Of a stretch of 64,000 bases of DNA, positions 1-64,000 are shown piece by piece. The notes below the pieces were generated by a model, which worked only from the letters and a program-made list of their open reading frames with translations, was not told where the DNA came from and made no database searches. The stretch is from the IMG/VR virus record IMGVR_UViG_3300026484_000007, positions 124,001-188,000 of that record. One strand, 5' to 3'. How positions within the stretch are numbered: the stretch's first letter is position 1; every line of letters starts with the position of its first letter. Both the position numbers and the translations under genes were made by a program.

Positions 1-697
1 CAACAATGAAATCATCTAATTCAAATGTTGGACAAGCGTAATCTAATCTCGAACCGGCTTCTAATAAAAATTTATTAAATTTATGAATTCTATCCCAGAA
101 TTGTCCACCGATATTATTCTTTTTTAAGAATTCATTGTAATCGTATGTTAATTTATTTAATCCTTTTTTATTCAATAAACCATATTTTTCGAAAGTATAT
201 AAATGATAGATTTCTGAATCATTTGATTGAATCTTATAAACATCAAGAATTTGATTTATTATAACTTCAAAATATGATAAAATTTTACCTTGAATCATTA
301 CTGGTCTTCCACCATATTTCATAAGTTTATTCATCGTAATTAAAAATATAGGATCTAATTCCTTATAAATCCTTTCAACTGTTTGGATATTTTCTTGATT
401 TTTTTCTTCTTCATCCATTTGAGAAAAATCATCAATAAGTTCTTGAGGATTAAAATTTTCATACGCTTTCTTTGATAACATGAAAGCACCATAGATACTT
501 TCATGTTCATAATCAATTAAAAGTTTATCAGTATGTTCAAATTCAATATTGTTTTTAATGAACATTGCAGCGAAATCGCGTTTTGCTTGTTTTGAATGAA
601 GAGATAAAGATAACATACTATCCCCATCAAAATCCGCATTAAAGAACGCTGACACTAAATCGTTTAATTCAATAACTCTATTTTTTTTATATTCCAT
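1..697 (-). CDS. rpoC: RNA polymerase beta'-like subunit, C-terminal (catalytic) fragment; 3'-truncated by the window edge
   Basis: Not in the ORF track. Manual translation from ATG at 697 (SD AAGGAG) gives MEYKKNRVIELNDLVSAFFNADFDGDSMLSLSLHS..., which contains the NADFDGD catalytic motif. Confidence 0.92.
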   Translation of the reverse strand, partial: MEYKKNRVIELNDLVSAFFNADFDGDSMLSLSLHSKQAKRDFAAMFIKNNIEFEHTDKLLIDYEHESIYGAFMLSKKAYENFNPQELIDDFSQMDEEEKNQENIQTVERIYKELDPIFLITMNKLMKYGGRPVMIQGKILSYFEVIINQILDVYKIQSNDSEIYHLYTFEKYGLLNKKGLNKLTYDYNEFLKKNNIGGQFWDRIHKFNKFLLEAGSRLDYACPTFELDDFIV

Positions 698-724
698 ATT
701 AATTCTCCTTTATTTTTTTAATCT

Positions 725-1153
725 TTATTTTAACGCTTTATGTAAATCAGTCTTGAACTCTTCATCTTCAATCCAGCACGAAGGAATTACTTTATTGATA
801 TGCATTTTCTTTTTAATTTCTTCGATAATTAAAGATAAAATTATATCATAATCTTTCTTAGATTTTAATTTAATTAACTTAAGATATTTAAGAATTATGT
901 CAGCTCCGACGCAAGATACTTTTTCAATGTCTTTTAAAGAGAGATCTTTTTTAGATCTTTCTATAGAAACTCCATATAATTTTTTATATAATTTAGGATC
1001 GCCATAAATATCAGGAATTAAAATTCCTTTCTTTTTTTCCTTTTGGAATTCTTGAATATAATCAATGATCTTTCCAGGATCTTTTAAATCATTAATACTA
1101 AGAAATCTTACTATTTTATCTTTCAAATCATATTTCATTTTTGCTCTTGCCAT
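725..1153 (-). CDS. hypothetical protein
   Basis: 142-aa ORF with SD, between the two beta' fragments. Confidence 0.7.
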   Translation of the reverse strand: MARAKMKYDLKDKIVRFLSINDLKDPGKIIDYIQEFQKEKKKGILIPDIYGDPKLYKKLYGVSIERSKKDLSLKDIEKVSCVGADIILKYLKLIKLKSKKDYDIILSLIIEEIKKKMHINKVIPSCWIEDEEFKTDLHKALK

Positions 1154-1165
1154 TTTTTTTCTCCT

Positions 1166-1438
1166 TTATAAAGCTTGAAATTCTAACCAACTTACCCAAG
1201 TTCCTTCGTCTTCGACTGATCTTTCTAAGATCTTTTCTATAAAATCTTCAGTTACCTGAATGTCATTATAAATACTTTGATTTTTATTTGGCTGAAATGT
1301 TCCTGTTTGAAGATAGGCGATTTTATATTTATCGCCTTTATAATAGCAAAACATTTCATTTTTAAAAATTTTAATACTATCTACAAACACTGTTAATTTT
1401 TTATTCGATTTTTTCATTAAAGCTTGAATTCTAATCAT
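1166..1438 (-). CDS. hypothetical protein
   Basis: 90-aa ORF with SD. Confidence 0.7.
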   Translation of the reverse strand: MIRIQALMKKSNKKLTVFVDSIKIFKNEMFCYYKGDKYKIAYLQTGTFQPNKNQSIYNDIQVTEDFIEKILERSVEDEGTWVSWLEFQAL

Positions 1439-1470
1439 TCTTTATCCTTTTTTTCATTGATATTCTCCGT

Positions 1471-2715
1471 TCATTTCTCTACCGTTTCTTCTTTATCCTT
1501 TTTATTATAAAATAAATCATTGTCTCCAAAAACTCTACCAAGAGTTACTCCGCTGGTATTGAATTTATAAAGAACGGGCTGTCTTTCAAATAATATTCTA
1601 AATTCTTTAGACTTTGATTTTAAAAATTCTATAAATAACGGATCGCTAATTTCGATTCCATCATCATTTAATGTATTGTAAATATATTGTAAATACTCCA
1701 TAACTGTAAAATCAGTATCTTCAATATGATCGTTTTCAAATTTTTCATATAAGAATCTTAAGAATTCAGGAAGAAATAATTTTTCTACTGCTTCTCTATG
1801 CATACCAATTTGGTAAGGTTTTAAAGCAGGGTTTGGCACAATTACAGCTCTTTGACTAAACTCTACTGTTTTCCCAGTTAAAGATTCTCTAATATAACTT
1901 TCTTTTTTCTTAAAATTACTTTGAGAAATACTTTCAAAAATTTCAGATACCTTTTCTTGGTATTTATAAACTGTAAATCCAAACATCTGAGAATTTTCTT
2001 GAAATAAACTATCAGTGATATTCTTTTTACTTGTAAGTAATTTTATATATAAAGTACTTATTGCGTGCGGCATAGATTTTTCCGCAGAGATTTTAACAAT
2101 CGGTCTTGATGTTGGTGGAATAACAGGAATTTCATTTAAGAAAACATAATTCACTAAATCTTCTTCCACGAAATTTCCTTGTAAGAATTTTAATAAATCT
2201 TCATCCTCCATCATTTCAAAAAATAAATCTTTAAGAGTCGTAATATCGAAAACCTCAATATCTATGATTTTTTCATCTTCTTTTAACATAGATTCTTTAA
2301 TCAATTTAAATTTTTCTAATGAGAATAAATATGGATTTTCTCTATTTTCATTGTACTTGCTTTTATTTAATAAATTTTTAATTGCAAAAGTTCCAAAAAT
2401 CTGATTTAAATTTCCAATGAAATTTGGATTAATTACATAAATTCCAGTAGGTAATTTTATTTTCGCGAAAGTCTTGGTTCTTAATTCTTCCGTATCACAA
2501 AGAACTCCACATTCTTCACATCTTTTACCTGCATTAATTTTACCAAAAACTGCACCACATTGACATTTGTATCTATTTACTGGACCAAAAATTTGCTCAG
2601 AATATAATCCTTCTGGGTGGAATTTTTCTAATTTTCCAGTAACATATGGGCTAGGTGATTTAACTTCTTTAAAACTCGGAAGATTTCTATATACAGAAAA
2701 ATCAATATCTATCAT
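1471..2715 (-). CDS. rpoC: RNA polymerase beta'-like subunit, N-terminal fragment
   Basis: GLYSEQIFGP, Zn ribbon CQCG...CEECG, IPVIPPTSRP, LTGKTVEFSQRAVIVPNP and FERQPVL (cf. NRAPTL). Confidence 0.93.
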   Translation of the reverse strand: MIDIDFSVYRNLPSFKEVKSPSPYVTGKLEKFHPEGLYSEQIFGPVNRYKCQCGAVFGKINAGKRCEECGVLCDTEELRTKTFAKIKLPTGIYVINPNFIGNLNQIFGTFAIKNLLNKSKYNENRENPYLFSLEKFKLIKESMLKEDEKIIDIEVFDITTLKDLFFEMMEDEDLLKFLQGNFVEEDLVNYVFLNEIPVIPPTSRPIVKISAEKSMPHAISTLYIKLLTSKKNITDSLFQENSQMFGFTVYKYQEKVSEIFESISQSNFKKKESYIRESLTGKTVEFSQRAVIVPNPALKPYQIGMHREAVEKLFLPEFLRFLYEKFENDHIEDTDFTVMEYLQYIYNTLNDDGIEISDPLFIEFLKSKSKEFRILFERQPVLYKFNTSGVTLGRVFGDNDLFYNKKDKEETVEK

Positions 2716-2778
2716 TTTAAATCCTTTTTTTCAATTTTTTCTAACGACAAAAAAAAATGGAGAACAACTCTCCACTTT

Positions 2779-3198
2779 TTATTTCTTTTGAATCTCTTTT
2801 CTTATACTTTTAAATTTTTTAAGAGTTGTATGATACTCTTTTAAATCATCAAGATTATCAATATATTCTTTGAAAATTAATCCAAAGATGATTATTGAAA
2901 AGAAAGCAAGATAAGCACTTGCAGCACCAACAATCAAAGCATTCTTTAAAGTAATTATATCAAAAAATGATAAAATTACCAAAATTGGATTAAAGATAAC
3001 GCTTAAAAACGATACTCCGAAAATTACTAATAATGCAATTGCCGAAATATAAATAAGAAAACTAAAGATTTTTGAAAACGCCAAACAAGCAAAATCTTGA
3101 CTTTGCTTGTACTGATCGTATTCTTCATAACTCGATATTTTATCCATAAATAAAACATATCTTATAGTTTGAATGATACAGTTTTTATTTTTTAGCAC
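2779..3198 (-). CDS. hypothetical membrane protein
   Basis: Two long hydrophobic segments. Confidence 0.7.
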   Translation of the reverse strand: MLKNKNCIIQTIRYVLFMDKISSYEEYDQYKQSQDFACLAFSKIFSFLIYISAIALLVIFGVSFLSVIFNPILVILSFFDIITLKNALIVGAASAYLAFFSIIIFGLIFKEYIDNLDDLKEYHTTLKKFKSIRKEIQKK

Positions 3199-4024
3199 TT
3201 TTTCTCCTTTTGCTTTTTAGATATTTTTTAGTACGACTAAGATTTTCAATTAGTCCTTTAATTTTATTGTAAGTTGTATTACTTACTCTATAAAAATTTT
3301 TAAAACAATCTGGTCTGAATTTATCAAACCATTCCGTCGTTAAATGATAAAATTTAACTTCAAAATGATTTTCACGATCTCTACAAAAATCATTTACATC
3401 AAAATTTTCTATCTTTCTAATATATAAATTATAACATTTTTGATAAGAAAAACTATGCTTATGTTCTATAAATAAACTCCAAATAAATTCTTCGAAGTAT
3501 TTATTGTAATGTAATTTTTCTAAAACATAAAATTTTTTCCAAGTTAATTCCTTTTCAATCCATTGTATGTATTCGTCGAATAAATCCATTCTAAAAAACA
3601 TAGTCGAATATCTTCTATGCGTTTTTACTAATCTTTCATAAACAGGAATTAATGTTCCTGGTAATTGATTTTTATTAAAATAAGGAAAAGCTATTTCCCA
3701 ATTTATCCAATAAATATTCCCAACTATTGGACTGCTTGTAATATTATTAAAATTAATATGATCAGAATAAAGAATATCCAAATCAGTGTAAAAGATCTTT
3801 GAAAGATCTTTTTTGTCTCTTTTTAAAATTTTTAAAGCTTTTTGTAAAGTATAAAACTTTACCATATAATGTATTCCTTTCGATTTGAATCTTTTTTGGA
3901 TCTCTTTTGGAACACGTAAATTTAGAAAATCAAAATACTGATTACTAATCAATTGTTGAATATCTGCTTCGTATTGATAACATGGTTTGTCGTCGATAAT
4001 TCTTAAAAGTTTAAATCTTTCCAT
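3185..4024 (-). CDS. hypothetical protein, possible GT-A glycosyltransferase-like
   Basis: KFYTL...IFYTDLDILY resembles a DxD context; weak. Confidence 0.35.
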   Translation of the reverse strand: MERFKLLRIIDDKPCYQYEADIQQLISNQYFDFLNLRVPKEIQKRFKSKGIHYMVKFYTLQKALKILKRDKKDLSKIFYTDLDILYSDHINFNNITSSPIVGNIYWINWEIAFPYFNKNQLPGTLIPVYERLVKTHRRYSTMFFRMDLFDEYIQWIEKELTWKKFYVLEKLHYNKYFEEFIWSLFIEHKHSFSYQKCYNLYIRKIENFDVNDFCRDRENHFEVKFYHLTTEWFDKFRPDCFKNFYRVSNTTYNKIKGLIENLSRTKKYLKSKRRKSAKK

Positions 4025-4046
4025 TTAATCTCCTTTTTAATCTCTT

Positions 4047-4421
4047 TTAAAGATTTCTTGCAAGAATATAATGAACTCCTGTCGATAAATGTTTACATAA
4101 TTTCATCTTTTTGCAATCTGGGTTTGTTTTGTCTGGCGGTAATAATACAAAACTTGGCTCCATTAAAAGAGCATCTTTTAAATAAAAACAATATGCTTGT
4201 CTATATCTAAAATCGTGGCAATCACAATAAACCTTAATTTTAGAATTCGGTCTAAGTTTTTCCGTATTACATTCAATTTTTGCAGTGTACATTTGTGGCG
4301 CCGGTTTTGTCGTCGCCATAGTACTAATACAACTTAATTGATAACGATAAGGTTCAATATGTGTTTTAACGATTTTGATTGTTGGATCGCTTGGTTTGTT
4401 TACTCTTGATAAATCAATCAT
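4047..4421 (-). CDS. SWIM zinc-finger protein
   Basis: VYCDCHDFRYR...LCKHL (CxC...CxH). Confidence 0.8.
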   Translation of the reverse strand: MIDLSRVNKPSDPTIKIVKTHIEPYRYQLSCISTMATTKPAPQMYTAKIECNTEKLRPNSKIKVYCDCHDFRYRQAYCFYLKDALLMEPSFVLLPPDKTNPDCKKMKLCKHLSTGVHYILARNL

Positions 4422-4442
4422 TCAAGTCTCCTTTTTTAAAAT

Positions 4443-4686
4443 AAAAAAAGGACCCTTTAGTTCTCACCGCGGAGGCTTGCGGTATTCCGAGGAGCTTTCG
4501 GTCACGTTAACTTACTCACTCCCCGAAATCCGGGCCTCGTTGGATCCTACTAAAAGGTCCTGTTGACGGCCGAATTCGGTACTACTTAGTACCTACTGTT
4601 GGCCGCCTGCTAGGGATCTTTAGAAGATCCCCCTTGATAAGGTTTGGACCTACAACGTAAATCGTAGATCCTCTACCTTATCTACT
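4443..4686 (-). ncRNA. putative structured ncRNA 1 (~240 nt, four stem domains, two loop-E motifs)
   Basis: GC-rich intergenic island. Stems at 4636-4682, 4613-4631, 4565-4607 and 4450-4560, then a U-tract; directly downstream of the promoter at 4679-4722. Confidence 0.75.
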
Positions 4687-4722
4687 ATTTATATATCTAA
4701 TAAACGTTTACGAGTTCTAAAA
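4679..4722 (-). promoter_or_regulatory. phage promoter TTTTAGAAC...TATATAAATAG; 44 bp identical to 50901-50944
   Basis: Exact repeat upstream of both structured RNAs; same motif family as the cassette promoters. Confidence 0.75.
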
Positions 4723-4726
4723 CCCT

Positions 4727-5053
4727 CTAAAACTCTTTTAATGAAGAATCCACATCATCATAGTGTTTTTTTAGCACTATAGATTTGAATTTTCTTTTTA
4801 AATGAGTTTTTGCATAATCTTTTGCAGTCTCATCCACCCAGTTAAAAATTTTTTCAGGACTGATTCCATCTCGGTGCATTTTTATCATTTCTGCTAAAAT
4901 CTGATCTTGATAATCATATCCTGATTGAGCAAAATCTTTGAACTTAAAATGATCTTTAATAGATCGATCTGGTTGTTCATAATAAAGATTTTTTCTATTT
5001 TTTTTATTATGAACAGATTGAATACTCTTAAGAGTATCTCTGATTCTAGCCAT
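4727..5053 (-). CDS. hypothetical protein
   Basis: 108-aa ORF with SD. Confidence 0.7.
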   Translation of the reverse strand: MARIRDTLKSIQSVHNKKNRKNLYYEQPDRSIKDHFKFKDFAQSGYDYQDQILAEMIKMHRDGISPEKIFNWVDETAKDYAKTHLKRKFKSIVLKKHYDDVDSSLKEF

Positions 5054-5062
5054 TTTCTCTCC

Positions 5063-5905
5063 TTAAATTTCGACGGTTTTGCCAACGTTTTCATTATTAT
5101 GATACTTATACCAAGTAAGTTTACTATGGTAAGGTTTATCATTATCAAATAAATCTTTATATACTAAATTGAAGTCAGTTTCACAGCAATGAACGTTTCT
5201 TACAGGATCATCCCAATTACTATAATCATGAAAAATAATAATTTCTTCTGCTTCATTAGTATTTATTAATTTTTTTACAATTTTTAAAATTTCAAAATTT
5301 GCTTTTGTATCGCCAGATACTAAAATCAATTTTGGATTATCTAATATTTTAAATAAAAATCCACATGCTTTATAATGACCATGATTCGCAAGAATTAATC
5401 TTGTTTCTAAAGAAAGAGTATTAAAATTCCATTGATCCTGATCTTTATCAAAAATTGTAAAACGGATTTTATCGAAAGATCCTGTTATACTTAAATAATG
5501 AATATAAACCATAGGAACCCAAACAGACTTTCCATATTCATTCATTTTATTAAATTTTTCATCGAATATACTTTCAAATTCATATTTTAATATATCGGGA
5601 ACATAAATATTTGTGCTTTTTCCCAATACAAAATAATTATAATAAATTAACCCTTCAAGGTCAGCGATATGATCGAAATGAAGATGTGTTATAAATACTC
5701 CATCTATTGATTTCTGCGATGTCATATAACCTTTATCTTTTAATTTTTTAAGAACATTATGTCCACAATCCACAAGGAAATTATAATTTTTATCTCCTTG
5801 AGTATAATTTAATAAAAAACTTGCGCTTGTTTCTCCAAAGTCAAAAGCTCCAGCGCTACCAAGTACTTCGATTTTTAATTTTAATTCGTGATCTTTTTTA
5901 AACAC
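5063..5905 (-). CDS. MBL-fold metallo-hydrolase, Apyc1 (anti-Pycsar)-like
   Basis: LGSAGAF, LVDCG, THLHFDH, SGDT, IFHD, VH motifs. Confidence 0.75.
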   Translation of the reverse strand: MFKKDHELKLKIEVLGSAGAFDFGETSASFLLNYTQGDKNYNFLVDCGHNVLKKLKDKGYMTSQKSIDGVFITHLHFDHIADLEGLIYYNYFVLGKSTNIYVPDILKYEFESIFDEKFNKMNEYGKSVWVPMVYIHYLSITGSFDKIRFTIFDKDQDQWNFNTLSLETRLILANHGHYKACGFLFKILDNPKLILVSGDTKANFEILKIVKKLINTNEAEEIIIFHDYSNWDDPVRNVHCCETDFNLVYKDLFDNDKPYHSKLTWYKYHNNENVGKTVEI

Positions 5906-5927
5906 AATTTTCTCCTTGTATTATTTT

Positions 5928-7127
5928 TTATTTTAATTCATTTAGATAAATTTCTTTTCCTATTTTTATTTTATCTAATTTTTTGCGAGGATAATCTTCA
6001 TACATAGCTGAGCTAATTAAATTATCCCAACCATCTCCTTGACCTTGAATATTATATAGATAAAAATATTTACTTTTATCTATCAATTGTAAATTTTCTT
6101 TTACTTTCTTGATTATATCATTCATGTTTTTTATATAACGATCATCTAAATCAAACACAGTCTTTAATGATTTTAAGTATTTAGGTTTTTTTAATATTAA
6201 TTTTACGAAGTTAATTATTTCGATATCAGTAGCTTTATACATATAACTTAAATTTTTATATAAATATTTTTTAATAATAGAATATTCTTTATCAAAATAT
6301 TTATCCATTTTAGATTCATTAAAATATTTTTTAATTAATCTTGGGACATTTTCCATATCACGATCAACTTCGTCTGAAATCTTTTCTATTATTTTTATGT
6401 ATTTATATTTTCTTTTAATCATTTCATTTTCAAAGATTATAAAATTAAAATACATAGCAATTTTTAATTCTAGATGATCGTTGATGAATATTTTTGCTTC
6501 GTCAATGAAATCAAAATATGATTCGATTGTATCAACAATTTCTTTTAGATTTTCTTTTATGATTTTTTTTGATAAATTTTCATTTTTTTCATTTTTGAAT
6601 AAATCATTTAAATCATTAATATCATCATATATCATATAACATAGAGTCCCGATTTGAGAAAGATATTTATTATTAAATAAATAAAATTGCACCAATTCTG
6701 GCTTAGATTTGATTTTTGAAATAACTTCAAGCGTCGTGATTATATCTTCCATCATAGCTTCGTAATCGAAAACATCTAAAATTAATTTATTTTTAAATTT
6801 TTTTCTATTTTGAATCTTTTTTAAATTATTGATATCTTTACCCGCTACTTTAAAATATTTGGCAACTTCTTTTTTTGATATAAATACTCTACCATTCTTA
6901 ATTTTAAAATTATTTATATCTGGCTCGTAATTGAATTTTTCTTTTAATTCTATTAAACTATTATTTAAATTTTCTTCCGAAAATGGAATTTGATATTCAA
7001 AATCATCGAACATGTCTTCATATTTTTGAAGATATTCTTCCTCCGATAATTTTTTGATGTCTTCATTAAATCCTACTATAAAACTACTTGAACTACTATT
7101 GCTTACAAATCCTGTTCTAATTTTCAT
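5928..7127 (-). CDS. phage protein of the MKIRxGFVSNSSSSSF family
   Basis: Characteristic N-terminal motif; function unknown. Confidence 0.7.
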   Translation of the reverse strand: MKIRTGFVSNSSSSSFIVGFNEDIKKLSEEEYLQKYEDMFDDFEYQIPFSEENLNNSLIELKEKFNYEPDINNFKIKNGRVFISKKEVAKYFKVAGKDINNLKKIQNRKKFKNKLILDVFDYEAMMEDIITTLEVISKIKSKPELVQFYLFNNKYLSQIGTLCYMIYDDINDLNDLFKNEKNENLSKKIIKENLKEIVDTIESYFDFIDEAKIFINDHLELKIAMYFNFIIFENEMIKRKYKYIKIIEKISDEVDRDMENVPRLIKKYFNESKMDKYFDKEYSIIKKYLYKNLSYMYKATDIEIINFVKLILKKPKYLKSLKTVFDLDDRYIKNMNDIIKKVKENLQLIDKSKYFYLYNIQGQGDGWDNLISSAMYEDYPRKKLDKIKIGKEIYLNELK

Positions 7128-7149
7128 TTTTTTCTCCTTTCTGTGTTTT

Positions 7150-7536
7150 TTATAATTTTATTAATTTATCTATTACTAAATTATAAAATCTTTCAAAAAT
7201 ATGATCGATTTTATTTTTTGCATTTAATACTAACTCACTTTCAAGTGATTTCAATAAGCATATGAAAAAAGATAAAAATACAATAATTATATTTAAAATA
7301 GGTATAAAAATTGCTATCGATTGTACGTATAAAAAATTATCCGGAAAATAATATTTATGATTTCCTTTTAATTCTTTATACACTCTTTTCTTTAAATCTT
7401 CTTCGCTTTCATTCGGATATAGTTTTTTAAATTTTTTATACGCATCATTCATAAAAACGCGTAGACTACAATACAATGTTAATAAACCTAAAATTACGAA
7501 TACTATATATTGTGCAATAAAAGACATTAAACTCAT
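7150..7536 (-). CDS. membrane protein (IFxPxxN family)
   Basis: Two TM segments; resembles 8305-8709 and 23607-23912. Confidence 0.7.
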   Translation of the reverse strand: MSLMSFIAQYIVFVILGLLTLYCSLRVFMNDAYKKFKKLYPNESEEDLKKRVYKELKGNHKYYFPDNFLYVQSIAIFIPILNIIIVFLSFFICLLKSLESELVLNAKNKIDHIFERFYNLVIDKLIKL

Positions 7537-7551
7537 TTTTCCTCCTCTTTT

Positions 7552-7851
7552 TTATTTTTTAATTATTTTTCTTACTTCATTTAATGAAGATAATGTTTGG
7601 TCAACGATATGCTTATTATGATCTGGAATTGCTATCATTCCAGTTGCCGTAATAAAACCTTGCGCAGTTGCTAATAAATGTTCGATCTTTTCTAGATCTT
7701 TTTCAGAGATGATGTATTTATCTTTAAAAAAATCATCTACCGCATTTAAACATGTTTCTCTTTGAGCCACTTGAATATTTTCTCCAGTAACTCCTTCCAT
7801 TGAAAAACATTGATCTTCGATCAATGTTTTTAGCGATTCTTTATAATTCAT
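7552..7851 (-). CDS. hypothetical protein
   Basis: 99-aa ORF with SD. Confidence 0.65.
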   Translation of the reverse strand: MNYKESLKTLIEDQCFSMEGVTGENIQVAQRETCLNAVDDFFKDKYIISEKDLEKIEHLLATAQGFITATGMIAIPDHNKHIVDQTLSSLNEVRKIIKK

Positions 7852-7852
7852 T

Positions 7853-8023
7853 TTACTCTCCTTTTAATTCTTTTAATTCTTTCTGTAATTTCATTTTATT
7901 CAATCTCCTTAAAGCTCGTTTTGCTTTTTGGATACGAATTCTACGTTTTTTTCTTGCTTTATTATTTTTCCATTTATATAGTAAATCATCGTTTACTATT
8001 TCTAACTTTATTTCAGGTAACAT
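7853..8023 (-). CDS. small basic protein (56 aa)
   Basis: Manual translation MLPEIKLEIVNDDLLYKWKNNKARKKRRIRIQK...; has an SD and fills the gap. Confidence 0.6.
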   Translation of the reverse strand: MLPEIKLEIVNDDLLYKWKNNKARKKRRIRIQKAKRALRRLNKMKLQKELKELKGE

Positions 8024-8045
8024 AAACACTCCTTAATTAAATTAA

Positions 8046-8312
8046 TTAAATTCTTTTGATTTCTATGTCCTTACTTTTATTTAAAATTTGCATGATGTTA
8101 TTGTAATTGTCTCTATGTTGTTTTTCATTTAAACCCGCAATAAATATTTTATACGTAATATAACCTATTGTAATTTCTACGCTATCTGGAAGTATTGAGC
8201 GCGAATGCTTTTTCGATTCTTTAACAACAATTTCTTTCACTTGATTTTCATTGATAGTATCTACAATTTCTTCTAATCTATTTAATCTTTCTAAGCTAAA
8301 TTCTCTAGTCAT
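8046..8312 (-). CDS. hypothetical protein
   Basis: 88-aa ORF with SD. Confidence 0.65.
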   Translation of the reverse strand: MTREFSLERLNRLEEIVDTINENQVKEIVVKESKKHSRSILPDSVEITIGYITYKIFIAGLNEKQHRDNYNNIMQILNKSKDIEIKRI

Positions 8313-8709
8313 TTTTTTCTCCTTTTAAATTCAATTGTTTTTTAAGTAAAAAATCGATTATCTTAAGATAATATTTTACGATTTTATTTTTAATATAATC
8401 CCAAATATGTAATTTTTCAAACAGACCAATTATGCAATTTATAAATAAAATTATGAATAATAAAATATTTACGATAGGCATAAATATTGACAATACTCCT
8501 ATAAACGGATCTTCATTATCATTAGTAATTTTTATTTTAATTTTATTTTTCAATTCATTATAAATCTCTTTATTGGTCTTATTACTATAATTTCTTTTTA
8601 TCCAAGTAATTTCTTCTTTAATATATTTATACATTTCGCAGAGCATCATAATTCCGCTTAAAAAAACCGGAATTACATATACGATAATTAATGTATTAAT
8701 TAGCTCCAT
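8305..8709 (-). CDS. membrane protein (IFxPxxN family)
   Basis: Two TM segments. Confidence 0.7.
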   Translation of the reverse strand: MELINTLIIVYVIPVFLSGIMMLCEMYKYIKEEITWIKRNYSNKTNKEIYNELKNKIKIKITNDNEDPFIGVLSIFMPIVNILLFIILFINCIIGLFEKLHIWDYIKNKIVKYYLKIIDFLLKKQLNLKGEKND

Positions 8710-9743
8710 TACATTTCCTTTTCATTTAAAATTAAATGATAGCTATTCGGGGTTTCAATCCCTGCCTTTTTTTCTGCTAACTCTCTTTCTTTACAAGCCT
8801 CGCATTCCAAACATGGAACTGCAACTCCTTCTTTAATACTTGGATTATAACAAGTCCAAGTTTCATTTATAGGAACTTGTAATTCAAGAGCTCTTTTAAC
8901 TACTTCGTCTTTAGTATTATTTTTAAATGGAGCAAATAATCTAACTTTTTTAACATCATTCAATGATAATAATTCATTTAGTCTATACGCAAATTCTGGA
9001 GTAATATCCCAGTAATCTCTATGCTCTCCATAAGCTTCTTCTGAATGTTTATGGATTCCAAGACCAATTTTGACCTCATCGTATCCATTATTCAAAGCTA
9101 TAATTTCTCCAATCACTGTAGAAATAACTGAGAATAATAGATTTCTACTTGGAGTATAAAATTGGTGATTTGCTTGATCTTCGATAGATCCAGAATCTCT
9201 CATCTGAGCCCAGATATCTAAGAATTCATCAAATAAAGGTTTAAGATTCAATTTCTTAACCCCAATAATTTTACCATTAGAAATATATTTCTTCTGATAA
9301 ATATTTACTAAATTATCAAAAGCTTGCATTTCTACAAAATTCTTTTGATTGTAATTAAAATTAATTACAAAAACATCATAGCCTTGATAAAGAGCTTCGG
9401 CGCAAAGAGTTGCTGAATCTAATCCTCCACTCATTGAAATAATAGCTAATTTTCCCTTTCCCGGTAAATATTTACCAAGATATTTATCAAGCAAATCATT
9501 AAAATCTTTTGAAGCCATTTTATTTAATCTTTCTCTCCATTTATTATTCATTTTTTCATTAAGAAATTTTACCATTTCTCTTTTTGGATTTTTTCTATTT
9601 TTAACAGATGGTGCTCTTAATTTACTCCCAATATCTATCATAGTTTTCTTATGACAATTTGGGCATTCGATGATATAATCATCAAAAGGTGAGTGTTTTT
9701 TACTGAACCCACAATTAATACAAAGATACTTATTGTTTTTCAT
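8709..9743 (-). CDS. queC: 7-cyano-7-deazaguanine synthase with N-terminal Zn-ribbon extension
   Basis: SMSGGLDS, YTPSRNLLF, TWTCY, CLECEACKER; start moved to the SD-preceded ATG at 9743. Confidence 0.9.
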   Translation of the reverse strand: MKNNKYLCINCGFSKKHSPFDDYIIECPNCHKKTMIDIGSKLRAPSVKNRKNPKREMVKFLNEKMNNKWRERLNKMASKDFNDLLDKYLGKYLPGKGKLAIISMSGGLDSATLCAEALYQGYDVFVINFNYNQKNFVEMQAFDNLVNIYQKKYISNGKIIGVKKLNLKPLFDEFLDIWAQMRDSGSIEDQANHQFYTPSRNLLFSVISTVIGEIIALNNGYDEVKIGLGIHKHSEEAYGEHRDYWDITPEFAYRLNELLSLNDVKKVRLFAPFKNNTKDEVVKRALELQVPINETWTCYNPSIKEGVAVPCLECEACKERELAEKKAGIETPNSYHLILNEKEM

Positions 9744-9981
9744 TCTTTCCTCCTTTAATGTATTCAATAATATTTTTTTCGTATTTTTTAACTACATAAA
9801 CTACGCCAATTATTACAGCAAATAACCAAGAACCTACAATACTTAAAAAAAGCATTAATATAAATTCTTCTCTGATATCAGCTGCCGATTTATACTCAAT
9901 AATCTCACTTGATCTCATGAACTCAATACTTATATACAACGCTGCAATTGAACCAATAATCCATAATATAAAAAATAACAT
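9730..9981 (-). CDS. small membrane protein
   Basis: Two TM segments. Confidence 0.65.
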   Translation of the reverse strand: MLFFILWIIGSIAALYISIEFMRSSEIIEYKSAADIREEFILMLFLSIVGSWLFAVIIGVVYVVKKYEKNIIEYIKGGKNEKQ

Positions 9982-9983
9982 TT

Positions 9984-10325
9984 TTAATCCTTTAAATTTT
10001 CATATCTATCTATAATACCATAAATTACGCCTCTGTTGCAATTATATTTCTTAGCTAAAGCTGTAATTGTATAATAAGGAAGTTCTTTTAATATTTTTAA
10101 TTCTTCTTCTTTAGAAAATAATCTTTTTTTGCATTTCTGACAATATCTATTACCTTGATGTAAAAGATTATTTGATGAACAGTAAGTAATACTTTCACAT
10201 CTTTCACAAAAACATTTCCAAATAGAAGTTTTATTTTTTGGAGGTTTTTTTATTTCCTCCGGATTTGCTTTTTCAATTACGCGCAAGCTCCCGAATTTTT
10301 TACCTGTAAGATCTATTAATTTCAT
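9984..10325 (-). CDS. Zn-binding DNA-binding protein (HNH/AP2-associated N-domain plus HTH)
   Basis: DLTGKKFGSLRVI...WKCFCERC...CQKC and a C-terminal HTH; no nuclease motif seen. Confidence 0.6.
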   Translation of the reverse strand: MKLIDLTGKKFGSLRVIEKANPEEIKKPPKNKTSIWKCFCERCESITYCSSNNLLHQGNRYCQKCKKRLFSKEEELKILKELPYYTITALAKKYNCNRGVIYGIIDRYENLKD

Positions 10326-10345
10326 CCATTCTCCTTTTTTAATTT

Positions 10346-10846
10346 TTATAACAATTCAATTTCTTTTAATTTTTCAACCGTTTTATTTATGGCTTTTCCT
10401 AATAAATTTTGACCTTTCCAATTTTTTGGATTTTCGATCTTTTTGGATTTCCAATGAATGCCTACGCCCCATATTCTATCATATGGAGAACCTTCTACAA
10501 AAATACAATCTTGGTATTTTTTAAGTATTTCCAACAATTCTGGATTTTGCTTAAATTTATGAAAGTTTCCTGTCGTTACAATTTCAAATTTATTTTCATC
10601 CCAGATTTTTTGATCAAAATTTTTAACCTTTCTCCCAAGAGATTTTGCTTCTTTTGGATTATTTGAGTTTAGAATTTTTTCAGCCATTTCTTCATCTTCA
10701 AATAATTTTGCTTTCATAAACATCATATAATGCTCTGCTGAATAAAATTGTTTTCCGTATACTTCAAAACCATATAAACTCCACTGAGAAAATACTCCTC
10801 CCCAAAATGCTAAATATTTTTTTTCATTATTTATAAAAACTCTCAT
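10346..10846 (-). CDS. NADAR (YbiA-like) family protein
   Basis: FSQW, SAEHYMM, LGRKVKNFD, EGSPYDRIWGVG, GQNLLG. Confidence 0.92.
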   Translation of the reverse strand: MRVFINNEKKYLAFWGGVFSQWSLYGFEVYGKQFYSAEHYMMFMKAKLFEDEEMAEKILNSNNPKEAKSLGRKVKNFDQKIWDENKFEIVTTGNFHKFKQNPELLEILKKYQDCIFVEGSPYDRIWGVGIHWKSKKIENPKNWKGQNLLGKAINKTVEKLKEIELL

Positions 10847-10930
10847 TATATCTCCTTAATTTTTACAAAGATCTTTTTTAGATACGATCTAAAATAGAAC
10901 ACTAATAAAGTGTTCTTTTTTTAAATAACA

Positions 10931-12343
10931 TTAAATTTTTTTTCTAATATCTTCAAGAGAATATTCTTTTTGAATTTTACCATTTAAAAATACAGTTTCC
11001 ATCGCTGGAATTAAATTTTTATCATCAATACCTGGAATTGGATTTTGAAGACAAATTAATTTACCATTTTTATCTTTATAAACTTCAAGATAACCTTTTA
11101 ATGATTTTTTTCCAGAATCCGTAATTGGATCTTTAAAAACATCATGTCCTTTAATCTCGTTATTTTCTAAAGTTTCGATGTAACTGCATTTGCAAGCAAA
11201 ACTATAAGTATCTCTTGTTAATCCTGTTTGACCAATGTAAGTTCCTGATCCGAATACAAAAGTCTCAGCCGCTATTAATGGTAAATCTTTATATCCTTTT
11301 ACTGTAAAAGTTTCAAGAATATTTTTAATAGTATCTTTATTGATTCCATCTCCCCAAAGAATACCATATTTTGATGAAAAATATTTACTATTTGAAAATT
11401 GATCAAATACTCCATTAACAAGCATGATTTTTAGCATTTTCCCAAGAACTTCAATTGGATCCCCACTGTCTGGTCTAATTACTAATTTTTGATTAGGTCT
11501 TTCACTTAGAAGTTTTCTAATTTTACCAGATGGATTAGTAACCATATCTGTAAATTTAAACACATCATAACTATCGGCTACAAAGCTCATAATTGGTGCG
11601 TTTGGGTTTTCAAGAAGCATTCTATAAACAAATTCTTCTTCTCCATCGATCGAAGCGTTCGCTGTCGTGGTTGAATGTTCAGTAGCAAATACACTATATG
11701 AGCTAATTTTTTCATGGTAATAATCTCTACAAAATTTTAAACTGTGAAAATTATCAGTACCAAGAAAAATAGTATTATGCGCAAATCCAGAGATTGCTGC
11801 GCTTTCCACTGATGTCATACTTCTATCTCCGAAATTATGATAAGCAAATTTTGCCCATTCTGGGTCCCCGTATTTACAAAGCATATCATATACTTCTTTT
11901 GATTTCGTAGCTACTGTCGTTGGATACCACACTTTCATTAAAAGTGTTTCTACAAATCCTACTACCCACGGTACTTTTTTATCAGTACTTTCGATTAATA
12001 CCATTGGTATTTGAGCTGGAACCGCAGTTCCTTCTGGAAGAGCTTTAATTTTTATAGGTAATTTTCCATCAAGCTCTTCTGCTATATATTTCCATCCTTC
12101 ATAAGGAAATGATATCCCATGAAGATCTGCAAATTCTTTTGCTTCTTCAATCATTTCTATAGTAATTTTTTGACTTAAATATTCTTTAAGAATATATTGA
12201 AGCCCTACAAAAATCACTTCTCCATTATTATCCTGTACTCTTCTCGCTGTAAGATAATCTTGCATAAATACCATATTTTTTGGATATTGAAATGCGTGTC
12301 CATATTTATAACTATCTCCTAACATTACTACATTTACTTTCAT
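10931..12343 (-). CDS. nadV: nicotinamide phosphoribosyltransferase
   Basis: DSYK, HNFGDR, ATEHS, DSYD, IRPDSGDP, KDPITDSGKKS. Confidence 0.93.
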   Translation of the reverse strand: MKVNVVMLGDSYKYGHAFQYPKNMVFMQDYLTARRVQDNNGEVIFVGLQYILKEYLSQKITIEMIEEAKEFADLHGISFPYEGWKYIAEELDGKLPIKIKALPEGTAVPAQIPMVLIESTDKKVPWVVGFVETLLMKVWYPTTVATKSKEVYDMLCKYGDPEWAKFAYHNFGDRSMTSVESAAISGFAHNTIFLGTDNFHSLKFCRDYYHEKISSYSVFATEHSTTTANASIDGEEEFVYRMLLENPNAPIMSFVADSYDVFKFTDMVTNPSGKIRKLLSERPNQKLVIRPDSGDPIEVLGKMLKIMLVNGVFDQFSNSKYFSSKYGILWGDGINKDTIKNILETFTVKGYKDLPLIAAETFVFGSGTYIGQTGLTRDTYSFACKCSYIETLENNEIKGHDVFKDPITDSGKKSLKGYLEVYKDKNGKLICLQNPIPGIDDKNLIPAMETVFLNGKIQKEYSLEDIRKKI

Positions 12344-12382
12344 TTTTTCTCCTTTGATTGTATTTTGATTGTTTTTATAATA

Positions 12383-13477
12383 TTATAATATATTTGAAAA
12401 TTCTAAAATGATCTCTCTATGATCATCAAAAAATTTTATATAACTTCCGTCAAATGTTCTGTTTTCAATATCTTTAATTCTAATAAATTCAATTGATTCG
12501 GCATCATCAGATGCTTTAGCCACGTTCTTAATTTTTTTAATTATTTGAGAATTATTGATTTTAACTCCATGAACTATCGATAATCTTCTTCCATAAAGAC
12601 TTCTTTTTGGATGATCAAAAACCATTTTTTTATTTATTTTATCAATATATTCAGAGTATTCTGATAAATCAATTCCTGTTTCTTCTTTTAATTCTCTCAG
12701 CGCTCCAGTTAATGAATTCTCGTTATTATTTAAAAATCCTCCTGGTAATGCATGTGCATCTTTTCCTGGATTATATTTTCTTTTAATACAAAGAACTTCA
12801 TCTTGCAAAAATAATACAAAATCCACAGTTACGAAATTTAAAGTTTCCGGATAAGGATAACAAGAAAATTTTAATTTTTCCTGTTCAAGATATTCTTCTT
12901 CGGATTTTAAAAATCCTTGAAGTTCGTCGTATCTATCCATAATAACATTCATAGTGCTTTCTGGTATAAATTTAACCATATGCTCTTCGAAAACTTCTTT
13001 TCTTAAATAACTCAATTTTTCTCTGATATCTATACTCGAAAGATTATCATGTTTATTATCAACATGTGACATATTAAATGATGGAAATAAATTTAAATAA
13101 TATGAACTTTCATCTTTATTATGTCCATATAGATAAATATTTTCATCAGATATATCATTATTAAAAGAATACGAATAAATCTCGTCGCAAATCGTTTCGC
13201 GAACATTTTCAGCCCATTTATTATCATTGCACAAATAATCAGGAATTGATATTATCTTTATTTTCTCTTGAATTTTTTCATCAAAAGAATTAATGATCAT
13301 TTCTCTGATTTCAGTGAATTTAAATGGATTTTTATAACTTAAATGTCTATCACCACTTCCTACTAAAATTAATATGTAATCCATATTATCTTCTATCATT
13401 TCATTTATGATCTCTTTATGAGCATTATGGAATGGTTGAAATCTTCCAATCAATACTCCTAATTTTTCTTTTTTCAT
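12383..13477 (-). CDS. nadM: bifunctional NMN adenylyltransferase / Nudix hydrolase
   Basis: GRFQPFHNAH and Nudix box GG...ALRELKEETG. Confidence 0.92.
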   Translation of the reverse strand: MKKEKLGVLIGRFQPFHNAHKEIINEMIEDNMDYILILVGSGDRHLSYKNPFKFTEIREMIINSFDEKIQEKIKIISIPDYLCNDNKWAENVRETICDEIYSYSFNNDISDENIYLYGHNKDESSYYLNLFPSFNMSHVDNKHDNLSSIDIREKLSYLRKEVFEEHMVKFIPESTMNVIMDRYDELQGFLKSEEEYLEQEKLKFSCYPYPETLNFVTVDFVLFLQDEVLCIKRKYNPGKDAHALPGGFLNNNENSLTGALRELKEETGIDLSEYSEYIDKINKKMVFDHPKRSLYGRRLSIVHGVKINNSQIIKKIKNVAKASDDAESIEFIRIKDIENRTFDGSYIKFFDDHREIILEFSNIL

Positions 13478-13917
13478 TCATTCTCCTTTATATACTGAAG
13501 TAAAAAATTACAAAACTTTAAATAGTTTAATAAATCTGGAAAATATAAATTAATCTTATTAGTAACGTATTTCGACTCAGTTTTAAATTCTAATTCAATT
13601 GAAAATATTTCTTCATAAGCATAATAAGATTTTTGCTCTGTTATAAATTTAAAATATTTTTGAATTTTTTCATCCGTCTGATCATCTGCAGAACGCTCAA
13701 TTTTGTCTTTTAATTTATTAAAATTGATTATTTCTGTTATAAATTTCTTATCTTTTAGATCGTTTAAATTCAGATTAATTTCTAAATTTTTTTCTCGATC
13801 CGAATATGATTTCGTACTATTCGTATTAAAAATTAAAATTTTCAATAAATTTTGATTTAAATCAAATTCGTATTGGCATTTTTTTCTTAATGATTTCAAT
13901 CCATTGACTATATACAT
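13474..13917 (-). CDS. hypothetical protein
   Basis: SD-preceded ATG at 13917; the longer ORF-track start reads through a repeat element. Confidence 0.65.
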   Translation of the reverse strand: MYIVNGLKSLRKKCQYEFDLNQNLLKILIFNTNSTKSYSDREKNLEINLNLNDLKDKKFITEIINFNKLKDKIERSADDQTDEKIQKYFKFITEQKSYYAYEEIFSIELEFKTESKYVTNKINLYFPDLLNYLKFCNFLLQYIKENE

Positions 13918-13970
13918 TCTTTCTCCTTTTTTTAATTTTTTAAATTTTTTAAATTTTTTAAATTTTTTTT

Positions 13971-14104
13971 TGAAAACTCGTGATCCTAAAACGTTGCGCT
14001 TCATTGGATACACAAAGATATATACGAGTTCTAAAAATTTTAGAACTGCTTTTATATCGCTTGTATCTAAAAAAGATGCTACGTAGAAAATCAAGTTTTT
14101 CAAA
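13971..14104. repeat. ~130-bp imperfect palindrome, copy 1
   Basis: Centre GTTCTAAAA-A-TTTTAGAAC with complementary arms; other copies at 23947, 31661 and (half) 62256. Confidence 0.85.
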
Positions 14105-14168
14105 GTTTTTTCTATAGATTTTTAGATTTTTTCTAACGACAAAAAAAGTGATCCAAAGAGGATCATTT

Positions 14169-14378
14169 TTAAAAAGGAGATTGAGAAGATCCAACCGAAT
14201 CAATTTTATTATAATTCGATGAATCATTTGATTCAGTTGTATCTAAAGTAGACATAATTCCTACAAGCACCGTGATCGATATTAATAAAAATAAAAAGAT
14301 CACAATACCTTTTGTACTTTTTGTAGATTGCTCCCACATAGTTTTTAAATTTAAATTTTCAGTTTGATTCATTTTCAT
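14169..14378 (-). CDS. small membrane protein
   Basis: One TM segment. Confidence 0.6.
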   Translation of the reverse strand: MKMNQTENLNLKTMWEQSTKSTKGIVIFLFLLISITVLVGIMSTLDTTESNDSSNYNKIDSVGSSQSPF

Positions 14379-14607
14379 CTCCTTTTTTTTCTATATTTTT
14401 TCCTTTGATTTCATCATGAATTTTTTGTAATTTTTTAAATAAGATTAAACCGATTAAAAAGATAGATAAAATTATTATATCGTAAAAGCTTTCCATCTCA
14501 GTTCTTTCTGAAAATATTCCTCTGAATAAAAAGATTATAATTACTAAATTCAGGTATACTGATACAACTATATCTTCTGTGATTTTTATTTTTTTAAAAA
14601 AATTCAT
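14359..14607 (-). CDS. small membrane protein
   Basis: Two TM segments. Confidence 0.6.
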   Translation of the reverse strand: MNFFKKIKITEDIVVSVYLNLVIIIFLFRGIFSERTEMESFYDIIILSIFLIGLILFKKLQKIHDEIKGKNIEKKGDENESN

Positions 14608-14608
14608 T

Positions 14609-15400
14609 TTATTCTCCTTTATCTTCTATCTCTCCTGCAATATTTTCAAGAGAAGATGTAATTTCATTAAATTCTTTTTCAATTGCGTTCGTCGCTTCTT
14701 TGACTAATAATTCATTTAGGAATTTATCTTTATCGTTTTCTAAGAATGTTATAATATCCTTAGTATCCCTAATGAATTCATCTTTTTCCTTAAGAATAGT
14801 TACTTGAATATCGATTTCCTTTGATTGTTCTTTTGCTTTCGCTAATATTTTTTCAATATTACTTAAAGAATTTTCAAGTCTTGATTTTAAATTGTAATAC
14901 ATGTCTTTAAGCTTCGGTTCTTCCTCATTCGAAATTTTATCTTCATAACTTTTAATTTTACTTTGTGCTTTTTTTCTAAGTAACTTAATCTTTTCCATTT
15001 CATCTCTTAAAATTAATCTATAATTTTCAAGAGTCTCGATTTTTTTCTGTCTAGCTTCTTGAAGTAATTTCGTCATAGCGTGATTAGCAATTTTTCTTCT
15101 TATTACTGGATCATACGCTAAAATTGTTTTTATTCCATAAAAACTCAAAACTGAAAATACAGCGAGAACTGCTAAAGCAGTTACCCCTGAAATTATTTGA
15201 GCTGAATATGTTGCTGCTAGAAATAAACTACCTCCAGCTAAACCTAAAACGATTAACCATTTTTTTAAAGTTCCAGGTTTTGAAACTTCTTCGATCGCTT
15301 GTTGATACTTATTATCAATAGATGATAATGATGGAAGATTTGAAAGTGTGCTTTTGCTTTCCGCTAAAGTTGTTCCGTCGTCTGTTTCTATAATTGTCAT
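14609..15400 (-). CDS. membrane-anchored coiled-coil protein
   Basis: Two TM segments then a long coiled coil; SD-preceded ATG at 15400. Confidence 0.7.
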   Translation of the reverse strand: MTIIETDDGTTLAESKSTLSNLPSLSSIDNKYQQAIEEVSKPGTLKKWLIVLGLAGGSLFLAATYSAQIISGVTALAVLAVFSVLSFYGIKTILAYDPVIRRKIANHAMTKLLQEARQKKIETLENYRLILRDEMEKIKLLRKKAQSKIKSYEDKISNEEEPKLKDMYYNLKSRLENSLSNIEKILAKAKEQSKEIDIQVTILKEKDEFIRDTKDIITFLENDKDKFLNELLVKEATNAIEKEFNEITSSLENIAGEIEDKGE

Positions 15401-15493
15401 GATTTTCTCCTTTTTATTTATTTCTTTATTTATTTTTTTATCTATTAATTTTTCGCATTGAGCTTCAAATAAATCAGCCATGATTTATCTTTT

Positions 15494-15766
15494 TTATTTA
15501 ACTAACTTTTTATTTTTTTCAAAATCCTCTTTAGATTCTTTAATACACGACATAGTAGGACTTGTGCTTGTGTTTGATCTTAAAAACACAACGCAATGCA
15601 TCCTTGGATATCCTTGAGTATCAAATTCGTATACTCTTGGATTTCTACCACTTGTATCTACTGTATACCCAATACTTGGGATTTCTTTTTTAAATAAACT
15701 ACTTACCCAATTCCAATCAGCCATTACAGCAGTCGCTGCTAATCCAATTAATAGTAATTTTTTCAT
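15494..15766 (-). CDS. secreted hypothetical protein
   Basis: Signal peptide MKKLLLIGLAATAVMA. Confidence 0.7.
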   Translation of the reverse strand: MKKLLLIGLAATAVMADWNWVSSLFKKEIPSIGYTVDTSGRNPRVYEFDTQGYPRMHCVVFLRSNTSTSPTMSCIKESKEDFEKNKKLVK

Positions 15767-15789
15767 TTTTTCTCCTTTTATATTTTATT

Positions 15790-16233
15790 TTATATTTTAT
15801 CGATTTCTTTGATTACTGCTGAATACACGTTACTAGTTTTAAAAACAGAATCTTTATTCCAGTATTCGATAATACCAGAATCTTTATTTGCATAAATTGT
15901 GCAATCATTACCACAACTTTTTCTAATTTCTTCAACTTTTTTATCAAAGTAATCATTCCATAAATTATTTAATTTTTCTTCAGCTTCTTCTTTAGAATCA
16001 AATAAAATAATTTTATCTACTACTTCATTTAAACTACCACCTACTACCATCGCATCCCATAAAAAAACAACTGCATATTTCATATTTTCTCCTTTATTTT
16101 TTAATTTATTTTTTTCATCTCTTTCGAAATTATCGTATATTTTATCAACGATATCCATCACTGCGCCAACTTGCTCTTCTGATTTAAAATTAAATTTCGC
16201 ATAAAATAACATTTTTGCTTCTTCTCTTGTCAT
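15790..16233 (-). CDS. hypothetical protein (second SD-preceded ATG at 16083)
   Basis: ORF with two SD-preceded starts. Confidence 0.6.
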   Translation of the reverse strand: MTREEAKMLFYAKFNFKSEEQVGAVMDIVDKIYDNFERDEKNKLKNKGENMKYAVVFLWDAMVVGGSLNEVVDKIILFDSKEEAEEKLNNLWNDYFDKKVEEIRKSCGNDCTIYANKDSGIIEYWNKDSVFKTSNVYSAVIKEIDKI

Positions 16234-16243
16234 TTTAATCTCC

Positions 16244-16444
16244 TTAAAAATTATCTATATAAAAGCTTTTAAAAACTCCAATGAATTGATATCCGAGTCT
16301 TTCTTTTAATTCTTTTATAAAATTTAAAGCAGATTCTTTTGTTTCAAATTCCATTGTCATAAAATCTTTCATTGGGTCATCTGACCCATAAGCAAAACTT
16401 GTTTCAATATATAATACTGACCAGCACTCATCTAAATGTTTCAT
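16244..16444 (-). CDS. hypothetical protein
   Basis: 66-aa ORF with SD. Confidence 0.6.
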   Translation of the reverse strand: MKHLDECWSVLYIETSFAYGSDDPMKDFMTMEFETKESALNFIKELKERLGYQFIGVFKSFYIDNF

Positions 16445-16644
16445 TTTTTCTCCTTTACTTTTTAATTTAATAATTTTAAAAACGGCGCGAATACTGTTAT
16501 AATTATAAGAATTATAAATGTCTTTTTCGCTTGTCTTTTATTAATCTTTTCGATGCTCATTAAAACAATCGTCAGAAAAAATATAATTTCTAAAATTATA
16601 ATTAAGAATTGATAATAATCCATTATTTTCCCCTTCTTTCCTCT

Positions 16645-16872
16645 TTAGATTACATAAGCATCTACTATTTCTATAATTTCATCTTCATCAACGTCTTCAA
16701 TATCTTGATAAGGCATTTCCGTAAAATAATTAGAGTTTACTTTAGCCAATTTTGTCTTCTTTTGATATTCTTTTTCTAATTCATAATACCCGCAAAATTC
16801 ATCATGATGTTTTACAATTACAAGATCTTCTGGTAATTCTTGTAAAACTTTTATTAATTCTTTTATCGTCAT
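16645..16872 (-). CDS. hypothetical phage protein
   Basis: MTIKELIKVLQELPEDL N-terminus, common in phage small proteins. Confidence 0.7.
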   Translation of the reverse strand: MTIKELIKVLQELPEDLVIVKHHDEFCGYYELEKEYQKKTKLAKVNSNYFTEMPYQDIEDVDEDEIIEIVDAYVI

Positions 16873-16902
16873 TTTTTCTCCTTTTGCCTTTCTTACCTTT
16901 TT

Positions 16903-17235
16903 TTACTTTTCAAATTCGATATAACCTTCTTTCCTAATCCATACTTTATCATCTTCGCATCTGCATTGAGTTGGTGTTTGGGTATACACGAATGTGTCCA
17001 TTGGTGAAAAATATATCAATCCATGATAACATATATAAAGCATATCGCGGTATTCAAATTTTTCAGTTTTTTTAAAAAAATTGTTTTTATAATAATAAAT
17101 AATTTTGCTTTTAAAACGACATTCATTTTTACTATATTTTTTATAATCTCCATATACTTTTTCTATTTTATATGGTTTTTCGCCATATAAACTTAACGAC
17201 AAAAAAAGAAGGAGAAGAATTTTAATCTTCATCAT
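16903..17235 (-). CDS. secreted hypothetical protein
   Basis: Signal-peptide-like N-terminus. Confidence 0.6.
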   Translation of the reverse strand: MMKIKILLLLFLSLSLYGEKPYKIEKVYGDYKKYSKNECRFKSKIIYYYKNNFFKKTEKFEYRDMLYICYHGLIYFSPMDTFVYTQTPTQCRCEDDKVWIRKEGYIEFEK

Positions 17236-18160
17236 CTTCTCCTTGTGTTTTATCCCATCCGTTAGTTCTTTGGATTAATGACCATTTATTACTTTCACCA
17301 TCATCGATTAAATCATCAATGTTATTGATAAGGCATTGTTTTACTGCTTTAAGCGCTTCTTTTCTTTTTTTACTTCTATAATTTCTCATGAAAGCAATTG
17401 AAGTAATAGTTACAGTGTTAACGCTTACACTTTTACCTTTAACGATGTAAGTTAATTTTGCTGGTTTATAAAAACTAGCTCTATTTGACAATTCCATTGA
17501 GTTAAATGATAATAACCACCATTTTCCACTAGATAGCATTTTTTGAACTCTTTGATCTCCAGATCCAGTAACTACTATAAGCGGTCCATTTACTTTATGC
17601 GAACTTGCATCCACTATGTTTAAATTTAAACCTAAAAAATAACTTAATGCTTGAGCAGAAACTAATGCTCCACCTTTAGCATAAACAGTTTGATTTTTTA
17701 AACTTCGAATGCTTACTGGTTGTTTATCTCTACTAAATTTCGCAACAATTTTATCAAAAAATCCTCCAGTTGCTTTTGGTTGCCAACCAGTAGGAATTAG
17801 GATAGTTAAATACTCCGGATATAATTTAAACAATTTCTTTGTATTTATATCAATCGTTCCTAACTGATCTTTCTTTTTAAAATAAGCATAAACATCTTCT
17901 TGAATAAATCCAATGCTTGCTTTTTTATTTAAAAGAGCGTTTAAATTAGTTACACTTCCATCGGTGCTTTGATTGATTAATTTATAACCATATTTTTCTT
18001 CAATTTCTTGTCCACAGTAATCCACGATATCTTGAGCTACTGTGTAATAATTTCCTCCTTTTCCACCACTATAAATAACGATATCTTTTTTAGCACTTAA
18101 TGTACTGATACTTAAACTCACTGCCGCTACTAAACCTAATACTTTTTTTACTAAACTCAT
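17222..18160 (-). CDS. TAXI-family (TRAP) solute-binding-like protein
   Basis: Signal peptide, SGGKGGNYY, STDGSVTNL, GFIQED, LYPE. Confidence 0.75.
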   Translation of the reverse strand: MSLVKKVLGLVAAVSLSISTLSAKKDIVIYSGGKGGNYYTVAQDIVDYCGQEIEEKYGYKLINQSTDGSVTNLNALLNKKASIGFIQEDVYAYFKKKDQLGTIDINTKKLFKLYPEYLTILIPTGWQPKATGGFFDKIVAKFSRDKQPVSIRSLKNQTVYAKGGALVSAQALSYFLGLNLNIVDASSHKVNGPLIVVTGSGDQRVQKMLSSGKWWLLSFNSMELSNRASFYKPAKLTYIVKGKSVSVNTVTITSIAFMRNYRSKKRKEALKAVKQCLINNIDDLIDDGESNKWSLIQRTNGWDKTQGEDDED

Positions 18161-18190
18161 TTTTTTCTCCTTTTTAATTTTATTGATTTT

Positions 18191-18442
18191 TTAGCATATT
18201 TTATTAATATATTCTTTAGCAGAATTATACGTTTTGAAATAAATTGGTATTTCATATTTTATAACGATTTTAACATCGTCTCCGTCGATACTGTAGATTG
18301 TATATTGATCAAGATTTTCATCATAATCAATAATGAAATATTCTCTTCTTTTTTTACAAAAATAACGTTTGGTTTGAAAAATTAAATTTTTAAAATATTT
18401 AATTTTCCTTATTATGAATTCAATAATTTCTGATACCTTCAA
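18191..18442 (-). CDS. hypothetical protein
   Basis: 83-aa ORF. Confidence 0.6.
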   Translation of the reverse strand: MKVSEIIEFIIRKIKYFKNLIFQTKRYFCKKRREYFIIDYDENLDQYTIYSIDGDDVKIVIKYEIPIYFKTYNSAKEYINKIC

Positions 18443-19365
18443 TTTTTCTCCTTTAATGTTTTCAATATTTTTTTTCTTAATTCTATTATATTGATCTTTG
18501 AAAGATCAATCCACTCTGGATCATTTGGATCTTTTAAGATTTTATCAAACATGAAATTTACCACAACGTTTTCTTCGTAAGCATAAAGTCTTGCTTTGAT
18601 TTCTGGCGAATATCTTTTAAATAGTCCATTTATATCCTTATTATCTTTTAACGCTGGTTCTTGAATCTTTTTATAAACTGAATCTTTTATCGTTCTCATG
18701 TATTTCCAGAATTTATAGTATTTAGTCTTTAGCTTGAACATGAAAGGACTAACCTTATCTTTTTCTTTAATTACAGCTCCTTCGATATAATTAACCTTAT
18801 CAAAAGGTTTAACTGTATTCAAATTATTTAAAAATTGAGTCAATTCTTGATAATTATTTAAAACTGCTAATTTTTTGGGAGCTCTAATTACAATTTTATC
18901 GTTTTTATCATTCATGTATTTATTGATAAAATGTGATAAAAATAGTTTATATGCTTCATAATCCAATTCAAAATCTATAATATTTCTAACAGCGTCTAAG
19001 AAAACTAATTGAGCTTCATTGTATTCTTCGATATGTGGATCGAATTCTGGCTCAATTACTTCGAATAATAATGTAACATTTTTTTCTAAAAGCATCTCTT
19101 TTAGATCATCATCTAAATATGATTCAATCATATTATGAAATACTTCAGAATATTCACCATTAATGTTTGTCTTCGAACTGATATGAAAATGACTATCGCC
19201 ATTTTTATCAGTAAAAGCTGATAATAAACCTAAATATCCATTTGCTTTTTCAATTGCTTCCAAAGGAAAAATAAATGGATTATTTAAATTCTCTATTCTA
19301 GTATCTTCTCTTTCATTGAGATTAAAAAATTTATGATAACCTCTTGCTACAATTTTTTCAGCCAT
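18439..19365 (-). CDS. RNA ligase (Rnl1-like nucleotidyltransferase)
   Basis: ARGYHKFFN, EKANG (motif I), LFE, EGAVI, FKLK. Confidence 0.8.
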   Translation of the reverse strand: MAEKIVARGYHKFFNLNEREDTRIENLNNPFIFPLEAIEKANGYLGLLSAFTDKNGDSHFHISSKTNINGEYSEVFHNMIESYLDDDLKEMLLEKNVTLLFEVIEPEFDPHIEEYNEAQLVFLDAVRNIIDFELDYEAYKLFLSHFINKYMNDKNDKIVIRAPKKLAVLNNYQELTQFLNNLNTVKPFDKVNYIEGAVIKEKDKVSPFMFKLKTKYYKFWKYMRTIKDSVYKKIQEPALKDNKDINGLFKRYSPEIKARLYAYEENVVVNFMFDKILKDPNDPEWIDLSKINIIELRKKILKTLKEKN

Positions 19366-19420
19366 CTCTTCTCCTTATTTTTTTAATTTATGAATTTTTT
19401 CTAACGACAAAAAAAGTGAT

Positions 19421-19834
19421 CTAAAAAAGATCACATTTTTTAATTTTTACAAAAACTCTTTGAAGTAATTCTTTTTCTTCTTGAGTTCTCATATGACTAT
19501 CTAACCACGGATAAAAATAAATTTTATCATAGTTTTCCGCAGCTGTTGTATGATAAAGTTTTCCATCTTCATCTTGTTGCACTAATACAAAGAAATCAAT
19601 TTTTGGACCAAAAGCTCCAACAAGATCTGAACTATCGATCTTTAAATGATCAAGATCAAATAATGTATAGTAAAGATCTTTCAATTGAGGACTTATGAAT
19701 AAATATTCATTAGTCCCTTTTTTTGGAAATTTTAAATCTAACTCCTTAATGATCTTTTTAAGATCATTAATATCATGTTGTAGATTTAATAATTTTTTAT
19801 TTTCATTTTCTTTCGCTTGACTTGTTTGACTCAT
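19421..19834 (-). CDS. hypothetical protein
   Basis: 137-aa ORF. Confidence 0.65.
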   Translation of the reverse strand: MSQTSQAKENENKKLLNLQHDINDLKKIIKELDLKFPKKGTNEYLFISPQLKDLYYTLFDLDHLKIDSSDLVGAFGPKIDFFVLVQQDEDGKLYHTTAAENYDKIYFYPWLDSHMRTQEEKELLQRVFVKIKKCDLF

Positions 19835-20843
19835 ATAATCCTCCTTGTTTTAAAAGATCTTCCATAGCTACTGCTAAAGATCTGATCTCTTTTTGCGCAG
19901 AACTTTTCGTTCTTAAATTTAAATAATTATCAATTCCATCTGGATACCAAGCGTTCCAAATTGTAGTATAAATACTAACTGGAAGAACATCTCTTGCTTC
20001 CTGCGTTGGTACTTTATCAGCAGTCAATGTTTGATAAAGCTTTATGTCGTCTTGAATTTTTTCAATAACCTTTTCATTATTTAATTTTTCGGTTAATCTA
20101 AATTCAATTGAAACTTTTTCTCCAGAAGTATATCTTCTAGATAATTCTTGCCACATTGATCTTCTATGTCTTTCATCTTGTCTAGCGTCTCTTATAGTTA
20201 TTTTTTTTCTAAATACAAAAAAGTTTTTCTTAATAAGATCTAATTCAGATTCATTATTATACCAAAAATCACTTTCGATATTTAATTTATCTTTTTCTAA
20301 AGTCAAAAATGCTACTCGATGTTCTTGATTAAATTTTTCAATAAAATTCAAATCATACATCAATGCTCTAAGATTCGTGATACTATTATTAAAATCAATA
20401 TTGTATCCATAGCGGATAGTATTTGGTATTAAATCCGTTTTTTCTTTATTAAAGAATATTGAAGCTTTCTTTTGAAATTCTTCAATATTTCCATCCACAT
20501 CTTGAATCATTTTATTAAAAATAACGTTTTTGATTTCGCTAAAGCATAATTCAATAAATTCTTTTTTTTCTTGATTTAAAAGAACTGGTACGAATTCAAA
20601 ACTTGAACTTGGAAGACCAATACTTTCTCTTGATAATTTATCAAATAATTTAAAGTTAGGTTTAAGACCTTCGTTTCCATAGCAAACGCTCGCTACTTTA
20701 CTCACTGCTTGAACTCTTTCTTCTTGCGAAAGATTCCCTCTTGAGAAATCCCAAAGTTCAACGAACCCTGGAGTTTCACTATTGTAATAACCTTCTTCTT
20801 CTAAAAAAAGATCTTTTTTAGATACTAATTGTATACTTTCCAT
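19803..20843 (-). CDS. thyX: FAD-dependent thymidylate synthase
   Basis: RHR...QELSRRY, ARDVLP, LRTKSSAQKEIR. Confidence 0.88.
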   Translation of the reverse strand: MESIQLVSKKDLFLEEEGYYNSETPGFVELWDFSRGNLSQEERVQAVSKVASVCYGNEGLKPNFKLFDKLSRESIGLPSSSFEFVPVLLNQEKKEFIELCFSEIKNVIFNKMIQDVDGNIEEFQKKASIFFNKEKTDLIPNTIRYGYNIDFNNSITNLRALMYDLNFIEKFNQEHRVAFLTLEKDKLNIESDFWYNNESELDLIKKNFFVFRKKITIRDARQDERHRRSMWQELSRRYTSGEKVSIEFRLTEKLNNEKVIEKIQDDIKLYQTLTADKVPTQEARDVLPVSIYTTIWNAWYPDGIDNYLNLRTKSSAQKEIRSLAVAMEDLLKQGGLYESNKSSERK

Positions 20844-20862
20844 CGTTTCTCCTTTTTTAATT

Positions 20863-21879
20863 TTAATTTAATTTAATTTTTACTAAATCAATTGCTTGAT
20901 CTATATCTTCGTCGGTCGCTTCAAATTGATCTTTTAAAGATATTTTTAACTTCTCAAGAATTTCTTGATCAGTAAATTCTTCATCATTTATAAGATCTTT
21001 GCTAGAAAATCTTTTAAAGAAATCAAAAGTTTCTTTTTGAATTTCTTTGAATATTTCAATTTCTTTAGGATCAAAAGCCTCTAAATATTTTTTATGAGGA
21101 ACTTGAATATGTTCAAATTCCAAAGTCTCCGTATCCAAAATAACAACCTCTGGAGTATGATTATCCATTTGAGTTTCATAATCTCTTACAACCCTCCATA
21201 GATTCCAAGGGTTGATAAATAAAATATCATTGAAATAATCCGTAGGATATCCCAAGTGATAATGCCCGCAAATAATAACTTTTACATCATTTTCATGCGC
21301 CCATACTGATAATTCATCATAAGTAAATTCAGTTACTCTTGTTTTATCAGGAGTAATATTTTGATGAAAAACAGCGATCTTTAAAAGATCATTTGTAGTT
21401 CTATACCAAGAACCACAATCTTTTAAAAATAATTTCTTATCTTGAGGACTCTCGATATGTCTATAATCGAATCCTACTATTTCTGCGACAGGCTCTCCTA
21501 ATTCTTCATCGAATAAAGGATAGCCGCAATGATTTATATGAATAATTAAATCATCGTTTACTAATTCTTCAAAAATCGAATCTTTAATAGATTCTCTACC
21601 TTCCAACATATCATGATTACCAGCTGGACTAATTTCTTTTAATCCAGCCTGCTGATACATTAAACTAATTTTTTTATTAGCAATAAATTGCTTAAAAGAC
21701 CAATCTTTTTGCACATCAAAAAGATCTCCGGTAGATACTTTGTATTTAATACCTTTGTCTTTCATTAGATTAATAATAAATTGATGTTTATTAATCATAT
21801 CTTTTTCCCAACCTGGTTTTCTATATTTATCACGAAAACCAAGTCTTCTGTGTTCATCTTTAGTAATTAAAATTTTCAT
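20863..21879 (-). CDS. SbcD/Mre11-like metallophosphoesterase nuclease
   Basis: DEH, GDLFD, GNHD, GHYH. Confidence 0.85.
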   Translation of the reverse strand: MKILITKDEHRRLGFRDKYRKPGWEKDMINKHQFIINLMKDKGIKYKVSTGDLFDVQKDWSFKQFIANKKISLMYQQAGLKEISPAGNHDMLEGRESIKDSIFEELVNDDLIIHINHCGYPLFDEELGEPVAEIVGFDYRHIESPQDKKLFLKDCGSWYRTTNDLLKIAVFHQNITPDKTRVTEFTYDELSVWAHENDVKVIICGHYHLGYPTDYFNDILFINPWNLWRVVRDYETQMDNHTPEVVILDTETLEFEHIQVPHKKYLEAFDPKEIEIFKEIQKETFDFFKRFSSKDLINDEEFTDQEILEKLKISLKDQFEATDEDIDQAIDLVKIKLN

Positions 21880-22094
21880 TTTACCACCACCTTTAATCTA
21901 AGTTTAATTATTCCTTCTTTTTCTTGCGAAAAATCTTGCGCAAAATCAAGAATATCTATAATATTAAACATCTGAATATGCTTAATTAATTTTTCAAAAT
22001 TAATCCCTAAATTTTCTTCTGACGAAATTAAATAATTTTGGTATTCTTCTTTATTAAGTACTATAAATAAATCTTTAACTTCTCTAACTTCCAT
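21876..22094 (-). CDS. hypothetical protein
   Basis: 72-aa ORF with SD. Confidence 0.6.
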   Translation of the reverse strand: MEVREVKDLFIVLNKEEYQNYLISSEENLGINFEKLIKHIQMFNIIDILDFAQDFSQEKEGIIKLRLKVVVK

Positions 22095-22112
22095 TTTAAC
22101 CTCCTTAAATTT

Positions 22113-22673
22113 TTAGATTTTTAATTTTTTGAACTTTTTCGATTTTTTTAATTTTTTTAATTCGAAAAGTTCTGGATTATTAATTAAATGATATTCTGTT
22201 TTTATCAATTTCATGTTCTCATGTAACAATGTCCATCTTTCTTTCTCATGATATCTCCAAATTCTTTCATAATTCCCAAGATCTCTAGAAATAAACATGA
22301 GATCATCGAAAGTACCACCTTCGATTATTAAAGGAACATATTCTCCATTTTCTATAAATAAATTTGCTCTAAATAAAGATACATCTGAAAATGTTTCAAT
22401 TAATTTTTTAGAAAACTCATCGCAACTATCATAAGCAGATGTTAGAAAATAAAATCTTCTTTCAATTCCTCGGGCAAAATCCGACCAAAATTTTTCAAAT
22501 CGTTCTTTTGATATTAAAATCTTTGGATTTTCTCTAACAAGAAAATCCATAAAACCATCGTTATTATAAAAATCAGTTTTATAATGCTTTACATCAATTA
22601 ACATTAATTGTGAAATGAAATCTAAAGCTTTTCTATGTTCGTGAACCATTATTCCGCTCATTATTCTGCTCAT
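22113..22673 (-). CDS. hypothetical protein, C-terminus KKLKI
   Basis: 186-aa ORF with SD. Confidence 0.7.
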   Translation of the reverse strand: MSRIMSGIMVHEHRKALDFISQLMLIDVKHYKTDFYNNDGFMDFLVRENPKILISKERFEKFWSDFARGIERRFYFLTSAYDSCDEFSKKLIETFSDVSLFRANLFIENGEYVPLIIEGGTFDDLMFISRDLGNYERIWRYHEKERWTLLHENMKLIKTEYHLINNPELFELKKLKKSKKFKKLKI

Positions 22674-22690
22674 TATTCCTCCTTTAATTT

Positions 22691-23356
22691 TTAAATTTTA
22701 TATTTTTTGATTTTTTTAACGTTTTTTTTCTTTCGAGTGTTTTTCATTGAAGGATATTTATCTTCAAAACCTTTAAAAAAGTCTTCCATTTTTAAATAAA
22801 GTAAAACGTCAGGTGACTCAATAAAATAATATGGAAAAGAAAGTCCATCTTCGATTATTCTTATCACATCCCTATCTTCATCCGACCAATAAAATTTTAT
22901 ATCAAAATCACCATAACCACGTCGTCCAAGATCATTTCTTAAATAAATTACTACTCGACTTCTATCGTTATTTTTGATTTTATTGAAAGCTTCTTTTAAA
23001 ATAAAATACAAAAAAGGTTTTCTTTCTTCATCATCTAATCTATATGTATCAAAATGAGTATCATCCGAAACCGACCATCTAAGATCAGTTGAAAAAAAAT
23101 ATTTAATGAAATATCTTAAATCATTTTCATCTTTAATAATTAAAGAAATTTCTAAGTTCTTTGGTTCTATAGTTTCATGTCTAAAATTTAAATTATACTT
23201 CGCAGCATAAATATATTTTTCCTGATTATAAAAAGTTTTTAATGATTCATAAATTTTTCTTCTTTGAAAATTTCTTGAATTCATTGAATACAAAAAACTT
23301 TCTAATTCATCTGGATTTGCGAATAATCCAAAATTTAATTTTTCTATACTTTCCAT
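22691..23356 (-). CDS. hypothetical protein, C-terminus KKYKI
   Basis: 221-aa ORF with SD. Confidence 0.7.
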   Translation of the reverse strand: MESIEKLNFGLFANPDELESFLYSMNSRNFQRRKIYESLKTFYNQEKYIYAAKYNLNFRHETIEPKNLEISLIIKDENDLRYFIKYFFSTDLRWSVSDDTHFDTYRLDDEERKPFLYFILKEAFNKIKNNDRSRVVIYLRNDLGRRGYGDFDIKFYWSDEDRDVIRIIEDGLSFPYYFIESPDVLLYLKMEDFFKGFEDKYPSMKNTRKKKNVKKIKKYKI

Positions 23357-23604
23357 TATTTCTCCTTTTTTAAATTTTTATGAAATTCGTCAATATGCAT
23401 TCGGTAAAAGGCTATTAAATTTAAGACAATTCCAATTGTTATACTAAAGAATCCAAACCATGAATTGCTTAAAAAAGCCATAGCTACCCAACATAAATCT
23501 GCGAAAAAATATGCTAAAGTTGAATAATAAATTCTACCGGTGCTTATAAAAAAAGCACCAATGATTAAAAATATTCCTCCAAGAATGCTCGCAATTTCAA
23601 ACAC
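23356..23604 (-). CDS. small 3-TM membrane protein
   Basis: Three hydrophobic helices. Confidence 0.65.
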   Translation of the reverse strand: MFEIASILGGIFLIIGAFFISTGRIYYSTLAYFFADLCWVAMAFLSNSWFGFFSITIGIVLNLIAFYRMHIDEFHKNLKKEK

Positions 23605-23606
23605 TT

Positions 23607-23912
23607 TTATCTCCTTTTTGATCTTTTAAAGATCTTTTTACCATTTCTATCATACTCGTTCAAATCAACGATTATGATTTCGTCTGCCAATCTTAATAAG
23701 AATAATATTCCTATTAAAAAATTTAAAAACGGGATAAATATTAAAACAATTTCCCATAAATTAAATAACTGAGGAACTATGTCTACCAAAGTTAATTTGG
23801 TTTTTCCCATTTTTCTATAATGATTTATAATCTCTCTTTTGAATTTTCCCCATTGCATTAACCATAGCGCTCCAGAAAAAATTACTCCTACAATATAAAT
23901 TATCCAAAACAT
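23607..23912 (-). CDS. membrane protein (IFxPxxN family)
   Basis: Two TM segments, IFIPFLN. Confidence 0.65.
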   Translation of the reverse strand: MFWIIYIVGVIFSGALWLMQWGKFKREIINHYRKMGKTKLTLVDIVPQLFNLWEIVLIFIPFLNFLIGILFLLRLADEIIIVDLNEYDRNGKKIFKRSKRR

Positions 23913-23946
23913 TCTTTCTCCTTTTTACTTTTTAAATTTTTTTCTT

Positions 23947-24080
23947 TGAAAAACTGAGATCCTAAAACGTTGCGCTTCATTAGATACACAAAGATATATA
24001 GCAGTTCTAAAATTTTTAGAACTGCTTTTATATCGCTTGTATCTATTTTAGATGCTACATTGAAAATCAAAGTTTTCAAA
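23947..24080. repeat. ~130-bp imperfect palindrome, copy 2
   Basis: Near-identical to 13971-14104, with the same flanking motif and terminator. Confidence 0.85.
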
Positions 24081-24470
24081 AGTTTTTCTATGGATTTTTT
24101 CTAACGACAAAAAAAGTGATCCAAAGAGGATCAGTTTTTACATTTCCAGTTAATTTCGGAATTTAATTTTTTTAAAATTTTTTTAAATTTTTTAAATTTA
24201 ATTCCGTATTTTTTACAGATCTTTTTTAGATCTTTTTTAGATACATTTTTCATTTTTTCTCCTTTTTAAAATTTATTAAATTTATTAAAATTTATTATTT
24301 AGATTTACTTATATTGAATTCAAAATGCGGATTTGAAATGTAAAATATTTTATATTCCTTTTTTGGAAAAACATTTACCATTCGATAAATTCCAGAAATA
24401 TATCCTACGCCAAAACTTAAAATTATAATCAACGCAATTCTTATGACTAACTTTTGATTTTCATTTAGAT

Positions 24471-24779
24471 TCATGTATTTTTCTCCTTTACAATTTCGAC
24501 ATCTCTTACATAATCTGTACTTAAAAGGATCTTTTTAAGATCCTTAAAGTTTTCTTCGTTGATTTTTTGATTTTCGATATACATATAATCTTCCCCATAA
24601 AAATACGAAATATCTTCATCCTTTAATTTCGTATCTAAAAAAGATTCGACATGGACGATGATAGTTTTTTTTAAATCTTCATTATCCAATTCAAAAGAAA
24701 ATTCGTCAAAAATTCCTTCTTCTTCATCTTCAATATAGTCAAAATAACTTATACCATTTAAATGTAATTTTATTTTCAT
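24471..24779 (-). CDS. acidic hypothetical protein
   Basis: 102-aa ORF with SD. Confidence 0.65.
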   Translation of the reverse strand: MKIKLHLNGISYFDYIEDEEEGIFDEFSFELDNEDLKKTIIVHVESFLDTKLKDEDISYFYGEDYMYIENQKINEENFKDLKKILLSTDYVRDVEIVKEKNT

Positions 24780-24804
24780 TCTAACTCCTTTTTAAATTTT
24801 ATTT

Positions 24805-25941
24805 TTAAATTTTATAATAACTACACCCTTCGCCACATGCATGACACATCTTAGTTCTGGCCGCAAAATCAATTGATCTTGGAGAGAACCATACTTTTTT
24901 CAAGAAATCAATTTCATCATTGATATCTTCAAAAATATTCCACGGCCTCCCATCTTTTTCATCCCAAGCTTCTTTTTCCATAAAAGAACATGGATAGATT
25001 AAACCTCTTTCATTTATATAAATACTTTGCTGAAAACTTTCGCAAGGTTCAGACATATCTATATACAACTTAAGATCTTCATCTGATAATTTTTCTTGTT
25101 TATTTAAATTCTTTAAAGAATTAATAAATTTTATTGCGCTGCAACTATCGAATCCAAAAGGGATCTGTTGATTAAAACATTTTTCAATAACCTCTTGAAA
25201 TTCTTGCTGAGAACAACCATTGTAGTGCACGCCTCTTCCTTTTTGCTTTAAAGAAAGAAAAACGACTGCGTTTAACTTTTTCAATCTTGGATCATTCTTA
25301 ATATCATTTATTAAATCATCTATTAATGGATACGTTTCTTTCGAAAGCATAAAATGAATATTAACTTGATCTAATCCAGCTTCAGTTAAATATTTTACCG
25401 AATTTAAACATAAATCTTTTCCAGCATGTGGGTAATAACTTACAGCTACTGCTCCACAAATTTTAGCTAATTTTTTTGCAGTTTCTTTATTAATATCTGC
25501 AACTGTAATATTTGGAATGACGCCTTGTTCTCTTGTATATTCCATAATTTTAAAAATATCTGGATTCAAAGAAAGATCTGCATCAGCTCCAAATGCTATT
25601 TGAGTTAAAGTTTTTGGAAGTTTTTCAAATAACTCTTTGTATTCTTCAAATGACATATAATGACCTTTCGGTGTATTTGATTTATAGCAAAAATTGCATA
25701 ATTTTCCTCCTGGTCCTTTACACATGTTAAGTACTTCGATATCAGCTATTACTGGTCCAGGTGCTCTACCTGGATCCTGTTCTTGAGTTTCACCCCATTG
25801 AGCCATAAATCCAGTTTTTTTATTAAAATGATAATTATAGTTTTTGGATCTAAGAACTTTCTCTTTTCCATTTTCTATAATTTTAAACATTCCATAATCT
25901 AAAATTCCAAATGTTTCAAAAGCGTCCATTTTCGTTTTCAT
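24805..25941 (-). CDS. radical SAM protein with SPASM/twitch-like C-terminus
   Basis: CKGPGGKLCNFCY, CES...IYPCSF, CHAC..GC. Confidence 0.85.
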   Translation of the reverse strand: MKTKMDAFETFGILDYGMFKIIENGKEKVLRSKNYNYHFNKKTGFMAQWGETQEQDPGRAPGPVIADIEVLNMCKGPGGKLCNFCYKSNTPKGHYMSFEEYKELFEKLPKTLTQIAFGADADLSLNPDIFKIMEYTREQGVIPNITVADINKETAKKLAKICGAVAVSYYPHAGKDLCLNSVKYLTEAGLDQVNIHFMLSKETYPLIDDLINDIKNDPRLKKLNAVVFLSLKQKGRGVHYNGCSQQEFQEVIEKCFNQQIPFGFDSCSAIKFINSLKNLNKQEKLSDEDLKLYIDMSEPCESFQQSIYINERGLIYPCSFMEKEAWDEKDGRPWNIFEDINDEIDFLKKVWFSPRSIDFAARTKMCHACGEGCSYYKI

Positions 25942-25950
25942 TTTTCCTCC

Positions 25951-26484
25951 TTAAATTTTTAATCTTTTTTTATGAGTATATTGAGCATATTGAGTCCTCT
26001 GTTTATTTTCAAAACCATTATTAATATCAAAAATACTTTCGCAACTTTTAATATTAATCAATTTAAAATTATTTTTGCCTAATCGCCAACGGTATTCCAC
26101 CCCACAATAATCGGATACATCAAATTTTTTTATAGTCGAATTTGATTGTCCAGCTTCAGTTTGTAATAATTTACCAAGAACTGTTATAAAAGCTAAATTA
26201 TCCGACAAAATAATTTTTTCTTTAAATTCTGGATGAATAAATTTTAAAGTATAATGATGGATAAGATTATTTATCTCATCGTAGTTCGAAATTTTTTCAT
26301 TGAATAATAAATAGTATACTTCTTGATTTTTTAATAAAAATTTCATATTGGCGAATTCGCTAGTAAGATTAAATCGACTATCGTCTAAAAATATATACCG
26401 TGCTCGAAAAATTTTAGGATAATTTAATTTTAAATCTTTACAGGTTTTGATTATTAACATTCGAATTAATTTATTCTTTAACAT
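25951..26484 (-). CDS. tandem paralog 1 of 3, hypothetical
   Basis: Shares FLLKNQEVYY, HYTL, LGKLLQ and C-terminal KRLKI with its neighbours. Confidence 0.8.
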   Translation of the reverse strand: MLKNKLIRMLIIKTCKDLKLNYPKIFRARYIFLDDSRFNLTSEFANMKFLLKNQEVYYLLFNEKISNYDEINNLIHHYTLKFIHPEFKEKIILSDNLAFITVLGKLLQTEAGQSNSTIKKFDVSDYCGVEYRWRLGKNNFKLINIKSCESIFDINNGFENKQRTQYAQYTHKKRLKI

Positions 26485-26493
26485 TTTTCCTCC

Positions 26494-27033
26494 TTAGATT
26501 TTTAATCTTTTTCGGTAAACTTGCTTTAATTTACTTAAACGAGATTCATTTTTAAAAGCATCAATATTTTTTGCATCAAAAATATTTGGACCAAGTTTAA
26601 TATTATCTAAATAAAAATTATCTCTTCCTAACCACCAACGGTATTCGATGCTGCAATAATCATCCACGTCAAAATTTTTTATAATTGAATTTGATCGTCT
26701 AGCTTCCTTCTGTAGTAATCTACCAAGAGTAGTTATAAATAACGGACTATCCGATAAAATGATTCTTTCCTTAAAGTCTGGTTTAATGAATCTTAAAGTA
26801 TAATGATTAGCGAGATCATTGATCTTTTCAATATTAAAAATTTTTTTATTGAATAATATATAATATACTTCTTGATTTTTTAATAAAAAATCCATCGTGG
26901 AACGCTCGCCTATAAGATTAAATTGATAATCATCTACGAACTTATAATCTGCTTGAATAATTTTTGGATAGTTCGTTTTTAAATCTTCGCAAGCTTGAAT
27001 TACCAACCTTCGAATTGAGCTATTCTTTAGCAT
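26494..27033 (-). CDS. tandem paralog 2 of 3, hypothetical
   Basis: Same shared blocks as paralog 1. Confidence 0.8.
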   Translation of the reverse strand: MLKNSSIRRLVIQACEDLKTNYPKIIQADYKFVDDYQFNLIGERSTMDFLLKNQEVYYILFNKKIFNIEKINDLANHYTLRFIKPDFKERIILSDSPLFITTLGRLLQKEARRSNSIIKNFDVDDYCSIEYRWWLGRDNFYLDNIKLGPNIFDAKNIDAFKNESRLSKLKQVYRKRLKI

Positions 27034-27042
27034 ATCTCCTCC

Positions 27043-27591
27043 TTAAATTTTTAATCTTTTTTTATATACACGTCTCGAATTATTTGAGCCACTTAAATCA
27101 TACATATTTTTAAAAGTGTTGATATTATTATTAAGATTATCTGAACATGAAATAATATTATTTAATTTAAAATTTCCATTTCCTTTTAACCACCAAAAAT
27201 ATTCATTATACGAATTACAATGAACATCAAATTTTTTTATAATCGAATTTGATCGTCTGGCTTCAGTTTGCAATAATTTACCAAGAGCTGTTAGGAACTT
27301 AAAATTATTTGATAAAATAATTTTTTCATTGAAGTCTGGATAAATGAATCTTAAAGTATAATGATCTCTAAGATTATTTATCTCATTAAAATCTACGATA
27401 TTTTTATCGAATAATAAATAGTATACTTCTTGATTTTTTAATAAAAATTTCATATTAGCTCGAAGGTCGGTAAGATTAAATAAAGAATCATCTAAAAATA
27501 TATACTGTGCTCGAAAAATTTTAGGATAATTTAATTCTGAATCTTCGCAAGCTTCGGTTGCTAACATTTTAACTAAACTGTTATTTAACAT
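27043..27591 (-). CDS. tandem paralog 3 of 3, hypothetical
   Basis: Same shared blocks as paralog 1; SD-preceded ATG at 27591. Confidence 0.8.
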   Translation of the reverse strand: MLNNSLVKMLATEACEDSELNYPKIFRAQYIFLDDSLFNLTDLRANMKFLLKNQEVYYLLFDKNIVDFNEINNLRDHYTLRFIYPDFNEKIILSNNFKFLTALGKLLQTEARRSNSIIKKFDVHCNSYNEYFWWLKGNGNFKLNNIISCSDNLNNNINTFKNMYDLSGSNNSRRVYKKRLKI

Positions 27592-27631
27592 TTTTCCTCC
27601 TTTTATGATCATGATCTAAAAAAGATCACTT

Positions 27632-27898
27632 TTAATTTTTAGTAATTTCAATAATTACTTTATTATCGATAATATTAGCATCATAGATATCGTCCATATT
27701 AAATAAATCTTTTCTGTATTTAGATCTAAGATACAATACTTGTTTGTATTTGTCTTTAGATCTTTTTAAATTATACGATACGATTACGTAATGTTTTAAA
27801 AACATTTTTTCAGCATTATGCAATGACTCGCTGAAATCACAATAATCATCATATTCATTTTTAATAATTCCGTATTTATTATAAATTTTTACTCTCAT
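27632..27898 (-). CDS. hypothetical protein
   Basis: 88-aa ORF with SD. Confidence 0.6.
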   Translation of the reverse strand: MRVKIYNKYGIIKNEYDDYCDFSESLHNAEKMFLKHYVIVSYNLKRSKDKYKQVLYLRSKYRKDLFNMDDIYDANIIDNKVIIEITKN

Positions 27899-27909
27899 TT
27901 TTTCTCCTT

Positions 27910-28323
27910 TTATATTTTTAATTTTTTATTTTTTCGAATTTTGATTTTATCGTTAGGATTAAAAACGATAATTTTATCAGGTTTCTTAACTTCATCAATT
28001 ACTTCTAACCACTTGCTATTAATTTTAAACCACTTGGTTGTGTTAAAATTAAAAACTTTTCTATTAAAAGAAAATGCATCTATAATCCAATCTTTTGGAT
28101 TTTTAGCATCAAAATAATAAGACTTGTATAAACCAATATAGTCCCGAACAAAAGAGATCGGAGCTTTTCTTATCTTAATATTTTTTATACGCTTACGAAC
28201 AACATCGTCGTAAAAATTAATAAAAGCCCGTGTCTGGCTTTGGGTGGTATCGATATAAGATATAAATTCATATATATCAATACCGTATCCTTTTAAAAAA
28301 TTTTCAAAAGAAATCGTTTTCAT
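27910..28323 (-). CDS. hypothetical protein, C-terminus KKLKI
   Basis: 137-aa ORF with SD. Confidence 0.65.
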   Translation of the reverse strand: MKTISFENFLKGYGIDIYEFISYIDTTQSQTRAFINFYDDVVRKRIKNIKIRKAPISFVRDYIGLYKSYYFDAKNPKDWIIDAFSFNRKVFNFNTTKWFKINSKWLEVIDEVKKPDKIIVFNPNDKIKIRKNKKLKI

Positions 28324-29888
28324 TCTTCCTCCTTTAATTTTTTAACGCTTTCTTCGATTTCAATGATCGTTTGAAGATCATCAGCTTTGACTTTATCATC
28401 CCTAATTTTAATGAATCTCGGATGTAATAAAGAATAAGAATCATCTATTTTATTTTTACTAAGACCATTGCATTTAACAGTTATGATCTTATTAAGATAC
28501 TTATCTTTATTTTCCCAAATTTCAAATCTAAGATCTTCAGTGATCCCACTTGGATCTGCTTTTACTAAACCATCTTCTGATTCCGTAATAAATGCCCCGA
28601 GAGCATTTTCAAATTTAGTCCCTGGAGTTCCTTGTTTGAATCCGACAATTTTCATTTCGCATTCAAACTCCATTTTTAATTTTACTTGATAAACTGGCTT
28701 TCCATCTTTCCATTTTTCTTCACCAGCTTTCACAATAATACCTTCTCCATTCTGAGAAAGAATTTCTGAAAAATGATTAGAAATATTAGAAAGAATAGTA
28801 TCAGGATCGCAAAAGCATTTAATTAAAAACTTCAGATCATCAATTATTAAATTTATATAATCTTGATCGAAGTCGTATCTTTCTAAGATACTTTTTGATC
28901 TATTATTAAAATAGATCTTTGTAGGAACCATTTTAAATATTTTTGATGCAAGTCCAGTTGGACTCGTCTCTCCAAATAATAAATGAAATCTTTGGAAATA
29001 CATCATTCCTTGATTTTGAAAATCCCAAATCCAATATTGGAATTTTTCTAAAAGATCTTCATAAGATACTTCTGCAGTATCTTCAATGATTTCTAAAGCT
29101 TTTTTAGCTTTCTTTTCGTCTTCTTTTTCTAAGTATTCTTCGTACTTGAATATTCTAGTCAGAAGACCGTTTGAAGTATATCTATCGTATCCTTCTAAAA
29201 GAAGTTCCCCGTTAAAAATAATAGAATCTGGGAAATAAAATTCTTTTTTGAATTCTTCGATTTCTTCTTTTATTTTATCGATGATCTTTTTAGGAACCTT
29301 TTGCTCCTTATTTTTTCTTGAAAGAAAAGTAATATGATCATCTTCAATAATAAGATTACTATATTCCCCATCCATTTTTTCTTGTGAGAAAATAAAATAG
29401 TTTTGATTAATAATTTTTTGGATCTTTTTAGGATCATAAGGGACTGCCCCCATATATCCGACAGTAATAATTAAATCTGGAAAAACCTCTTGAATCATTT
29501 TTAGATTCACTCCACATTTAAGATCTTTTTGGATTACTAATTTCAATACCTCTTGATCTTTTTTTCTAAGATTACCTAATAAGGATGCAACGAAATTTGT
29601 TGCAGCATGACCTCTAACTTTTCTTTTTACTAGCATCTCTTCGAGATCATTTAAAGCTCTCGATAAAGATAAATACTCAAAACTCATCTTACCATATTCT
29701 TCTGGATAATTAGGCTCTGGAATTTTTTTAATTCCAAATACATAAGAAGAATCGTAAGTAAATTTTAATACTTTTTTAAATTCTTCTACGTCTTCGTATC
29801 TTTTTAAGATCTCTTTTTTCTTATTAAGAGATGTTGTTGATCTTAATTCTTCAATAATAGCATAAATGTCATAATTATAGATATTCAT
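28320..29888 (-). CDS. ATP-dependent DNA ligase
   Basis: EKMDG, FNGEL, EGIIVK, SLLHPRF...RDDK; start at the SD-preceded ATG 29888. Confidence 0.92.
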   Translation of the reverse strand: MNIYNYDIYAIIEELRSTTSLNKKKEILKRYEDVEEFKKVLKFTYDSSYVFGIKKIPEPNYPEEYGKMSFEYLSLSRALNDLEEMLVKRKVRGHAATNFVASLLGNLRKKDQEVLKLVIQKDLKCGVNLKMIQEVFPDLIITVGYMGAVPYDPKKIQKIINQNYFIFSQEKMDGEYSNLIIEDDHITFLSRKNKEQKVPKKIIDKIKEEIEEFKKEFYFPDSIIFNGELLLEGYDRYTSNGLLTRIFKYEEYLEKEDEKKAKKALEIIEDTAEVSYEDLLEKFQYWIWDFQNQGMMYFQRFHLLFGETSPTGLASKIFKMVPTKIYFNNRSKSILERYDFDQDYINLIIDDLKFLIKCFCDPDTILSNISNHFSEILSQNGEGIIVKAGEEKWKDGKPVYQVKLKMEFECEMKIVGFKQGTPGTKFENALGAFITESEDGLVKADPSGITEDLRFEIWENKDKYLNKIITVKCNGLSKNKIDDSYSLLHPRFIKIRDDKVKADDLQTIIEIEESVKKLKEEE

Positions 29889-29905
29889 AGTCTTTTTCCT
29901 CCTGT

Positions 29906-29950
29906 TTAAATTATTTAAATTATTTAAATTATTTAAATTATTTAAATTAT
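29906..29950. repeat. 9-bp tandem repeat (TTTAAATTA), about 5 copies
   Basis: Seen directly; produces the spurious NLN-repeat N-terminus of the ligase ORF. Confidence 0.8.
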
Positions 29951-30897
29951 GCAAAAGATTTGCAAATTAATTTTTTATGAGAATTTATATATTCTTTAAT
30001 AATGAAATCTTTAAACGAATTAGCTTGTTCTTTCGTAATTTTCATATCTCTTGGTAATCCACCAACCGTTTTTCTACCACCAGCTAATGGACCATAAAAT
30101 TTTTGAAGTGGAGTAATTACTCCATTTTCTCCAAAATATTTTTCAGCAACATCTTCGTCAAAGCATGCTATGCTTAAAATTCCTGAATCAGAATTATATA
30201 CTATATTAATTTCTGATTCTGAATTTTTTAATTTATACGCAGAAAGTAAATTGATATTACCTTCTGTGATAAAAAAATGGACTCCAGCTTGCGATGAAGC
30301 TAGATATTTTTCTGCGACTTGAATTTTATTTTCAAGCCAATCTTTTAAATGATTTTTCAGATCCTCATTTGGACCATCAATAATCAAGTCTTTTATTTTT
30401 AAGATAATTTTATGAATTACCCTCGAAACATCAACTATAGTTTCGCCATGATCTTCGATATTGATTGAAGATATTAAATAACCTATCGATAAAAATCTAT
30501 ATTTAATAAAATCCTCCAAGTTTGGAAGAACATTTTTTTCCATATAATGGAACCCTTTTAAATCCTGCTCAGCTACTAACTTCGCTATAGATTTAGCAAT
30601 TTTTGTAGGTCTTAAGATTTTGCTTGCCCACATGATTCCAAAAATAGTATCTAAATCGATATGCGAGACAATGAAATTATCTAAACCTTTATCTAATTTA
30701 TCAAATACATTCCATTGTAAACTTGGTGGTGGATTATCACTTTGAGATCCATGATGATTCATTGCTAATACAATTCCATCAATATTCTCATCAATATGAT
30801 TTTCTCCATACTCACATTCAATTGCTCCACAATTTTTCATTTCTTGAGCAACTTTTTTAGCATCTTCAAATGTTTTTACTAGTTTTACGTTAATCAT
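29947..30897 (-). CDS. DHH-like phosphoesterase (atypical motif order)
   Basis: MNHHG, then SHIDLD, and C-terminal AGGR..VGG. Confidence 0.5.
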   Translation of the reverse strand: MINVKLVKTFEDAKKVAQEMKNCGAIECEYGENHIDENIDGIVLAMNHHGSQSDNPPPSLQWNVFDKLDKGLDNFIVSHIDLDTIFGIMWASKILRPTKIAKSIAKLVAEQDLKGFHYMEKNVLPNLEDFIKYRFLSIGYLISSINIEDHGETIVDVSRVIHKIILKIKDLIIDGPNEDLKNHLKDWLENKIQVAEKYLASSQAGVHFFITEGNINLLSAYKLKNSESEINIVYNSDSGILSIACFDEDVAEKYFGENGVITPLQKFYGPLAGGRKTVGGLPRDMKITKEQANSFKDFIIKEYINSHKKLICKSFA

Positions 30898-30965
30898 AAT
30901 TTTCTCCTTTTATTTTTAATTTATTTTTAATTTTTCTTAATAATAAAAAAGCGATCTTTAAAAGA

Positions 30966-31625
30966 TCACTTTTGACTAATTTTAATTTCTTCGATTTTTA
31001 CTCCAAGTTCATTTAGATGAACGATAATTTCGCTTAACTCATAAGAACTTGCAAATTTGATTTCGAATACTTTTTCTACCTTTTCAACTTTTTCTACCTT
31101 TTCTACTTTTTCAGAACTTTTAGGTTTTTCGAAAACATAGTCTTCAATATATTTAGATGGATTTCTGCTTACTTCTGAAGCAATTTTTGAAGCATTTTTA
31201 AATCTTCCATCTTCATTAAGAATTTGACGAACAGTTTGATAATTATAAAAATCTGTCGCATGCGAAATTATATCATATATTGTATATTTAATATTTTTTT
31301 CTTTGCATTTATATACATAATTAAATATTTTAAATATATGAAATTTTTCTTGATTTGACAATGGTTTTCTATGTTTTCTATGTTTAACATTTTTAGAAAT
31401 GAAATTTGATTTTCTTTCGATAGAATTTTCAATTCTAGAAATTTCGTGTAATAGATCTGCTTTTGATAACGAACAGTATCTATAGACAGTCGATTTTCCT
31501 AAATCGTATTTATTGATTAAATCTTTAATTAAATCTTTATTAGATTCTTTTTTATTAAAAATTCTATCAACAACTTCTTTTAAAAACGCCACTTTCATTG
31601 CCGGATCAATAATTCTTTTTGCCAT
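30966..31625 (-). CDS. HTH-containing protein with EKV repeats
   Basis: KYDLGKSTVYRY HTH; (EKV)4. Confidence 0.6.
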   Translation of the reverse strand: MAKRIIDPAMKVAFLKEVVDRIFNKKESNKDLIKDLINKYDLGKSTVYRYCSLSKADLLHEISRIENSIERKSNFISKNVKHRKHRKPLSNQEKFHIFKIFNYVYKCKEKNIKYTIYDIISHATDFYNYQTVRQILNEDGRFKNASKIASEVSRNPSKYIEDYVFEKPKSSEKVEKVEKVEKVEKVFEIKFASSYELSEIIVHLNELGVKIEEIKISQK

Positions 31626-31660
31626 AAATTCCTCCTTAAATTTTTAAATCTTTTTTTCTT

Positions 31661-31795
31661 TGAAAACTCGTGATCCTAAAACGTTAAGCAACGATAGATA
31701 TCTAAAGATATATAGCAGTTCTAAAAATTTTAGAACTGCTTTTATATCGCTTGTATCTAAAAAAGATGCTACGTGGAAAATCAAAGTTTTCAAAA
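31661..31795. repeat. ~130-bp imperfect palindrome, copy 3
   Basis: Near-identical to copies 1 and 2. Confidence 0.85.
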
Positions 31796-31876
31796 GTTTT
31801 TTCTGACGACAAAAAAAGAAGAGTATTTATATAGCGCCCTCTTCAACGGCGCTGGATATTCAATAAAAATAAAAGA

Positions 31877-32509
31877 TCAAATCCTATTTTGATCTTTTAA
31901 AATTCTTAAAGCCTTAATTATATTTACAATGTTGTAATAGTATTCCCAGGCTTTCGGCTTATATTCTGCGAAAGTTCCTCCATTATAATGAAGAATACTA
32001 TATCTCCACTTATCCCAACGTTTACCTTTTACTATAGCAGTATTTTCCCAATATTTTAATTCTGCTAAAGACTGGGAAAAAGAAAAATCAAAATCATCAA
32101 TTAGTCTCTTAGCTAACGATAATTTTATTGATATTTCATTGTTTTTTCTCACAGGCTTGTATCTGACGTATCTGTCATAAACCGATGAGACTAAATTATG
32201 GAAAACTCCATAACTACCGAGTTCTCCATCACGTAAATTATACATAGTACGACCAAAACTGCTTTCTTTGAAAGCAATTGCCGTCATCGTATACTCGAGA
32301 TCAAATTCTCGAGCTTTCATGAAAACTTTATTAGCGATCTTTTTTTGATCAACGTTTAATGATTTAAGATTTCTTAAATAATAAGAAACCTTAAAAACTT
32401 TTATGTTATGGATTTTATTTTTTATTTTTATTTTCTGATAATAAAAATCCTTTGCCAACAATTGTGATCCTAAAAAGATCACTAATAAAAATAAAACTAA
32501 TTTTCTCAT
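31877..32509 (-). CDS. secreted lysozyme-fold (SLT-like) protein
   Basis: Signal peptide, AIAFKESSFG, GVFH, HYNGG. Confidence 0.7.
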   Translation of the reverse strand: MRKLVLFLLVIFLGSQLLAKDFYYQKIKIKNKIHNIKVFKVSYYLRNLKSLNVDQKKIANKVFMKAREFDLEYTMTAIAFKESSFGRTMYNLRDGELGSYGVFHNLVSSVYDRYVRYKPVRKNNEISIKLSLAKRLIDDFDFSFSQSLAELKYWENTAIVKGKRWDKWRYSILHYNGGTFAEYKPKAWEYYYNIVNIIKALRILKDQNRI

Positions 32510-32652
32510 TTTTCCTCCTTTAAATTTTTACAAGAAAAATTGTTTTTAAAATAAATTAAATAAGCACGTGAAATTGTTGCTCATCTATTAATAATATATC
32601 TATATTTTCTAACGATGTTCTAAAACCTTAAATTTTTTCTAACGACAAAAAA

Positions 32653-32673
32653 ACCCTCGCATAAGCGAGGGTT
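32653..32673 (-). terminator. intrinsic terminator
   Basis: ACCCTCGC-ATAA-GCGAGGGT stem followed by a T-tract on the minus strand. Confidence 0.8.
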
Positions 32674-32680
32674 TTAAACA

Positions 32681-33535
32681 TCATAAAGTGAATGCATCGA
32701 AATCATTGAATTCATCAACTTTTTCTAAATATTCGATTTTTACTAATCCAAGATCTGATATCATTTGGAACCAAATATCTTCTCCATTTTTATAAATATT
32801 TAAAGTAAATTCTTCTGGTTTTGATATTAGCATTAATTCAAATAATTTTAATTTTTTTGGATCTTCGACATCTTTTTTGAAGATATCTTTATATTTTCCA
32901 TTTTGAGTTTCTATTGATACTAAATCAAAATCATTATCTAAACTTACTACAAAATAACTACTATCTACAACCTTAGAAGCATTAATTGCATCTTCTATTC
33001 TATCTATTGGAATTGATATAGATTTTACAAGTTCACCTAATTCAGGTTTAGTAGCAATATCTTGTGGCTGAACTTCTGGAATAGGTAATACAATACTTCT
33101 AATCGGTTCATTATTATCTAACGTTGTCAAAATGTATTGTTCTTGATCTTTTAAAAATACTACTTTTTCTCCACCTCTCAGAAGAGTCATTAATTTTACT
33201 GCAGTATTTGGATCAATGATTTCAATTGAATTTTCATTGAAAAGATCAGTCATATCACTATAAATAAAACCAACAGTTTTCTTTGTATTTAATTTACCAT
33301 CTTTGATAAAAAAGATATCATTACTTGCCATTCCTTGACTTAAAAATTGAAGAATTTTTATAAATGCTCCATATATCTCACTTGGAATATCAGCAATTAC
33401 ATTTGATGCAGTTTGTGCATCTTCTGGAGATCCTGTCGTAGCTCCGATAGGTAAATCAATATTAATTTCTTCACTTCCCGCAGTTAACTCTGTTTCCATT
33501 TCATTTTCTACTTCTACATTTTCTAATTCATTCAT
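32681..33535 (-). CDS. hypothetical protein (possible sliding-clamp-like fold)
   Basis: Acidic two-domain alpha/beta pattern; clamp loader present in window; weak. Confidence 0.35.
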   Translation of the reverse strand: MNELENVEVENEMETELTAGSEEINIDLPIGATTGSPEDAQTASNVIADIPSEIYGAFIKILQFLSQGMASNDIFFIKDGKLNTKKTVGFIYSDMTDLFNENSIEIIDPNTAVKLMTLLRGGEKVVFLKDQEQYILTTLDNNEPIRSIVLPIPEVQPQDIATKPELGELVKSISIPIDRIEDAINASKVVDSSYFVVSLDNDFDLVSIETQNGKYKDIFKKDVEDPKKLKLFELMLISKPEEFTLNIYKNGEDIWFQMISDLGLVKIEYLEKVDEFNDFDAFTL

Positions 33536-33613
33536 TTTAATCCTTTATTTTAATTATTTTAATTTATTTTTAAATTTTTTTATTTTTTAAAAAAAGATCT
33601 TAAAAAGATCTTT

Positions 33614-33928
33614 TTATGAGATAATTCCTGATGGATTTTGTGCTACACCAGCTTCTGGTGTTCCTACAAGTCCAGTCACGAATTCTCTGTATTTATCAAC
33701 AATTTCTTTTGGGATTTCATTTCCAGTAAATTTATGCATAATTACTTCATCTTTAAAAGAAATCTCTTGAACTTCTGTCATAAGATACACAGCATCATAT
33801 GGCATAAATCCTAATCCACCTTGCATTGGATCGAAAACTATACTAACAGGTTTTTTGATTTTACCATCTATTTCTTGTCCAATAACGTATTCTCCAGTCA
33901 CTAATTTTAAATAAACTAAGTTTTCCAT
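33614..33928 (-). CDS. Sm-like domain phage protein
   Basis: LKLVTGEYVIG N-terminal motif. Confidence 0.6.
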   Translation of the reverse strand: MENLVYLKLVTGEYVIGQEIDGKIKKPVSIVFDPMQGGLGFMPYDAVYLMTEVQEISFKDEVIMHKFTGNEIPKEIVDKYREFVTGLVGTPEAGVAQNPSGIIS

Positions 33929-34062
33929 TTCATTTTCCTTTTAAATAAATTTTTGAATAAATATTCAAATAATGTGTTTAACGCATTTAATATTACAGTG
34001 TTTTTATGCCTTTTGAGCAAGTTATTTATATCTTAAGAATCTTTTATAGATTTATTTTAAAT

Positions 34063-34884
34063 TTAATCTAGATTTCTATCGATATGAATTCTCGGACTAT
34101 ATCTTACTCCAATTTCTAAAGCTTTTCTAGATGTATTATTTTTAGATGTTTCCCAGAATTCTTTGTCTTTCCCGAGAGGATCTTCTGGAGTAAAAGGCAT
34201 TAAGAATATATGAGCAGCTTTAATTCCATTTAATCTTAAATAATCAATAAAATTTATAACTAACTTATTCATAGTTTCATTTACGCCCCAAATGAATTTG
34301 TAATTTATATATTCATCATCTAAATAATTAATTGTATTATCTAAAACGCGAGAATACATATTTATTACTTCCTTTTGCGTTAATTGATTTTCATAGCAAG
34401 TTTCCGCATCCATTTTTGGCGAAATGGTAATAGTAGGTTTAACGCCTAAAACATTTTTAATTTTATTCATCTCTCTAATTAAATCAAGTGTTAAATTTTT
34501 ATCTTGTAAAAGATTTCCATTAGTCTCAAAACCTACATATTTTAAATTTAAATTCGGTATGCTTTTTACTTCTTGAACTATTTCATTAAAATAATCTACA
34601 TAATGTAAAGGTTCTCCACCAGTAATTGTCAATCTTTGAATTTCTCTATTTCCAATTTCTTCATTGATTGTTTTTAAAAATTTGGGATTGAAAAGATCTT
34701 CATTGTTCTTAGCTTCATACCAACTGAATTTTGTATCACAGAATTTACAAGCAGCGCTAAAACACCCAGATAATCTTAAATAAAGACTTGGTTCCCCAAT
34801 ATTTTCTCCTTCACCTTCTAACGATATAAACCATTGGCTTATTTTTGGAAATTCATTAATTTTATTGAAATTTAATTTTTTCAC
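34063..34884 (-). CDS. queE: 7-carboxy-7-deazaguanine synthase
   Basis: SLEGEG, RLSGC...CKFCDT, ITGGEP, FETNG, ISPK, SPRIH; GTG start with SD. Confidence 0.92.
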   Translation of the reverse strand: MKKLNFNKINEFPKISQWFISLEGEGENIGEPSLYLRLSGCFSAACKFCDTKFSWYEAKNNEDLFNPKFLKTINEEIGNREIQRLTITGGEPLHYVDYFNEIVQEVKSIPNLNLKYVGFETNGNLLQDKNLTLDLIREMNKIKNVLGVKPTITISPKMDAETCYENQLTQKEVINMYSRVLDNTINYLDDEYINYKFIWGVNETMNKLVINFIDYLRLNGIKAAHIFLMPFTPEDPLGKDKEFWETSKNNTSRKALEIGVRYSPRIHIDRNLD

Positions 34885-34937
34885 TTTTTCTCCTTTAAAT
34901 TTTTTAAGCAAATAAAAAAAATTGAAAAATCAGAGAG

Positions 34938-35312
34938 TTAAATCCCTGATTGTTTTGCAAGATTTAAAGTAGTGATTAATACAGCTACTAATTCATCTTG
35001 CGTTAAACAAATTCTATTTGCTTCAATTGCTTCAATTATTTCATTTACTTCATTTACTTCATTTACTTCATTTACTTCATTATTCACTTCTGTTGATTCA
35101 TTCATATCTCTAGAATCATTAGAATCAGCTTCAATCACTGTTTCATTTAATTCATCAATAATTTTACCATATCTTCCTTCTTTATTTTTAATTCTTCTCA
35201 CTGTACTTATACTTGTACCGTATTTTTCAGCTACCTCTTTTAAACTTCCTCCTGCAATTATATCTGAATAAATTGATTTGATTGTTTCATTTGTAATTGT
35301 TTTTCTTGCCAT
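34938..35312 (-). CDS. HTH DNA-binding protein with NEV repeats
   Basis: SLKEVAEKYGTSISTVRRI. Confidence 0.7.
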   Translation of the reverse strand: MARKTITNETIKSIYSDIIAGGSLKEVAEKYGTSISTVRRIKNKEGRYGKIIDELNETVIEADSNDSRDMNESTEVNNEVNEVNEVNEVNEIIEAIEANRICLTQDELVAVLITTLNLAKQSGI

Positions 35313-35454
35313 AATTTCTCCTTTGTGTTTCTGTTTTTATTTTCTTCGGTATTTATAATGCGCTCCAAAGATTAAGTTTAAGCGCAATTTTTTCTAACGA
35401 CAAAAAAAGCGATCTTTAAAAGATCGCTTTTAAACTATTCATATACTACCTATA

Positions 35455-36063
35455 CTATACCATTGCACCATTGATTTTATAAAGAATATTATTTAAGAAC
35501 TCTTCAATTTCTTTTGGAAGTTCCCTATCCTCTCTATTTTCTTCATTTTCTTTATCAAAAACAAGTTTTATATCTTTATTAAATCCTTGAGGAATTTTAA
35601 TAATTACACTTTCTTCGTCTTCAAAAATTTGAATATCTTCATAATTATCTTCATAATTATCTTCATTGATATTCTCTTGCATTTTTCTCTCGGCTTCTGC
35701 TTTTTCAGATCTATGTAATCTTTGTAATCTTTGTAATCTATTTTCAATCATTTCAATAAAATAATTGTCAATTTCGTCGGCTTTTTCTTCCGAAAAGAAT
35801 TTTGATACATCTTCGTGAAGAGTATCTAAAGCTCTATCCAATGCAAATAATTCATCACCTGATGCGAGAATTTTATTTAAATCAATTTTAATTAAATCCA
35901 TTAATAATTTTTCTTTTTCGCCAAGTTCTTCAAGACCTAATGCTTGAATTAAATTTTGTGGAATTAGTAAATTTGCCGCAGCATTTTTAGATGCTTCCAT
36001 AACTTCTCTAATTTTTTCTGGTGTCAATCCTGCGATATTAAATTTTAAATTTGCCTTTGTCAT
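35455..36063 (-). CDS. hypothetical protein
   Basis: 202-aa ORF with SD. Confidence 0.7.
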   Translation of the reverse strand: MTKANLKFNIAGLTPEKIREVMEASKNAAANLLIPQNLIQALGLEELGEKEKLLMDLIKIDLNKILASGDELFALDRALDTLHEDVSKFFSEEKADEIDNYFIEMIENRLQRLQRLHRSEKAEAERKMQENINEDNYEDNYEDIQIFEDEESVIIKIPQGFNKDIKLVFDKENEENREDRELPKEIEEFLNNILYKINGAMV

Positions 36064-36156
36064 ACTTTCTCCTTAATTTTTAATTAAAATAAATTTCTTT
36101 AGTATTTATATAGCGCCCTAAAAATAGGCGCGAAAGTGCATAGAAATATAGATAAA

Positions 36157-36420
36157 TTATTCTTTATCCATATATATTGCAATTTTTCCGGTACCTTGAT
36201 AATCTTCAAGAATATTTAGATTATCAAGTTTTTCAAGGGCTTCGTATTCATCAAACCCTTCTTCCATTAATTTTAAAAACACGAATATTGGTATTTTTAA
36301 AATATTTACGTCCGCTGGAAGAAGAATTGTTGTTTCTCCTTCTGGTAAAGTCACATCACGATTTAACGTCTCGCTCATAGCTTTTGCAAGATCGTTCATA
36401 AATTCATAATTGATTTCCAT
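36157..36420 (-). CDS. acidic hypothetical protein
   Basis: 87-aa ORF with SD. Confidence 0.65.
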   Translation of the reverse strand: MEINYEFMNDLAKAMSETLNRDVTLPEGETTILLPADVNILKIPIFVFLKLMEEGFDEYEALEKLDNLNILEDYQGTGKIAIYMDKE

Positions 36421-36483
36421 TACAATTTCTCCTTTATTTTTTTAATTTTTTCTAATGACAAAAAAAATGGAGCAAAGATGAGA

Positions 36484-36765
36484 TTAAATCTCAACTTTTA
36501 CTCCATTAACTATACCATCTTTTTCCATAGCATTCCAATTTAAAATTGGAATATTTACTATTTTTTTCGCGCTATATAACTTATATAGCACGACTATAAT
36601 TTTTTCGCTTAGTCTATTTATTACAATTTCCGCGTCTTTTTCAGCCATCGGATTTGTAAAAAAAACAATAATTTCATTGTTATTTACGATGATATTTTTA
36701 AAATTTTCATCGTTTAAATTTTTGAGATTTAATAAAATCTCTTGCAAAACTTCAGATTTTTTCAT
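36484..36765 (-). CDS. hypothetical protein
   Basis: 93-aa ORF. Confidence 0.6.
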   Translation of the reverse strand: MKKSEVLQEILLNLKNLNDENFKNIIVNNNEIIVFFTNPMAEKDAEIVINRLSEKIIVVLYKLYSAKKIVNIPILNWNAMEKDGIVNGVKVEI

Positions 36766-36813
36766 AATAAAAATCCTTTCCGATTAATAAAAAAAGATGC
36801 CGATCGTGGGAGA

Positions 36814-36984
36814 TTAAATTCTCCCACTCTCAGCATCTTTGCTATACGAAGAAGCTCTCACTTCTTCGATCTCATCAGCATCTACTGCTGCTTCTGCTTC
36901 TTCATTCACTTCCTCGTCTGCAGCTTTTACAGCTGCTAATGCAGCAGCTACAGCTGCTGCAATTGTTTCATTACTTTGTGCCAT
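36814..36984 (-). CDS. Ala/Glu-rich microprotein (56 aa)
   Basis: Manual translation MAQSNETIAAAVAAALAAVKAADEEVNEEAEAAVDADEIEEVRASSYSKDAESGRI; has its own promoter, leader hairpin, SD and terminator. Confidence 0.75.
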   Translation of the reverse strand: MAQSNETIAAAVAAALAAVKAADEEVNEEAEAAVDADEIEEVRASSYSKDAESGRI

Positions 36985-37137
36985 GTTTGCTCCTTTTTAA
37001 TTTTTTTAATTTAGAGGATGGTTTGGCTACCATCCTCTGCTATTAAAATATCAATGAATCCGTTAAGGAGTTCTAATATTTAGAGCGTTTTTCTTAATCG
37101 TGAAACATTGATATTATAGCGAGTTCTAAAACCATTT

Positions 37138-38853
37138 TTAAAAATCTATCCCGAGAATTCTTACGGATAATTTCTCAGATCCATTAAACGAATCTAATTC
37201 TGGTTGCCAATATATTTCACAGTAATCTTCTAAAGATCCTTTTATCGAATCTATTTTAGATTCTACCGAAGAATCGTGAAAAAACCACAATGCTTTAATA
37301 TCGATTATGTTTTTATTATCAGTAATATTCAATGTTAAATGGTTTTTATTTTTACCGATAATTCTATAATTTTTAATAAAACATCTTGTTTTGAATATAG
37401 GTTTTTTAAATTTATGACCGAATGGTTCCCATTTCATTAAATAATAATAAATATCAGTATCCCAAATATGAACTTGATTAATACCTATATAGAAATCGGC
37501 GACTATCTTAGTTTTGAATTGTTCTTTTGGTAATTTAGATGCTTCTTCTTGCAGTTTTAAAAATAAATCATTCAAAGATTCTGGTTTAAATCCAATTCCA
37601 CAAGCTTGTTTATGCCCACCAATATGGGTAAAAATATCTGGATTTTCTTCTCTGATATTTCTTAGAATATTTAATATATTTACATCTCCCACAGATCTTC
37701 CAGAACCTGAATAAAAACCATTGTCTTTAATATTGCAAACAATGCAAGGTTTATTATATTTTTCCGCAATTCTACCTGCAATAATCCCAAGAACACCATC
37801 ATATTCTTTTTTGAATTTTCCAGGAATTAAAATAAAATGTTCAGCTTTGATCCAATCTTTATAATACTTTTCAACGTAATCAATTAATTCTTGTTGAATA
37901 GCTTTTCTACTTTCATTTAATTGAAAAATATAATCCATCCATTTTTTAGCATTTTCGTAATCTTCCTGAATTAAATAATTAAAACCATAGACTGGCGACG
38001 CCATTCTTTGAGTAGCATTTAATGCAGGTACTAACGTAAAACTAAAATCACTAGCTACCGGAGCATTATTCATAATTTTAAATGAATTCAGATATTGATG
38101 TTTAGTGTTTTCGAAGTGATTATTTATAAAATCATTTACTAAAAATCTATTAATACTGATATTTAACGGCATTACATCGCTTAAAGTCGTGATTGCCATA
38201 AGATCAATACTATCTTGATACCATTGTTTTAATCTTTCATTTCTAGCATCCTCAGAGAGATCTTTTAAAGATCGCTTTAATAATTCTCTTAAAAAAATAA
38301 AATAAACAACAGTTCCAGAAATATCTTTAAATTCAAAATTGCAATCTGGTTTATATGGATCTATAATAGCATCTGCTTCTGGTATTTGATAATTACCGTC
38401 TATTTTTTCGGGTTGATGATGATCAGTAATAATTACCTTAGCATTTTTTCTATGCGCAAGAATGCATGCATCGAAACTAGTAATTCCATTATCAGCAGTG
38501 CAATATAATTTTACATCATCTTCAACATATTCTGGAATAAAACCATAACCTTTTTTTCTATCAGTAATTTCGATCTTTACTGGATACGGAATAAATTCTT
38601 TAAAAAAACGATATGAAAGAGTTGCAGTTCCTAATCCATCAGTATCACTATCATGAATTAATTTAATTTTTTCTTTTTTTAGAATGCTCTCATAAAATAA
38701 TTCTACTCCTTTTTTTATTTCGGAGTCTGGGTCGGAGGAATATTGATCGATGATATCAATGAAACTTTCGTAATCTTTTATCTTTTCATCTTTAATTCTT
38801 TTTCTTAATAATTCATCTAACTCTTCTAAAGAATTTAACGTTGGTGTAGCCAT
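37138..38853 (-). CDS. recJ: ssDNA-specific exonuclease RecJ
   Basis: HDSDTDG, TADNG, TDHH, SDVMPL, GSGRS, GGHKQACG, EPFG. Confidence 0.93.
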   Translation of the reverse strand: MATPTLNSLEELDELLRKRIKDEKIKDYESFIDIIDQYSSDPDSEIKKGVELFYESILKKEKIKLIHDSDTDGLGTATLSYRFFKEFIPYPVKIEITDRKKGYGFIPEYVEDDVKLYCTADNGITSFDACILAHRKNAKVIITDHHQPEKIDGNYQIPEADAIIDPYKPDCNFEFKDISGTVVYFIFLRELLKRSLKDLSEDARNERLKQWYQDSIDLMAITTLSDVMPLNISINRFLVNDFINNHFENTKHQYLNSFKIMNNAPVASDFSFTLVPALNATQRMASPVYGFNYLIQEDYENAKKWMDYIFQLNESRKAIQQELIDYVEKYYKDWIKAEHFILIPGKFKKEYDGVLGIIAGRIAEKYNKPCIVCNIKDNGFYSGSGRSVGDVNILNILRNIREENPDIFTHIGGHKQACGIGFKPESLNDLFLKLQEEASKLPKEQFKTKIVADFYIGINQVHIWDTDIYYYLMKWEPFGHKFKKPIFKTRCFIKNYRIIGKNKNHLTLNITDNKNIIDIKALWFFHDSSVESKIDSIKGSLEDYCEIYWQPELDSFNGSEKLSVRILGIDF

Positions 38854-38909
38854 AATAATCCTTTTTTAATTTTTTTAAGCAAATAAAAATCTCTGAGAGA
38901 GATAGACTC

Positions 38910-39509
38910 TCATTTGATAAAGTCTAAGGGCATAAGCCCTTTTTTAACTTCATCCCAAAGAGCCCAAATTGCAAACTTCCCAGTTTCACTAGAAAGTTCC
39001 TTGAACTCCTTAATAAAGTCATCTATCTCTTTTTTTAGAGATTCATTATCCCAAATTAATGGGATAATTTTTGCGAAATGGGCTCTTGACCCTAATTCGC
39101 AGATTAATTTTACCTCTTCCGAGGTGATAGACGGTTTTACTAAACCGTCCAATTTCGCGGCCACAGTTGCCGCAAAATCCATCGCAGCTTCAATTGCTGC
39201 AATAGATTTTTTGTTGTACGATAGATAGCCGCTGCTATCTATCGTTACTAAACTTCTATCAGAAAACTTAACCCTCGGGTTAAGTTTTCTGATTTTTTCA
39301 AATCGTGGATCGATCAGTCTCTGATCAATAATCCATGTCTCGCCTCCACACATGAACGCCATGTCGTTCGGGAGACTTAATAATGGGTACGATGTGTACC
39401 CAAACTCAATCCCTGAAACAATTCCAGGGAATTCAATACCAGGGATAGCACTTACCATCCCCGTCAATTTTTTTTCAATTTTTTCCTTAGCTACTCTTCT
39501 TCTAGCCAT
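38910..39509 (-). CDS. hypothetical early-type protein (GC-richer)
   Basis: SD-preceded ATG at 39509; cassette-type promoter upstream. Confidence 0.7.
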   Translation of the reverse strand: MARRRVAKEKIEKKLTGMVSAIPGIEFPGIVSGIEFGYTSYPLLSLPNDMAFMCGGETWIIDQRLIDPRFEKIRKLNPRVKFSDRSLVTIDSSGYLSYNKKSIAAIEAAMDFAATVAAKLDGLVKPSITSEEVKLICELGSRAHFAKIIPLIWDNESLKKEIDDFIKEFKELSSETGKFAIWALWDEVKKGLMPLDFIK

Positions 39510-39634
39510 TCTTTTTTCCTCCTTACCATTTTTTACATACGTTCGCCTTACACGGCGAACAAAAAAACTCGCGAGAAACAAGTGGTATGCCTTGTTCCTC
39601 ACTATAATAATATCAATGATTTACAATCGACTTC

Positions 39635-39675
39635 TTAATTATTAATTAATTATTAATTAATTATTAATTAATTAT
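39635..39675. repeat. 11-bp tandem repeat (TTAATTATTAA), about 3.6 copies
   Basis: Seen directly, just downstream of the RHH gene. Confidence 0.7.
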
Positions 39676-39682
39676 CCCAAAC

Positions 39683-40084
39683 TCACCAAGCTACCGAAAT
39701 TGGAGAAGCTGGAGATGATTGAGCTGGAGCCGTTTGTTGAGAAGCTGCTGGCGGATTTGAATGATTTGATGCAATTGTATTAGATTGCTGATCTTCAAAA
39801 GATACTTCTTCCTCAACCGAATCTACTAAAGATTCAATCTTTCCTTGATCTCTAAATTCTTTTTTTAGATAATATTTTTGATATTCTTTAGATTCAGAAA
39901 ATCTTTTTATAGCAATATTAATTAAACTCGGGATACTTTCTGGATATGTTTTTGATAAAATTTCATATGTTTCATCATCTAAAACGAAAGAATATTTTTT
40001 AGATGAATGAGGTTGTTGTGTTTGTTGAGGCTCTGGAGCCATTTGAGGTTGATTGAACATTTGATTTTGCATTTGATTTTGCAT
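39683..40084 (-). CDS. ribbon-helix-helix protein (ParR-like candidate) with disordered tails
   Basis: KKYSFVLDDETYEIL...IPSLINIAIKRF pattern. Confidence 0.55.
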   Translation of the reverse strand: MQNQMQNQMFNQPQMAPEPQQTQQPHSSKKYSFVLDDETYEILSKTYPESIPSLINIAIKRFSESKEYQKYYLKKEFRDQGKIESLVDSVEEEVSFEDQQSNTIASNHSNPPAASQQTAPAQSSPASPISVAW

Positions 40085-40096
40085 TTATTCTCCTTT

Positions 40097-40765
40097 TTAT
40101 TTTTTTATAAATTCTTTTATTTTATATATTAATTCTTCGAATGAATTTGAAAAATCTTTTGAATCTTTGCAATTATTGAAAAAATTAATATCAGTTTCAA
40201 TATCAATTAAATCTTTTTCATCTTGATTTCCACTTTCGCATGTTTCGCAATTCGATGCAATATTTATAATTAACATATTTTCTCTAGAAAATTTTTTTTG
40301 TAAAAAATCAACTTCCGCTAAAAATCTTACATCAGTAATTAATGGAATTAACATTTTATCATTTTCTTTAGAAATTTCTAAATCTTTTTCAATATCTTTA
40401 TATAATATTTTTATCCAGAACTCGGTTCCAAAGAAGTCTCTCATTGTATTCGCAGTATGTACTAAAAGACTTCTCATATTATATTTTTTATATCCAATTT
40501 CAAAACTTGCGGCTTTCGGTTCTCTTTTGTATTTCTCAATATGATTTAATGGAATACTATACATTTTCGAAATAAATTTTTTAAGTTTATCCGAAATAGT
40601 ATATCTAAGAATTTTAAAGTTTTCCGTGTTTTTAAATTCTTTAATAATTAAATCGCTTATATAATCTTTACCGCATCCTCTATAACCAGTAACTAAAATA
40701 ATTTTAGGCTGGTTATTTTTTGAGGATTGAAATTTTTCTCTAAATTTCATAAATATTTCAGTCAT
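40097..40765 (-). CDS. deoxynucleoside monophosphate kinase
   Basis: TGYRGCGKD P-loop, ITDVRF. Confidence 0.8.
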   Translation of the reverse strand: MTEIFMKFREKFQSSKNNQPKIILVTGYRGCGKDYISDLIIKEFKNTENFKILRYTISDKLKKFISKMYSIPLNHIEKYKREPKAASFEIGYKKYNMRSLLVHTANTMRDFFGTEFWIKILYKDIEKDLEISKENDKMLIPLITDVRFLAEVDFLQKKFSRENMLIINIASNCETCESGNQDEKDLIDIETDINFFNNCKDSKDFSNSFEELIYKIKEFIKK

Positions 40766-40808
40766 TTAAACTCCTTTGATTTATTTTATTTTATTTTATT
40801 ACGCCTGA

Positions 40809-41720
40809 TTATAATACATAACCCTTTACATTCTCGAATTCATATAATTTATCTTTCGGAAATACTACGTTTGGTGGAAATTCCACATCTTCTAAAAGAT
40901 AAGCTCCACCTCCAGCAATAATTACTTTTTCCGATGTCCCAAGAATTTTCTTTTCTGAAACAAGAATACTATTGAATAATTTTTGAATAAAATTATTTTT
41001 TAATTCAGTGATCATTTCTGGAATTCCTTCGACTTCTCTTCCACCGAAAACATATTTTTTCTTTAATAAAATTTTAATTGCTTCTTGTTCAGTAAATTTA
41101 TCTTTAAATTTTGCTTCTAGCCAATTAGTAAAAGGTCTTATGATACTTACGACTCCGTGAGTAGGAAACGATTTACATTTAGCTCTAATTGGCATATTAT
41201 CTTGGAAAGCTAAAAAGTTGATAGTATTGAATCCAATATCGATCACTGCCGCACTTTCAGGAGTTGTTCCAGTATCATGAATATAACTATAATATACTCC
41301 AGCGCCTTGAGGAATTATATTAATATTATTGATGTTTAACGTAATTCCATTTACAGTGATTGTTTTTAATTTTTCAACGAATCTTTCTTTTTCGCTCCAG
41401 TCGGCTAAAGCTAAACCAGTTCTTAAATCAATATCCTCGATCAATTTTCCATCTTTAATTAAATTTAATTTATTTAAAACATGAAATAAAATCAGTGGAC
41501 CGAATTCTTCTAAAAATTCATATTTAGTTGTTGTAAAACTTTCATCGATTGCTACGTCTCCAACTCTATATTTTTTACCGTTGTATTCGTAAATTTCGTC
41601 TTCGCCATAATTAATTCCAGTATCAATAGCGAAAGAGATCGCTGTGGGTAATTTGAATAATTTTCCATTCGCAGATAATTTTGTACTACTATACCCTATA
41701 TCTAAACCTAATCTATACAT
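40809..41720 (-). CDS. actin-like ATPase, ParM/StbA family
   Basis: GLDIGYSSTK, IPQGAG, VIDIGFNT, IIAGGGA, FENVKGY. Confidence 0.88.
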   Translation of the reverse strand: MYRLGLDIGYSSTKLSANGKLFKLPTAISFAIDTGINYGEDEIYEYNGKKYRVGDVAIDESFTTTKYEFLEEFGPLILFHVLNKLNLIKDGKLIEDIDLRTGLALADWSEKERFVEKLKTITVNGITLNINNINIIPQGAGVYYSYIHDTGTTPESAAVIDIGFNTINFLAFQDNMPIRAKCKSFPTHGVVSIIRPFTNWLEAKFKDKFTEQEAIKILLKKKYVFGGREVEGIPEMITELKNNFIQKLFNSILVSEKKILGTSEKVIIAGGGAYLLEDVEFPPNVVFPKDKLYEFENVKGYVL

Positions 41721-42400
41721 TAATTCTCCTTTTTAATAATTTTAGTTTTTTCTGTTGTCTGAGCATGTTCTTTGTATTGCTGAGCTGCTAGCTTAATTAT
41801 TTCTTTATTTCTCTTTTTTGGATCTTTCTTAATTTTTGCGTATGAATCTAAAAAAGATTCTTTTGCTTTTTTAATAATATTATTGTAATTTTTTTTATGT
41901 CTTTTTAATAATTTATAGAATTCATCTTTTTCGATTAAGTAATCGTTTGATAAATGTAAATTATACATTTTATTAATAAGATCCATAAAAGATTCTTCTA
42001 GTTCTTTTTTAAATAAATCTACGAAACCTTTTTTATGCAAATAATGATAAAAAGGACTATCTTTATCAATAATGATCTTAAAAAGATGCTTCTGAGTTTC
42101 AAAAATATATCTAACGGGAAATTCTTGATATTCTTTGTCTTTATTGAATTTAGCCGCTTCTAATCCTAAATTTACTATTTTACAATAATCATGATATAAT
42201 TTTTCTAAAATAAATTCATCTGATATTTTATAAGGATGCTTATTTTGAGGATCGTATTTTTCATCGATGCTTTTAAAAAAATATAATAAAGTATCTTCGA
42301 CGAATTCTTTAGCAAGGGTTTGGGAATTTCGATGATTATTATCAATGATTACCGCTGAATGTTTAGCGAGATCCTCAGCTTTTTCTTTTAATTTTTTCAT
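41720..42400 (-). CDS. hypothetical protein
   Basis: 226-aa ORF with SD. Confidence 0.7.
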   Translation of the reverse strand: MKKLKEKAEDLAKHSAVIIDNNHRNSQTLAKEFVEDTLLYFFKSIDEKYDPQNKHPYKISDEFILEKLYHDYCKIVNLGLEAAKFNKDKEYQEFPVRYIFETQKHLFKIIIDKDSPFYHYLHKKGFVDLFKKELEESFMDLINKMYNLHLSNDYLIEKDEFYKLLKRHKKNYNNIIKKAKESFLDSYAKIKKDPKKRNKEIIKLAAQQYKEHAQTTEKTKIIKKEN

Positions 42401-42445
42401 TTTTTCTCCTTTTTAATTTTTTTAAGCAAATAAAAAACGGGAAGC

Positions 42446-42829
42446 TTAAGTTAGATAAACTAACTCGCTTTCCCAAAATTCGGCGCTAAGCGTCGATTGC
42501 TGAAGCTCTTTTTTTAGAGCCTCAGCCAATCTCATGACCGCGGGTTTGTATAATTCGCGGTTGCAAAATTGAGGGTTGCATGTACCCTCAATTTTGATCA
42601 CACTCTCACCACCGACTGGGCATCCCCAGTCGGTATTATAAACTACGGCCGCGGGCGAAACCGCAGCAGAAATGTATTCGCCGAATTCTTCGAATTCGGC
42701 TTTAGCCAATTGCTGCCAAAGGGCAGCAATTTTATTTGCTAACTCAGGAGCCGCAACTCCTGAGATATTGTGGAAGTAGCCTTCCGCTACCCCCACAACC
42801 ATTCTAAAAGATATTGTTGTCTTCTTCAT
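42446..42829 (-). CDS. putative SAM / SAM-AMP lyase-like protein
   Basis: Y64, E75 and Q111 spacing plus LAEALKKELQQSTL resemble phage SAM lyases (from recall). Confidence 0.5.
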   Translation of the reverse strand: MKKTTISFRMVVGVAEGYFHNISGVAAPELANKIAALWQQLAKAEFEEFGEYISAAVSPAAVVYNTDWGCPVGGESVIKIEGTCNPQFCNRELYKPAVMRLAEALKKELQQSTLSAEFWESELVYLT

Positions 42830-42955
42830 TCTTTCTCCTTTTGATTTTTTTTGCTATTTATATATCAATGTTAAAAAAGGAGTTTTTGAAAATTATTTAA
42901 TAATTATTTAATAATTATTAAATAAAAAATAAAAATAAAAAAACAGAGAGTGGGC

Positions 42956-43114
42956 TTAATACAGTCCACTCTCAACCCCTTCTCTCCAATGAGAGAAAAG
43001 AGTATTGCGCGCCTTAACCGGCGCATTTGGGTGAGTTGTTCTCACCCATTTTGTAAATTTTCTGTATTCGGCGCGAGTGATACTCACACCATTAATTATT
43101 TTCTTTCTCATCAT
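42956..43114 (-). CDS. small early-type protein (52 aa)
   Basis: Manual translation MMRKKIINGVSITRAEYRKFTKWVRTTHPNAPVKARNTLFSHWREGVESGLY; promoter, SD and terminator present. Confidence 0.7.
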   Translation of the reverse strand: MMRKKIINGVSITRAEYRKFTKWVRTTHPNAPVKARNTLFSHWREGVESGLY

Positions 43115-43198
43115 TTCTCCTTTTTATTTTTTTTGCTATTTATATATCAATGATAAAAAAAGAGTTTTTAAAATTAAAAAATAACACCGCGGAGAAGA

Positions 43199-43396
43199 CT
43201 ACTTTTGTAATCTTTCCGCGATGTTATTTAGTAACATCGATTCTGTTATTTTTGATTCGGCCTCGAGAATGAGGTCGTACGCCTCACTCCCGAATTCGAA
43301 TTTTTCTTCTAATTTTTCAAGAAGGTTATACACCTCCTCGAGTTTTTTTTTAGATTCCTTTTCAAGGAATCTAATTTCTTTTTTTGCTAAATTCAT
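43199..43396 (-). CDS. small early-type protein
   Basis: Cassette promoter and SD. Confidence 0.7.
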   Translation of the reverse strand: MNLAKKEIRFLEKESKKKLEEVYNLLEKLEEKFEFGSEAYDLILEAESKITESMLLNNIAERLQK

Positions 43397-43458
43397 TCTT
43401 TCTCCTTTGATTTTTTTTGCTATTTATATATCAATGATAAAAAAGGAGTTTTTTAAAT

Positions 43459-45015
43459 TTATTTTAACACGAAAACATTGTTCTTTGTTCGTGTAATTCC
43501 TACATAAAGTAATCTTAAAAATAAATTATAATCGGTTTCATAAAGATTAATGAAGTCTCTTAAATCTATAAAAACTTCATCCAAAGTTTGTCCTTGAAGT
43601 TTATGGATTGTGCTCGCGTAAGCATAAGTAACATCAGCACATAAATCATTGAAATTGTATGCAAATTTCCAAAAGTTCTTTTTAGAATTTTTAGAGATCT
43701 TTCTTTGATTATTCATTGTTTTCGCAATATCAAAAACTGCTTCTTTATATAATGGAAAAAGATCTTCTTTAGATCCATCTCCCAAAGGAACTAAAAATTT
43801 ACTTTTATTTTCTGCTGTTAATAAAAAAGCATTGAATTTTATAGGTTTAAGTAAATACGAAGCTTTATTATCTTCAAATAAAAATGGATAGAGATCTTTT
43901 AAAGATGCTAAATAGTCTGGTAAGATTTTTCTAAGTCTATCGATGACTTCTTGAAATTCTTTAATCTTATTCAAAGTAAAAGTTACCAATTCTGGTTCTT
44001 TGATAACTTTAGTCTCTTCTCCATTTGTGAAAATATTGCAAGTGCTTAGTAAATTTCTATCAGTTAATTCATTAGAATTATTAGAAAAAACTATATAATT
44101 ATACGGAGCATTAAATATTAATTTATCTCCTTTTGAATATAATTCATCAGGATTTTTTACTTCTGGATCAAATCTTCTAAAATGGATATTATAATAATTT
44201 ACAAAATTATTTGTAAAAGATCCAATTTTGATTCTTTTTTCATTTGAGAATGATTCTGTTGAATCCGTTAAATCAACAGAATCCATCGGTAAAATTGTCT
44301 CTCCGAATCTATGCTCTAAAAACTTATTAAAAAAATCATTAAATTCAAATTCTCCATATACATGAAAATGATCTATTAAAGATACAATCTCTGAAAGCGG
44401 AGCTTTTTTCTTATTTTCTTCGTATTCTTTAATTAAAAATCTTACTTTTTCAAAGATCTCAAAAAGATCGTTTTTTGTTCTAAGTATCTTTTTTAGAACT
44501 ATTCTATCATAAGGTTCGTCAAAAATTGGAGATCTTGTTTCTTTTACTGGAGGTAATTGATATGGATCTCCAATAAATAAAATATCAAAATTTTTTAAAT
44601 ACTTATTAATGATCCAAAAAAGATCCTTATCGATCATTGAAATTTCGTCGATAATAAAAAAGTCTGCAGAGATCATCATATCTCTTAATTTCGGGACAAA
44701 AATTCTTTCACCGAATTCATTAATATCTGGACGAATTTCAAAATAAGAATGAATTGTCGTAATATTTACTCCTTTTATATTTTGCTCAGATAGCATATTA
44801 TGAATTACTATTGAACTTTGATGAGTAGGAGTTAATATTTGAACGGATCTTTTTTGCTCTTTTAACATTTTTAATAATTCAACGAGAGTCGTCGTTTTTC
44901 CTGTTCCTGCTGATCCAGTAAGGATCAGTTTTCTACCATAACCAAGTTTTTTTGGATCTTCTTTAAAATACTCTAAGACTTTTTGCTGTTCTTCATTTAA
45001 TTTTATTTCTCCCAT
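43459..45015 (-). CDS. Dda/RecD-like SF1B helicase
   Basis: GSAGTGKTT, IIDEISM, GDPYQLPPV, TIHKLQGQT, YVGITR. Confidence 0.9.
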   Translation of the reverse strand: MGEIKLNEEQQKVLEYFKEDPKKLGYGRKLILTGSAGTGKTTTLVELLKMLKEQKRSVQILTPTHQSSIVIHNMLSEQNIKGVNITTIHSYFEIRPDINEFGERIFVPKLRDMMISADFFIIDEISMIDKDLFWIINKYLKNFDILFIGDPYQLPPVKETRSPIFDEPYDRIVLKKILRTKNDLFEIFEKVRFLIKEYEENKKKAPLSEIVSLIDHFHVYGEFEFNDFFNKFLEHRFGETILPMDSVDLTDSTESFSNEKRIKIGSFTNNFVNYYNIHFRRFDPEVKNPDELYSKGDKLIFNAPYNYIVFSNNSNELTDRNLLSTCNIFTNGEETKVIKEPELVTFTLNKIKEFQEVIDRLRKILPDYLASLKDLYPFLFEDNKASYLLKPIKFNAFLLTAENKSKFLVPLGDGSKEDLFPLYKEAVFDIAKTMNNQRKISKNSKKNFWKFAYNFNDLCADVTYAYASTIHKLQGQTLDEVFIDLRDFINLYETDYNLFLRLLYVGITRTKNNVFVLK

Positions 45016-45026
45016 ATTTGCTCTCC

Positions 45027-46778
45027 TTACATAAAATTAATTTTAGCATTCGGATATGTTCCTAATACGTTATTTCTGATAATAGTAGTTACTGATTTAT
45101 TCAAAGTTTCAAACATTTCCGTAACTGGAAATAATGCAATAGGAGTTGGTTTTCCTTCATGTAATCTTGTAATTCTCCCAAGAGATTGAACGATAGTAAT
45201 TCTTCCAATTATCGGTGATCCAAAAATGATACCACTTAAAGAACTTTTATCGAATCCTTCTCTAAGAAGATTAAAGTTGCTTATTAATATCTTTGATTCT
45301 TTAATTCTTTGGTAATAAAGATCTAAAGCTTTTTGGATATTAATCTCTTGAAGTTCTAGCGATTTTACACGTTCTTCTTTGTATAATAAATCAGCTTCTT
45401 TTCTCTTTAATTCTTTATTTTTTACTTTAAGATTTAATTCTTCTTTGAATTCTTTCAGTTTATTTTTTAAAATTTTATTTTCATCTTTAGCAATCTGAAT
45501 TGAATCTTGTTTAGAATCTCCTTTTAAAACTAAAGTTTCGTCTTGAAATTCTGGGTATAATCCTAATAATATATCAGCCAATTTTTTAGCTAATTTATTA
45601 GTGCTAAAAAGTATTACTACTTCCCTATTAGTATCTCTAAACCATTTAACCCACTGAGTAAGAAATTGCAAATAACTATCTTTATTATATAAATACATAT
45701 TATATAATGAAAGCATCATAGGATAATCATTCATACGTTGTTTTAAAGCAAAAGCTTCTTTTTCATTAAAATGAATAAAATCATTATTTAATCTTTGAAT
45801 GTAAATTTCAGGCGTTAGAACCTCCGCATCCGCTTCGATTAAAACATCACCAATACTAGTATTTAATAAAAATTTATTAAGATCTTTACGGAATGGAGTA
45901 GCGCTTAATCCCATAACGTTACATGTTTTAAATAAAGATAAAGTTTTACTATAACCATATGCACCAAAACCGTGGCATTCATCAGCTAAAACAAAGTCAA
46001 CTTCAGAATATAATTCTTGTAAAAGATTAATTTTAATTCTTTTAATTTGGCTTAATAAAGATTGTGGTTTAGTAATAATTACTTTAGCTTTCATTGCTTC
46101 TTCGATATCTTTTATTTCGGATCCTTGAAGGATACATATATCTTCTTCTTTTAAATCAGTAAACGTTAAAAATGCTTGTTTCCATTGATCTTCTAAGATT
46201 ACTTTTGGAACGATTACTAAAGTTTTTTTAAAGATCTGTCCGAGAAAAATTCCCATAAACGTTTTGCCAACTCCTGGAGCTGCTTGGAGAATTCCTCTGA
46301 TCTTTTTTTGATCATTAATGATCTTTAAAAGATGCTTTATTATAGGAACTTGATTTTCTCTTGGATCATTATTTACTATATAATTCTTATAATTCTTATT
46401 AGAAATATTTTTTATCATTGATATATCCAGTTCATTTCCACCGGCTTCCCCAAGATCAACTTCGTATCTTTTTTCGATCTCTTGTATATTTCTTATGAAA
46501 TCTACGAATTCGTATTTGTTCCCTTGATTATCCATCGCAATGAATTCTTCTAATTTTAACATATTTTCTTCCCAAAAGAATCTTGGAAGAAGAACCCACC
46601 CGATAGTTATGTCTTCTATTTCTAATCTTTTTGGATCGATGTATACTTGATTTTCATCGAAATACATTACTCCTTCGTCAAGATCTTCGATTTTAAATTT
46701 CCATCCTTGATTTAATTTATATTTTGGATTTTTTAATTCTTGATAAATTTCATATTTTATAAAAACTCCGTTTTCCAT
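45027..46778 (-). CDS. SF2 helicase (UvsW-like)
   Basis: APGVGKT, DECH, LSATP, EGFD, QSLGRITR. Confidence 0.88.
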   Translation of the reverse strand: MENGVFIKYEIYQELKNPKYKLNQGWKFKIEDLDEGVMYFDENQVYIDPKRLEIEDITIGWVLLPRFFWEENMLKLEEFIAMDNQGNKYEFVDFIRNIQEIEKRYEVDLGEAGGNELDISMIKNISNKNYKNYIVNNDPRENQVPIIKHLLKIINDQKKIRGILQAAPGVGKTFMGIFLGQIFKKTLVIVPKVILEDQWKQAFLTFTDLKEEDICILQGSEIKDIEEAMKAKVIITKPQSLLSQIKRIKINLLQELYSEVDFVLADECHGFGAYGYSKTLSLFKTCNVMGLSATPFRKDLNKFLLNTSIGDVLIEADAEVLTPEIYIQRLNNDFIHFNEKEAFALKQRMNDYPMMLSLYNMYLYNKDSYLQFLTQWVKWFRDTNREVVILFSTNKLAKKLADILLGLYPEFQDETLVLKGDSKQDSIQIAKDENKILKNKLKEFKEELNLKVKNKELKRKEADLLYKEERVKSLELQEINIQKALDLYYQRIKESKILISNFNLLREGFDKSSLSGIIFGSPIIGRITIVQSLGRITRLHEGKPTPIALFPVTEMFETLNKSVTTIIRNNVLGTYPNAKINFM

Positions 46779-46905
46779 TTCTTTATCCTTTTTTTAATTT
46801 TTTTAAGCAAATAAAATAATTTTGCGAATTCGACGATTTTCCGAACTCGCAATCAAAACACTAATTATATCTTTAAAATCTAAAGAAAAAGAAGACCTGC
46901 GAGAG

Positions 46906-47193
46906 TTATAATTTAACTCTCACCGGGTCTTCAAACCACTCCATTGTTGCGTTAGATGGAAGAATGATCTTCCATCTTTTTCTGGCAGTCGCCACTACCT
47001 CTTTTGGGTTGGTAGTGGCAAACACTGCCATGTCGCCGCTACGACCTGCAAGGCCGTAGACAGCGACTTTTATGTATTTGTCGCTGTCGTATGGTTTTAC
47101 CCATACGACAGCGACTTTAATTCCCTGAATATTTTGACTTGGCGCCTTTTGCGCCAAGTCGATTAATTCAAAAATATTTAAATTCAATTTCAT
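46906..47193 (-). CDS. small early-type protein
   Basis: Cassette promoter, SD, GC-richer. Confidence 0.7.
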   Translation of the reverse strand: MKLNLNIFELIDLAQKAPSQNIQGIKVAVVWVKPYDSDKYIKVAVYGLAGRSGDMAVFATTNPKEVVATARKRWKIILPSNATMEWFEDPVRVKL

Positions 47194-47272
47194 TCTTCCT
47201 CCTTAATTTTTTTTGCTATTAGATTATCAATGATTTAATTAATCATTATAAAATAAAAAGAAAAAGAAGAGG

Positions 47273-47539
47273 TTAGAGGTATTCGATCTTAACGATCTCC
47301 TCCTCTAAAAACACTCTTCTTTTTCTCTCTCCTCTCGGAGAGATTAAGTAGGCTTCTTTCAGCCCACCTTTCCCCGAAAGGAGATATCCCGTGCTTTTGC
47401 TGAATGCCCATTCAGCAAAAGCATTATAAATCCCGTATCCTCCCGCACTATAGTACGGGAACGGGATCACTTCCGAATTCCTTTTTTCCCAAATCAGTTC
47501 GAGCTTCCACTCGAACTGATATTTGAAATCTCTTTTCAT
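47273..47539 (-). CDS. small early-type protein
   Basis: Cassette promoter and SD. Confidence 0.7.
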   Translation of the reverse strand: MKRDFKYQFEWKLELIWEKRNSEVIPFPYYSAGGYGIYNAFAEWAFSKSTGYLLSGKGGLKEAYLISPRGERKRRVFLEEEIVKIEYL

Positions 47540-47645
47540 TCTTCCTCCTTAATTTTTTTTTGCTTAATTGATATCAATGAGGTTGTGGAAGAGTTCTAAA
47601 AATTTTAATGAAATAAAAAAAATTTTGATAAAAAGAAAGCTTGAG

Positions 47646-47930
47646 TCAAATGGCTCTTTCGAGCCATTTGACTGCCTTCTTCAAGGCTTTCACCTTGAAG
47701 TGAAGGTCGTCGACCTTCACTTTGAGCTCAAACTCTTCTGAGCTCAAAATATCCATATGCATGAGGAAGTCAACTTCCCCATGCATTTTAATATACTCGG
47801 CTTCAGCCGCTTCAAGAGCGGCTTCAGCAGCCTCAGTTTCCCTAAGAGCGGCTTTCGCCGCTCTTAGATTTTTTTTCTCTTCTTTAAGAGCGGCTTTCGC
47901 CGCTCTTAATAATTTTTCAATTTTTTCCAT
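47646..47930 (-). CDS. small helical early-type protein with an LRAAKAAL duplication
   Basis: Cassette promoter and SD. Confidence 0.7.
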   Translation of the reverse strand: MEKIEKLLRAAKAALKEEKKNLRAAKAALRETEAAEAALEAAEAEYIKMHGEVDFLMHMDILSSEEFELKVKVDDLHFKVKALKKAVKWLERAI

Positions 47931-48052
47931 TCTTCCTCCTTGAAATTTTTTTTTGCTATTAGATTATCAATGATACATAGATGTAATTCTAAAAAAAATT
48001 TTAAAAAAATTAAGAAAATTTAATAAATAAAAAATTAAGAAAAAAGCAACGG

Positions 48053-48247
48053 TTATTCCGGAGCGGGTAGCTCAACTACCTCAACTCCGTAACTAGGGTT
48101 GCTTTCTTCTTGGAGGGCGCGGACATATGCCTCCGCGTCCTCCTTTTCCCAGAATACTTTGGATACGGAACTGATTCCGTATCCAAAGTAACCATCTACG
48201 AAGTAGTACGCTACTCCGTAGATTTTTTTATTTTCTAAATTTTCCAT
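48053..48247 (-). CDS. small early-type protein
   Basis: Cassette promoter and SD. Confidence 0.7.
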   Translation of the reverse strand: MENLENKKIYGVAYYFVDGYFGYGISSVSKVFWEKEDAEAYVRALQEESNPSYGVEVVELPAPE

Positions 48248-48357
48248 ATCTCCTCCTTAATTTTTTTTGCTATTAGATTATCAATGATACATAGATGTAA
48301 TTCTAAAAAAAATTTTAAAAAAATTAAGAAATAAAAAGAGATTGGATGATCTGGAGT

Positions 48358-48561
48358 TTAAAACTCCAAGTCATCCAAATCATCTAATTCTAGCAGCTTC
48401 TCTAAAGCTGCTGCTTTTTCAGCAGCAGCTTTTGCTACTTTAGCCTCATACGAGGCCAAAATTGCGGCTTCTTTAGCCGCTTTTTTTGCTGCTGCAGCTT
48501 TTGCTGCAGCTGTTTCTGAGGCTCTTTGAGCCTCAGAAACTCTTTCAATTAGAAATTTCAT
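48358..48561 (-). CDS. Ala/Lys-rich microprotein with acidic tail
   Basis: SD-preceded ATG at 48561. Confidence 0.7.
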   Translation of the reverse strand: MKFLIERVSEAQRASETAAAKAAAAKKAAKEAAILASYEAKVAKAAAEKAAALEKLLELDDLDDLEF

Positions 48562-48681
48562 TCTTTCCTCCTTAAATTTTTTTTGCTTAATTGATATCAA
48601 TGATATAAAACGAAGTTTTAAAATAATTTACATGTACTTAAATATACTTAAATACTTAAAATTGCTCACAAAGGATATAAT

Positions 48682-49317
48682 ATGTTTTTTATAAATGAAA
48701 TGACGGAGAAAAAAATAAATAATATCGCTAATATTATTATCGAATTAAATACTCTTTTAGAAGAAGCGGCAGGGAAATACTCAATGCCTTTAACTGGAGT
48801 TCCAAAAGCAGGAAAAAGTTTAATATCAGGTGGTTTAGATCATGTTTATAAAAAAAGCAAAGATAAATATTTTATAGAGAAATTATCGCCGGATATGGAA
48901 GGAAAATGGACTTTTGATACCGGAAAGTTAGAATTAGCTAGAGAAATGAAAAATAAATTAAAAGACAAAAATGAGTTTTTTGATGATAGATTCGTAAAAA
49001 TAAAAAATACTCATATTCCTAATTTAATTAAAAATTTTGATAAAACTGTGTTTGATTTGGGAGGTATTCCTTCGAAAGAAAACGAGAGTTTTATCGATAA
49101 TATACAAAAAAGTTCAATTTTAAATGATAAAAAATTCGTACCAGTCGTTCTTTCTCCTGATAGACAGAAATCGTACGAATGGCAAAAGTTTTTCAATGAA
49201 AAATTCGAAACCGATCCTATAATTTATACTCCAAATTGGAATTTTAAAAAAGATATAAAACAACAATCGATATATCATGCTAATGAACTTCTTAACCGAA
49301 TCCAAAAAAGATTATAA
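48682..49317 (+). CDS. P-loop ATPase of the Csx3-associated (AAA-type) family
   Basis: GVPKAGKS Walker A, SPDMEGKW (cf. CPDGEGxW, from recall), VFDLGG Walker B; convergent with csx3. Confidence 0.7.
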   Translation: MFFINEMTEKKINNIANIIIELNTLLEEAAGKYSMPLTGVPKAGKSLISGGLDHVYKKSKDKYFIEKLSPDMEGKWTFDTGKLELAREMKNKLKDKNEFFDDRFVKIKNTHIPNLIKNFDKTVFDLGGIPSKENESFIDNIQKSSILNDKKFVPVVLSPDRQKSYEWQKFFNEKFETDPIIYTPNWNFKKDIKQQSIYHANELLNRIQKRL

Positions 49318-49338
49318 ATAAAAAAACATAATCCCTGC

Positions 49339-49635
49339 TTACACAGGGATTATATCTCCGACTTTTACGTCGGGTGTGTGGCTTTCAGCCACAATTCCCC
49401 CGCTTAGGCGAGGGTCGTAGCACGCCACGAATGGCGTGCAATGGTACTCATGTACCATCGCGGCAAAGAGCCATATCGGCCCTCTACCGCTTAAAATTAT
49501 ACCTACCCCAGGTTCAACCTGAGGCAATCTTTTAATTGCCTCAGGTAACTCCGCAGGGGTAATAACCCCACTTGTGAGCTCAAAGCTCACAAGTGCAATT
49601 TTATCGCTTACTTCTTTTACATCATATTTTATCAT
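49339..49635 (-). CDS. csx3: CRISPR ring nuclease Csx3/Crn3
   Basis: GVITPAEL, GIILSGRGPIWLFA..H.YH, YDPRL.GGIV..SH. Confidence 0.9.
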   Translation of the reverse strand: MIKYDVKEVSDKIALVSFELTSGVITPAELPEAIKRLPQVEPGVGIILSGRGPIWLFAAMVHEYHCTPFVACYDPRLSGGIVAESHTPDVKVGDIIPV

Positions 49636-49701
49636 CGTCTTTCTCCTTTTGATTTTTTTGCTATTAGATTATCAATGATATACAAATCAGTTCTAAAAAA
49701 A

Positions 49702-49842
49702 TCACCAGAAGTTTTTATTCTTGTACTTCTGGCGATTGTATTTCTTAGAGTTCTTTTGAACTCTAGTATGGGGCTTTAATCCGCCCCATGTCTGACGAGT
49801 TTTGATCTCGTCTTTTTTGATTTTAATTGAAAATTTTTTCAT
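49702..49842 (-). CDS. small basic peptide (46 aa)
   Basis: Manual translation MKKFSIKIKKDEIKTRQTWGGLKPHTRVQKNSKKYNRQKYKNKNFW; promoter and SD present. Confidence 0.7.
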   Translation of the reverse strand: MKKFSIKIKKDEIKTRQTWGGLKPHTRVQKNSKKYNRQKYKNKNFW

Positions 49843-49998
49843 AATTTCTCCTTTTGATTTTTTTTAATTTTTCTGATAAATATATATCAATGTCTAAAAA
49901 AATTATTATAAAAATAAAAACTTAACAACTCTAAGATGTGTTTTTTCCGCTTTTGCGTCTGAGTTTAGCACCTCTCAGTCCGTCAGCCTCTTGGCTTC

Positions 49999-50151
49999 TT
50001 ATTCAGAAGTCGCAAGAACAGCTGCTTCGAAAGCAGCCTCAAGAGGCATTTCAGCCTCTTGAACTGCCTGAAGCATCGCTGCTACAAGCGCTTCAGAAGG
50101 GGCATTAAGCCCCTTCGAAGCCAAGAAAGCTAAAATCGCTTTCTTGTCCAT
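49999..50151 (-). CDS. Ala-rich microprotein (50 aa)
   Basis: Manual translation MDKKAILAFLASKGLNAPSEALVAAMLQAVQEAEMPLEAAFEAAVLATSE; promoter and SD present. Confidence 0.7.
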   Translation of the reverse strand: MDKKAILAFLASKGLNAPSEALVAAMLQAVQEAEMPLEAAFEAAVLATSE

Positions 50152-50379
50152 TTTCCTCCTTTATAATTTTTTTGCTAATTAAATATCTAATAAAACTAAA
50201 GCAGTTCTAAAAATTCTTTAAAAATAAAAATGAAGGAGGGAGAGAGGAAAGAGAAAGAAAAGAGAGGGAAAATGTCGCTATATTTCTAATAAAACTTTTT
50301 AGTTCTAAAATCGATTTTAAAATAATTTAAAAATAATTTAAAAAATAAATTTTTTTGATAAATAAAAGTCTGGCGAGAG

Positions 50380-50697
50380 TTATAATAACTCCTTCCAAAC
50401 TTCGTGCAAATCGTTTGCTGCTTTATATAATTTTTTTTTCAATTTCTTTAATTTTTTGATTTTGCCTCTATTTACACGAAGCTCGTCCTCGAGCTTCGTT
50501 TTATGGCGGGAATACTCCGCCATTTCTTCCCCAGAGGCTCCTACCTCTGGGAAGTTTAATCTTTCATTCTGCAACCAGCAGAACTTGAGGTGCTCTCGCA
50601 CCTCTTTTAATTCTTTTAATTCGCATTTTACTTTCTCAGCCTCATATCTGAGGCTATTTTCATAATCGAATACTTCATTTTTTAAATCTTTTCTCAT
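50380..50697 (-). CDS. small coiled-coil early-type protein
   Basis: Cassette promoter and SD. Confidence 0.7.
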   Translation of the reverse strand: MRKDLKNEVFDYENSLRYEAEKVKCELKELKEVREHLKFCWLQNERLNFPEVGASGEEMAEYSRHKTKLEDELRVNRGKIKKLKKLKKKLYKAANDLHEVWKELL

Positions 50698-50772
50698 TTC
50701 TTTCTCCTTTGATTTTTTTTGCTAATTAAATATCTAATAAACCAAAAGCAGTTCTAAAAATTCTTTAAAAAT

Positions 50773-50908
50773 AAAAAAGATAGGAGGAGTCCGCATAAGC
50801 GAACTCCCGGACCTCAAAGGGTCACGTAGCTTTATGACACAGATATGGTTACTCGTTCCGAAGAACTTTCACCATATCGAAAGGTGCCATAAAGCTACCC
50901 TATCTACT
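50773..50908 (-). ncRNA. putative structured ncRNA 2 (~135 nt, multi-way junction, loop E, UUCG tetraloop)
   Basis: Closing stem AGAUAGG/CCUAUCU, 15-bp and 8-bp stems, GAAA/GAGUA internal loop, GUUC-UUCG-GAAC, two more hairpins, U-tract; own promoter. Confidence 0.8.
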
Positions 50909-50944
50909 ATTTATATATCTAATAAACGTTTACGAGTTCTAAAA
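50901..50944 (-). promoter_or_regulatory. phage promoter identical to 4679-4722
   Basis: 44-bp exact repeat. Confidence 0.75.
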
Positions 50945-51000
50945 TAATTTAAACCATTTTTTCTAACGACAAAAAAACGCGTGAGATCTTAAATAGATCA

Positions 51001-51546
51001 TCACGCGCGAATATCGATTAAGAACTTTTTTTCTTTGAGAGTATTTACTCTCATTTGAAGTTCCTTAATCGTTTTTGGATCTTCAAAAGATCCTTCTGTA
51101 ACTTCGCAAGAACTTGTCTCTAGACTTTCGATAATTTCTTCATCTAGGACCTTTCTTGTTTTTTTAGAAGAATCTTTTTTCGATTCTTTTTTTACTTTTT
51201 CAATTTTGAGAGATTCTTCTATATACAATCTCTCATAACCCTCAGCTAATCTGAGGGTTTCAATAGCAAGATCTTTGAAGTAAGCTGCTTTGCTTTTAGC
51301 AGCTCTCACTTCATTAATCTTTTCATGGCGCTCTTTTTTAAGCGCTTTTTTCAAAGATTTGATCTCCTCGTTACGTTTTTCAATAACGCTTTTTAGGAGA
51401 TCAATCTCCTTTTTTTGGTCCTCAATTTTTTTATCGCGGCTGAGGATCATTTCCGCTAACTCTTTTGGCGAATACTTTGTCGCCAGTTCAATAACGCGTT
51501 TGAACTTATCAAATACGTTATTGATTTTTTCCTCTAATTTTTTCAT
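51001..51546 (-). CDS. coiled-coil protein
   Basis: 181-aa ORF with promoter motif upstream. Confidence 0.7.
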   Translation of the reverse strand: MKKLEEKINNVFDKFKRVIELATKYSPKELAEMILSRDKKIEDQKKEIDLLKSVIEKRNEEIKSLKKALKKERHEKINEVRAAKSKAAYFKDLAIETLRLAEGYERLYIEESLKIEKVKKESKKDSSKKTRKVLDEEIIESLETSSCEVTEGSFEDPKTIKELQMRVNTLKEKKFLIDIRA

Positions 51547-51603
51547 TTTAAATCCTTTTTTAACTATTTTTGATATATAAATATCAATGTTAAAAAGGAT
51601 CTT

Positions 51604-52329
51604 CTAAAGTCTTTTGAAAATTAAATTAAATCTTTCTACCGGAACATCTCCAATTTTTTCGCCTTGAATTTTATTCCAATTAATAATGTACTTTGGATCT
51701 CGAGCATCTTGCGTACTAAATAAACTTATATTTTTATAAGAATCTAATAATTCTTTTTTGAATTCTAATTGTTTATTTTCAATTGTTTTATAAATACAAA
51801 AATGATCCCCAGGAGATCCATAAAGATTACTCGACGGAATTTCATACTCTATCAATGAATTAACTTTAAAACAATTAAGATTACTAAAAGGTCTAATAAT
51901 TTCTTTTATTAATTCATTAGTAATTCTATGATCTTCATGATTATCAGATGAATTAAAATACACATTAAGATTAAAAAGCTCGCAATTGTCTGGATTTTTT
52001 TCTTCGTATCTTTTTTGGATCTTTTTTAAAATACTAAGGAGATATTGTTTTATATTTATTTTATGATCAAAAAACTCAGTATCAATTCTAGAATTATTTA
52101 CGAAATATCTAGATTCTGGGATATTTAACTTTTCCATATTAATTTCAAAAGCTTTTAAACGCTTTTCTGAGATAGAAATATCGTTCAATTCTCTTCCGCT
52201 GCTAAGAATTACAAAATAACTATTTTTTAGAACTTCAGATTTTTTAAAGAAATAATCTGCCAAAATTCCCCCACATCCTATCTCAATATCATCTAAATGA
52301 GCTCCGATAAATAAATTTATTTCTTGCAT
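51604..52329 (-). CDS. PIG-L family deacetylase
   Basis: AHLDDIEIGCGG, HEDH. Confidence 0.85.
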   Translation of the reverse strand: MQEINLFIGAHLDDIEIGCGGILADYFFKKSEVLKNSYFVILSSGRELNDISISEKRLKAFEINMEKLNIPESRYFVNNSRIDTEFFDHKINIKQYLLSILKKIQKRYEEKNPDNCELFNLNVYFNSSDNHEDHRITNELIKEIIRPFSNLNCFKVNSLIEYEIPSSNLYGSPGDHFCIYKTIENKQLEFKKELLDSYKNISLFSTQDARDPKYIINWNKIQGEKIGDVPVERFNLIFKRL

Positions 52330-52437
52330 AAAAATTCCTTTTTGATTTTTTATAATTATTTTCTTTTTTTCTAGTTTTTTTCTGACGACAAAAAAAGTGA
52401 TCTAAAAAAGATCACTTTTTATAATTTCTATAATTTT

Positions 52438-52935
52438 TTACATCCCAGGAGGTGTAGGTATACTTGGCGCTTGAGGAATTTGTGGTCCTCCAGCCATTTG
52501 AGGCTGAGCCTGAGCTGGTTGAGCTGCTTGTGCAGCTTGAGTTGGTTGAGGTTGAGGAGTCTGAGGCGCATTGAATGCTGGATTAGATGGTTGCATTGCT
52601 TGAGCTTGACCTGCTTGTGCTGGTTGACCTGCAGCTGCAGCTCCTTGTCCTTTTTCTACAACTTCAACTGCTGTCACTACAATTCTTGGAAAACTTCTTC
52701 CGTTCCAGAAATTAAATGCTAACCACCCAGTAATATTAACTTTATCTCCATCAATTGCTCCATTTTTTAATTCAGGTTTAATATAAATTTCCATCTCTGC
52801 TTGTTTCCATTGATTATCTTTAGTGTCTTTTGCATTAATATAAATAACTTGTTTACTGAATGTTGGTGTAATTTGTTGTGTTCCAAGTGTTCCTGTTAAT
52901 TTTACTTCGTTTAAATTTTGTGTGTTTTGTGCCAT
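52438..52935 (-). CDS. ssb: single-stranded DNA-binding protein (OB fold plus Q/A/P tail)
   Basis: NEVKLTGTL...GDKVNITGWL; low-complexity tail. Confidence 0.7.
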   Translation of the reverse strand: MAQNTQNLNEVKLTGTLGTQQITPTFSKQVIYINAKDTKDNQWKQAEMEIYIKPELKNGAIDGDKVNITGWLAFNFWNGRSFPRIVVTAVEVVEKGQGAAAAGQPAQAGQAQAMQPSNPAFNAPQTPQPQPTQAAQAAQPAQAQPQMAGGPQIPQAPSIPTPPGM

Positions 52936-52993
52936 TATTTATCCTTTTCTGTTTTATTTTTATATAATTTTATAACTGCAACTATTTATATCT

Positions 52994-53332
52994 TTATGAT
53001 TCATTTTCAGATTCAATCTTGGAATCTTTAAGTTTTTTAAGATATTCATCTAATTCATAATCCAATATACTTTTGGTATCTACTGGAACATCTGGCAATT
53101 CCAATGATTCTATTTCTATCCAAAAAGGATTTTTAGGAATTTCGATATATACCGGCAAATCTTGCTTTGGATAATATAATTTTTGAATACTGATATAATC
53201 CTCCAAAAATACAGTTATCCCATCATCTAATATCTTAGGCAACCAAGCAAATTTAGTTACCGCTCGATAAGGATGATTATTATATTTTTTGATTACTTCT
53301 GTTTTCCAAAACATTAATGTTCCTTCGATCAA
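52994..53332 (-). CDS. hypothetical protein
   Basis: 112-aa ORF with FAWLP motif. Confidence 0.6.
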   Translation of the reverse strand: MIEGTLMFWKTEVIKKYNNHPYRAVTKFAWLPKILDDGITVFLEDYISIQKLYYPKQDLPVYIEIPKNPFWIEIESLELPDVPVDTKSILDYELDEYLKKLKDSKIESENES

Positions 53333-53357
53333 TCTTTAATTAATCTTTAATCGATCT

Positions 53358-53546
53358 TTAATGGATCAAATTATTTACTACGTACATCACAAGACTCCCT
53401 GATGCTAATCCGGTTGAAAAGGAAGTAATATGCGATATCCATTCAGGTTTATTTTTTATGGATACATAACCTGCGACAAAAGACGCTAGATATCCAAAAG
53501 AATAAACAAGAATTCCAATGATTATTACTTGGATTTCTGGACTCAT
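53358..53546 (-). CDS. small membrane protein
   Basis: Two TM segments. Confidence 0.6.
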   Translation of the reverse strand: MSPEIQVIIIGILVYSFGYLASFVAGYVSIKNKPEWISHITSFSTGLASGSLVMYVVNNLIH

Positions 53547-53547
53547 T

Positions 53548-54147
53548 TTATTTTACCAAAACCCAATCTTCAGCTAAAATATCTGCTTGACTTGCTAACC
53601 ATCCTGGTTGTATTGTTCCAAGAGCTGTTCTCATAGCAATTACTTCATCAACTTTAACATGTCCGGAATCTCTATAATCATTCTCATCCCTTTTTATAAT
53701 ATCTGGAAAATATCTTTTTAATTCAAATTGACATTGGCAAGAATGTAACATCTTTTTTGTAATTAAGCGTAGATACATACCTTTACCGTTCCATCCAATT
53801 CTTGCAACTTTATATCCCGCTTTTAATAAAGTAATTGCGTCTCCAAATGAAAATCTAGTTTCTGGATCTTCTAAATTTACATAATTCTTATCAAAGAATT
53901 CTTTATTAATAAACCAACAATCTGGATTTTGCAATTGCTCATTAACTCCGTCCCAAACTTCATCAATACTATTAATATCTCCAGCGATAACTCCAACAAC
54001 TTCATCTGATTTAAAATCGACTGTATTCATATCATGTTCACTGATACTGATAAAACTATAATTACCATTTAATGCTTCTAAATCTTTTCCAGTGACTTCT
54101 AGTACTTCGCTAATTTTATTTCCTCTTAATGTTAAAATTCTTTTCAT
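53548..54147 (-). CDS. DUF2829/Tad2-domain protein with an extra N-terminal domain
   Basis: FGDAI.LLKAG.KVAR.GWNGKGM...WLASQADILAEDW. Confidence 0.85.
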   Translation of the reverse strand: MKRILTLRGNKISEVLEVTGKDLEALNGNYSFISISEHDMNTVDFKSDEVVGVIAGDINSIDEVWDGVNEQLQNPDCWFINKEFFDKNYVNLEDPETRFSFGDAITLLKAGYKVARIGWNGKGMYLRLITKKMLHSCQCQFELKRYFPDIIKRDENDYRDSGHVKVDEVIAMRTALGTIQPGWLASQADILAEDWVLVK

Positions 54148-54424
54148 GTTTTTTCCTTTTTAATTTAATTTAATTTTTATTTTATTTTTGCAATATCATG
54201 ATTATAATTGGTAAAAATATAATCAAAATCAAAGGTCCCCATTTTTGAAGTATTTTTGGTATTCTTGATGATTTATCCATTTTTTCTCCTTATAATTTAA
54301 TGGAATTTAAAGACCTTTTGATTTATAAGTTCATTGATTTTGCGGAATCTATCGTGTTAAAGAAATATTCTAATTTCTTTTTACGATAGATTCCTTTTTT
54401 GACTTCACCGATTTCGTTGCTTTC

Positions 54425-54760
54425 TTAGATAAAATAATATACATTTAAATAAGAACTACTTTCCGAGTTTTCAACAACTGTATCAATTTTAAATCCACGA
54501 CGAGTTAAATCTTTATAGATATTTGCTATATCATTAGAAAGATTATTACTGATTTTTATTTTATATTTTTTATAATTTTTACCTCTTAGGAATTCATTTA
54601 TATCCCCTAACCAGATTGTATAATTATCCATTTGACGATTAGGACAATACTCAACCCCGATTAGATTTTTACTAGGGTATTGTTTTTCGGCAAGCTCCCA
54701 AATTCCAGGAATATGTTCCACGCTATACACTGTATACAATTTTTTATTTCTCATTTTCAA
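54425..54760 (-). CDS. hypothetical protein
   Basis: 111-aa ORF flanked by ~47-bp direct repeats. Confidence 0.6.
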   Translation of the reverse strand: MKMRNKKLYTVYSVEHIPGIWELAEKQYPSKNLIGVEYCPNRQMDNYTIWLGDINEFLRGKNYKKYKIKISNNLSNDIANIYKDLTRRGFKIDTVVENSESSSYLNVYYFI

Positions 54761-54776
54761 TCCTTTTTTATTTTAT

Positions 54777-55077
54777 TTATGAATTAAAAAAATATTCTAA
54801 CTTCTTTTTATGATAGATTCCCTTTTTAACTTCATTGACTTCGAACGAATATCTATTAATAAATATTCTACTAAAATCATGAAATAATTCTTCTGGGACA
54901 GTACATAATGGTTTATCAGTGTTTAGTAAAAATATCTGGCACTAATTTTACTAATTTATCCCAGTACCAGATATTAAAATTAGGATAATAATTGCTCAAA
55001 CCCTCAATCTGTTTAAACACATAACCGATCGTTGGAAGATCAGTTATGATTTTAATTGATTTATTTTGAATCAACAT
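54777..55077 (-). pseudogene. frameshifted and internally deleted gene, probably a phage GNAT acetyltransferase
   Basis: Frame 1 ...LSNYYPNFNIWYWDKLV...*; frame 2 LNTDKPLCTVPEELFHDFSRIFINRY...KGIYHKKKLEYFFNS*. Confidence 0.5.
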
Positions 55078-55188
55078 CTTACTTTCTTTTTTTCTATCTT
55101 ACATAATTTTACATATCGGCGATTTGAAGCTGAATCCAAACGGTAACCACTAAAGCTAAAATTATAAATAAAGTTATACCCCCAGTAA

Positions 55189-55980
55189 TCATTTTAACAC
55201 CTGCTTTCTAATTTCTGGATCTTCAAAAGCTCCACCATAGTATTCAGTGGTAAAACCATCGCCTTGACTCATACTTCCTCTTAAGAAAGTACATGAATGT
55301 TTAATATTAATTAATTTTACGTAAACTGAATCAGTTTCAGCAACTTTACTTAATTCTTCATATAAAGCTTTAGTAAGATCTTCTTGCAACCATCCTCTTT
55401 GAGCAACATATCTAACTACTCTTTGTAATTTGCTAATTCCTAATACAAATTTCTCTGGAATATAAGAAATTATTACTTTACTATCATCTTTGAATAATGT
55501 AGAAAATGGTGCTGCATGATGACTACAAACTGCAGTTAAATCAACTTCACTTGTAATAGGTAAATTCTTTTCAGATTCATTCGGGAATCTCGCTAATCTT
55601 ACAGGAACATGAAATCTTCCACCCATTAATTCTCTATCATCATGAGTATTATCTGCGCACCACATTTTTACAATTCTCGCAGGAGTTCCTATATTTCCAA
55701 CTTCACATTCTTCCCAAACATTTGGATCATTCATATCAATTTTCATCGCATCAAATGTCTTTGTAAGATAATAAGAACTTACTAATCTTAAAATATAATG
55801 AAGTTGATCATTGTAATCTTCTTTAACATTAAATACATTTCCATTAATTTTGAATTCCGGAATCTCTTTATATTCATTCCATAATTCATTGAATTTTTTA
55901 TTAGAAGTCTCAGGGTATCTTTTTAAAAATCTTTCTTTAGTGTATTCTTTGACTTCTTTTTCTGTAACTTGAAAATTCAT
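55189..55980 (-). CDS. folE: GTP cyclohydrolase I
   Basis: TPARIVKMW, CSHHAAPF, GISKLQR, LQEDLT, HSCTFLRG. Confidence 0.92.
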   Translation of the reverse strand: MNFQVTEKEVKEYTKERFLKRYPETSNKKFNELWNEYKEIPEFKINGNVFNVKEDYNDQLHYILRLVSSYYLTKTFDAMKIDMNDPNVWEECEVGNIGTPARIVKMWCADNTHDDRELMGGRFHVPVRLARFPNESEKNLPITSEVDLTAVCSHHAAPFSTLFKDDSKVIISYIPEKFVLGISKLQRVVRYVAQRGWLQEDLTKALYEELSKVAETDSVYVKLINIKHSCTFLRGSMSQGDGFTTEYYGGAFEDPEIRKQVLK

Positions 55981-56229
55981 TTATTCTCCTTCTCTTGTAT
56001 ATAATTTTTCAATGCATTTTGGGCATACACTCAATCCACTATTAGCCAATAAAGCTAAATCAGTTCTTGCTAAAGCAAATTGTTCTAATTGATTGCGAAA
56101 ATCCCTTTCAGGATTTTCTTCCATTTGACAAACGCGCTTTTCATTTAACCAAAAATGTATTATATCATCTGGATCTTTGATTAATGATGCGCTTTTATTG
56201 TATTCTCTTAAAACCATAATCATAATCAC
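55981..56229 (-). CDS. hypothetical protein
   Basis: 82-aa ORF ending in CxxC. Confidence 0.6.
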   Translation of the reverse strand: MIMIMVLREYNKSASLIKDPDDIIHFWLNEKRVCQMEENPERDFRNQLEQFALARTDLALLANSGLSVCPKCIEKLYTREGE

Positions 56230-56232
56230 TCC

Positions 56233-56330
56233 TTTATTTTATTTTATTTTATTTTATTTTACTTTACTTTATTTTATTTTATTTTATTTTATTTTATTTT
56301 ATTTTATTTTATTTTATTTTATTTTATTTT
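56233..56330. repeat. (TTTTA)n pentanucleotide microsatellite, about 19 units
   Basis: Seen directly; two CTTTA variant units. Confidence 0.9.
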
Positions 56331-56756
56331 GCATTTTTCAAAATCAGCTTTATACAATTCCGATTTATCTTGCGATTTATCTTTTAACCATTTTTCTCCA
56401 TCTTCTTTTTCCCCTTTAGCCCATCTTTCAGCTTGAGCTGGATCTTGTTTTCTTGAAGATATTTCTTTTACAGTCTCTTGTAATGTACATTTAGGATTAT
56501 ATCCAGCTTTTCTAATTTCTCCAATTGCAATAACTCTTAAATCAGTCAGCGCATCGATCATCTCATGAATATCATTGTTTTTTACTGCATCTTTGAATTC
56601 TTGCAATTCTTCTTCTAATTTTTCAATTGCTTTTTCAGGATTGAAAGTTAATCCATATCTTTCCTCATTTAATTTCACGATTTTATCAATTGGATCATTT
56701 GTAATAATATCTTCTAATATATTTAAACCTGCTTTAATTTCTTTTACTAATTTCAT
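56319..56756 (-). CDS. MazG-like / all-alpha NTP pyrophosphohydrolase
   Basis: LEEELQEF...EMIDALTDL. Confidence 0.75.
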   Translation of the reverse strand: MKLVKEIKAGLNILEDIITNDPIDKIVKLNEERYGLTFNPEKAIEKLEEELQEFKDAVKNNDIHEMIDALTDLRVIAIGEIRKAGYNPKCTLQETVKEISSRKQDPAQAERWAKGEKEDGEKWLKDKSQDKSELYKADFEKCKIK

Positions 56757-56833
56757 TTTATCTCCTTTTTCTAATGACAAAAAAATTAAATAGTAAAGCT
56801 TTAACTTAAGCTCTACTATTTATATCTGTTGAA

Positions 56834-57397
56834 TTATTTTTCGATTTGTGCGGTTTCTTTAGTTACTTCTGTTTCTTCTGTATCTTCAGAATTATCTGTA
56901 TCTTCAGAATTATTTTCATTATCTGTATCTTCAGATACATCTTTTTTAGTATAATAAACTTTTATATAAATGGTTAAAGGATTATCTTCATTAATTGCCT
57001 TACTTCCATCTGGAATTTTAAATATAAATTTCCCATTAAAAATCGAAACTCCCAGTTCTGAACTATCCTTTAGATAATAAGATAATCCTTCTCCAGCTAT
57101 AAAACCATACTTAGTATCCTTAGCGGTAAGCATATTAAAACGAACTATTTCAGAATACTCTGTTCCGTCCGTGAAAATATTCGCATCCAGGTCATCCTCC
57201 GTCAATTCAAATTTCAAAATTTGCTCATAAACTGGTTTTCCGTCGAACCAAATCTCATTTGCTTCTTTTTCTTTATTTAATTCATATCGATACAAATATT
57301 CATCTTTAGTGACAAAAAAATCTAAACATTTAGATTTAAAATAATTAAAAATTTCAATTAGATCGCTGGTTAATTTTGAACTGATCAATTCTTTCAT
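56834..57397 (-). CDS. acidic hypothetical protein
   Basis: 187-aa ORF with SEDTDN repeats. Confidence 0.65.
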   Translation of the reverse strand: MKELISSKLTSDLIEIFNYFKSKCLDFFVTKDEYLYRYELNKEKEANEIWFDGKPVYEQILKFELTEDDLDANIFTDGTEYSEIVRFNMLTAKDTKYGFIAGEGLSYYLKDSSELGVSIFNGKFIFKIPDGSKAINEDNPLTIYIKVYYTKKDVSEDTDNENNSEDTDNSEDTEETEVTKETAQIEK

Positions 57398-57819
57398 TTT
57401 TCATCCTTTTTATAATGGGATTCCCCAAAAATTCTTACTAAAATATAAAATAAAATTTTTTGAAATTTACCTGCTCCTAAGACAGTCATCGCTTCTAAAA
57501 AAATTTTATCGCAAAGTTCCCGCGGTAGGTTTATTGAACAATCTTTACTATAAAGATAATCATGTATAACTGCGGCTTTACCATATTTTGGATCCATAGG
57601 TGGATATATATTCCAAAATATTCTCGGTATGCTCGCAAAATTGGTTTCAAATCCTTCCGGAACTATTATATATGTTCGTTCCGGTAATACATCAGTGTAA
57701 TAGCAAAATTCTTCGATTAATTTCCATTTTCCATTATCTTGATATTCTAACTGTAACGGGCTAGTGAACTTTGCCGGTTTCTTTGGTTTCATTGTTTTCA
57801 TTGTTTTCTTTATTTCCAT
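57394..57819 (-). CDS. DUF1353-family protein
   Basis: VPEGFETNFASIPR...AAVIHDYLY. Confidence 0.85.
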   Translation of the reverse strand: MEIKKTMKTMKPKKPAKFTSPLQLEYQDNGKWKLIEEFCYYTDVLPERTYIIVPEGFETNFASIPRIFWNIYPPMDPKYGKAAVIHDYLYSKDCSINLPRELCDKIFLEAMTVLGAGKFQKILFYILVRIFGESHYKKDEK

Positions 57820-58249
57820 TAGACATCTCCAAATCATAAATTTTTTTAAATTTGTTGATATTCGGAGGTCTTTTTAATTTTTCAAGAGATCTTCTAATTA
57901 AAGCAGTTACTTCAATTTCAGGAATTTTTAAAAGCTGAGAAATTTCTTTAACCGAATAAAAATACATAGAATAAGCTCGAAGATTTTTTTTCGCTTTAGC
58001 TATTCTATCTCTACGGATTTTATTAAAACTATTATTTAAAATTAAAATATCATCTTCTAGTCTTTCGATTATCCTTCTCAGCTCTCGAATTTCTCTATTC
58101 AAAACAGATCCCTCATTATAATCCAAGAAAAAATTCAAAAGTTTTTGACAGCGATCTTTTTCGGTTTTTAATAATTTTATAAGAAAGACTGGATTTTTTT
58201 CCAGTTTTTCTGATTGTTTTTCTAGTTTGATTTTTTCTAAAGAATCCAT
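57761..58249 (-). CDS. sigma70 region-4-like HTH protein
   Basis: YSVKEISQLLKIPEIEV..LIRRSLEKLK. Confidence 0.55.
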   Translation of the reverse strand: MDSLEKIKLEKQSEKLEKNPVFLIKLLKTEKDRCQKLLNFFLDYNEGSVLNREIRELRRIIERLEDDILILNNSFNKIRRDRIAKAKKNLRAYSMYFYSVKEISQLLKIPEIEVTALIRRSLEKLKRPPNINKFKKIYDLEMSNGNKENNENNETKETGKVH

Positions 58250-58262
58250 AGTGATCCTTTAT

Positions 58263-58859
58263 TTATTTTATCTGTAAATCTATTTTTGGATTTTTAAATA
58301 TCTTCTCCCCAGTTTCTATAGCTTTTAATAACTTATCCCACATTTCAGGATCTTTCCATTCTGATTTAATTTGATCGCTAAATATAATGTCTTTTAAATC
58401 AAAATCTATCAAGTTCAGATCTTTCTTTTTGGCTTCTGCCCAACCAGTTGCTGTTTCGTGAACTCTAACTTTATGAACTTTAACTTTTCCTTCTCCATTA
58501 TTCATTTTTGTATGTTTAAGAATTTCTTGAATAATTTTAAATAAAAGAATAGATTGTGCTTCGGCGCTTGAACTCATTGGTAAAATAATATGTCTATCCG
58601 AATAGTTCTTAGCTACATTCACTAACTCTTCATCTTTATCCCATACAGTAATGGCGTGATCAAAACTATCAATGATGTCTTTAATAGTCCCTTTCATTAA
58701 TCCAAAATCATAAATCATCATTCCATTGTCTAATTTATTTCCTTTTAATACCACTTCAACAATATAACTATGACCGTGAATACTATGTGAACAGCGTTCG
58801 CTTGTGCAATTTCTCACAATATGTGCATTTTCGTATTTAAATAATTTTCTAATTTTCAT
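58263..58859 (-). CDS. queD: 6-carboxytetrahydropterin synthase
   Basis: AHIVRNC..RC..SIHGHSY, DFG, FDH, SAE, HETATG. Confidence 0.92.
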   Translation of the reverse strand: MKIRKLFKYENAHIVRNCTSERCSHSIHGHSYIVEVVLKGNKLDNGMMIYDFGLMKGTIKDIIDSFDHAITVWDKDEELVNVAKNYSDRHIILPMSSSAEAQSILLFKIIQEILKHTKMNNGEGKVKVHKVRVHETATGWAEAKKKDLNLIDFDLKDIIFSDQIKSEWKDPEMWDKLLKAIETGEKIFKNPKIDLQIK

Positions 58860-58898
58860 TTTTCGCTCCTTGTTTATTCTTGTTTATTTAGATTTTTT

Positions 58899-59534
58899 TT
58901 ATTTTTTTTTATTTCTTTTATTTTCTTTTTTTAATTTTTTCAGATATTTTTTTAATTTTTTAAGACCTTTAACCGAATCGTATTCTATTCCATCGATTAT
59001 GATATGAGTAGCAATTCCTCTTTTTAACATATCTTCCGCAGTAAACCAATATTCTTTACCTTCGATTAATTTTTTCCATTCTTTTTTAGAAAAGAATCTT
59101 TTAGCGATACTTAAAAAACCTATAATATGCTTCGAATCAAAATCAATTCCATCTTTCATAGATTGATAAGAACCAGCATATCCTCCACTATAATTATGAA
59201 ACATAATTCTCGAATTCCAATAAATTACTCTTTTATCAGCTGCTACGAATGTAAAAGCTCCAGCGCTTGAAGCATGACTTTCAATGTAAGCAATAGTTCT
59301 TTTTGGAAATTTATTTTGCATAACATTAATTATTTGCTGACATTCAGTTACCAATCCACCTGAGCTCATAATTTTTAATTCTAATTCATCTTCTGGTCCA
59401 GCATTATATAAATCATTTAATATATCGTGAAAATCTGGAATTTGATTATCAAAACCATTAATGAATAATATATAATTCTTAATAATTTTTTTATTTTCTT
59501 TTACGATTAATGAATGATTCTTTGCTTTTTTCAT
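58899..59534 (-). CDS. ClpP-like serine protease
   Basis: MSSGG, ASSAG, IMFH, EYWFTAED. Confidence 0.85.
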   Translation of the reverse strand: MKKAKNHSLIVKENKKIIKNYILFINGFDNQIPDFHDILNDLYNAGPEDELELKIMSSGGLVTECQQIINVMQNKFPKRTIAYIESHASSAGAFTFVAADKRVIYWNSRIMFHNYSGGYAGSYQSMKDGIDFDSKHIIGFLSIAKRFFSKKEWKKLIEGKEYWFTAEDMLKRGIATHIIIDGIEYDSVKGLKKLKKYLKKLKKENKRNKKK

Positions 59535-59580
59535 ATTAATCCTTTTTTTAATTTTTTCGAGCAAATAAAAATTTTCTATT

Positions 59581-59726
59581 TATCCGGGCGAGATGTTATT
59601 GGTGCCTCGCCGGGATGCCAGTACTTTTTTTAGGTGGCGCTTGGTCAAACCACCTTTTAAAGATCTCGTTGGAGTTAACTCCAACGCGGTGCCAGATATA
59701 TTTTTAGTGCCTCTGGTCAGGCACTT
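59581..59726 (-). ncRNA. structured leader or ncRNA with two tandem H-type pseudoknot units
   Basis: Two copies of stem-UGACCA loop-stem-A tract-CUGGCA, each followed by a hairpin; promoter motif at about 59749-59767. Confidence 0.6.
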
Positions 59727-59780
59727 ATTCTCCTTTAATCTTTTCTCAATAATATAATTTCAATGATTAAAAAGGATCTT

Positions 59781-60812
59781 CTAAAGATCCTTTCTTTGAG
59801 CAATAAGATCAATAATTTTTGATATCGTAGCAATAAAATGAAAATTCTTCATCTTTACGATATCTATTTGATTATACATTTCTATTAAAATCGATTTCGT
59901 TCCGAAATCTATATATTCAGAATCTATTAATTTTTTATAAATAAAATCATAATTCAATAAAAGATCTTCTTTTAAAATTTTAAGAATGTATTCATAATAT
60001 TGACTAAAATGTGAATCACTTTTTGAATTTTTATTTATTTCATTAATTTTTGCTTTATCTAAATTATTTAAATAATTGAATAAATATTCCAAAGTTTGGA
60101 TTATGTATTCTTCATTTCCTGTAAGATTTAAAGCTTTATTTGGATCAAATATAAATTCCCCAGTTACGCTATTAACTTCAAGGTTACTGATTAATTCTCT
60201 TAGACCTCTAACTAAATTTAATTTTACGAATGATTTTAATAATTCTTCATCGTATTTTACATTTTCAGTTTCTAGAATTTTTTTAACTCTATTTAAAGTT
60301 TGGATCTCATCAAGATCCTTAAAATGTAATCTATAATTAAATCTAGTAATCAGTGCATTATCAAGCTTTTCTGGATTATTAGTCGTCGCAAGAAAAGCAG
60401 TGTTATGCTGATATTTTTCAAGTGGCCCATCTTTTAAAACTACTTGAGCTTGTTGACTTAATCTATCAATTTCTTCAATTATTACTAATTTTTGCTTTGA
60501 TTGTAAAGCTCTTGCTTGCAACCAACTTTGTAATTTATCAATATCTTCTACTTTTCTTCCAAGAATAAAAATATCATTTGGATGTTTGATAATTTTGGCT
60601 TGCATAATTTTATTTAAAGAAGTCTTTCCGAATCCTGCTGGACCGTAACTTAAAACATTTCCTTGTATGAATTCATTATTATAAAATTTTACAAAAATAT
60701 CCTTGATATACTCTGGATCTTTTCCCTCGCCATTTAACGTACTTGGAAAAATTAAATCGTCCGGAGTTCTTGGACGATGTTTTTCAAACCACGATTTATA
60801 AACTTCTGCCAT
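59781..60812 (-). CDS. clamp loader (RFC small subunit / gp44-like AAA+)
   Basis: WFEKHRP, GPAGFGKTS, IIEEIDRL, ALITRF. Confidence 0.9.
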   Translation of the reverse strand: MAEVYKSWFEKHRPRTPDDLIFPSTLNGEGKDPEYIKDIFVKFYNNEFIQGNVLSYGPAGFGKTSLNKIMQAKIIKHPNDIFILGRKVEDIDKLQSWLQARALQSKQKLVIIEEIDRLSQQAQVVLKDGPLEKYQHNTAFLATTNNPEKLDNALITRFNYRLHFKDLDEIQTLNRVKKILETENVKYDEELLKSFVKLNLVRGLRELISNLEVNSVTGEFIFDPNKALNLTGNEEYIIQTLEYLFNYLNNLDKAKINEINKNSKSDSHFSQYYEYILKILKEDLLLNYDFIYKKLIDSEYIDFGTKSILIEMYNQIDIVKMKNFHFIATISKIIDLIAQRKDL

Positions 60813-60907
60813 TTTTTAATCCTTTATTTTTTTATCTGCTAGCAATTATATCTTTTGATTCTTATTTATAACACTTATATTTATGCTGCTTATGCAGCTT
60901 GCAACGT

Positions 60908-62227
60908 TTACAGCACACTTAAATCTATGCCATTTAATTCTGCTGCGCAAGTAAAAGTATACTCGGTCGAATTTTTTTTAGATAACATTTGATTCACAAA
61001 GATTATATCACATGCGAATATGTATAATTTTGGATGAATTTGAACTTTAGCTTTTTTATCTTTCGCTAGTTGCTCAGTACTTTCTTGAAAATCTAAGATT
61101 TTATTTATATCTATATCCGAATAAATATTAAAGTTATCCAAATATAATCTTTTATAAAAATAATTAAGATTCGATAATCTTGCATAACTATTTCTAAGTA
61201 TCTTAATTTTATCATTATCAATAGGTACATTTACGAATATAGATGTTCCGCTTTTTCCTTCGAAAAATTTATCAGTATGAACGCCTGGATCGTTATCTCC
61301 ATATTTTAAAAATTTATAAGTACCTGGACTAAGTTTTCTTTCTTCCGCAGCATTTATCGTTGTTTTGATATACGTGCTTCCAGCTTTTTGCTGATATTCA
61401 GCAATGTTAAAATACGATTTACCTGGAATCAATGGCATTACTTTTGAATTAATACCTAACCCAAAACCAGTCAATAATATATTAAAATATTTTGATGTAA
61501 GAGTAGGATTTCCCTGGAACTTATCTCCACCAGAATCAAAAATTGAATTTAATGATTCGAAAATTACTTTAAACCCTGGAGGAGAATCACTAAAAACTAA
61601 CTCTCCAGAAAAATCGTCGAAATAAAGAATTGTTTCATCTAACACAGGAATATATGTATCTAAATAATAATTTAATAATTCTTTATCGGTAAATGTCTCT
61701 GGAAGACTAACATTGTTTACATTAATATTATGCTGAAGACTTTTATTTATATGAGAATCTAGTTTATAATTTCCATAATAAACTTTTATATTATTTAATA
61801 AAACTTCAGTAAAAAATTGATAACTGGTAAAATTTTGATTATATATTGCTTTCTTATGTAAAATATTTTCATACGTTAGACGTCGTAAAACTGCGCTAAC
61901 GCCTATAATTGATACATTAAAAATACCTGTTTCTTCGTCTCTTGATATAAATTGTATCTTTTCTGGATACAAATAAAAACTAAGACTGTCGGTGTTATTA
62001 TTTATTTTTATATTTAAATAAGCTTTTTTTGCTTGTAATAAATATAAATCAAATTCGGTAATTCCTATTTCGATCTGATAAAGATTCATTCTGTCTTTAC
62101 TAAAAAGATTTTTAGAAATTCTAAAAGAATGCACGAAATAAGAATTATTTGCATTAACCACGACATCCGGAGCTGGAACCATTTGCGCGGTAATGTTATA
62201 ATTTTTATTTACTATTTTTTTTGACAT
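60908..62227 (-). CDS. hypothetical protein (possibly structural)
   Basis: SD-preceded ATG at 62227; beta-rich. Confidence 0.6.
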   Translation of the reverse strand: MSKKIVNKNYNITAQMVPAPDVVVNANNSYFVHSFRISKNLFSKDRMNLYQIEIGITEFDLYLLQAKKAYLNIKINNNTDSLSFYLYPEKIQFISRDEETGIFNVSIIGVSAVLRRLTYENILHKKAIYNQNFTSYQFFTEVLLNNIKVYYGNYKLDSHINKSLQHNINVNNVSLPETFTDKELLNYYLDTYIPVLDETILYFDDFSGELVFSDSPPGFKVIFESLNSIFDSGGDKFQGNPTLTSKYFNILLTGFGLGINSKVMPLIPGKSYFNIAEYQQKAGSTYIKTTINAAEERKLSPGTYKFLKYGDNDPGVHTDKFFEGKSGTSIFVNVPIDNDKIKILRNSYARLSNLNYFYKRLYLDNFNIYSDIDINKILDFQESTEQLAKDKKAKVQIHPKLYIFACDIIFVNQMLSKKNSTEYTFTCAAELNGIDLSVL

Positions 62228-62255
62228 TTTATCTCCTTTTATTTTTTTAACCGCA

Positions 62256-62319
62256 AAAAAACTTGATTTTCTATGTAGCATCTTTTTTAGATACTAAGGA
62301 TATATACGAGTTCTAAAAT
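62256..62319. repeat. half copy (one arm, inverted) of the ~130-bp palindrome
   Basis: ACTTGATTTTCTATGTAGCATCTTTTTTAGATAC is the reverse complement (one mismatch) of the right arm of copy 1. Confidence 0.75.
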
Positions 62320-62386
62320 TTTCTATAGATTTTTTCTGACGACAAAAAAATTGCTCGGTTAACGAGCAATTTTTATTTTATCTTTT

Positions 62387-63145
62387 TTATCTTAATAAAT
62401 TTATAAAATCTTTTTCGATATATAATTTTACTAAATTATTTAATTTTTCCGCTGATGTTCTATTAATTATATTCTTAAATATTTCTGTATAGTATTGTTG
62501 CTTTCTTGTTTGATCTTCAAGAATATCTACAGAATATCCCAATTCACCTTTTTTCGTAATTTTTGAAAATGATTTTAATGATTTGATTAAATTATTTAAT
62601 TTTTCTATTGAATAATCTAAAGATTCTATAATGCTTGTTCTTAAAAACGAATCGTGTGTTTCATAAAATTGAAATTCGTCTCTTGCTTGCGAAAGCGTTT
62701 CTATTCCTGCTTTTTCAAGGACTTTGCTAATTGCAATATACGGTAAAAATAACATTACAAAATGTATTAATTTTTTTATAAGAAAACGTTTTTCTGAAGA
62801 ATTAGATAATTGAAATTGAAAATCTTCAACTCCGATGCTTAAATAATTTTCATCAATTTTATGTAACCACGGTAAAAAGAATCTTTTCCAGAAAAATTCG
62901 AATTCATTGTCATTTAACTTATCCAGATCATCTTCAAAAATATTAAAATTGAAATTTTGAATATCTAAATCTCTAAGATATTCTAAATCTTTATCTAAGA
63001 AATACATTATATCTTCTGATGGTTTTCGAGCCTCAAATGGAGTGATATCAAAATCTTCTCCATCGAAATTTATTTGATAAGAGATGAAAGGAGCCCCTAA
63101 ACTATCTTTAACTCCATTATTTTCTAATATTAAATCTTGAGTCAT
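62387..63145 (-). CDS. hypothetical protein
   Basis: 252-aa ORF. Confidence 0.7.
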   Translation of the reverse strand: MTQDLILENNGVKDSLGAPFISYQINFDGEDFDITPFEARKPSEDIMYFLDKDLEYLRDLDIQNFNFNIFEDDLDKLNDNEFEFFWKRFFLPWLHKIDENYLSIGVEDFQFQLSNSSEKRFLIKKLIHFVMLFLPYIAISKVLEKAGIETLSQARDEFQFYETHDSFLRTSIIESLDYSIEKLNNLIKSLKSFSKITKKGELGYSVDILEDQTRKQQYYTEIFKNIINRTSAEKLNNLVKLYIEKDFINLLR

Positions 63146-64000
63146 ACTTCGATCCTTTTTTAATTTTTATTATTTTTTTGATTTTTCTTGATTTTAAATC
63201 TTTTTTATGAAGTCTTGCCGCTAAATCTATATGAGCTAAATCAGAAGAGGATAAAACTAAACCATTCTCTTTACCGATTTTTACTGATTTAGCGGAAAGT
63301 AATTTATTCTGAATCTCTTTAGTGATCTTTTTTAGATCACTAAAATCAACTCCAGTTTTTTCTTTAATTATTTTCCATTCAGCAAATTTACGATAGTTTC
63401 GTAATCGTTTTAAAGCTTTAAGATGATCGTATTTATTTAATATAACCGCTTCATAAGCTAAAACCATAATACTATTATGATTTCCTATCATTGTATAATT
63501 TCCATCATTTTCTATATAAAAAACTCCATTTCTAAATTCTTTTTTAGCGTATTCATGAAATTCCATGATTTCATGATATTTAGAAATACTTCTATCTAAC
63601 TCAATCCATAAACGATGTTCGAACGGACCACCCATATGTTTATCTTGATATAAAAAGAAACGATCGAAAAAAGATACTTCAGGAATAACGATGAATAATA
63701 AATGGATTCGGTATTCTTTTTCTTTCGATGTTTTTGAATTTTCTCCGATATTTTCTTCAATAAGCGAAAATTCATAAAAATAAAAAGCTGGTGCTTTTAT
63801 AATTTCAGAAGCTAATTTTTTATAATCCGATGGTAAAACGCCTGGAAATTGTTTATTTATTTTTTCAAAATAATTTAATATATCTTTTTTAGATTCAAGA
63901 ATCGGTACGATCGGAATATTGTATTCTTTGAGCTTATCGAAAGAATCTTTATAATTTTTTTTATAAATTTCGATTCCTTCATTTAAAAGTTTTTTACTTT
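63117..64000 (-). CDS. hypothetical protein, probably 5'-truncated by the window edge
   Basis: Frame stays open upstream of the ATG at 63635 (checked to about 63840). Confidence 0.6.
   Translation of the reverse strand, partial: SKKLLNEGIEIYKKNYKDSFDKLKEYNIPIVPILESKKDILNYFEKINKQFPGVLPSDYKKLASEIIKAPAFYFYEFSLIEENIGENSKTSKEKEYRIHLLFIVIPEVSFFDRFFLYQDKHMGGPFEHRLWIELDRSISKYHEIMEFHEYAKKEFRNGVFYIENDGNYTMIGNHNSIMVLAYEAVILNKYDHLKALKRLRNYRKFAEWKIIKEKTGVDFSDLKKITKEIQNKLLSAKSVKIGKENGLVLSSSDLAHIDLAARLHKKDLKSRKIKKIIKIKKGSKYDSRFNIRK

What the first reader, a model, noticed from the sequence alone, without database searches (positions are those of the whole stretch)
13971..62319. Dispersed ~130-bp imperfect palindrome (3.5 copies) centred on back-to-back TTTTAGAAC
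Seen at 13971-14104, 23947-24080 and 31661-31795, plus one inverted arm at 62256-62319. The two ~65-bp arms are diverged reverse complements and meet at GTTCTAAAA-W-TTTTAGAAC, the same 9-mer found upstream in the phage promoters. Every copy is intergenic, between a GTCGTTAG-type motif and the next SD. Inference: a divergent promoter pair that could make antisense RNA, an RNase III-type processing hairpin, a cruciform origin, or a MITE-like element.
Basis: partly seen in the sequence, partly recalled or inferred. Interest (0 to 1): 0.65.

Follow-up and report, generated by a model that had tools for sequence, protein, structure and literature searches.

The report
Back-to-back promoter-like repeats, jumbo phage
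A ~140-bp imperfect palindrome, repeated 22 times between the genes of an uncultivated 273-kb jumbo phage, is most likely two phage promoter-like modules set back to back, part of a repeated regulatory cassette that sometimes accompanies inserted orphan genes; no transcript data were available to prove it.

Summary
The window is bases 124001-188000 of a 272.6-kb, 27% GC phage record that encodes two split multisubunit RNA polymerases. Genome-wide there are 22 full copies and 9 half copies, all intergenic.

Each arm, read outward from the centre, begins TTTTAGAACT. The same 9-mer heads a second set of promoter-like units that sit 60-62 nt before start codons.

Evidence against a selected hairpin:
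- The two arms (A and B) are 68% complementary and fold well, but show no compensatory changes.
- Pairing within a copy is no better than between copies.
- A and B arms vary independently of each other.
- The spacing between the two 9-mers varies by 0 to 19 bp.
- Orientation relative to the genes is mixed.

Evidence against a MITE: no target-site duplication and no transposase found.

In relatives with 51-72% protein identity the element is absent. At two loci it marks the edge of inserted orphan genes.

Best reading (confidence about 0.5): a divergent pair of phage-specific promoter-plus-leader modules inside a recombining terminator/promoter cassette. This resembles T4-type PeSLs in role but not in sequence. 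Transcription start sites are inferred, not shown.

The parts
13965..14110 (.). Full palindromic element, copy 1. A arm about 13972-14036, centre GTTCTAAAAATTTTAGAAC at 14028-14046, B arm 14038-14104. Read on the coding (minus) strand the order is B', centre, A'.
   Evidence: RNA fold -38 to -39 kcal/mol, z -5 to -5.6
23942..24086 (.). Full palindromic element, copy 2, centre at 24004-24022.
   Evidence: fold -44.6 kcal/mol, z -7.1
31655..31799 (.). Full palindromic element, copy 3, centre at 31718-31736. It is 98.5% identical to the copy at genome 250093.
62249..62322 (-). Lone B arm (half copy). It points with the genes: TTTTAGAAC on the minus strand at 62310-62318, 90 nt before the ATG of the 439-aa gene.
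14126..14165 (-). Terminator cassette upstream of copy 1: hairpin, T7, GTCGTTAG, A6. It belongs to a 37-member family that always follows, and is co-oriented with, the upstream gene.
24096..24133 (-). Terminator cassette upstream of copy 2. The hairpin at 24117-24133 scores as terminator-like on both strands.
31797..31855 (-). Terminator cassette (GTCGTCAG variant) upstream of copy 3.
62331..62371 (-). Terminator cassette (GTCGTCAG variant) upstream of the half copy.
13999..13999 (-). Inferred start point of the gene-directed A' arm of copy 1. It is the G at position 38 from the first T of TTTTAGAAC, a position shared by both arm types and the class-1 units. It would give an 82-nt leader to the ATG at 13917.
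   Evidence: inference from the alignment of units; not measured
14075..14075 (+). Inferred start point of the upstream-facing B arm of copy 1. A transcript from here would run antisense into the terminator cassette at 14126-14165.
   Evidence: inference; not measured
47560..50945 (-). Cluster of class-1 promoter-like units of the form TTTTAGAAC, 14-15 nt, then a box close to TAGATATWTAAWTAGCA (members vary). TTTAGAAC starts on the minus strand at 47600, 49697, 50211, 50309, 50758 and 50943. Four of them lie 60-62 nt before the ATG of small genes.
   Evidence: (families D2, D3, D11)
4680..4722 (-). Class-1 unit followed by about 300 nt of hairpin-rich sequence with no ORF.
32583..32625 (-). 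Class-1-like unit directly after a GTCGTTAG cassette.

Best explanation
The element is two promoter-like modules placed back to back, so that their upstream TTTTAGAAC boxes abut or overlap at the centre and each module faces outward. Each module would hold a phage-specific promoter: TTTTAGAACT, about 15 nt, a TATC core, then a conserved AG about 6 nt further on as the likely start. A conserved leader of about 30 nt follows. The promoter would most likely be read by one of the phage's own two multisubunit RNA polymerases or a phage factor, not by host sigma-70. One module points at the downstream gene. The other points back at the bidirectional terminator of the upstream gene, where it could make at most a short antisense RNA. 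Together with the hairpin-T7-GTCGTTAG-A6 motif, the element forms a repeated terminator/promoter cassette that separates transcription units. Copies exchange sequence by recombination, which gives mosaic arms. Cassettes sit at the edges of lineage-specific orphan-gene insertions, as PeSL cassettes do in T4-type phages. Every full copy is A+B, never A+A or B+B. I explain this by inference only: a perfect 130-bp palindrome would be unstable. Shown here: anatomy, copy number, intergenic placement, arm independence, and absence from relatives. Inferred: promoter activity, start points, which polymerase acts, and any antisense output.
For: 1) Both arms read outward begin TTTTAGAACT(G/C)(C/G). The same word heads 14-16 class-1 units, five of which lie exactly 60-62 nt before start codons of small genes.
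2) A lone B arm at genome 4701 sits 62 nt before an ATG, with the Shine-Dalgarno site directly after the conserved core. The outer third of the arm is therefore dispensable there.
3) The 9-mer is about 30 times denser in intergenic DNA than in coding DNA.
4) All 31 copies are intergenic. Fifteen of 22 full copies and 6 half copies directly follow a terminator cassette.
5) A full copy plus a half copy occupy the main divergent gene junction at 188.2-188.4 kb, which is also the cumulative GC-skew minimum.
6) Two hybrids pair a class-1 unit with a B arm back to back (genome 53580/53595 and 94771/94773). Back-to-back pairing is therefore a property of the units, not of one repeat.
7) The arms behave as separate modules. 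There are no compensatory pairs. Within-copy pairing equals cross-copy pairing. The Mantel correlation between A and B distances is r = -0.01. The centre spacing varies by 0, +2, +7, +11 or +19 bp.
8) The phage has two sets of RNA polymerase beta/beta' genes. Jumbo phages of that kind use long, AT-rich, highly conserved promoters with a start about 6 nt after the motif (PMC5312081).
9) Sigma-70-type matches in the element are no more frequent than in shuffled sequence.
10) Relatives place the 670-aa gene directly next to the 392/395-aa gene. This phage has the palindrome plus a 544-aa orphan gene between them. The same pattern occurs at genome 7133.
Against: A weight matrix built from the class-1 downstream box scores only the TTAGATATCT-type A' arms (about 6) above the 99th percentile of random intergenic sites; most arms score near background. 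The shared promoter features are therefore the 9-12-mer and a TATC core, not the whole motif. Conservation runs about 30 nt past the inferred start, which is more than a promoter needs. One arm of almost every copy points away from any gene. The strict A+B pairing is explained only by inference. The class-1 units themselves are not experimentally validated promoters. Gene calls came from my own ORF heuristic.
Confidence: 0.5

Rival explanations
1. RNA processing or stability hairpin. Read-through or upstream-initiated transcripts fold the two arms into a long imperfect hairpin, which a double-strand-specific RNase (host RNase III) cuts. This would separate or stabilise neighbouring messages, as at the intergenic RNase III sites of phage T7.
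For: Every full copy tested folds into one long interrupted hairpin of -38 to -45 kcal/mol, z -5 to -7 against shuffles. All copies lie between genes of one transcription direction.
Against: The consensus fold keeps only 14 invariant central pairs, with no compensatory change. The GCAG/CGAG dimorphism of the two arms assorts independently: 13 of 22 copies match against 12 expected (read). Within-copy pairing is no better than cross-copy pairing (p = 0.64). Insertions of 2-19 nt occur at the tip. Orientation relative to transcription is mixed, 11 versus 10. Half copies exist. The phage encodes no RNase III.
Confidence: 0.13
2. Protein-binding array on DNA. The element is a symmetric landing pad for a phage DNA-binding protein, acting as operator, enhancer or silencer, or as a replication or organisation site. 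It would be comparable to the dispersed imperfect-palindrome homologous regions (hrs) of baculoviruses, which serve as enhancers and origins.
For: Twelve copies carry a perfect 19-bp palindrome at the centre. TAGAA-type boxes recur in the terminator cassette, the CTATAGAAAA spacer, the centre and the leaders. Blocks are conserved between the old A and B arm types (ACGT, ATCA, AGTTTTCAAAG). Two small helix-turn-helix proteins are encoded in the window. The baculovirus analogy comes from PMC4746121.
Against: Half-site spacing is not fixed (0 to +19 bp), which a dimeric binder would not tolerate. Single half-sites are common. No binder has been identified; the helix-turn-helix matches are below the curated cut-offs. 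Twenty-two sites is many for origins.
Confidence: 0.17
3. Selfish non-autonomous mobile element (MITE-like, or REP/BIME-like) that has spread through intergenic DNA and carries no function for the phage.
For: Copies are 81-98% alike and dispersed, lie in both orientations and are confined to intergenic DNA. The element is absent from every relative and every other contig searched. The ends are inverted repeats, CTTTGAAAAC and GTTTTCAAAG.
Against: There are no target-site duplications or constant flanks. The phage has no Y1 transposase or TnpB. A and B arms have unlinked histories, so the element does not move as a unit. The placement is highly regular, after a terminator cassette and before a Shine-Dalgarno site. 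Arms share their first 12 nt with units at fixed distance from genes.
Confidence: 0.1

Closest known systems
PeSL (promoter-early stem-loop) regulatory cassettes of T4-type phages (PMC2839356, PMC4122927)
   Same: Both are dozens of repeated composite terminator/promoter cassettes in intergenic DNA. Both lie preferentially in front of genes of unknown function and at the borders of insertions or replacements relative to other phages. Both are substrates for recombination between copies.
   Different: PeSLs are short, carry a host sigma-70 consensus promoter and are unidirectional. Here the repeat is a 140-bp two-armed palindrome with a phage-specific 9-mer and no above-chance sigma-70 match. 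Recombination is inferred from mosaic arms only. The relatives available are distant (51-72% protein identity), so no indel event is caught in the act.
Early (virion RNA polymerase) promoters of phiKZ/AR9-type jumbo phages (PMC5312081, PMC8244752)
   Same: The phage has two split multisubunit RNA polymerases. The motifs are long, AT-rich, highly conserved and present in tens of copies. A conserved purine lies about 6 nt after the core.
   Different: The motif sequence is unrelated to the AR9 motif AAATATATATTAT-(6N)-G. Term searches of those two papers for 'bidirectional', 'divergent' and 'palindrom' returned no hits, so no back-to-back arrangement is mentioned there. Which polymerase, if any, reads these units is unknown.
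SPO1 late promoters, CGTTAGA(N17-19)GATATT, read by gp33/gp34 with host core polymerase (consensus as quoted in PMC3601020)
   Same: Class-1 units read TTTTAGA-N18-GATATW, matching TTAGA and GATAT at the same spacing. The terminator cassette contains CGTTAGA exactly.
   Different: No sigma region 2 was found in the phage. Most palindrome arms lack the GATAT box. The resemblance is a lead, not a membership.
Baculovirus homologous regions (hrs) (PMC4746121)
   Same: Both are dispersed intergenic imperfect palindromes in a large double-stranded DNA virus genome. [quoted passage not shown]
   Different: Hrs are tandem arrays of about 30-bp palindromes bound by a known transactivator in an insect virus. 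Here the units are mostly single and 140 bp long, in a phage, with no known binder.
T7 intergenic RNase III sites
   Same: Both are repeated, imperfect intergenic hairpins between genes transcribed in one direction.
   Different: T7 sites have a fixed orientation and a structure conserved as structure. Here orientation is mixed and there is no covariation.

Membership tests
Divergent (bidirectional) promoter pair | Two promoter-type units on opposite strands, facing outward, with adjacent upstream elements | tested here: met
   The two TTTTAGAAC 9-mers face outward back to back. They overlap in 12 copies and are up to 19 bp further apart in 10 copies.
Divergent (bidirectional) promoter pair | Each unit matches a promoter motif used elsewhere in the genome at fixed distance from genes | tested here: inconclusive
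   The first 12 nt and a TATC core are shared with class-1 units that lie 60-62 nt before an ATG. A lone B arm sits at 62 nt. The weight matrix of the class-1 downstream box is matched only by about 6 A' arms.
Divergent (bidirectional) promoter pair | Primary transcript 5' ends on both strands | not testable with these tools
PeSL-type mobile regulatory cassette | Repeated intergenic composite of terminator stem-loop and promoter | tested here: met
   The hairpin-T7-GTCGTTAG-A6 motif lies next to 15 of 22 full copies and 6 half copies.
PeSL-type mobile regulatory cassette | Host sigma-70 consensus promoter | tested here: not met
   Sigma-70-like hits number 3-5 per 700 nt against 4.8-5.3 in shuffles. 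No hit falls on the outward units.
PeSL-type mobile regulatory cassette | Located at borders of gene insertions or replacements between related phages | tested here: inconclusive
   Met at two loci (genome 122.5 kb and 7.1 kb). Not met at the portal locus, where no gene is gained. The relatives are distant and 73% of genes lack a homologue in the one complete relative.
MITE or other transposon-derived repeat | Target-site duplication flanking terminal inverted repeats | tested here: not met
   The flanks of all 22 copies show no direct repeat.
MITE or other transposon-derived repeat | Cognate transposase in the genome | tested here: not met
   No Y1 transposase or TnpB domain was found. Other transposase families were not searched.
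RNase III-type processing hairpin | Stable long hairpin in the transcript | tested here: met
   -38 to -45 kcal/mol, z -5 to -7.
RNase III-type processing hairpin | Base pairing maintained by compensatory change, with fixed orientation to transcription | tested here: not met
   Zero compensatory pairs. Permutation p = 0.64. Both orientations occur.
SPO1 gp34-type late promoter | CGTTAGA(N17-19)GATATT together with a gp34-like sigma factor | tested here: inconclusive
   Class-1 units read TTTTAGA-N18-GATATW. Sigma70 region 2 is absent. Only sub-threshold region-4-like helix-turn-helix matches were found.
Rfam RNA families | Match to any curated covariance model | tested here: not met
   No hit in the window or in the other genome stretches searched (genome 120-124 kb was not searched), apart from six tRNAs at 17.8-18.4 kb.

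The most novel reading that the evidence does not exclude
The palindromes may be a previously undescribed kind of regulatory unit in jumbo phages. In this reading they are bidirectional promoters read by a phage multisubunit RNA polymerase, whose upstream-facing arm exists to fire a short antisense RNA of about 100 nt into the preceding gene's terminator and GTCGTTAG motif. That RNA would insulate or time neighbouring transcription units. The whole cassette would double as the recombination handle by which the phage gains orphan genes.
Probability: 0.15. Interest if true: 0.7.

Novelty: new variant of a known kind. Interest (0 to 1): 0.42.

Why it matters
Promoters of jumbo-phage multisubunit RNA polymerases are known for only a few cultured phages. 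This uncultivated phage offers a clean, highly repeated candidate set: about 70 TTTTAGAAC units plus 37 GTCGTTAG cassettes. These could be tested directly with reconstituted polymerase. If the back-to-back arrangement is functional, it would be a built-in source of antisense transcription and a modular cassette for gene gain in a giant phage. If not, the element is still a useful marker of recombination-driven genome plasticity. The finding is descriptive until 5' ends are mapped.

Tried and rejected
- **Exact centre in IMG/VR:** 3 chance hits in unrelated contigs of 30-54% GC.
- **20-mer of the A arm plus centre in JGI metagenome contigs:** only the phage's own contig carries the element. Nine other contigs match about 28 nt by chance.
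- **Arm leaders in GTDB genomes, to test a CRISPR-repeat mimic or host origin:** 0 hits for one pattern and 4 single hits for the other, where about 4 are expected by chance. Rejected.
- **Relatives by RNA polymerase beta':** single-protein search of viral contigs found none. Alignment-based search found 8. None carries the element, and TTTTAGAAC is not enriched in the five examined. The closest relatives (64-72%) lack it in the 5-21 kb available. The whole record behind L012 could not be searched.
- **Rfam:** nothing but tRNAs.
- **Small ORFs across the element:** rejected, because centre indels of 2-19 bp and mixed orientation break any reading frame.
- **A' versus B as markers of different gene classes:** downstream genes are mostly unknown and show no split.
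- **Better -10-like box in gene-directed arms:** not seen. The TTAGATATCT type occurs in 3 of 11 gene-directed and 7 of 11 upstream-facing A' arms (read).
- **Inward-facing sigma-70-like site in the B arm (TTGAAA-16-TAGCAT):** no more frequent than in shuffles and absent from the A arm.
- **Central stem as an intrinsic terminator:** flagged in one copy, but 10 copies carry insertions in the loop.

The large protein-representative search, structure prediction and complex prediction were not needed.


Full report
**What the window is.**
The window is bases 124001-188000 of a single 272,602-bp virus record, estimated 97% complete and 27.2% GC. In the JGI collection the contig is Ga0256837_1000001. 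All genes in the window lie on the minus strand. By my own ORF heuristic the genome has three strand blocks: plus to 77.5 kb, minus to 188.2 kb, then plus. The phage encodes a RecJ-like nuclease, helicases, a DNA ligase, NAMPT and a split RNA polymerase beta'. Domain searches find two separate sets of beta and beta' genes, at 117-127 kb and at 217-231 kb. It is therefore a jumbo phage of the kind that carries its own multisubunit RNA polymerases, like phiKZ and AR9 (PMC5312081, PMC7598289). No phage record in GenBank is near it at the DNA level.

A profile built from 12 copies recovers 22 full copies (E 1e-29 to 1e-45) and 9 half copies in the genome. Three full copies and one half copy lie in the window. 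Every copy is intergenic. The alignment of the 22 full copies (A2) shows two arm types. The A arm (left) and the B arm (right) are each conserved among copies, with mean pairwise differences of 19% and 16%. They are only 63-74% complementary to each other. All 22 full copies are A+B. Eight half copies are B alone and one is A alone.

**Anatomy read outward from the centre.**
- Both arms begin TTTTAGAACT(G/C)(C/G), followed by an AT-rich stretch.
- A TATC core lies near position 28-31, and an invariant AG at position 37-38.
- About 30 nt of further conserved sequence follows, ending AGTTTT(T)CAAA(A)G.
- The 9-mer is strongly intergenic: 60 occurrences in 31.7 kb of intergenic DNA against 15 in 241 kb of coding DNA.

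The same 9-mer heads a second family that I call class 1. Class-1 units read TTTTAGAAC, 14-15 nt, then a box close to TAGATATWTAAWTAGCA, with members varying. Five class-1 units lie exactly 60-62 nt before the ATG of small genes; four of these are in window 47.6-50.8 kb. Others precede hairpin-rich stretches without ORFs.

A lone B arm at genome 4701 also lies 62 nt before an ATG, with the Shine-Dalgarno site directly after the conserved core. Two hybrids pair a class-1 unit and a B arm back to back (genome 53580/53595 and 94771/94773). One full copy plus a half copy fill the main divergent gene junction at 188.2-188.4 kb. That junction is also the cumulative GC-skew minimum.

**Is the hairpin what is selected?**
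Each full copy tested can fold into one long interrupted hairpin of -38 to -45 kcal/mol, z -5 to -7. Several results argue that this pairing is not under selection:
- The consensus fold keeps only 14 invariant central pairs, with no compensatory change.
- The one dimorphism present on both arms (GCAG/CGAG against CTGC/CTCG) assorts independently: 13 of 22 copies match against 12 expected (read).
- Pairing an A arm with its own B arm is no more stable than pairing it with the B arm of another copy (permutation p = 0.64).
- Distances among A arms and among B arms are uncorrelated (Mantel r = -0.01, p = 0.51). For example, two copies share identical A arms while their B arms differ by 15%.
- The distance between the two 9-mers is not fixed. 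They overlap in 12 copies and are +2, +2, +7, +11 (six copies) and +19 bp apart in the rest.
- Orientation relative to the genes is mixed. B faces the downstream gene in about 11 copies and A' in about 10.

Together these results say the arms are separate modules that recombine among copies. The pairing potential follows from their common origin and head-to-head layout.

**Surroundings.**
A second motif, a hairpin followed by T7-GTCGTTAG-A6, occurs 37 times. It always lies directly after a gene and is co-oriented with it. Fifteen full copies and six half copies lie immediately downstream of it, often via a CTATAGAAAA spacer. One arm of nearly every copy therefore points back into this cassette. 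In copy 2 the hairpin scores as terminator-like on both strands. A transcript from that arm would be about 100 nt long and antisense to the upstream gene's 3' end. In copy 3, however, no T-run follows the hairpin in the reverse direction. Where two elements are tandem, or a half copy precedes a full one (four places), a conserved linker joins them.

**Relatives.**
The exact centre, a 20-mer of the A arm, and both leaders were sought in IMG/VR, in JGI metagenome contigs and in GTDB genomes. Only the phage's own contig carries the element.

Relatives were found through RNA polymerase beta' at 45-72% protein identity. None has the element, and in five relatives at 45-61% identity TTTTAGAAC is not enriched. 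A 64% relative has two single units of the form TTTTAGAA(C/G), 13 nt, CATAGAAATTATA, in large intergenic regions. The 9-mer box is therefore probably older than the palindrome.

Synteny is informative at three loci:
- **Genome 122.5 kb.** In the 72%, 64% and 51% relatives a 658-670-aa gene is followed directly by a 392-395-aa gene. The 72% relative even keeps the homologous terminator and a TTTTGTCAATTA motif running straight into the Shine-Dalgarno site. In this phage the palindrome and a 544-aa orphan gene lie between them.
- **Genome 7.1 kb.** The palindrome and three orphan genes separate two genes that are adjacent in the 51% relative.
- **The portal gene.** The relative has no intergenic region at all. 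This phage has a terminator cassette and two tandem palindromes, with no gene gained.

**What it most likely is.**
The best-supported reading is a back-to-back pair of phage-specific promoter-plus-leader modules inside a repeated terminator/promoter cassette. Points in favour:
- the shared 12-nt head and fixed-distance placement;
- the half copy used alone in front of a gene;
- the copy at the divergent junction;
- the class-1/B-arm hybrids;
- the modular behaviour of the arms;
- the presence of two phage polymerases, whose known promoters in AR9 and phiKZ are long, AT-rich, highly conserved and start about 6 nt after the motif (PMC5312081, PMC8244752).

Host-type sigma-70 matches are at chance level.

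There is also a resemblance to the SPO1 late consensus CGTTAGA(N17-19)GATATT (quoted in PMC3601020). Class-1 units read TTTTAGA-N18-GATATW, and the terminator cassette contains CGTTAGA. This is only a lead. No sigma region 2 is encoded, and the two small helix-turn-helix proteins match region 4 only below threshold.

**Weak points.**
- There are no transcript data.
- A weight matrix of the class-1 downstream box is matched by only about six A' arms; the rest score near background.
- Conservation extends well past the inferred start.
- One arm usually faces no gene.
- I explain the strict A+B composition by the instability of long perfect palindromes. That is inference only.

**Rivals.**
An RNA-processing hairpin (0.13), a DNA landing pad for a phage protein in the manner of baculovirus hrs (0.17; PMC4746121) and a selfish MITE-like repeat (0.10) remain possible. 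The evidence for and against each is listed in the Rival explanations section. No target-site duplications, Y1 transposase, TnpB or phage RNase III were found.

**Comparison with what is known.**
In role and genomic behaviour the closest system is the PeSL cassette of T4-type phages. PeSLs are repeated intergenic promoter/terminator units in front of orphan genes that mediate modular shuffling (PMC2839356, PMC4122927). The element fails the PeSL defining feature of a sigma-70 consensus promoter. It also differs in being a 140-bp two-armed palindrome. I therefore rate it a new variant of a known kind, not a member of that family.

**Verdict.**
Function remains inferred. Interest is moderate (0.42): the element gives a clean candidate promoter set and an unusual bidirectional architecture in an uncultivated jumbo phage, but without experimental anchoring.

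**Compliance with the operators' notes.**
No alternative genetic code was invoked. The large protein search was not used.

Noticed in passing
window 2704-2755, 14126-14165, 19384-19440, 24096-24133, 31797-31855, 32602-32653, 35377-35430, 36415-36466, 52365-52418, 56734-56785, 62331-62371 (minus strand): A hairpin followed by T7-GTCGTTAG-A6 occurs 37 times genome-wide, always directly after a gene and co-oriented with it. In several places the Shine-Dalgarno site follows within 25-45 nt. It could be a terminator extension or a second promoter class, for the other phage polymerase. The 72% relative keeps a weaker form, TTTTGTCAATTA.
   Followed up: partly
window 4680-4722 and 50900-50945 (minus strand); genome 53.3-53.6 kb and 215.5-216.6 kb (L032, L038): Class-1 promoter-like units are followed by 100-300 nt of GC-richer, hairpin-rich sequence without ORFs. 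Some are near-identical to each other (genome 215746 and 216596; 128721 and 174943). These are candidate small RNAs. They have no Rfam match and are not tRNAs.
   Followed up: partly
window 42800-51600: A run of very small genes, each with its own class-1-type upstream unit (repeat families D2, D3, D11). It looks like an early, host-takeover-type gene cluster.
   Followed up: partly
window 13924-13970, 24150-24200, 29895-29950, 56223-56345: Short phased A/T-tract tandem repeats (periods 9, 9, 9 and 5) lie in the leaders between cassettes and Shine-Dalgarno sites.
   Followed up: no
window 25951-27612: Three tandem paralogous genes (177-189 aa) give 550-bp direct repeats at 69-83% identity (families D1, D12).
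   Followed up: no
genome 120810-122627 (L036:810-2627): A 544-aa orphan gene with a palindrome at its 5' side is inserted between two genes that are adjacent in three relatives. It ends in only a weak AT hairpin and has no GTCGTTAG cassette.
   Followed up: yes
genome 21930-21937, 42347-42355, 188368-188375, 250229-250247: Where elements are tandem, or a half copy precedes a full one, the junction is a conserved linker: GTTTTC, then (G/A)ATATAATTTT, then a few bases, then TGAAAAC. It contains a near-consensus TATAAT.
   Followed up: partly
window 34938-35312 and 57761-58249 (minus strand): Two small proteins (124 and 162 aa) have helix-turn-helix matches to sigma-70 region 4 at or below the curated cut-off. 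They are candidate binders of the repeated boxes.
   Followed up: partly
window 1471-2715 (minus strand); genome 117-127 kb and 217-231 kb: Two separate sets of split RNA polymerase beta/beta' genes. The beta' N-terminal piece has more than 100 metagenomic relatives, several on contigs of 200-290 kb.
   Followed up: partly
genome 17865-18390 (L030): A cluster of six tRNA genes by Rfam. ARAGORN calls five: Arg, Ser, Asn, Thr and Gln.
   Followed up: no
window 10870-10885, 20810-20825, 24229-24244 (minus strand): The B-arm core word GTATCTAAAAAAGAT recurs with one mismatch inside GATC-stem hairpins, away from any palindrome (9 matches in the window against 0.25 expected).
   Followed up: no

What the first reader, a model, noticed from the sequence alone, without database searches (positions are those of the whole stretch)
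39635..42925. ParMRC-like actin module in a phage with its own RNAP
Seen: a ParM-family actin (40809-41720), an RHH-like protein two genes downstream, and 11-bp AT tandem repeats on both sides of the region (39635-39675 and about 42892-42925). Established: plasmid ParMRC consists of an actin, an RHH adaptor and short iterons, whereas phiKZ-like phages position their DNA with the tubulin PhuZ. Inference: actin-based genome positioning or carrier-state partitioning. The repeats are low-complexity and may be slippage products.
Basis: partly seen in the sequence, partly recalled or inferred. Interest (0 to 1): 0.6.

Follow-up and report, generated by a model that had tools for sequence, protein, structure and literature searches.

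The report
Actin–adaptor pair in jumbo phage
A 273-kb hydrothermal-vent phage carries a plasmid-style actin (ParM-like) gene with a small DNA-binding adaptor (ParR-like) gene, and the pair is conserved across a wide group of large lytic phages; the AT-rich repeats taken for its centromere are a common feature of this genome.

Summary
All three observed elements are present. ORF 40809-41720(-) is a ParM-type actin: Pfam ALP_N and MreB-like_C, phrog_691, an AF2 model at pLDDT 91, and best folds Ta0583 and the pCBH, pSK41 and R1 ParMs. ORF 39683-40084(-) has a ParR layout: a ribbon-helix-helix-like core, a disordered linker and a terminal Trp motif.

New here: all 23 related loci examined carry this small gene downstream of the actin on the same strand, adjacent in about 14. 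They include the lytic phages YerA41 and Carin-5. Trp lies in the last six residues in 22 of 25 copies and is almost absent elsewhere. The nearest plasmid ParMs, from Campylobacterota, are followed by small genes with the same layout and tail. An in-silico actin-tail docking gave weak support only (0.40 against 0.01).

The 11-bp AT arrays are real and non-random. However, they are 2 of 25 such arrays in the genome, sit just upstream of a promoter-like motif, and are missing from 21 of 23 relatives. They are not credible as parC.

The genome has two sets of multisubunit RNAP genes. No PhuZ, phiKZ-type shell protein or integrase was detected.

Best reading: a ParM/ParR-derived, lytic-cycle DNA-positioning module whose DNA site is unknown.

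The parts
40809..41720 (-). ParM-type actin-like ATPase (303 aa), single copy in the genome
   Evidence: Pfam ALP_N and MreB-like_C, and phrog_691. The phosphate-1 (DxGxxxxK), phosphate-2 (DxGxxT), Q138-G139 and GGG270-272 motifs are invariant in 25 homologues. AF2 pLDDT is 90.8, and the top folds are Ta0583 and ParMs. Single copy.
39683..40084 (-). ParR-like adaptor candidate (133 aa). It has a Q-rich N-terminus, a ribbon-helix-helix-like core (about residues 29-80), a low-complexity disordered linker and a C-terminal motif ending in Trp.
   Evidence: A homologue lies downstream of the actin in 23 of 23 related loci. AF2 gives pLDDT above 90 for residues 30-70, with helices at 37-44, 48-63, 66-72 and 75-80. 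The VIA-wide list is dominated by RHH proteins and is headed by pSK41 ParR 2q2k (Z 3.2, rmsd 1.7 over 40 residues). The Atlas leads are RHH families. No Pfam RHH family matches. Docking gave weak support only.
40097..40765 (-). dNMP kinase-like P-loop gene lying between the actin and adaptor genes; a passenger, not part of the conserved pair
   Evidence: phrog_139 at 4e-21, with weak Pfam P-mevalo_kinase and DNMK matches. It occupies this slot only in the window, L003, L004 and L007; other relatives have a dUTPase or nothing there.
41720..42400 (-). 226-aa helical protein of unknown function with a basic tail. Its stop codon overlaps the actin ATG by 1 nt, so the two are probably translationally coupled. 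Possible lineage-specific accessory factor.
   Evidence: ORF coordinates. No Pfam or PHROG match. Homologous to the proteins in the same slot in L003 and L004, and by profile comparison in L007, L013-L015 and L025 (hhalign probability 92%, E 7e-7). Absent from YerA41, Carin-5 and most other relatives.
42446..42829 (-). 127-aa protein of unknown function; first gene of the apparent transcription unit
   Evidence: ORF. No family match. Not conserved next to the actin in relatives.
42840..42880 (-). Promoter-like motif plus ribosome-binding site in front of the 127-aa gene. It is one of three near-identical copies (also about 43120-43160 and 43405-43445).
   Evidence: An 18-mer occurs only three times in the 272.6-kb genome, at window 42853, 43135 and 43419. 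The wider motif class CATTGATAT, mostly preceded by AACTCCTT-like sequence, is clustered at window 37056-51589.
42891..42925 (.). AT-only tandem array, period 11, 3.2 copies. It lies between an intrinsic-terminator-like hairpin and the promoter-like motif.
   Evidence: TRF; sequence context.
39635..39675 (.). AT-only tandem array, period 11, 3.7 perfect copies. It starts 8 bp after the adaptor gene's stop and lies 17 bp upstream of a CATTGATAT motif.
   Evidence: TRF; sequence. The unit is not enriched elsewhere in the window: 38 matches with up to 1 mismatch against 35 expected. The orthologous spacer of L003 has no array.
39565..39618 (-). CATTGATAT motif followed by a 12-bp-stem hairpin and a T-run. 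It is either the terminator of the actin unit or a structured 5' leader of the next gene.
   Evidence: The next gene probably starts at the ATG at 39509 (residue 32 of ORF 38910-39602), judged from its alignment with the L003 homologue.

Best explanation
The locus encodes a two-protein cytomotive module derived from type II (ParM/ParR) partition systems. A broad clade of large and jumbo phages that encode their own multisubunit RNA polymerases has fixed this module inside the DNA-replication and nucleotide-metabolism gene block.

Proposed mechanism:
- The 303-aa actin polymerises with ATP.
- The 133-aa partner dimerises through a ribbon-helix-helix core and binds phage DNA.
- Its flexible linker presents a C-terminal Trp-containing peptide that captures the actin filament.
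- Growing filaments therefore move, spread or anchor replicating phage genomes during lytic infection.

This is analogous to AlpC/AlpA of prophage CGP3 and, functionally, to the PhuZ tubulin of phiKZ-like phages, which this genome lacks.

Shown here: the actin fold with intact ATPase motifs; conserved linkage of the two genes; the ParR-like architecture with a conserved terminal Trp; the replication-module context.

Inferred: polymerisation, tail-actin binding, DNA binding and the positioning role.

The DNA site is unknown. The two 11-bp AT arrays are most likely promoter-upstream AT tracts or slippage products, not a centromere.
For: (1) The actin is identified by sequence, motifs and fold.

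(2) All 23 loci whose actin is at least 39% identical carry a homologue of the 133-aa protein downstream on the same strand. It is immediately adjacent or overlapping in about 14 loci, and 1-2 passenger genes intervene in the rest. Every other neighbour varies. This set includes the cultured lytic phages YerA41 (gp104/gp106) and Carin-5 (gp218/gp216).

(3) The 35 paired actins form one group on the tree (support 99/99), apart from the plasmid ParMs.

(4) The partner shows a strand-helix-helix core, a disordered linker, and Trp in the last 6 residues in 22 of 25 copies (Phe in the other 3). Trp occurs only 2 times in the other 2,725 residues.

(5) The fold and feature searches return mainly RHH proteins, with pSK41 ParR first and pB171 ParR also listed.

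(6) The nearest plasmid ParMs are from Campylobacterota (32% identity, E 1e-38). Each is followed by an overlapping 86-97-aa gene with the same layout and a tail ending in Trp or Trp-Gly, and the C. upsaliensis tail closely matches the window's.

(7) Docking of the actin with adaptor residues 95-133 scored ipSAE 0.40 against a best control of 0.01. The runs agree in at least 57% of contacts, and the partner pLDDT is at least 43. The tool rates this 'weak support': the mark was reached by 51 of 78 solved complexes and 2 of 108 mismatched pairs, but scores of 0.60 or under came from only 5 of those solved complexes and from all 4 mismatches that passed.

(8) The module sits among helicases, RecJ and a dNMP kinase here, and among topoisomerase II, an exonuclease, a dUTPase and helicases in YerA41 and Carin-5. 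In YerA41 the corresponding gene block (g136-g145) is listed among the middle genes (PMC7354516).

(9) The genome shows no tubulin, PhuZ, integrase or resolvase.

(10) AlpAC sets a precedent for a viral actin plus adaptor that is needed for efficient viral DNA replication (PMC4446434).
Against: - No Pfam RHH or ParR family matches any of the 23 adaptor homologues.
- Foldseek finds nothing for the adaptor model, and the VIA Z-scores are 3.2 or lower, which the tool itself says can reflect a common arrangement.
- The profile comparison with the plasmid ParR-like proteins is in register but not significant (probability 14%, E 0.002).
- The docking result is only 'weak support', which the tool describes as more often wrong than right unless the pairing was already likely.
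- No conserved centromere-like repeat accompanies the module in relatives.
- Acidic or aromatic C-terminal tails also occur in replisome proteins, so the tail's partner could be something other than the actin.
- No expression or protein data exist for this phage: no RNA run holds it.
Confidence: 0.55

Rival explanations
1. Full ParMRC with the AT arrays as centromere: the adaptor binds the 11-bp arrays at 39635-39675 and 42891-42925, which bracket the transcription unit as R1 parC iterons do.
For: The period is 11 bp, as in the R1 parC iterons (recalled from the literature, not tested here). The arrays flank one apparent transcription unit. Arrays of this kind are non-random. One relative, L016, has a perfect 10-bp x 4.7 array 40-86 bp upstream of its actin gene.
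Against: There are 25 comparable AT-only arrays in the genome, and 14 of 100 intergenic regions carry one. The closest relative L003 (actin 89% identical) has no array in the orthologous spacer, and 21 of 23 relatives have none near the module. The two units differ from each other. The first unit is at chance frequency elsewhere, and the second belongs to a word that is common across the window. Both arrays sit just upstream of a promoter-like motif.
Confidence: 0.1
2. Carrier-state or plasmid-prophage partitioning: the module segregates an episomal phage genome at host cell division, as in plasmid prophages.
For: The module descends from plasmid partition systems. From memory, not tested: Campylobacter phages that carry a distant actin homologue belong to groups for which carrier-state life cycles have been reported. 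No integrase is needed for an episomal lifestyle.
Against: The cultured relatives YerA41 and Carin-5 are described as lytic (PMC7354516, PMC12686479). The module is embedded in the replication block, and that block is middle-expressed during lytic infection in YerA41 (PMC7354516). The genome is of the phiKZ/AR9 type with dual RNAPs. No repressor or plasmid-replication genes were identified, but no systematic search was made.
Confidence: 0.12
3. The small protein is a transcription regulator or a replisome-associated DNA-binding protein whose C-terminal tail contacts another partner such as the polymerase, a helicase or the RNAP. The actin acts without a DNA adaptor, for example as a scaffold or by remodelling the host cell, as chromosomal CorMR does.
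For: Most RHH proteins are repressors. Tails of the SSWDxF type resemble acidic-aromatic replisome tails (general knowledge). The genes sit within the replication module. ParMR systems can be repurposed away from DNA segregation (CorMR; 10.1101/2025.06.27.661541; PDB 9rmi appears among the fold matches).
Against: The actin gene is the only invariant neighbour of the small gene across 23 loci. Plasmid par loci of the nearest ParM clade have the same layout and terminal Trp. The docking signal is specific relative to its controls, though weak.
Confidence: 0.18

Closest known systems
Type II plasmid partition systems (R1 ParMRC, pSK41 ParMR, pCBH ParM)
   Same: The motor is an actin-fold ALP. A small co-oriented downstream gene has an N-terminal RHH-like DNA-binding core and a flexible C-terminal tail. 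The structural matches to the ParMs have E values of 1e-14 to 1e-18. pSK41 ParR is the best structural match of the adaptor core.
   Different: The module sits on a 273-kb lytic-type phage genome within the replication module, not on a low-copy plasmid. No conserved iteron centromere lies next to the operon. Passenger genes such as a dNMP kinase or dUTPase are often inserted between the two genes. Sequence identity to solved ParMs is only about 16-21%.
ParM/StbA loci of Campylobacterota plasmids (Nitrosophilus labii pHRV44, C. iguaniorum pCIG1485E, C. upsaliensis plasmid 2)
   Same: These are the nearest plasmid actins (32% identity, E 1e-38). The downstream overlapping 86-97-aa protein has the same strand-helix-helix core, charged linker and a tail ending in Trp or Trp-Gly.
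   Different: They lie on plasmids. They form a clade separate from the phage actins. Homology of the adaptors is not significant by profile comparison. These plasmid loci are themselves uncharacterised.
AlpC/AlpA/alpS of Corynebacterium glutamicum prophage CGP3
   Same: A virus-encoded actin with a co-transcribed DNA-binding adaptor, expressed early and required for efficient viral DNA replication (PMC4446434, PMC5539076). This is the functional model adopted here.
   Different: CGP3 is a cryptic integrated prophage of an actinobacterium. Its adaptor gene lies upstream of the actin gene, and the alpS sites lie in the operon's upstream region. No sequence relationship was tested or seen here.
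PhuZ tubulin spindle of phiKZ-like nucleus-forming jumbo phages
   Same: A phage-encoded cytomotive filament in a jumbo phage with split multisubunit RNAPs; the proposed role is positioning of replicating phage DNA.
   Different: The protein superfamily differs (tubulin versus actin). This genome has no tubulin and no detectable phiKZ gp54-type shell protein. PhuZ has no RHH adaptor.

Membership tests
Type II partition system (ParMRC) | Actin-fold ATPase of the ParM/ALP family with intact nucleotide-binding motifs | tested here: met
   Pfam ALP_N and MreB-like_C, and phrog_691. Motif residues are invariant in 25 homologues. The AF2 model matches ParMs and Ta0583 at E 1e-14 to 2e-20.
Type II partition system (ParMRC) | Co-oriented, co-transcribed small adaptor gene next to the actin gene | tested here: met
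   A homologue is present downstream in 23 of 23 related loci and adjacent in about 14. In the window one passenger gene intervenes, and no terminator-like site is predicted between the actin and adaptor genes.
Type II partition system (ParMRC) | The adaptor is a ribbon-helix-helix DNA-binding dimer | tested here: inconclusive
   The AF2 core is confident. The VIA list is dominated by RHH proteins, with pSK41 ParR first, but Z is 3.2 or lower. The Atlas leads are RHH families at 0.83-0.86. No Pfam RHH match appears in any of 23 members, and neither PDB sequence-profile match (E 0.41 and 3.2) is an RHH protein.
Type II partition system (ParMRC) | The adaptor's C-terminal tail binds the actin filament | tested here: inconclusive
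   Trp is conserved at the terminus (22 of 25). Docking ipSAE is 0.40 against a best control of 0.01, rated 'weak support'.
Type II partition system (ParMRC) | Centromere (parC) of tandem iterons adjacent to the operon and bound by the adaptor | tested here: not met
   The arrays exist, but they belong to a genome-wide class, are absent in 21 of 23 relatives including the closest, and lie in promoter-upstream positions. Binding itself cannot be tested here.
Type II partition system (ParMRC) | Located on a low-copy replicon that must be segregated at cell division | tested here: not met
   The record is a 272.6-kb virus genome, 97% complete, with dual multisubunit RNAPs and no integrase or resolvase. 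The cultured relatives are lytic (PMC12686479).
Type II partition system (ParMRC) | ATP-dependent polymerisation into dynamic filaments | not testable with these tools
   Only the conservation of the motifs could be checked.
PhuZ/TubZ phage tubulin systems | Tubulin/FtsZ-fold GTPase encoded by the phage | tested here: not met
   PF00091 and phiKZ gp39 find nothing in the 97%-complete genome.
phiKZ-type nucleus-forming phages (chimallin shell) | Homologue of the shell protein phiKZ gp54 | tested here: inconclusive
   A single-sequence search with gp54 found nothing. Shell proteins diverge fast, and no profile was available.

The most novel reading that the evidence does not exclude
A whole clade of PhuZ-less large and jumbo lytic phages uses an actin-based ParM/ParR-derived machine, in place of a tubulin spindle, to organise replicating genomes inside the infected cell. 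The clade encodes its own RNAPs and includes the T-hypermodified YerA41 and Carin-5. The ParR-like adaptor recognises phage DNA, possibly its modified bases or dispersed sites, without a classical iteron centromere.
Probability: 0.3. Interest if true: 0.75.

Novelty: new variant of a known kind. Interest (0 to 1): 0.55.

Why it matters
Phage-encoded cytoskeletons are known mainly from the PhuZ tubulin of nucleus-forming phages and from one prophage actin (AlpC). This analysis shows a conserved actin-plus-adaptor pair across a wide, mostly uncultured clade of large lytic phages that lack PhuZ.

Its adaptor is annotated only as 'hypothetical' in the deposited genomes of YerA41 (gp106) and Carin-5 (gp216). 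Both phages are cultured with tractable hosts, so it can be tested directly whether lytic phages use actin filaments to position or spread their DNA.

The result also flags a ParR subtype with a terminal Trp tail that is shared with uncharacterised Campylobacterota plasmid par loci. In addition, it corrects the tempting but unsupported reading of AT-rich tandem arrays as a centromere.

Tried and rejected
- A megablast of 5 kb against phage records found nothing.
- The search for related loci with the single actin sequence found nothing; it worked with an alignment.
- The word-index search with the adaptor returned only the protein itself, and tblastn against phage records found nothing. The adaptor family had to be collected by an HMM search of the flanks of the actin loci.
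- Pfam at E up to 5 on all 23 adaptors gave no RHH family. The two PDB sequence-profile matches (E 0.41 and 3.2) are not RHH proteins. Foldseek on the adaptor model found nothing.
- The profile comparison of phage adaptors with plasmid ParR-like proteins was not significant.
- Complex prediction gave 'weak support' only. It is reported as such and is not treated as evidence of binding on its own.
- A search for conserved repeats beside the module in relatives found only L016 and a weak array in L023.
- Rfam and tRNA scans of the region found nothing credible.
- The sigma-70 promoter scan was at chance level, 24 sites against 23 expected.
- The supplement of the YerA41 paper held no entry for the genes of interest.
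- No RNA run holds the locus.
No letters from those places went to any tool afterwards, so copy-number variation of the arrays among strains could not be checked.
- The large representative-protein search was deliberately not run. A roughly 55-residue core profile could not have reached the plasmid ParRs, and the claim does not rest on an absence of relatives.
Full report
**Setting**

The window is positions 124001-188000 of a 272,602-bp virus record. The record is linear and estimated 97% complete. GC content is 27%, and almost all genes lie on the minus strand. The DNA is held almost completely by a hydrothermal-vent metagenome run, which is probably its source. Runs from two other studies hold about half or less of it.

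The genome has two sets of genes for multisubunit RNA polymerase beta and beta' pieces, which is the phiKZ/AR9 style. The following searches found nothing:
- the tubulin family PF00091 and phiKZ PhuZ;
- the phiKZ shell protein gp54, a single-sequence search and therefore inconclusive;
- tyrosine integrases and serine resolvases.

**What is at the coordinates**

Read along the minus strand, the locus contains:

| Coordinates | Feature |
|---|---|
| 45027-46778 | SNF2/ResIII helicase |
| 43459-45015 | Dda/PIF1-type helicase |
| 43199-43396 | 65-aa gene with its own promoter-like motif |
| 42956-43114 | 52-aa gene with its own promoter-like motif |
| 42446-42829 | 127-aa protein of unknown function |
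| 41720-42400 | 226-aa helical protein; its stop overlaps the next ATG by one base |
| 40809-41720 | actin-like protein |
| 40097-40765 | dNMP kinase-like protein |
| 38910-39602 | next ORF; its true start is probably the ATG at 39509 |
| 37138-38853 | RecJ |

One is at 39635-39675 (period 11, 3.7 perfect copies). The other is at 42891-42925 (period 11, 3.2 copies, 95% match).

**The actin**

The protein matches Pfam ALP_N (5e-15), MreB-like_C (2e-13) and phrog_691 'partition protein' (7e-37). By sequence alone it barely reaches solved ParMs (E about 0.01 to pCBH ParM).

An AF2 model built on 25 homologues is confident (pLDDT 90.8, pTM 0.86). Its best Foldseek matches are Ta0583 and then the pCBH, pSK41, B. 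thuringiensis, Alp12 and R1 ParMs. These rank ahead of MamK, MreB and actin.

The phosphate-1, phosphate-2, Q-G and GGG motifs are invariant across 25 homologues, which suggests an active ATPase. The gene is single copy.

**The decisive comparative result**

The actin has 218 relatives at E of 1e-5 or better in metagenomes, several of them on contigs of 220-290 kb. The closest cultured carriers are:
- Cobetia phage Carin-5 (46% identity);
- Yersinia phages YerA41 and GN1 (41% identity).

In these phages the gene sits between topoisomerase II and an exonuclease on one side and a dUTPase and helicases on the other.

I gathered 29 flanked loci and built an HMM from six copies of the 133-aa protein. 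The HMM found a homologue in every one of the 23 distinct loci whose actin is at least 39% identical. The homologue is always downstream and on the same strand. It is directly adjacent to or overlaps the actin stop in about 14 loci. One or two passenger genes (a dNMP kinase, a dUTPase or others) intervene in the rest, which include the window, YerA41 (gp106) and Carin-5 (gp216).

No other neighbour is conserved across the set. On a maximum-likelihood tree the 35 paired actins form one group (support 99/99), separate from the plasmid ParMs.

**The partner protein**

All copies share the same parts:
- a short strand (xxVxLD);
- two helices, the second resembling RNSLINxGIKL;
- a further short Y/F-rich helix;
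- a low-complexity linker that cannot be aligned;
- an aromatic C-terminus.

Trp lies within the last six residues in 22 of 25 copies, and Phe in the other three. Trp occurs only twice in the remaining 2,725 residues.

AF2 models residues 30-70 at pLDDT above 90 and leaves the rest disordered.

The evidence for an RHH fold has three weak strands:
- The exhaustive VIA search returns low Z-scores, as expected for a domain of about 45 residues. Even so, the list is dominated by RHH proteins. pSK41 ParR (2q2k) is first (Z 3.2, rmsd 1.7 Å over 40 of 44 residues). pB171 ParR, omega, Arc, ParD, CopA, RelB, NikR and TraM follow.
- The language-model search returns RHH_1, MetJ, CcdA, RHH_9 and CB_ParB_C clusters at 0.83-0.86, which count as leads only.
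- The sequence pattern fits.

Against this, Pfam, a PDB sequence-profile search and Foldseek give nothing that points to an RHH fold. I therefore rate the RHH fold as likely but not proven.

**Link to plasmid par loci**

The nearest plasmid actins are annotated ParM/StbA genes on Campylobacterota plasmids (32% identity, E 1e-38). This fits a vent origin and hints at a Campylobacterota host.

Each of these genes is followed by an overlapping 86-97-aa gene. Its product has the same strand-helix-helix core, charged linker and a tail ending in Trp or Trp-Gly. The C. upsaliensis tail closely matches the window's. The profile-profile comparison aligns the cores in register but is not significant (probability 14%, E 0.002).

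**Interaction test**

Docking of the actin with adaptor residues 95-133 scored ipSAE 0.40 against a best control of 0.01. The runs agree in at least 57% of contacts, and the partner pLDDT is at least 43. The tool's verdict is 'weak support'. The mark was reached by 51 of 78 solved complexes and 2 of 108 mismatched pairs. Scores of 0.60 or under came from only 5 of those solved complexes and from all 4 mismatches that passed. I count this as a small increment on a prior that synteny and architecture had already raised.

**The repeats**

AT-only arrays with period 8-13 and at least 3 copies are non-random in this genome. There are 25, of which 19 are intergenic. When intergenic DNA is re-simulated, only about 7 arrays remain, essentially the coding ones. 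They are nevertheless spread over the whole genome, and 14 of 100 intergenic regions of at least 60 bp carry one.

Both arrays at this locus lie directly upstream of a CATTGATAT promoter-like motif. That motif, mostly preceded by AACTCCTT-like sequence, recurs at about ten sites between window positions 37056 and 51589.

Further points against a centromere role:
- The first unit occurs at chance frequency elsewhere (38 against 35 expected).
- The second belongs to a word that is common throughout the window.
- The closest relative, L003 (actin 89% identical), has no array in the orthologous spacer.
- 21 of 23 relatives have none near the module. The exception is L016, with a perfect 10-bp x 4.7 array 40-86 bp upstream of its actin gene.

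The arrays are therefore better read as promoter-upstream AT tracts or slippage products. The adaptor's DNA site remains unknown.

I tried to check strain-level copy-number variation by laying reads. No letters from those places were sent to any tool afterwards.

**Other components**

The 226-aa protein coupled to the actin start belongs to a family that fills the same slot, between the SNF2 helicase and the actin, in a subclade comprising L003, L004, L007, L013-L015 and L025 (hhalign probability 92%, E 7e-7). It is absent from YerA41, Carin-5 and most other loci. It is at best a lineage-specific accessory.

**Function**

Several points favour a lytic-cycle role in organising replicating phage DNA over partition of a carrier-state episome:
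- the module lies in the replication block;
- the corresponding YerA41 gene block (g136-g145) is listed among the middle genes (PMC7354516);
- the cultured relatives are lytic (PMC12686479);
- no integration genes were found;
- AlpAC of CGP3 provides a precedent (PMC4446434, PMC5539076).

Neither function has been shown. Searches of the held literature found no description of this actin-adaptor pair in lytic or jumbo phages. The deposited genomes label the actin 'partition protein' or 'DnaK-like chaperone', and they label the adaptor 'hypothetical protein'.

**Verdict**

This is a new variant of a known kind of system. It is of moderate interest, mainly because it can be tested directly in cultured phages.

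Noticed in passing
window 42840-42880, 43120-43160, 43405-43445 (minus strand): Three consecutive small genes (127, 52 and 65 aa) are each preceded by a near-identical block of about 60 bp that combines a promoter-like motif with a ribosome-binding site. The shared 18-mer occurs nowhere else in the 272.6-kb genome. A looser motif, CATTGATAT mostly preceded by AACTCCTT-like sequence, marks about ten sites confined to window 37056-51589, plus one at genome position 117317. This may be a phage-RNAP promoter class for the replication block.
   Followed up: partly
genome G000:C1:89057-89168 (outside the window): This is the highest-scoring tandem repeat of the genome: four perfect copies of a 28-bp unit that contains a 9-bp inverted repeat. 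It is a candidate protein-binding array, origin or stack of terminators, and it is worth testing as a binding site for the RHH-like adaptor.
   Followed up: no
window 566-1875 and genome 117585-119240, 218270-218398, 229539-230456: The genome carries two sets of split multisubunit RNAP beta and beta' genes, in the phiKZ/AR9 style of virion and non-virion polymerases. No PhuZ and no phiKZ-type shell protein were detected.
   Followed up: partly
L018:3862-6871 and L023:935-6891: In two related phages, genes for DUF7487 proteins sit on both sides of the actin gene or within it. In L023 the actin reading frame appears interrupted, with N-terminal coding sequence upstream of a GC-rich stretch. This suggests mobile-element or intron-like insertions that target the gene.
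   Followed up: partly
window 37056-37000 and 39618-39565; genome about 117317: Three of the CATTGATAT motifs are followed at once by a stable GC-rich hairpin, and the one at 39602-39571 also has a T-run. These could be structured 5' leaders, or terminators overlapping promoters.
   Followed up: no
window 56233-56330: A pentanucleotide AT-only microsatellite of 19.6 copies.
   Followed up: no
L027:4324-4910, L028:4323-4907, L029:4633-4992: More distant phage actins (23-28% identical, of the Vibrio/Campylobacter/Rhizobium-phage type) lack the RHH-like partner. They are instead preceded by small proteins with acidic disordered tails, two of the three types ending in Phe. These may be a different adaptor type located upstream.
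   Followed up: no
whole record; The source habitat is a hydrothermal-vent metagenome. The nearest plasmid ParMs come from vent-associated Campylobacterota and Aquificota, and one close actin homologue was binned as an Epsilonproteobacteria MAG. This hints at a Campylobacterota host.
   Followed up: no

Follow-up and report, generated by a model that had tools for sequence, protein, structure and literature searches.

A cassette island in a jumbo phage with homologues of anti-CRISPR enzymes and hairpin-tiled RNAs

A giant phage from a hydrothermal vent metagenome carries a bank of small, self-contained gene cassettes, at least two of which encode homologues of enzymes that destroy type III CRISPR signal molecules, and the RNAs predicted from these cassettes are packed end to end with stable hairpins, a feature that we could not find described. 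The sequence analysed here (the window) is a 64,000-nucleotide stretch of a 272.6 kb, 97% complete, 26% GC virus record (IMGVR_UViG_3300026484_000007) that encodes RNAP beta-like subunits of its own multisubunit RNA polymerase. On the minus strand, 13 small ORFs and 2 non-coding units each have their own promoter/leader block and most end in a terminator. One cargo is Csx3/Crn3, a cA4 ring nuclease family member with all catalytic residues, and another is a SAM-AMP lyase homologue. We propose that this is the main hyperplastic counter-defence island of the phage, a reading to which we assign a probability of roughly 0.7.

Results

An array of promoter-gene-terminator cassettes

A first-pass annotation, made from the sequence alone, described about 13 short, GC-rich genes at 42446-51590, each behind a near-identical upstream block and often ending in a terminator stem that overlaps the stop codon. 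That observation is borne out by our analysis. A direct-repeat search finds families of 10-11 copies of the upstream block, and a degenerate 24-nt block motif has 14 matches in the window, all on the minus strand, against 0.19 ± 0.44 in shuffles; genome-wide there are about 24 sites, all on the minus strand. The repeat pairs named in the annotation also hold. The stretches 47947-48017 and 48261-48331 are 71/71 identical, 50167-50230 matches about 50714 at 62/64, and 42827-42886 matches about 43393 at only 50/60 ungapped because of a 1-nt indel, with a core that is 97-100% identical.

The block combines a promoter, with a TTAGAAC -35-like element, about 17 nt, and then a TTGATAT/TAGATAT...TAAATAG extended -10-like element, with a standard leader that is A-rich, unstructured, about 25 nt long and carries a strong AAGGAGG ribosome-binding site. 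A generic sigma-70 scan is not enriched in the region (37 sites against 34 expected); because the phage has its own polymerases, the block may be read by a phage enzyme. Stop-codon-overlapping hairpins followed by T-runs end most cassettes. Terminator-like sites number 33 against 5.1 ± 2.4 in shuffles, but most of these are internal hairpins. Cassette ORFs have GC 0.34-0.48 and GC3 0.32-0.51 (one, c9, has GC3 0.24), against GC3 0.16-0.19 in flanking backbone genes.

The units are listed below in window coordinates, with z the folding z-score of the RNA against shuffles.

42430..42893 (-): cassette c16; block 42830-42893, ORF 42446-42829 (127 aa, SAM-AMP lyase homologue), stop-overlapping terminator hairpin plus T-run at about 42430-42470; z -11.1
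42935..43176 (-): cassette c15; block 43115-43176, ORF 42956-43114 (52 aa, no assigned function), terminator; z -7.6
43175..43460 (-): cassette c14; block 43397-43460, ORF 43199-43396 (65 aa, helical, no assigned function), terminator; z -9.6
43459..46778 (-): two backbone helicase genes that split the island, an SF1 Dda/RecD-like helicase (43459-45015) and an SF2 ResIII/DEAD helicase (45027-46778), identified by Pfam; low-GC (GC3 0.17-0.18), not hairpin-tiled, with a different upstream block
46885..47250 (-): cassette c13; block 47194-47250, ORF 46906-47193 (95 aa, no assigned function), terminator 46899-46923; z -16.2
47250..47603 (-): cassette c12; block 47540-47603, ORF 47273-47539 (88 aa, an ORFan with no homologue among 5.8 billion proteins), terminator; z -11.0
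47625..47996 (-): cassette c11; block 47931-47996, ORF 47646-47930 (94 aa, coiled-coil-like), terminator; z -18.2
48035..48310 (-): cassette c10; block 48248-48310, ORF 48053-48247 (64 aa, resembling small DUF7336-type phage proteins, which is a lead only), terminator; z -9.3
48330..48625 (-): cassette c9; block 48562-48625, ORF 48358-48561 (67 aa, Ala/Lys-rich), terminator; z -15.1
48682..49317 (+): P-loop protein, 211 aa, Walker A GxPKAGKS, convergent with csx3; low-GC, not hairpin-tiled and not a cassette
49322..49700 (-): cassette c7; block 49636-49700, ORF 49339-49635 (98 aa, Csx3/Crn3 cA4 ring nuclease homologue), 17-bp terminator (49322-49359) overlapping the stop codon; z -13.2
49690..49905 (-): cassette c6; block 49843-49905, ORF 49702-49842 (46 aa, very basic), stop-overlapping terminator; z -10.3
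49935..50214 (-): cassette c5; block 50152-50214, ORF 49999-50151 (50 aa, Ala-rich), followed by 3' hairpins; z -9.6
50222..50312 (-): non-coding cassette nc2; promoter 50276-50312, then a pure C/U-rich RNA of about 46 nt (50230-50275) that is unstructured, is complementary to AAGGAGG-type ribosome-binding sites and ends in a T-run; no ribosome-binding site or ATG
50345..50761 (-): cassette c3; block 50698-50761, ORF 50380-50697 (105 aa, helical, no assigned function), terminator; z -11.2
50778..50946 (-): non-coding cassette nc1; promoter 50906-50946, then a structured RNA of about 128 nt (50778-50905) whose last hairpin is the terminator (50785-50808); no Rfam family and no tRNA found; a paralogous unit lies at window about 4545-4720; z -9.0
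50965..51610 (-): cassette c1; block 51547-51610 (the most divergent copy), ORF 51001-51546 (181 aa, coiled-coil), stop-overlapping terminator; z -13.1
36814..37060 (-): the same promoter class outside the annotated range; promoter at about 37033-37080, a 5' hairpin leader and a 56-aa Ala/Glu-rich ORF (36814-36984); mean z -7.9
38910..39640 (-): the same style outside the annotated range; a hairpin-tiled 199-aa ORF (38910-39509; GC3 0.38, mean z -9.4) behind a CATTGATAT-type promoter and a long structured leader

The first-pass annotation requires some correction in that its range also holds the two helicase genes and the plus-strand P-loop gene, none of which is a cassette, and in that it did not separate the two non-coding units, which have the promoter but no ribosome-binding site or ORF. 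The same cassette type also occurs outside its range, at the two window positions given last in the list and at genome 215.4-217.3 kb.

It is possible, although unlikely, that several of the small ORFs are not translated and that the hairpin RNAs are themselves the product, for example as decoys or sponges for RNA-binding defence proteins, with the open frames a side effect of GC-rich stems. Two units in the island and at least six elsewhere are clearly non-coding yet share the promoter and, the unstructured nc2 RNA aside, the structure; c12 has no homologue at all, and several ORFs encode low-complexity Ala/Lys/Glu-rich peptides. However, all 13 ORFs (46-181 aa) start at an ATG 6-9 nt after a strong AAGGAG-type ribosome-binding site, and in each only the annotated frame is open, the other sense frames holding 2-22 stops. 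Three of the products (Csx3, c16 and c15) have homologues, and the 5' region of the RNAs is kept open as if for initiation.

Cargo homologous to type III CRISPR off-switches

The first-pass identification of csx3 is confirmed (Pfam PF09620, E 1.5e-26; TIGR02579, 91.8 bits against a cut-off of 55.4). The c7 product matches AfCsx3 (PDB 3WZI) at E 5e-18, with equivalents of S44, G45, R46, I49, H57, H60, D69, R71 and H80 all present. A second cargo, c16, which the annotation had left among the unknowns, is identified by homology as a SAM-AMP lyase (PADLOC Mvol_0529-fam, E 4e-33; PDB 9LQD/9GAD, E 5e-28; 40% identity to PDB 9GAB). Its AlphaFold model (pLDDT 92) matches 9GAB/9LQD at TM 0.89-0.91 and rmsd 1.5 Å, and its W68, C70, E75 and Q111 align with W64, C66, E71 and Q108 of the C. 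botulinum enzyme. The lyase could nevertheless act on SAM rather than SAM-AMP.

The plus-strand P-loop protein is homologous to the AAA half of Csx3-AAA / AAA-Csx3 fusion proteins, both by alignment and by PADLOC Csx3-AAA models (E 5e-14, 4e-12 and 3e-7), and its structural model (pLDDT 84) has a generic SIMIBI/kinase P-loop fold. Homologues sit directly after csx3 in L038, an unrelated small element, and in the sequences L043/L044. Nine of the 13 ORFs have no assignable function.

Previous work lends context to the anti-defence reading: a phage SAM-AMP lyase is a candidate AcrIIIB4 (PMC12255297), viral ring nucleases act as anti-CRISPRs (PMC12409355), and type III systems preferentially target early phage genes (PMC13575424). 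In cells, however, Csx3 and SAM-AMP lyase are the host's own off-switches, and in one heterologous system SAM-AMP degradation was even needed for immunity (PMC12255297), so the direction of the effect is inferred.

Cassette content differs between relatives

An invariant gene order in relatives had been named beforehand as an outcome that would count against the modular reading, and it was not what we found. Relative L040/L039 (38-62% amino acid identity, syntenic with 62-75 kb of this genome) has the same TTTTAGAAC...AGCAAAAAAA...AGGA-ATG block in front of three small, GC-raised, structured genes, and its c16 homologue is inserted between two genes that are adjacent in this genome. A homologue of c15 also sits in this relative (L040:2161-2340; 35% identity over 43 aa, E 5e-8). 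A second relative, L037, keeps the helicase and, at the same relative place, the P-loop gene, but has two unrelated genes where c9-c13 lie here, and no csx3. Related phages carry the same block but different cassettes at different places, as in T4 PeSL hyperplastic regions. Because only distant relatives were found, cassette turnover is inferred over long divergence.

A tentative alternative is that the repeated blocks are only conserved promoters that play no part in gene gain and loss and the cassettes ordinary fixed morons, with the differences from relatives reflecting ordinary illegitimate recombination over long divergence. Promoter function alone can keep blocks alike, and the relatives compared are distant (38-64% amino acid identity). 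Yet the identical stretch reaches 71 nt and extends upstream of the promoter into the preceding unit's trailer, which is more than promoter function needs, and the same cassette (c16) sits in different genomic contexts in two lineages, with clean flanks.

Cassette RNAs are tiled with predicted hairpins

The cause of the extra GC, which the first-pass annotation missed, is not just foreignness but dense, sense-strand-specific RNA hairpins, and we consider this the most unusual feature of the locus. Cassette RNAs carry about one perfect 8-15 bp hairpin per 40 nt. Folding z-scores are -7.6 to -18.2 against shuffles and -4.5 to -10 against synonymous-codon shuffles in 13 of 13 ORFs. There are about 80 local hairpins, with spans under 60 nt, longest perfect stems of 9-15 bp per cassette and a modal loop of 4 nt, and they persist at 70 °C in silico whereas the first 40-50 nt stay open. 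Perfect hairpins number 4.3 per kb in the island against 0.36 per kb elsewhere, and the probability that a 12-mer is unpaired is 30-100 times lower than in backbone genes. These structures are thermodynamic predictions, with only three sequences on hand for covariation. Across 277 genes, GC3 correlates with structure at r = -0.77, the outliers being the class II-driven genes. The signal tracks this promoter class genome-wide.

Two cellular csx3 genes give z of -0.02 and +0.54, AR9 early genes give +2.0 to -2.6 with 0.28 hairpins per kb, and a SAM-AMP lyase homologue in another large phage is not tiled. The element L038, which carries the csx3 + P-loop pair, is also tiled, with z of -12 to -21.

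We considered whether the extra GC and the hairpins could be a by-product of foreign origin or of a DNA-level or mutational process, such as quasi-palindrome correction or cruciform-related functions, rather than selected RNA structure. GC3 is two to three times the backbone value, and L038 is tiled throughout, non-coding stretches included, so genes could have come from such elements. We regard this explanation as very unlikely, as the signal survives synonymous-codon shuffles, which keep composition and protein. In addition, the sense strand folds better than the antisense strand in 13 of 13 ORFs, with 96 G-U pairs against 33, a threefold excess of pairs that cannot act in DNA. The tiling also stops exactly at the standard open leader and is tied to the phage's own promoter, and the homologous csx3 and lyase genes elsewhere are not tiled.

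Discussion

We propose that the island is built from autonomous expression cassettes, each comprising a promoter/leader block, one small ORF or, in two units, a non-coding RNA, and a hairpin terminator that overlaps the stop codon. In this view at least two cargoes are enzymes captured from type III CRISPR loci, each of which would remove a Cas10-made second messenger, Csx3/Crn3 by cutting cA4 and c16 as a SAM-AMP lyase, with the neighbouring P-loop protein being the AAA partner otherwise fused to Csx3. Made soon after infection, these proteins would keep CARF- and CorA-type effectors switched off. The near-identical terminator-promoter blocks would also give homology for gain, loss and relocation of cassettes, as PeSLs do in T4-type phages.

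Superimposed on this, we propose that RNAs from this promoter class are selected at the RNA level to fold, piece by piece as they emerge, into a chain of short stable hairpins, with only the first 40-50 nt left open for ribosome loading. Our best guess is that this shields the earliest and most abundant phage RNAs from RNA-directed attack, meaning crRNA-guided recognition by type III complexes and/or single-strand-specific RNases, although the P-loop partner gene is not tiled.

Our data establish the anatomy, the homologies, the conserved catalytic residues, the RNA-level structure signal with its link to the promoter class, and the variable cassette content in relatives, whereas early timing and promoter strength (which are assumptions), the polymerase that reads the block, recombination at the blocks, the enzymatic activities and the purpose of the hairpins are all inferred. 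The first-pass interpretation, that the repeats are strong early promoters and recombination handles and that the unknown cargoes are good anti-defence candidates, is supported in part: the blocks look like promoter plus standard leader, the units end in terminators and the island is an anti-defence island by homology, but early expression and recombination at the blocks are not shown.

It is also possible, if less likely, that the hairpins are general RNA armour for expression, stabilizing a few very highly expressed transcripts against heat-driven hydrolysis and housekeeping RNases in a warm vent host with an AT-rich transcriptome, in which case the link with anti-CRISPR cargo is incidental. 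GC-rich islands mark structured RNAs in AT-rich thermophiles, the sample is from a hydrothermal vent, the stems survive at 70 °C in silico, the accessibility contrast with backbone genes grows with temperature, and non-coding RNA from the same promoter is equally structured (nc1). However, about 260 other genes of the same phage, which must work at the same temperature, are not tiled, and the phage tRNAs have only 49-58% GC, which does not point to a hyperthermophile.

A further, doubtful possibility is that the hairpins serve transcription rather than RNA survival, with fast local folding of nascent RNA behind an uncoupled (possibly virion-delivered) phage polymerase preventing R-loops in easily melted AT-rich DNA, backtracking, and Rho loading on strongly transcribed units. 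The strictly local hairpins are as co-transcriptional folding would favour, the signal tracks a promoter class and not a gene function, and the phage encodes multisubunit RNAP subunits. Against this, the open 5' 40-50 nt with a strong ribosome-binding site suggest that ribosomes do load early, and AR9, which also uses a virion RNAP on 26.5% GC DNA, shows no such tiling in its early genes.

Genome context and cassette architecture

The 272,602-bp virus record that carries the island is 97% complete by CheckV, was assembled from a hydrothermal vent metagenome and has a GC content of about 26%. Its genes run on the plus strand at 0-78 kb and 188-272 kb, and on the minus strand at 78-188 kb. The genome encodes several RNA polymerase beta/beta'-like proteins (phiKZ-like split subunits), a RecJ-like nuclease, an ATP-dependent ligase, an actin-like protein and five tRNAs with encoded CCA ends, and it is therefore a jumbo phage of a bacterium with its own multisubunit RNA polymerase(s). 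At window 10931-13477 on the minus strand, a nicotinamide phosphoribosyltransferase (470 aa) sits next to a cytidylyltransferase/NMNAT-Nudix-like protein (364 aa), which looks like the phage NAD+ reconstitution pair that counters NAD-depleting defenses and would be a second, separate counter-defense module in the window. No near relative was found in GenBank phages or IMG/VR: a megablast of the island against 50,697 phage records gave no match, the helicase of the island found no relative in IMG/VR and only remote hits of 35% identity or less among GenBank phages, and searches of IMG/VR with the block motifs gave only single chance hits. Relatives were finally reached through protein homologues and their contigs. 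Besides the source sample, three other runs contain 10-16% of the island's words.

The array of repeated blocks and small genes described in the first-pass annotation is real. A repeat search gives families of 10-11 copies of the upstream block, and a degenerate 24-nt version of it matches 14 times in the window, always on the minus strand, against 0.19 expected; the block pair that the annotation had called an exact repeat is 71/71 identical. Read directly on the minus strand, each unit has a TTAGAAC (or TTAGAAT/TTCAAA) element, about 17 nt, a CATTGATAT or TATTAGATAT element and a TAAATAG-type element, then GC followed by a run of 7-9 A, an AAGGAG(G) ribosome-binding site and an ATG. Thirteen such ORFs (46-181 aa) are present, and in every one only the frame starting at that ATG is open. 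Most end in a hairpin that overlaps the stop codon and is followed by a T-run, and this putative terminator sits directly upstream of the next putative promoter. The features of the island that are discussed individually are as follows.

42446-42829, minus strand: ORF of cassette c16, a predicted SAM-AMP lyase of 127 aa
43459-46778: two ordinary low-GC helicase genes that split the island
48682-49317, plus strand: low-GC gene for a P-loop protein, the predicted partner of Csx3
49339-49635, minus strand: ORF encoding Csx3/Crn3
50222-50312, minus strand: unit nc2, with the promoter but no ribosome-binding site or ORF
about 50778-50946, minus strand: a second unit with the promoter but no ribosome-binding site or ORF

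The last two units therefore specify small RNAs, as judged from sequence. No Rfam family matches at the gathering score anywhere in the window, the best sub-threshold hit has an E-value of 0.45, and no tRNA or tmRNA genes were found. The nc2 RNA (50230-50275, minus strand) is 46 nt of pure C/U-rich sequence (plus a few A) and is unstructured. Because its 3' part is complementary to AAGGAGG-type ribosome-binding sites, it could be an anti-Shine-Dalgarno-like regulator or sponge. We also considered that the non-coding units might be CRISPR-repeat mimics, but rejected this because no repeat-like periodicity was seen, in the absence of host repeats for comparison.

The conserved layout of TTAGAAC, about 17 nt and TG-A-TATAxx fits an extended -10 promoter, although a generic scan shows no enrichment of sigma-70 sites and the phage has its own RNA polymerases. 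Divergent pairs of conserved elements of about 70 nt each, joined at a GTTCTAAAA-nn-TTTTAGAAC core, occur at window positions of about 14034, 24010, 31724 and 62316 and at about 30 loci genome-wide. Two arm types occur, each TTAGAAC + TnnTATATATC followed by a conserved leader; they share the TTAGAAC element with the island promoters, lie in intergenic spots even where all genes run one way, and may be bidirectional promoters or protein-binding sites. A third conserved upstream block, TTATTTGCTTAAAAAAATTAAAAA followed by a ribosome-binding site, lies at window 34915, 38886, 42433, 46814 and 59568 on the minus strand and precedes backbone genes, including the helicase, the 226-aa gene at 41720-42400 and the RecJ-like gene; it is probably a different promoter or leader class. 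Finally, the motif TTTTTGTCGTTAGAAAA (up to 2 mismatches; 43 copies genome-wide, in the window for example at about 50975, 52394 and 62348) follows many terminators, and because its strand always matches the local direction of the genes, it may mark transcription-unit boundaries.

Predicted cargo of the island

ORF 49339-49635 is Csx3/Crn3 by homology. It scores 92.5 bits against Pfam PF09620 (cut-off 21; E 1.5e-26) and 91.8 bits against the TIGR02579 equivalog model (cut-off 55.4), and it matches AfCsx3 structures at E 5e-18. Every residue that Athukoralage et al. (PMC7371418) describe as conserved or essential is present in the HMMER alignment to 3WZI, namely H57, H60, H80, D69 and R71 and the S44-G45-R46/I49 binding loop (AfCsx3 numbering). 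Like the viral ring nucleases that act as anti-CRISPRs (AcrIII-1/Crn2 family; PMC12409355) and cellular Crn3/Csx3, this small protein is predicted to degrade the type III messenger cA4, in the Csx3/Crn3 family by Mn-dependent cleavage, but its family is Csx3/Crn3 and not DUF1874. A published survey of 28,114 phage genomes listed AcrIII-1, Csx20 and Csx16 but not Csx3 (PMC12409355), and in our tblastn searches of 50,697 GenBank phage records neither Csx3 nor the lyase had a match.

ORF 42446-42829 had no Pfam, PHROG or NCBIfam hit, but it belongs to a large unnamed family with 356 clusters at E of 0.001 or better. It matches the PADLOC model Mvol_0529-fam at E 4e-33, which is type III-B accessory cluster 96 of Shah et al. 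(PMC6546367). Its AlphaFold model (pLDDT 92) superposes on the solved SAM-AMP lyases 9GAB/9GAD and on 9LQD at TM 0.89-0.91, rmsd 1.5-1.7 Å and 39-40% identity, with a phmmer E-value of 5e-28, and thus has the same PII-like fold by prediction. E75, C70, W68 and Q111 of the phage protein align with the catalytic Glu, the family-specific Cys, and the Trp and Gln of these enzymes; in a 48-sequence family alignment, E75 and Q111 are invariant and C70 is nearly invariant. SAM-AMP is the messenger of CorA-linked type III systems, and a phage SAM-AMP lyase has been proposed as AcrIIIB4 (PMC12255297). The protein described here differs from that phage enzyme in being a stand-alone 127-aa form without the N-terminal domain and in sitting beside a predicted cA4 nuclease in one island, and its preference for SAM-AMP over SAM is inferred from homology alone.

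The plus-strand ORF 48682-49317 encodes a P-loop protein with a GxPKAGKS motif that is invariant in an alignment of its homologues. It matches the ATPase half of the Csx3-AAA and AAA-Csx3 models (type III accessory clusters 35 and 67; Shah et al., 2018, PMC6546367): PADLOC model PDLC01045 is matched over positions 107-231 of 286 at E 4e-12, and PDLC01515 gives E 5e-14. Its predicted fold is a generic SIMIBI/kinase P-loop. Whereas the two domains are functionally linked as fusions in CRISPR loci, here they are separate neighboring genes, carried by a phage or mobile elements. The gene is convergent with csx3 in this genome, and homologues lie immediately downstream of csx3 in two unrelated, mobile-looking contigs, L038 (Logan SRR28863562, 3.6 kb) and L043/L044 (Logan contigs, GC 63%). 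In L043/L044 the pair lies in a run of small same-strand ORFs that includes PcfJ-like and HIRAN proteins, which looks like a mobile-element early or leading region. In the relative L037, by contrast, csx3 is absent next to the P-loop homologue. A complex prediction of a Csx3 dimer with the P-loop protein (score 0.18, mark 0.34) counts neither for nor against binding.

The remaining cargo resisted assignment. Pfam, PHROGs and NCBIfam searches with the small ORFs gave nothing significant, and a Protein Atlas search gave nothing usable for cassette c13. Cassette c10 resembles small DUF7336-type phage proteins, which is only a weak lead; c15 has a homologue in a related phage; and c12 is an ORFan without any homologue. 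The nine cargoes without an assigned function form a short, well-delimited list of anti-defense candidates. The proposal in the first-pass annotation that this is an anti-defense island is therefore supported by homology, and more specifically as an island directed at type III CRISPR signaling. Its interpretation as a whole is only partly supported, because its further proposals, that the blocks are strong early promoters and recombination handles, remain inferences.

Variation of cassettes among relatives

Protein homologues led to two distant relatives, which allowed us to examine a condition that the first-pass annotation had named as a refutation, an invariant gene order in relatives. The order is not invariant. 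L039/L040/L041, contigs of the first relative, share 38-62% identical proteins in the same order as the 62-75 kb region of this genome. They carry the same block (TTTTAGAAC ... ATTATTAGAGCAAAAAAA ... AGGA ... ATG) in front of three small, GC-raised genes that lie against the direction of their neighbors. One of these is the c16 homologue (54% identity), which sits between two genes whose homologues are directly adjacent in this genome. Another is the c15 homologue, 8 kb away from it, whereas here c15 and c16 are neighbors. L037, the second relative, keeps the helicase and, upstream of it, the plus-strand P-loop gene, but between them it has two unrelated, unstructured genes where this phage has c9-c13, and it lacks csx3.

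This is the behavior of a hyperplastic region, although it is seen over the long divergence that separates these genomes. Together with the composite terminator-promoter repeats, it is closest to the PeSL (promoter-early stem-loop) cassettes of T4-type phages (Arbiol et al., 2010, PMC2839356; Comeau et al., 2014, PMC4122927), in which composite motifs of a terminator and a strong early sigma-70-type promoter are repeated between small, mostly ORFan genes, cluster in variable regions between conserved core genes, and mark the places where gene content differs between relatives. The phage described here is not a T4-type myovirus but an unrelated AT-rich jumbo phage with its own multisubunit RNA polymerase, and its block also includes a standard leader and ribosome-binding site. 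The island therefore appears to work like PeSLs but is not a member of that lineage; recombination between motifs and excised mini-circles are further marks of PeSL regions, and recombination at the blocks is inferred here by analogy. Hairpin tiling of the cargo RNAs, described next, has not been described for PeSL regions. We considered and rejected an integron-like array, because each unit has its own putative promoter and terminator and there is no attC-like common 3' site; no integrase was noticed near the island, in the absence of a dedicated search.

Predicted hairpin tiling of the cassette RNAs

The raised GC of the cassettes is not simply foreign composition. Each of the 13 ORFs is predicted to fold far better than chance, with z of -7.6 to -18.2 against shuffles, -7.5 to -14.3 against codon permutations, and -4.5 to -10.0 against shuffles that only exchange synonymous codons. 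For csx3, a dinucleotide-preserving control gives z -13.2, with 0 of 200 shuffles as good. The predicted structures are chains of local hairpins, about 80 in 3.2 kb, with perfect stems that are typically 8-15 bp and loops that are mostly 4 nt and often GAAA. These are predictions at assumed temperatures, but the hairpins persist at 70 °C, while the leader, the ribosome-binding site and the first 10-15 codons stay unpaired. In csx3 the hairpins even run through conserved motifs, using G-U pairs and a few amino-acid changes. Perfect hairpins of 9 bp or more occur at 4.3 per kb in the island against 0.36 per kb elsewhere, and the median probability that a 12-mer is single-stranded is 0.0001 against 0.014 at 37 °C, and 0.004 against 0.11 at 60 °C, in comparison with backbone genes.

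The sense strand folds better than the antisense strand in 13 of 13 cases and uses 96 G-U pairs against 33, which places the selection on the RNA. Given the strand result and the synonymous shuffles, we regard an origin of the hairpins at the DNA level, or as a by-product, as very unlikely. Most of the 33 terminator-like sites at window 42300-51700 are internal cassette hairpins which, read on the antisense (plus) strand, are followed by T-runs because A-rich linkers precede them on the sense strand, and antisense transcription across the island would meet many terminators. The possibility that the five tRNAs of the phage serve the GC-rich codons of the cassettes is not supported by the codon tables.

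Tiling does not travel with the gene family, nor is it general to the early genes of AT-rich jumbo phages. Two cellular csx3 genes encoding 51%-identical proteins have z of -0.02 and +0.54, and a lyase homologue in another, 171-kb phage is not tiled. Early genes of phiKZ/AR9-type jumbo phages are likewise short units behind a long, highly conserved AT-rich virion-RNAP promoter element in phages with multisubunit RNA polymerases (PMC5312081), but the motif differs (AR9: AAATATATATTAT-N6-G), and small genes behind annotated early promoters of AR9 (26.5% GC, virion RNAP) show no excess RNA structure or raised GC3, with z of +2.0 to -2.6 and 0.28 hairpins per kb.

Instead, tiling follows a promoter class. 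Genome-wide, GC3 and structure correlate at r = -0.77, and the outliers are the genes behind the island-type (class II) promoter. We found about 24 such sites, which would drive strongly structured RNAs, coding or not, although the nc2 RNA is itself predicted to be unstructured. Every copy is on the minus strand, including those embedded in plus-strand gene blocks at 53-56 kb and 215-217 kb, an orientation bias for which we have no explanation. The copies at genome 215.4-217.3 kb (L034:7400-9300 in our labeling), outside the window, form a second small island with three near-identical non-coding RNAs, each made of three GC-rich hairpins, and a hairpin-tiled gene for a 206-aa membrane protein. 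The P-loop gene, which has no such promoter, is not tiled.

The related phage L040 shows the same link, with z of -7 to -8 against -1 to -2 for its neighbors. Among c16 orthologues, some hairpins are shared with the close relative and others are replaced by different hairpins at the same place, which hints at selection for structure as such, but with only three sequences this covariation comparison is not statistically usable. The style is also not confined to this phage lineage. In the unrelated contig L038 (GC 47%), an independent element with the csx3 + P-loop pair, all genes and the long non-coding stretches are hairpin-tiled (z -12 to -21), each gene is preceded by a conserved hairpin plus ribosome-binding-site block, and a GA-rich tract of about 220 nt lies at 180-400. 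The genes of L043/L044 also fold better than shuffles (z -4 to -11, one at -0.1), but the control is weaker at this GC.

Proposed mechanism and significance

The anatomy of the cassettes, the homologies of their cargo, the differences between relatives and the predicted RNA-level structure signal rest directly on the sequence comparisons above, whereas promoter and terminator activity, timing, cleavage of cA4, turnover of SAM-AMP, recombination at the blocks and the purpose of the hairpins are inferred. We propose that on infection the class II promoters fire, read perhaps by the virion-delivered or the host polymerase, and give short terminator-bounded RNAs. The open A-rich leader would load ribosomes, and the body would fold hairpin by hairpin as it leaves the polymerase. 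Csx3 would then remove cA4 and the lyase would remove SAM-AMP, so that CARF-type and CorA-type effectors are not activated, with the AAA partner assisting Csx3 in some way.

Type III systems sense RNA and preferentially target early phage genes (PMC13575424), and in this view the anti-CRISPR transcripts are themselves the most exposed targets. An RNA that offers almost no single-stranded 12-mer would be hard to pair with a crRNA, and would also be a poor substrate for single-strand-specific RNases such as cOA-activated Csx1/Csm6. We give this shield a probability of only about 0.3-0.4, and 0.3 in its widest form, in which hairpin tiling is a previously unrecognized RNA-level counter-defense: the first-expressed transcripts (anti-CRISPR mRNAs and companion small RNAs) would be written as a 'stealth mRNA' layer against type III complexes, other RNA-guided or RNA-sensing defenses and collateral RNases, while the standard open leader still lets ribosomes load. 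This layer would work together with the enzymes that destroy the CRISPR messengers, and it appears to be shared by a lineage of AT-rich jumbo phages and by at least one unrelated csx3-carrying element. It is also possible, though tentative, that the hairpins provide general stabilization for expression in a warm, AT-rich setting; a transcription-mechanical role seems unlikely.

Precedents for parts of this arrangement exist. The coding RNAs of the ssRNA phages MS2 and Qbeta are highly structured, and in AT-rich thermophiles a local GC excess is the tell-tale sign of structured RNA. Here, however, the RNAs are ordinary mRNAs of a dsDNA phage, restricted to one promoter class, and built from a uniform chain of short perfect local hairpins rather than a global fold. 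We found no description of hairpin tiling of a promoter-defined set of phage mRNAs, and no explanation for it, in the literature we could search, and it is the one component of the locus that may be new in kind. The cassette architecture extends a PeSL-like arrangement to a jumbo phage with its own polymerases, outside T4-type phages, and Csx3 and the lyase are new members of known enzyme families in a new combination and carrier.

One phage locus thus combines predicted enzymes against two different type III CRISPR messengers, cA4 and SAM-AMP, and includes the split form of the Csx3-AAA pair, whose ATPase has no known role; because the pair recurs in three mobile-looking contexts, that role becomes testable. 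The recoding of protein-coding genes at synonymous sites, and partly at the amino-acid level, into chains of predicted perfect hairpins, and only for one promoter class, is a strong and cleanly controlled signal. If it protects RNA from RNA-guided immunity or RNases, it is a new principle of phage counter-defense and a natural design rule for nuclease-resistant yet translatable mRNAs. If not, outliers in GC3 and folding z-score still give a simple screen for this class of genes in AT-rich phages.
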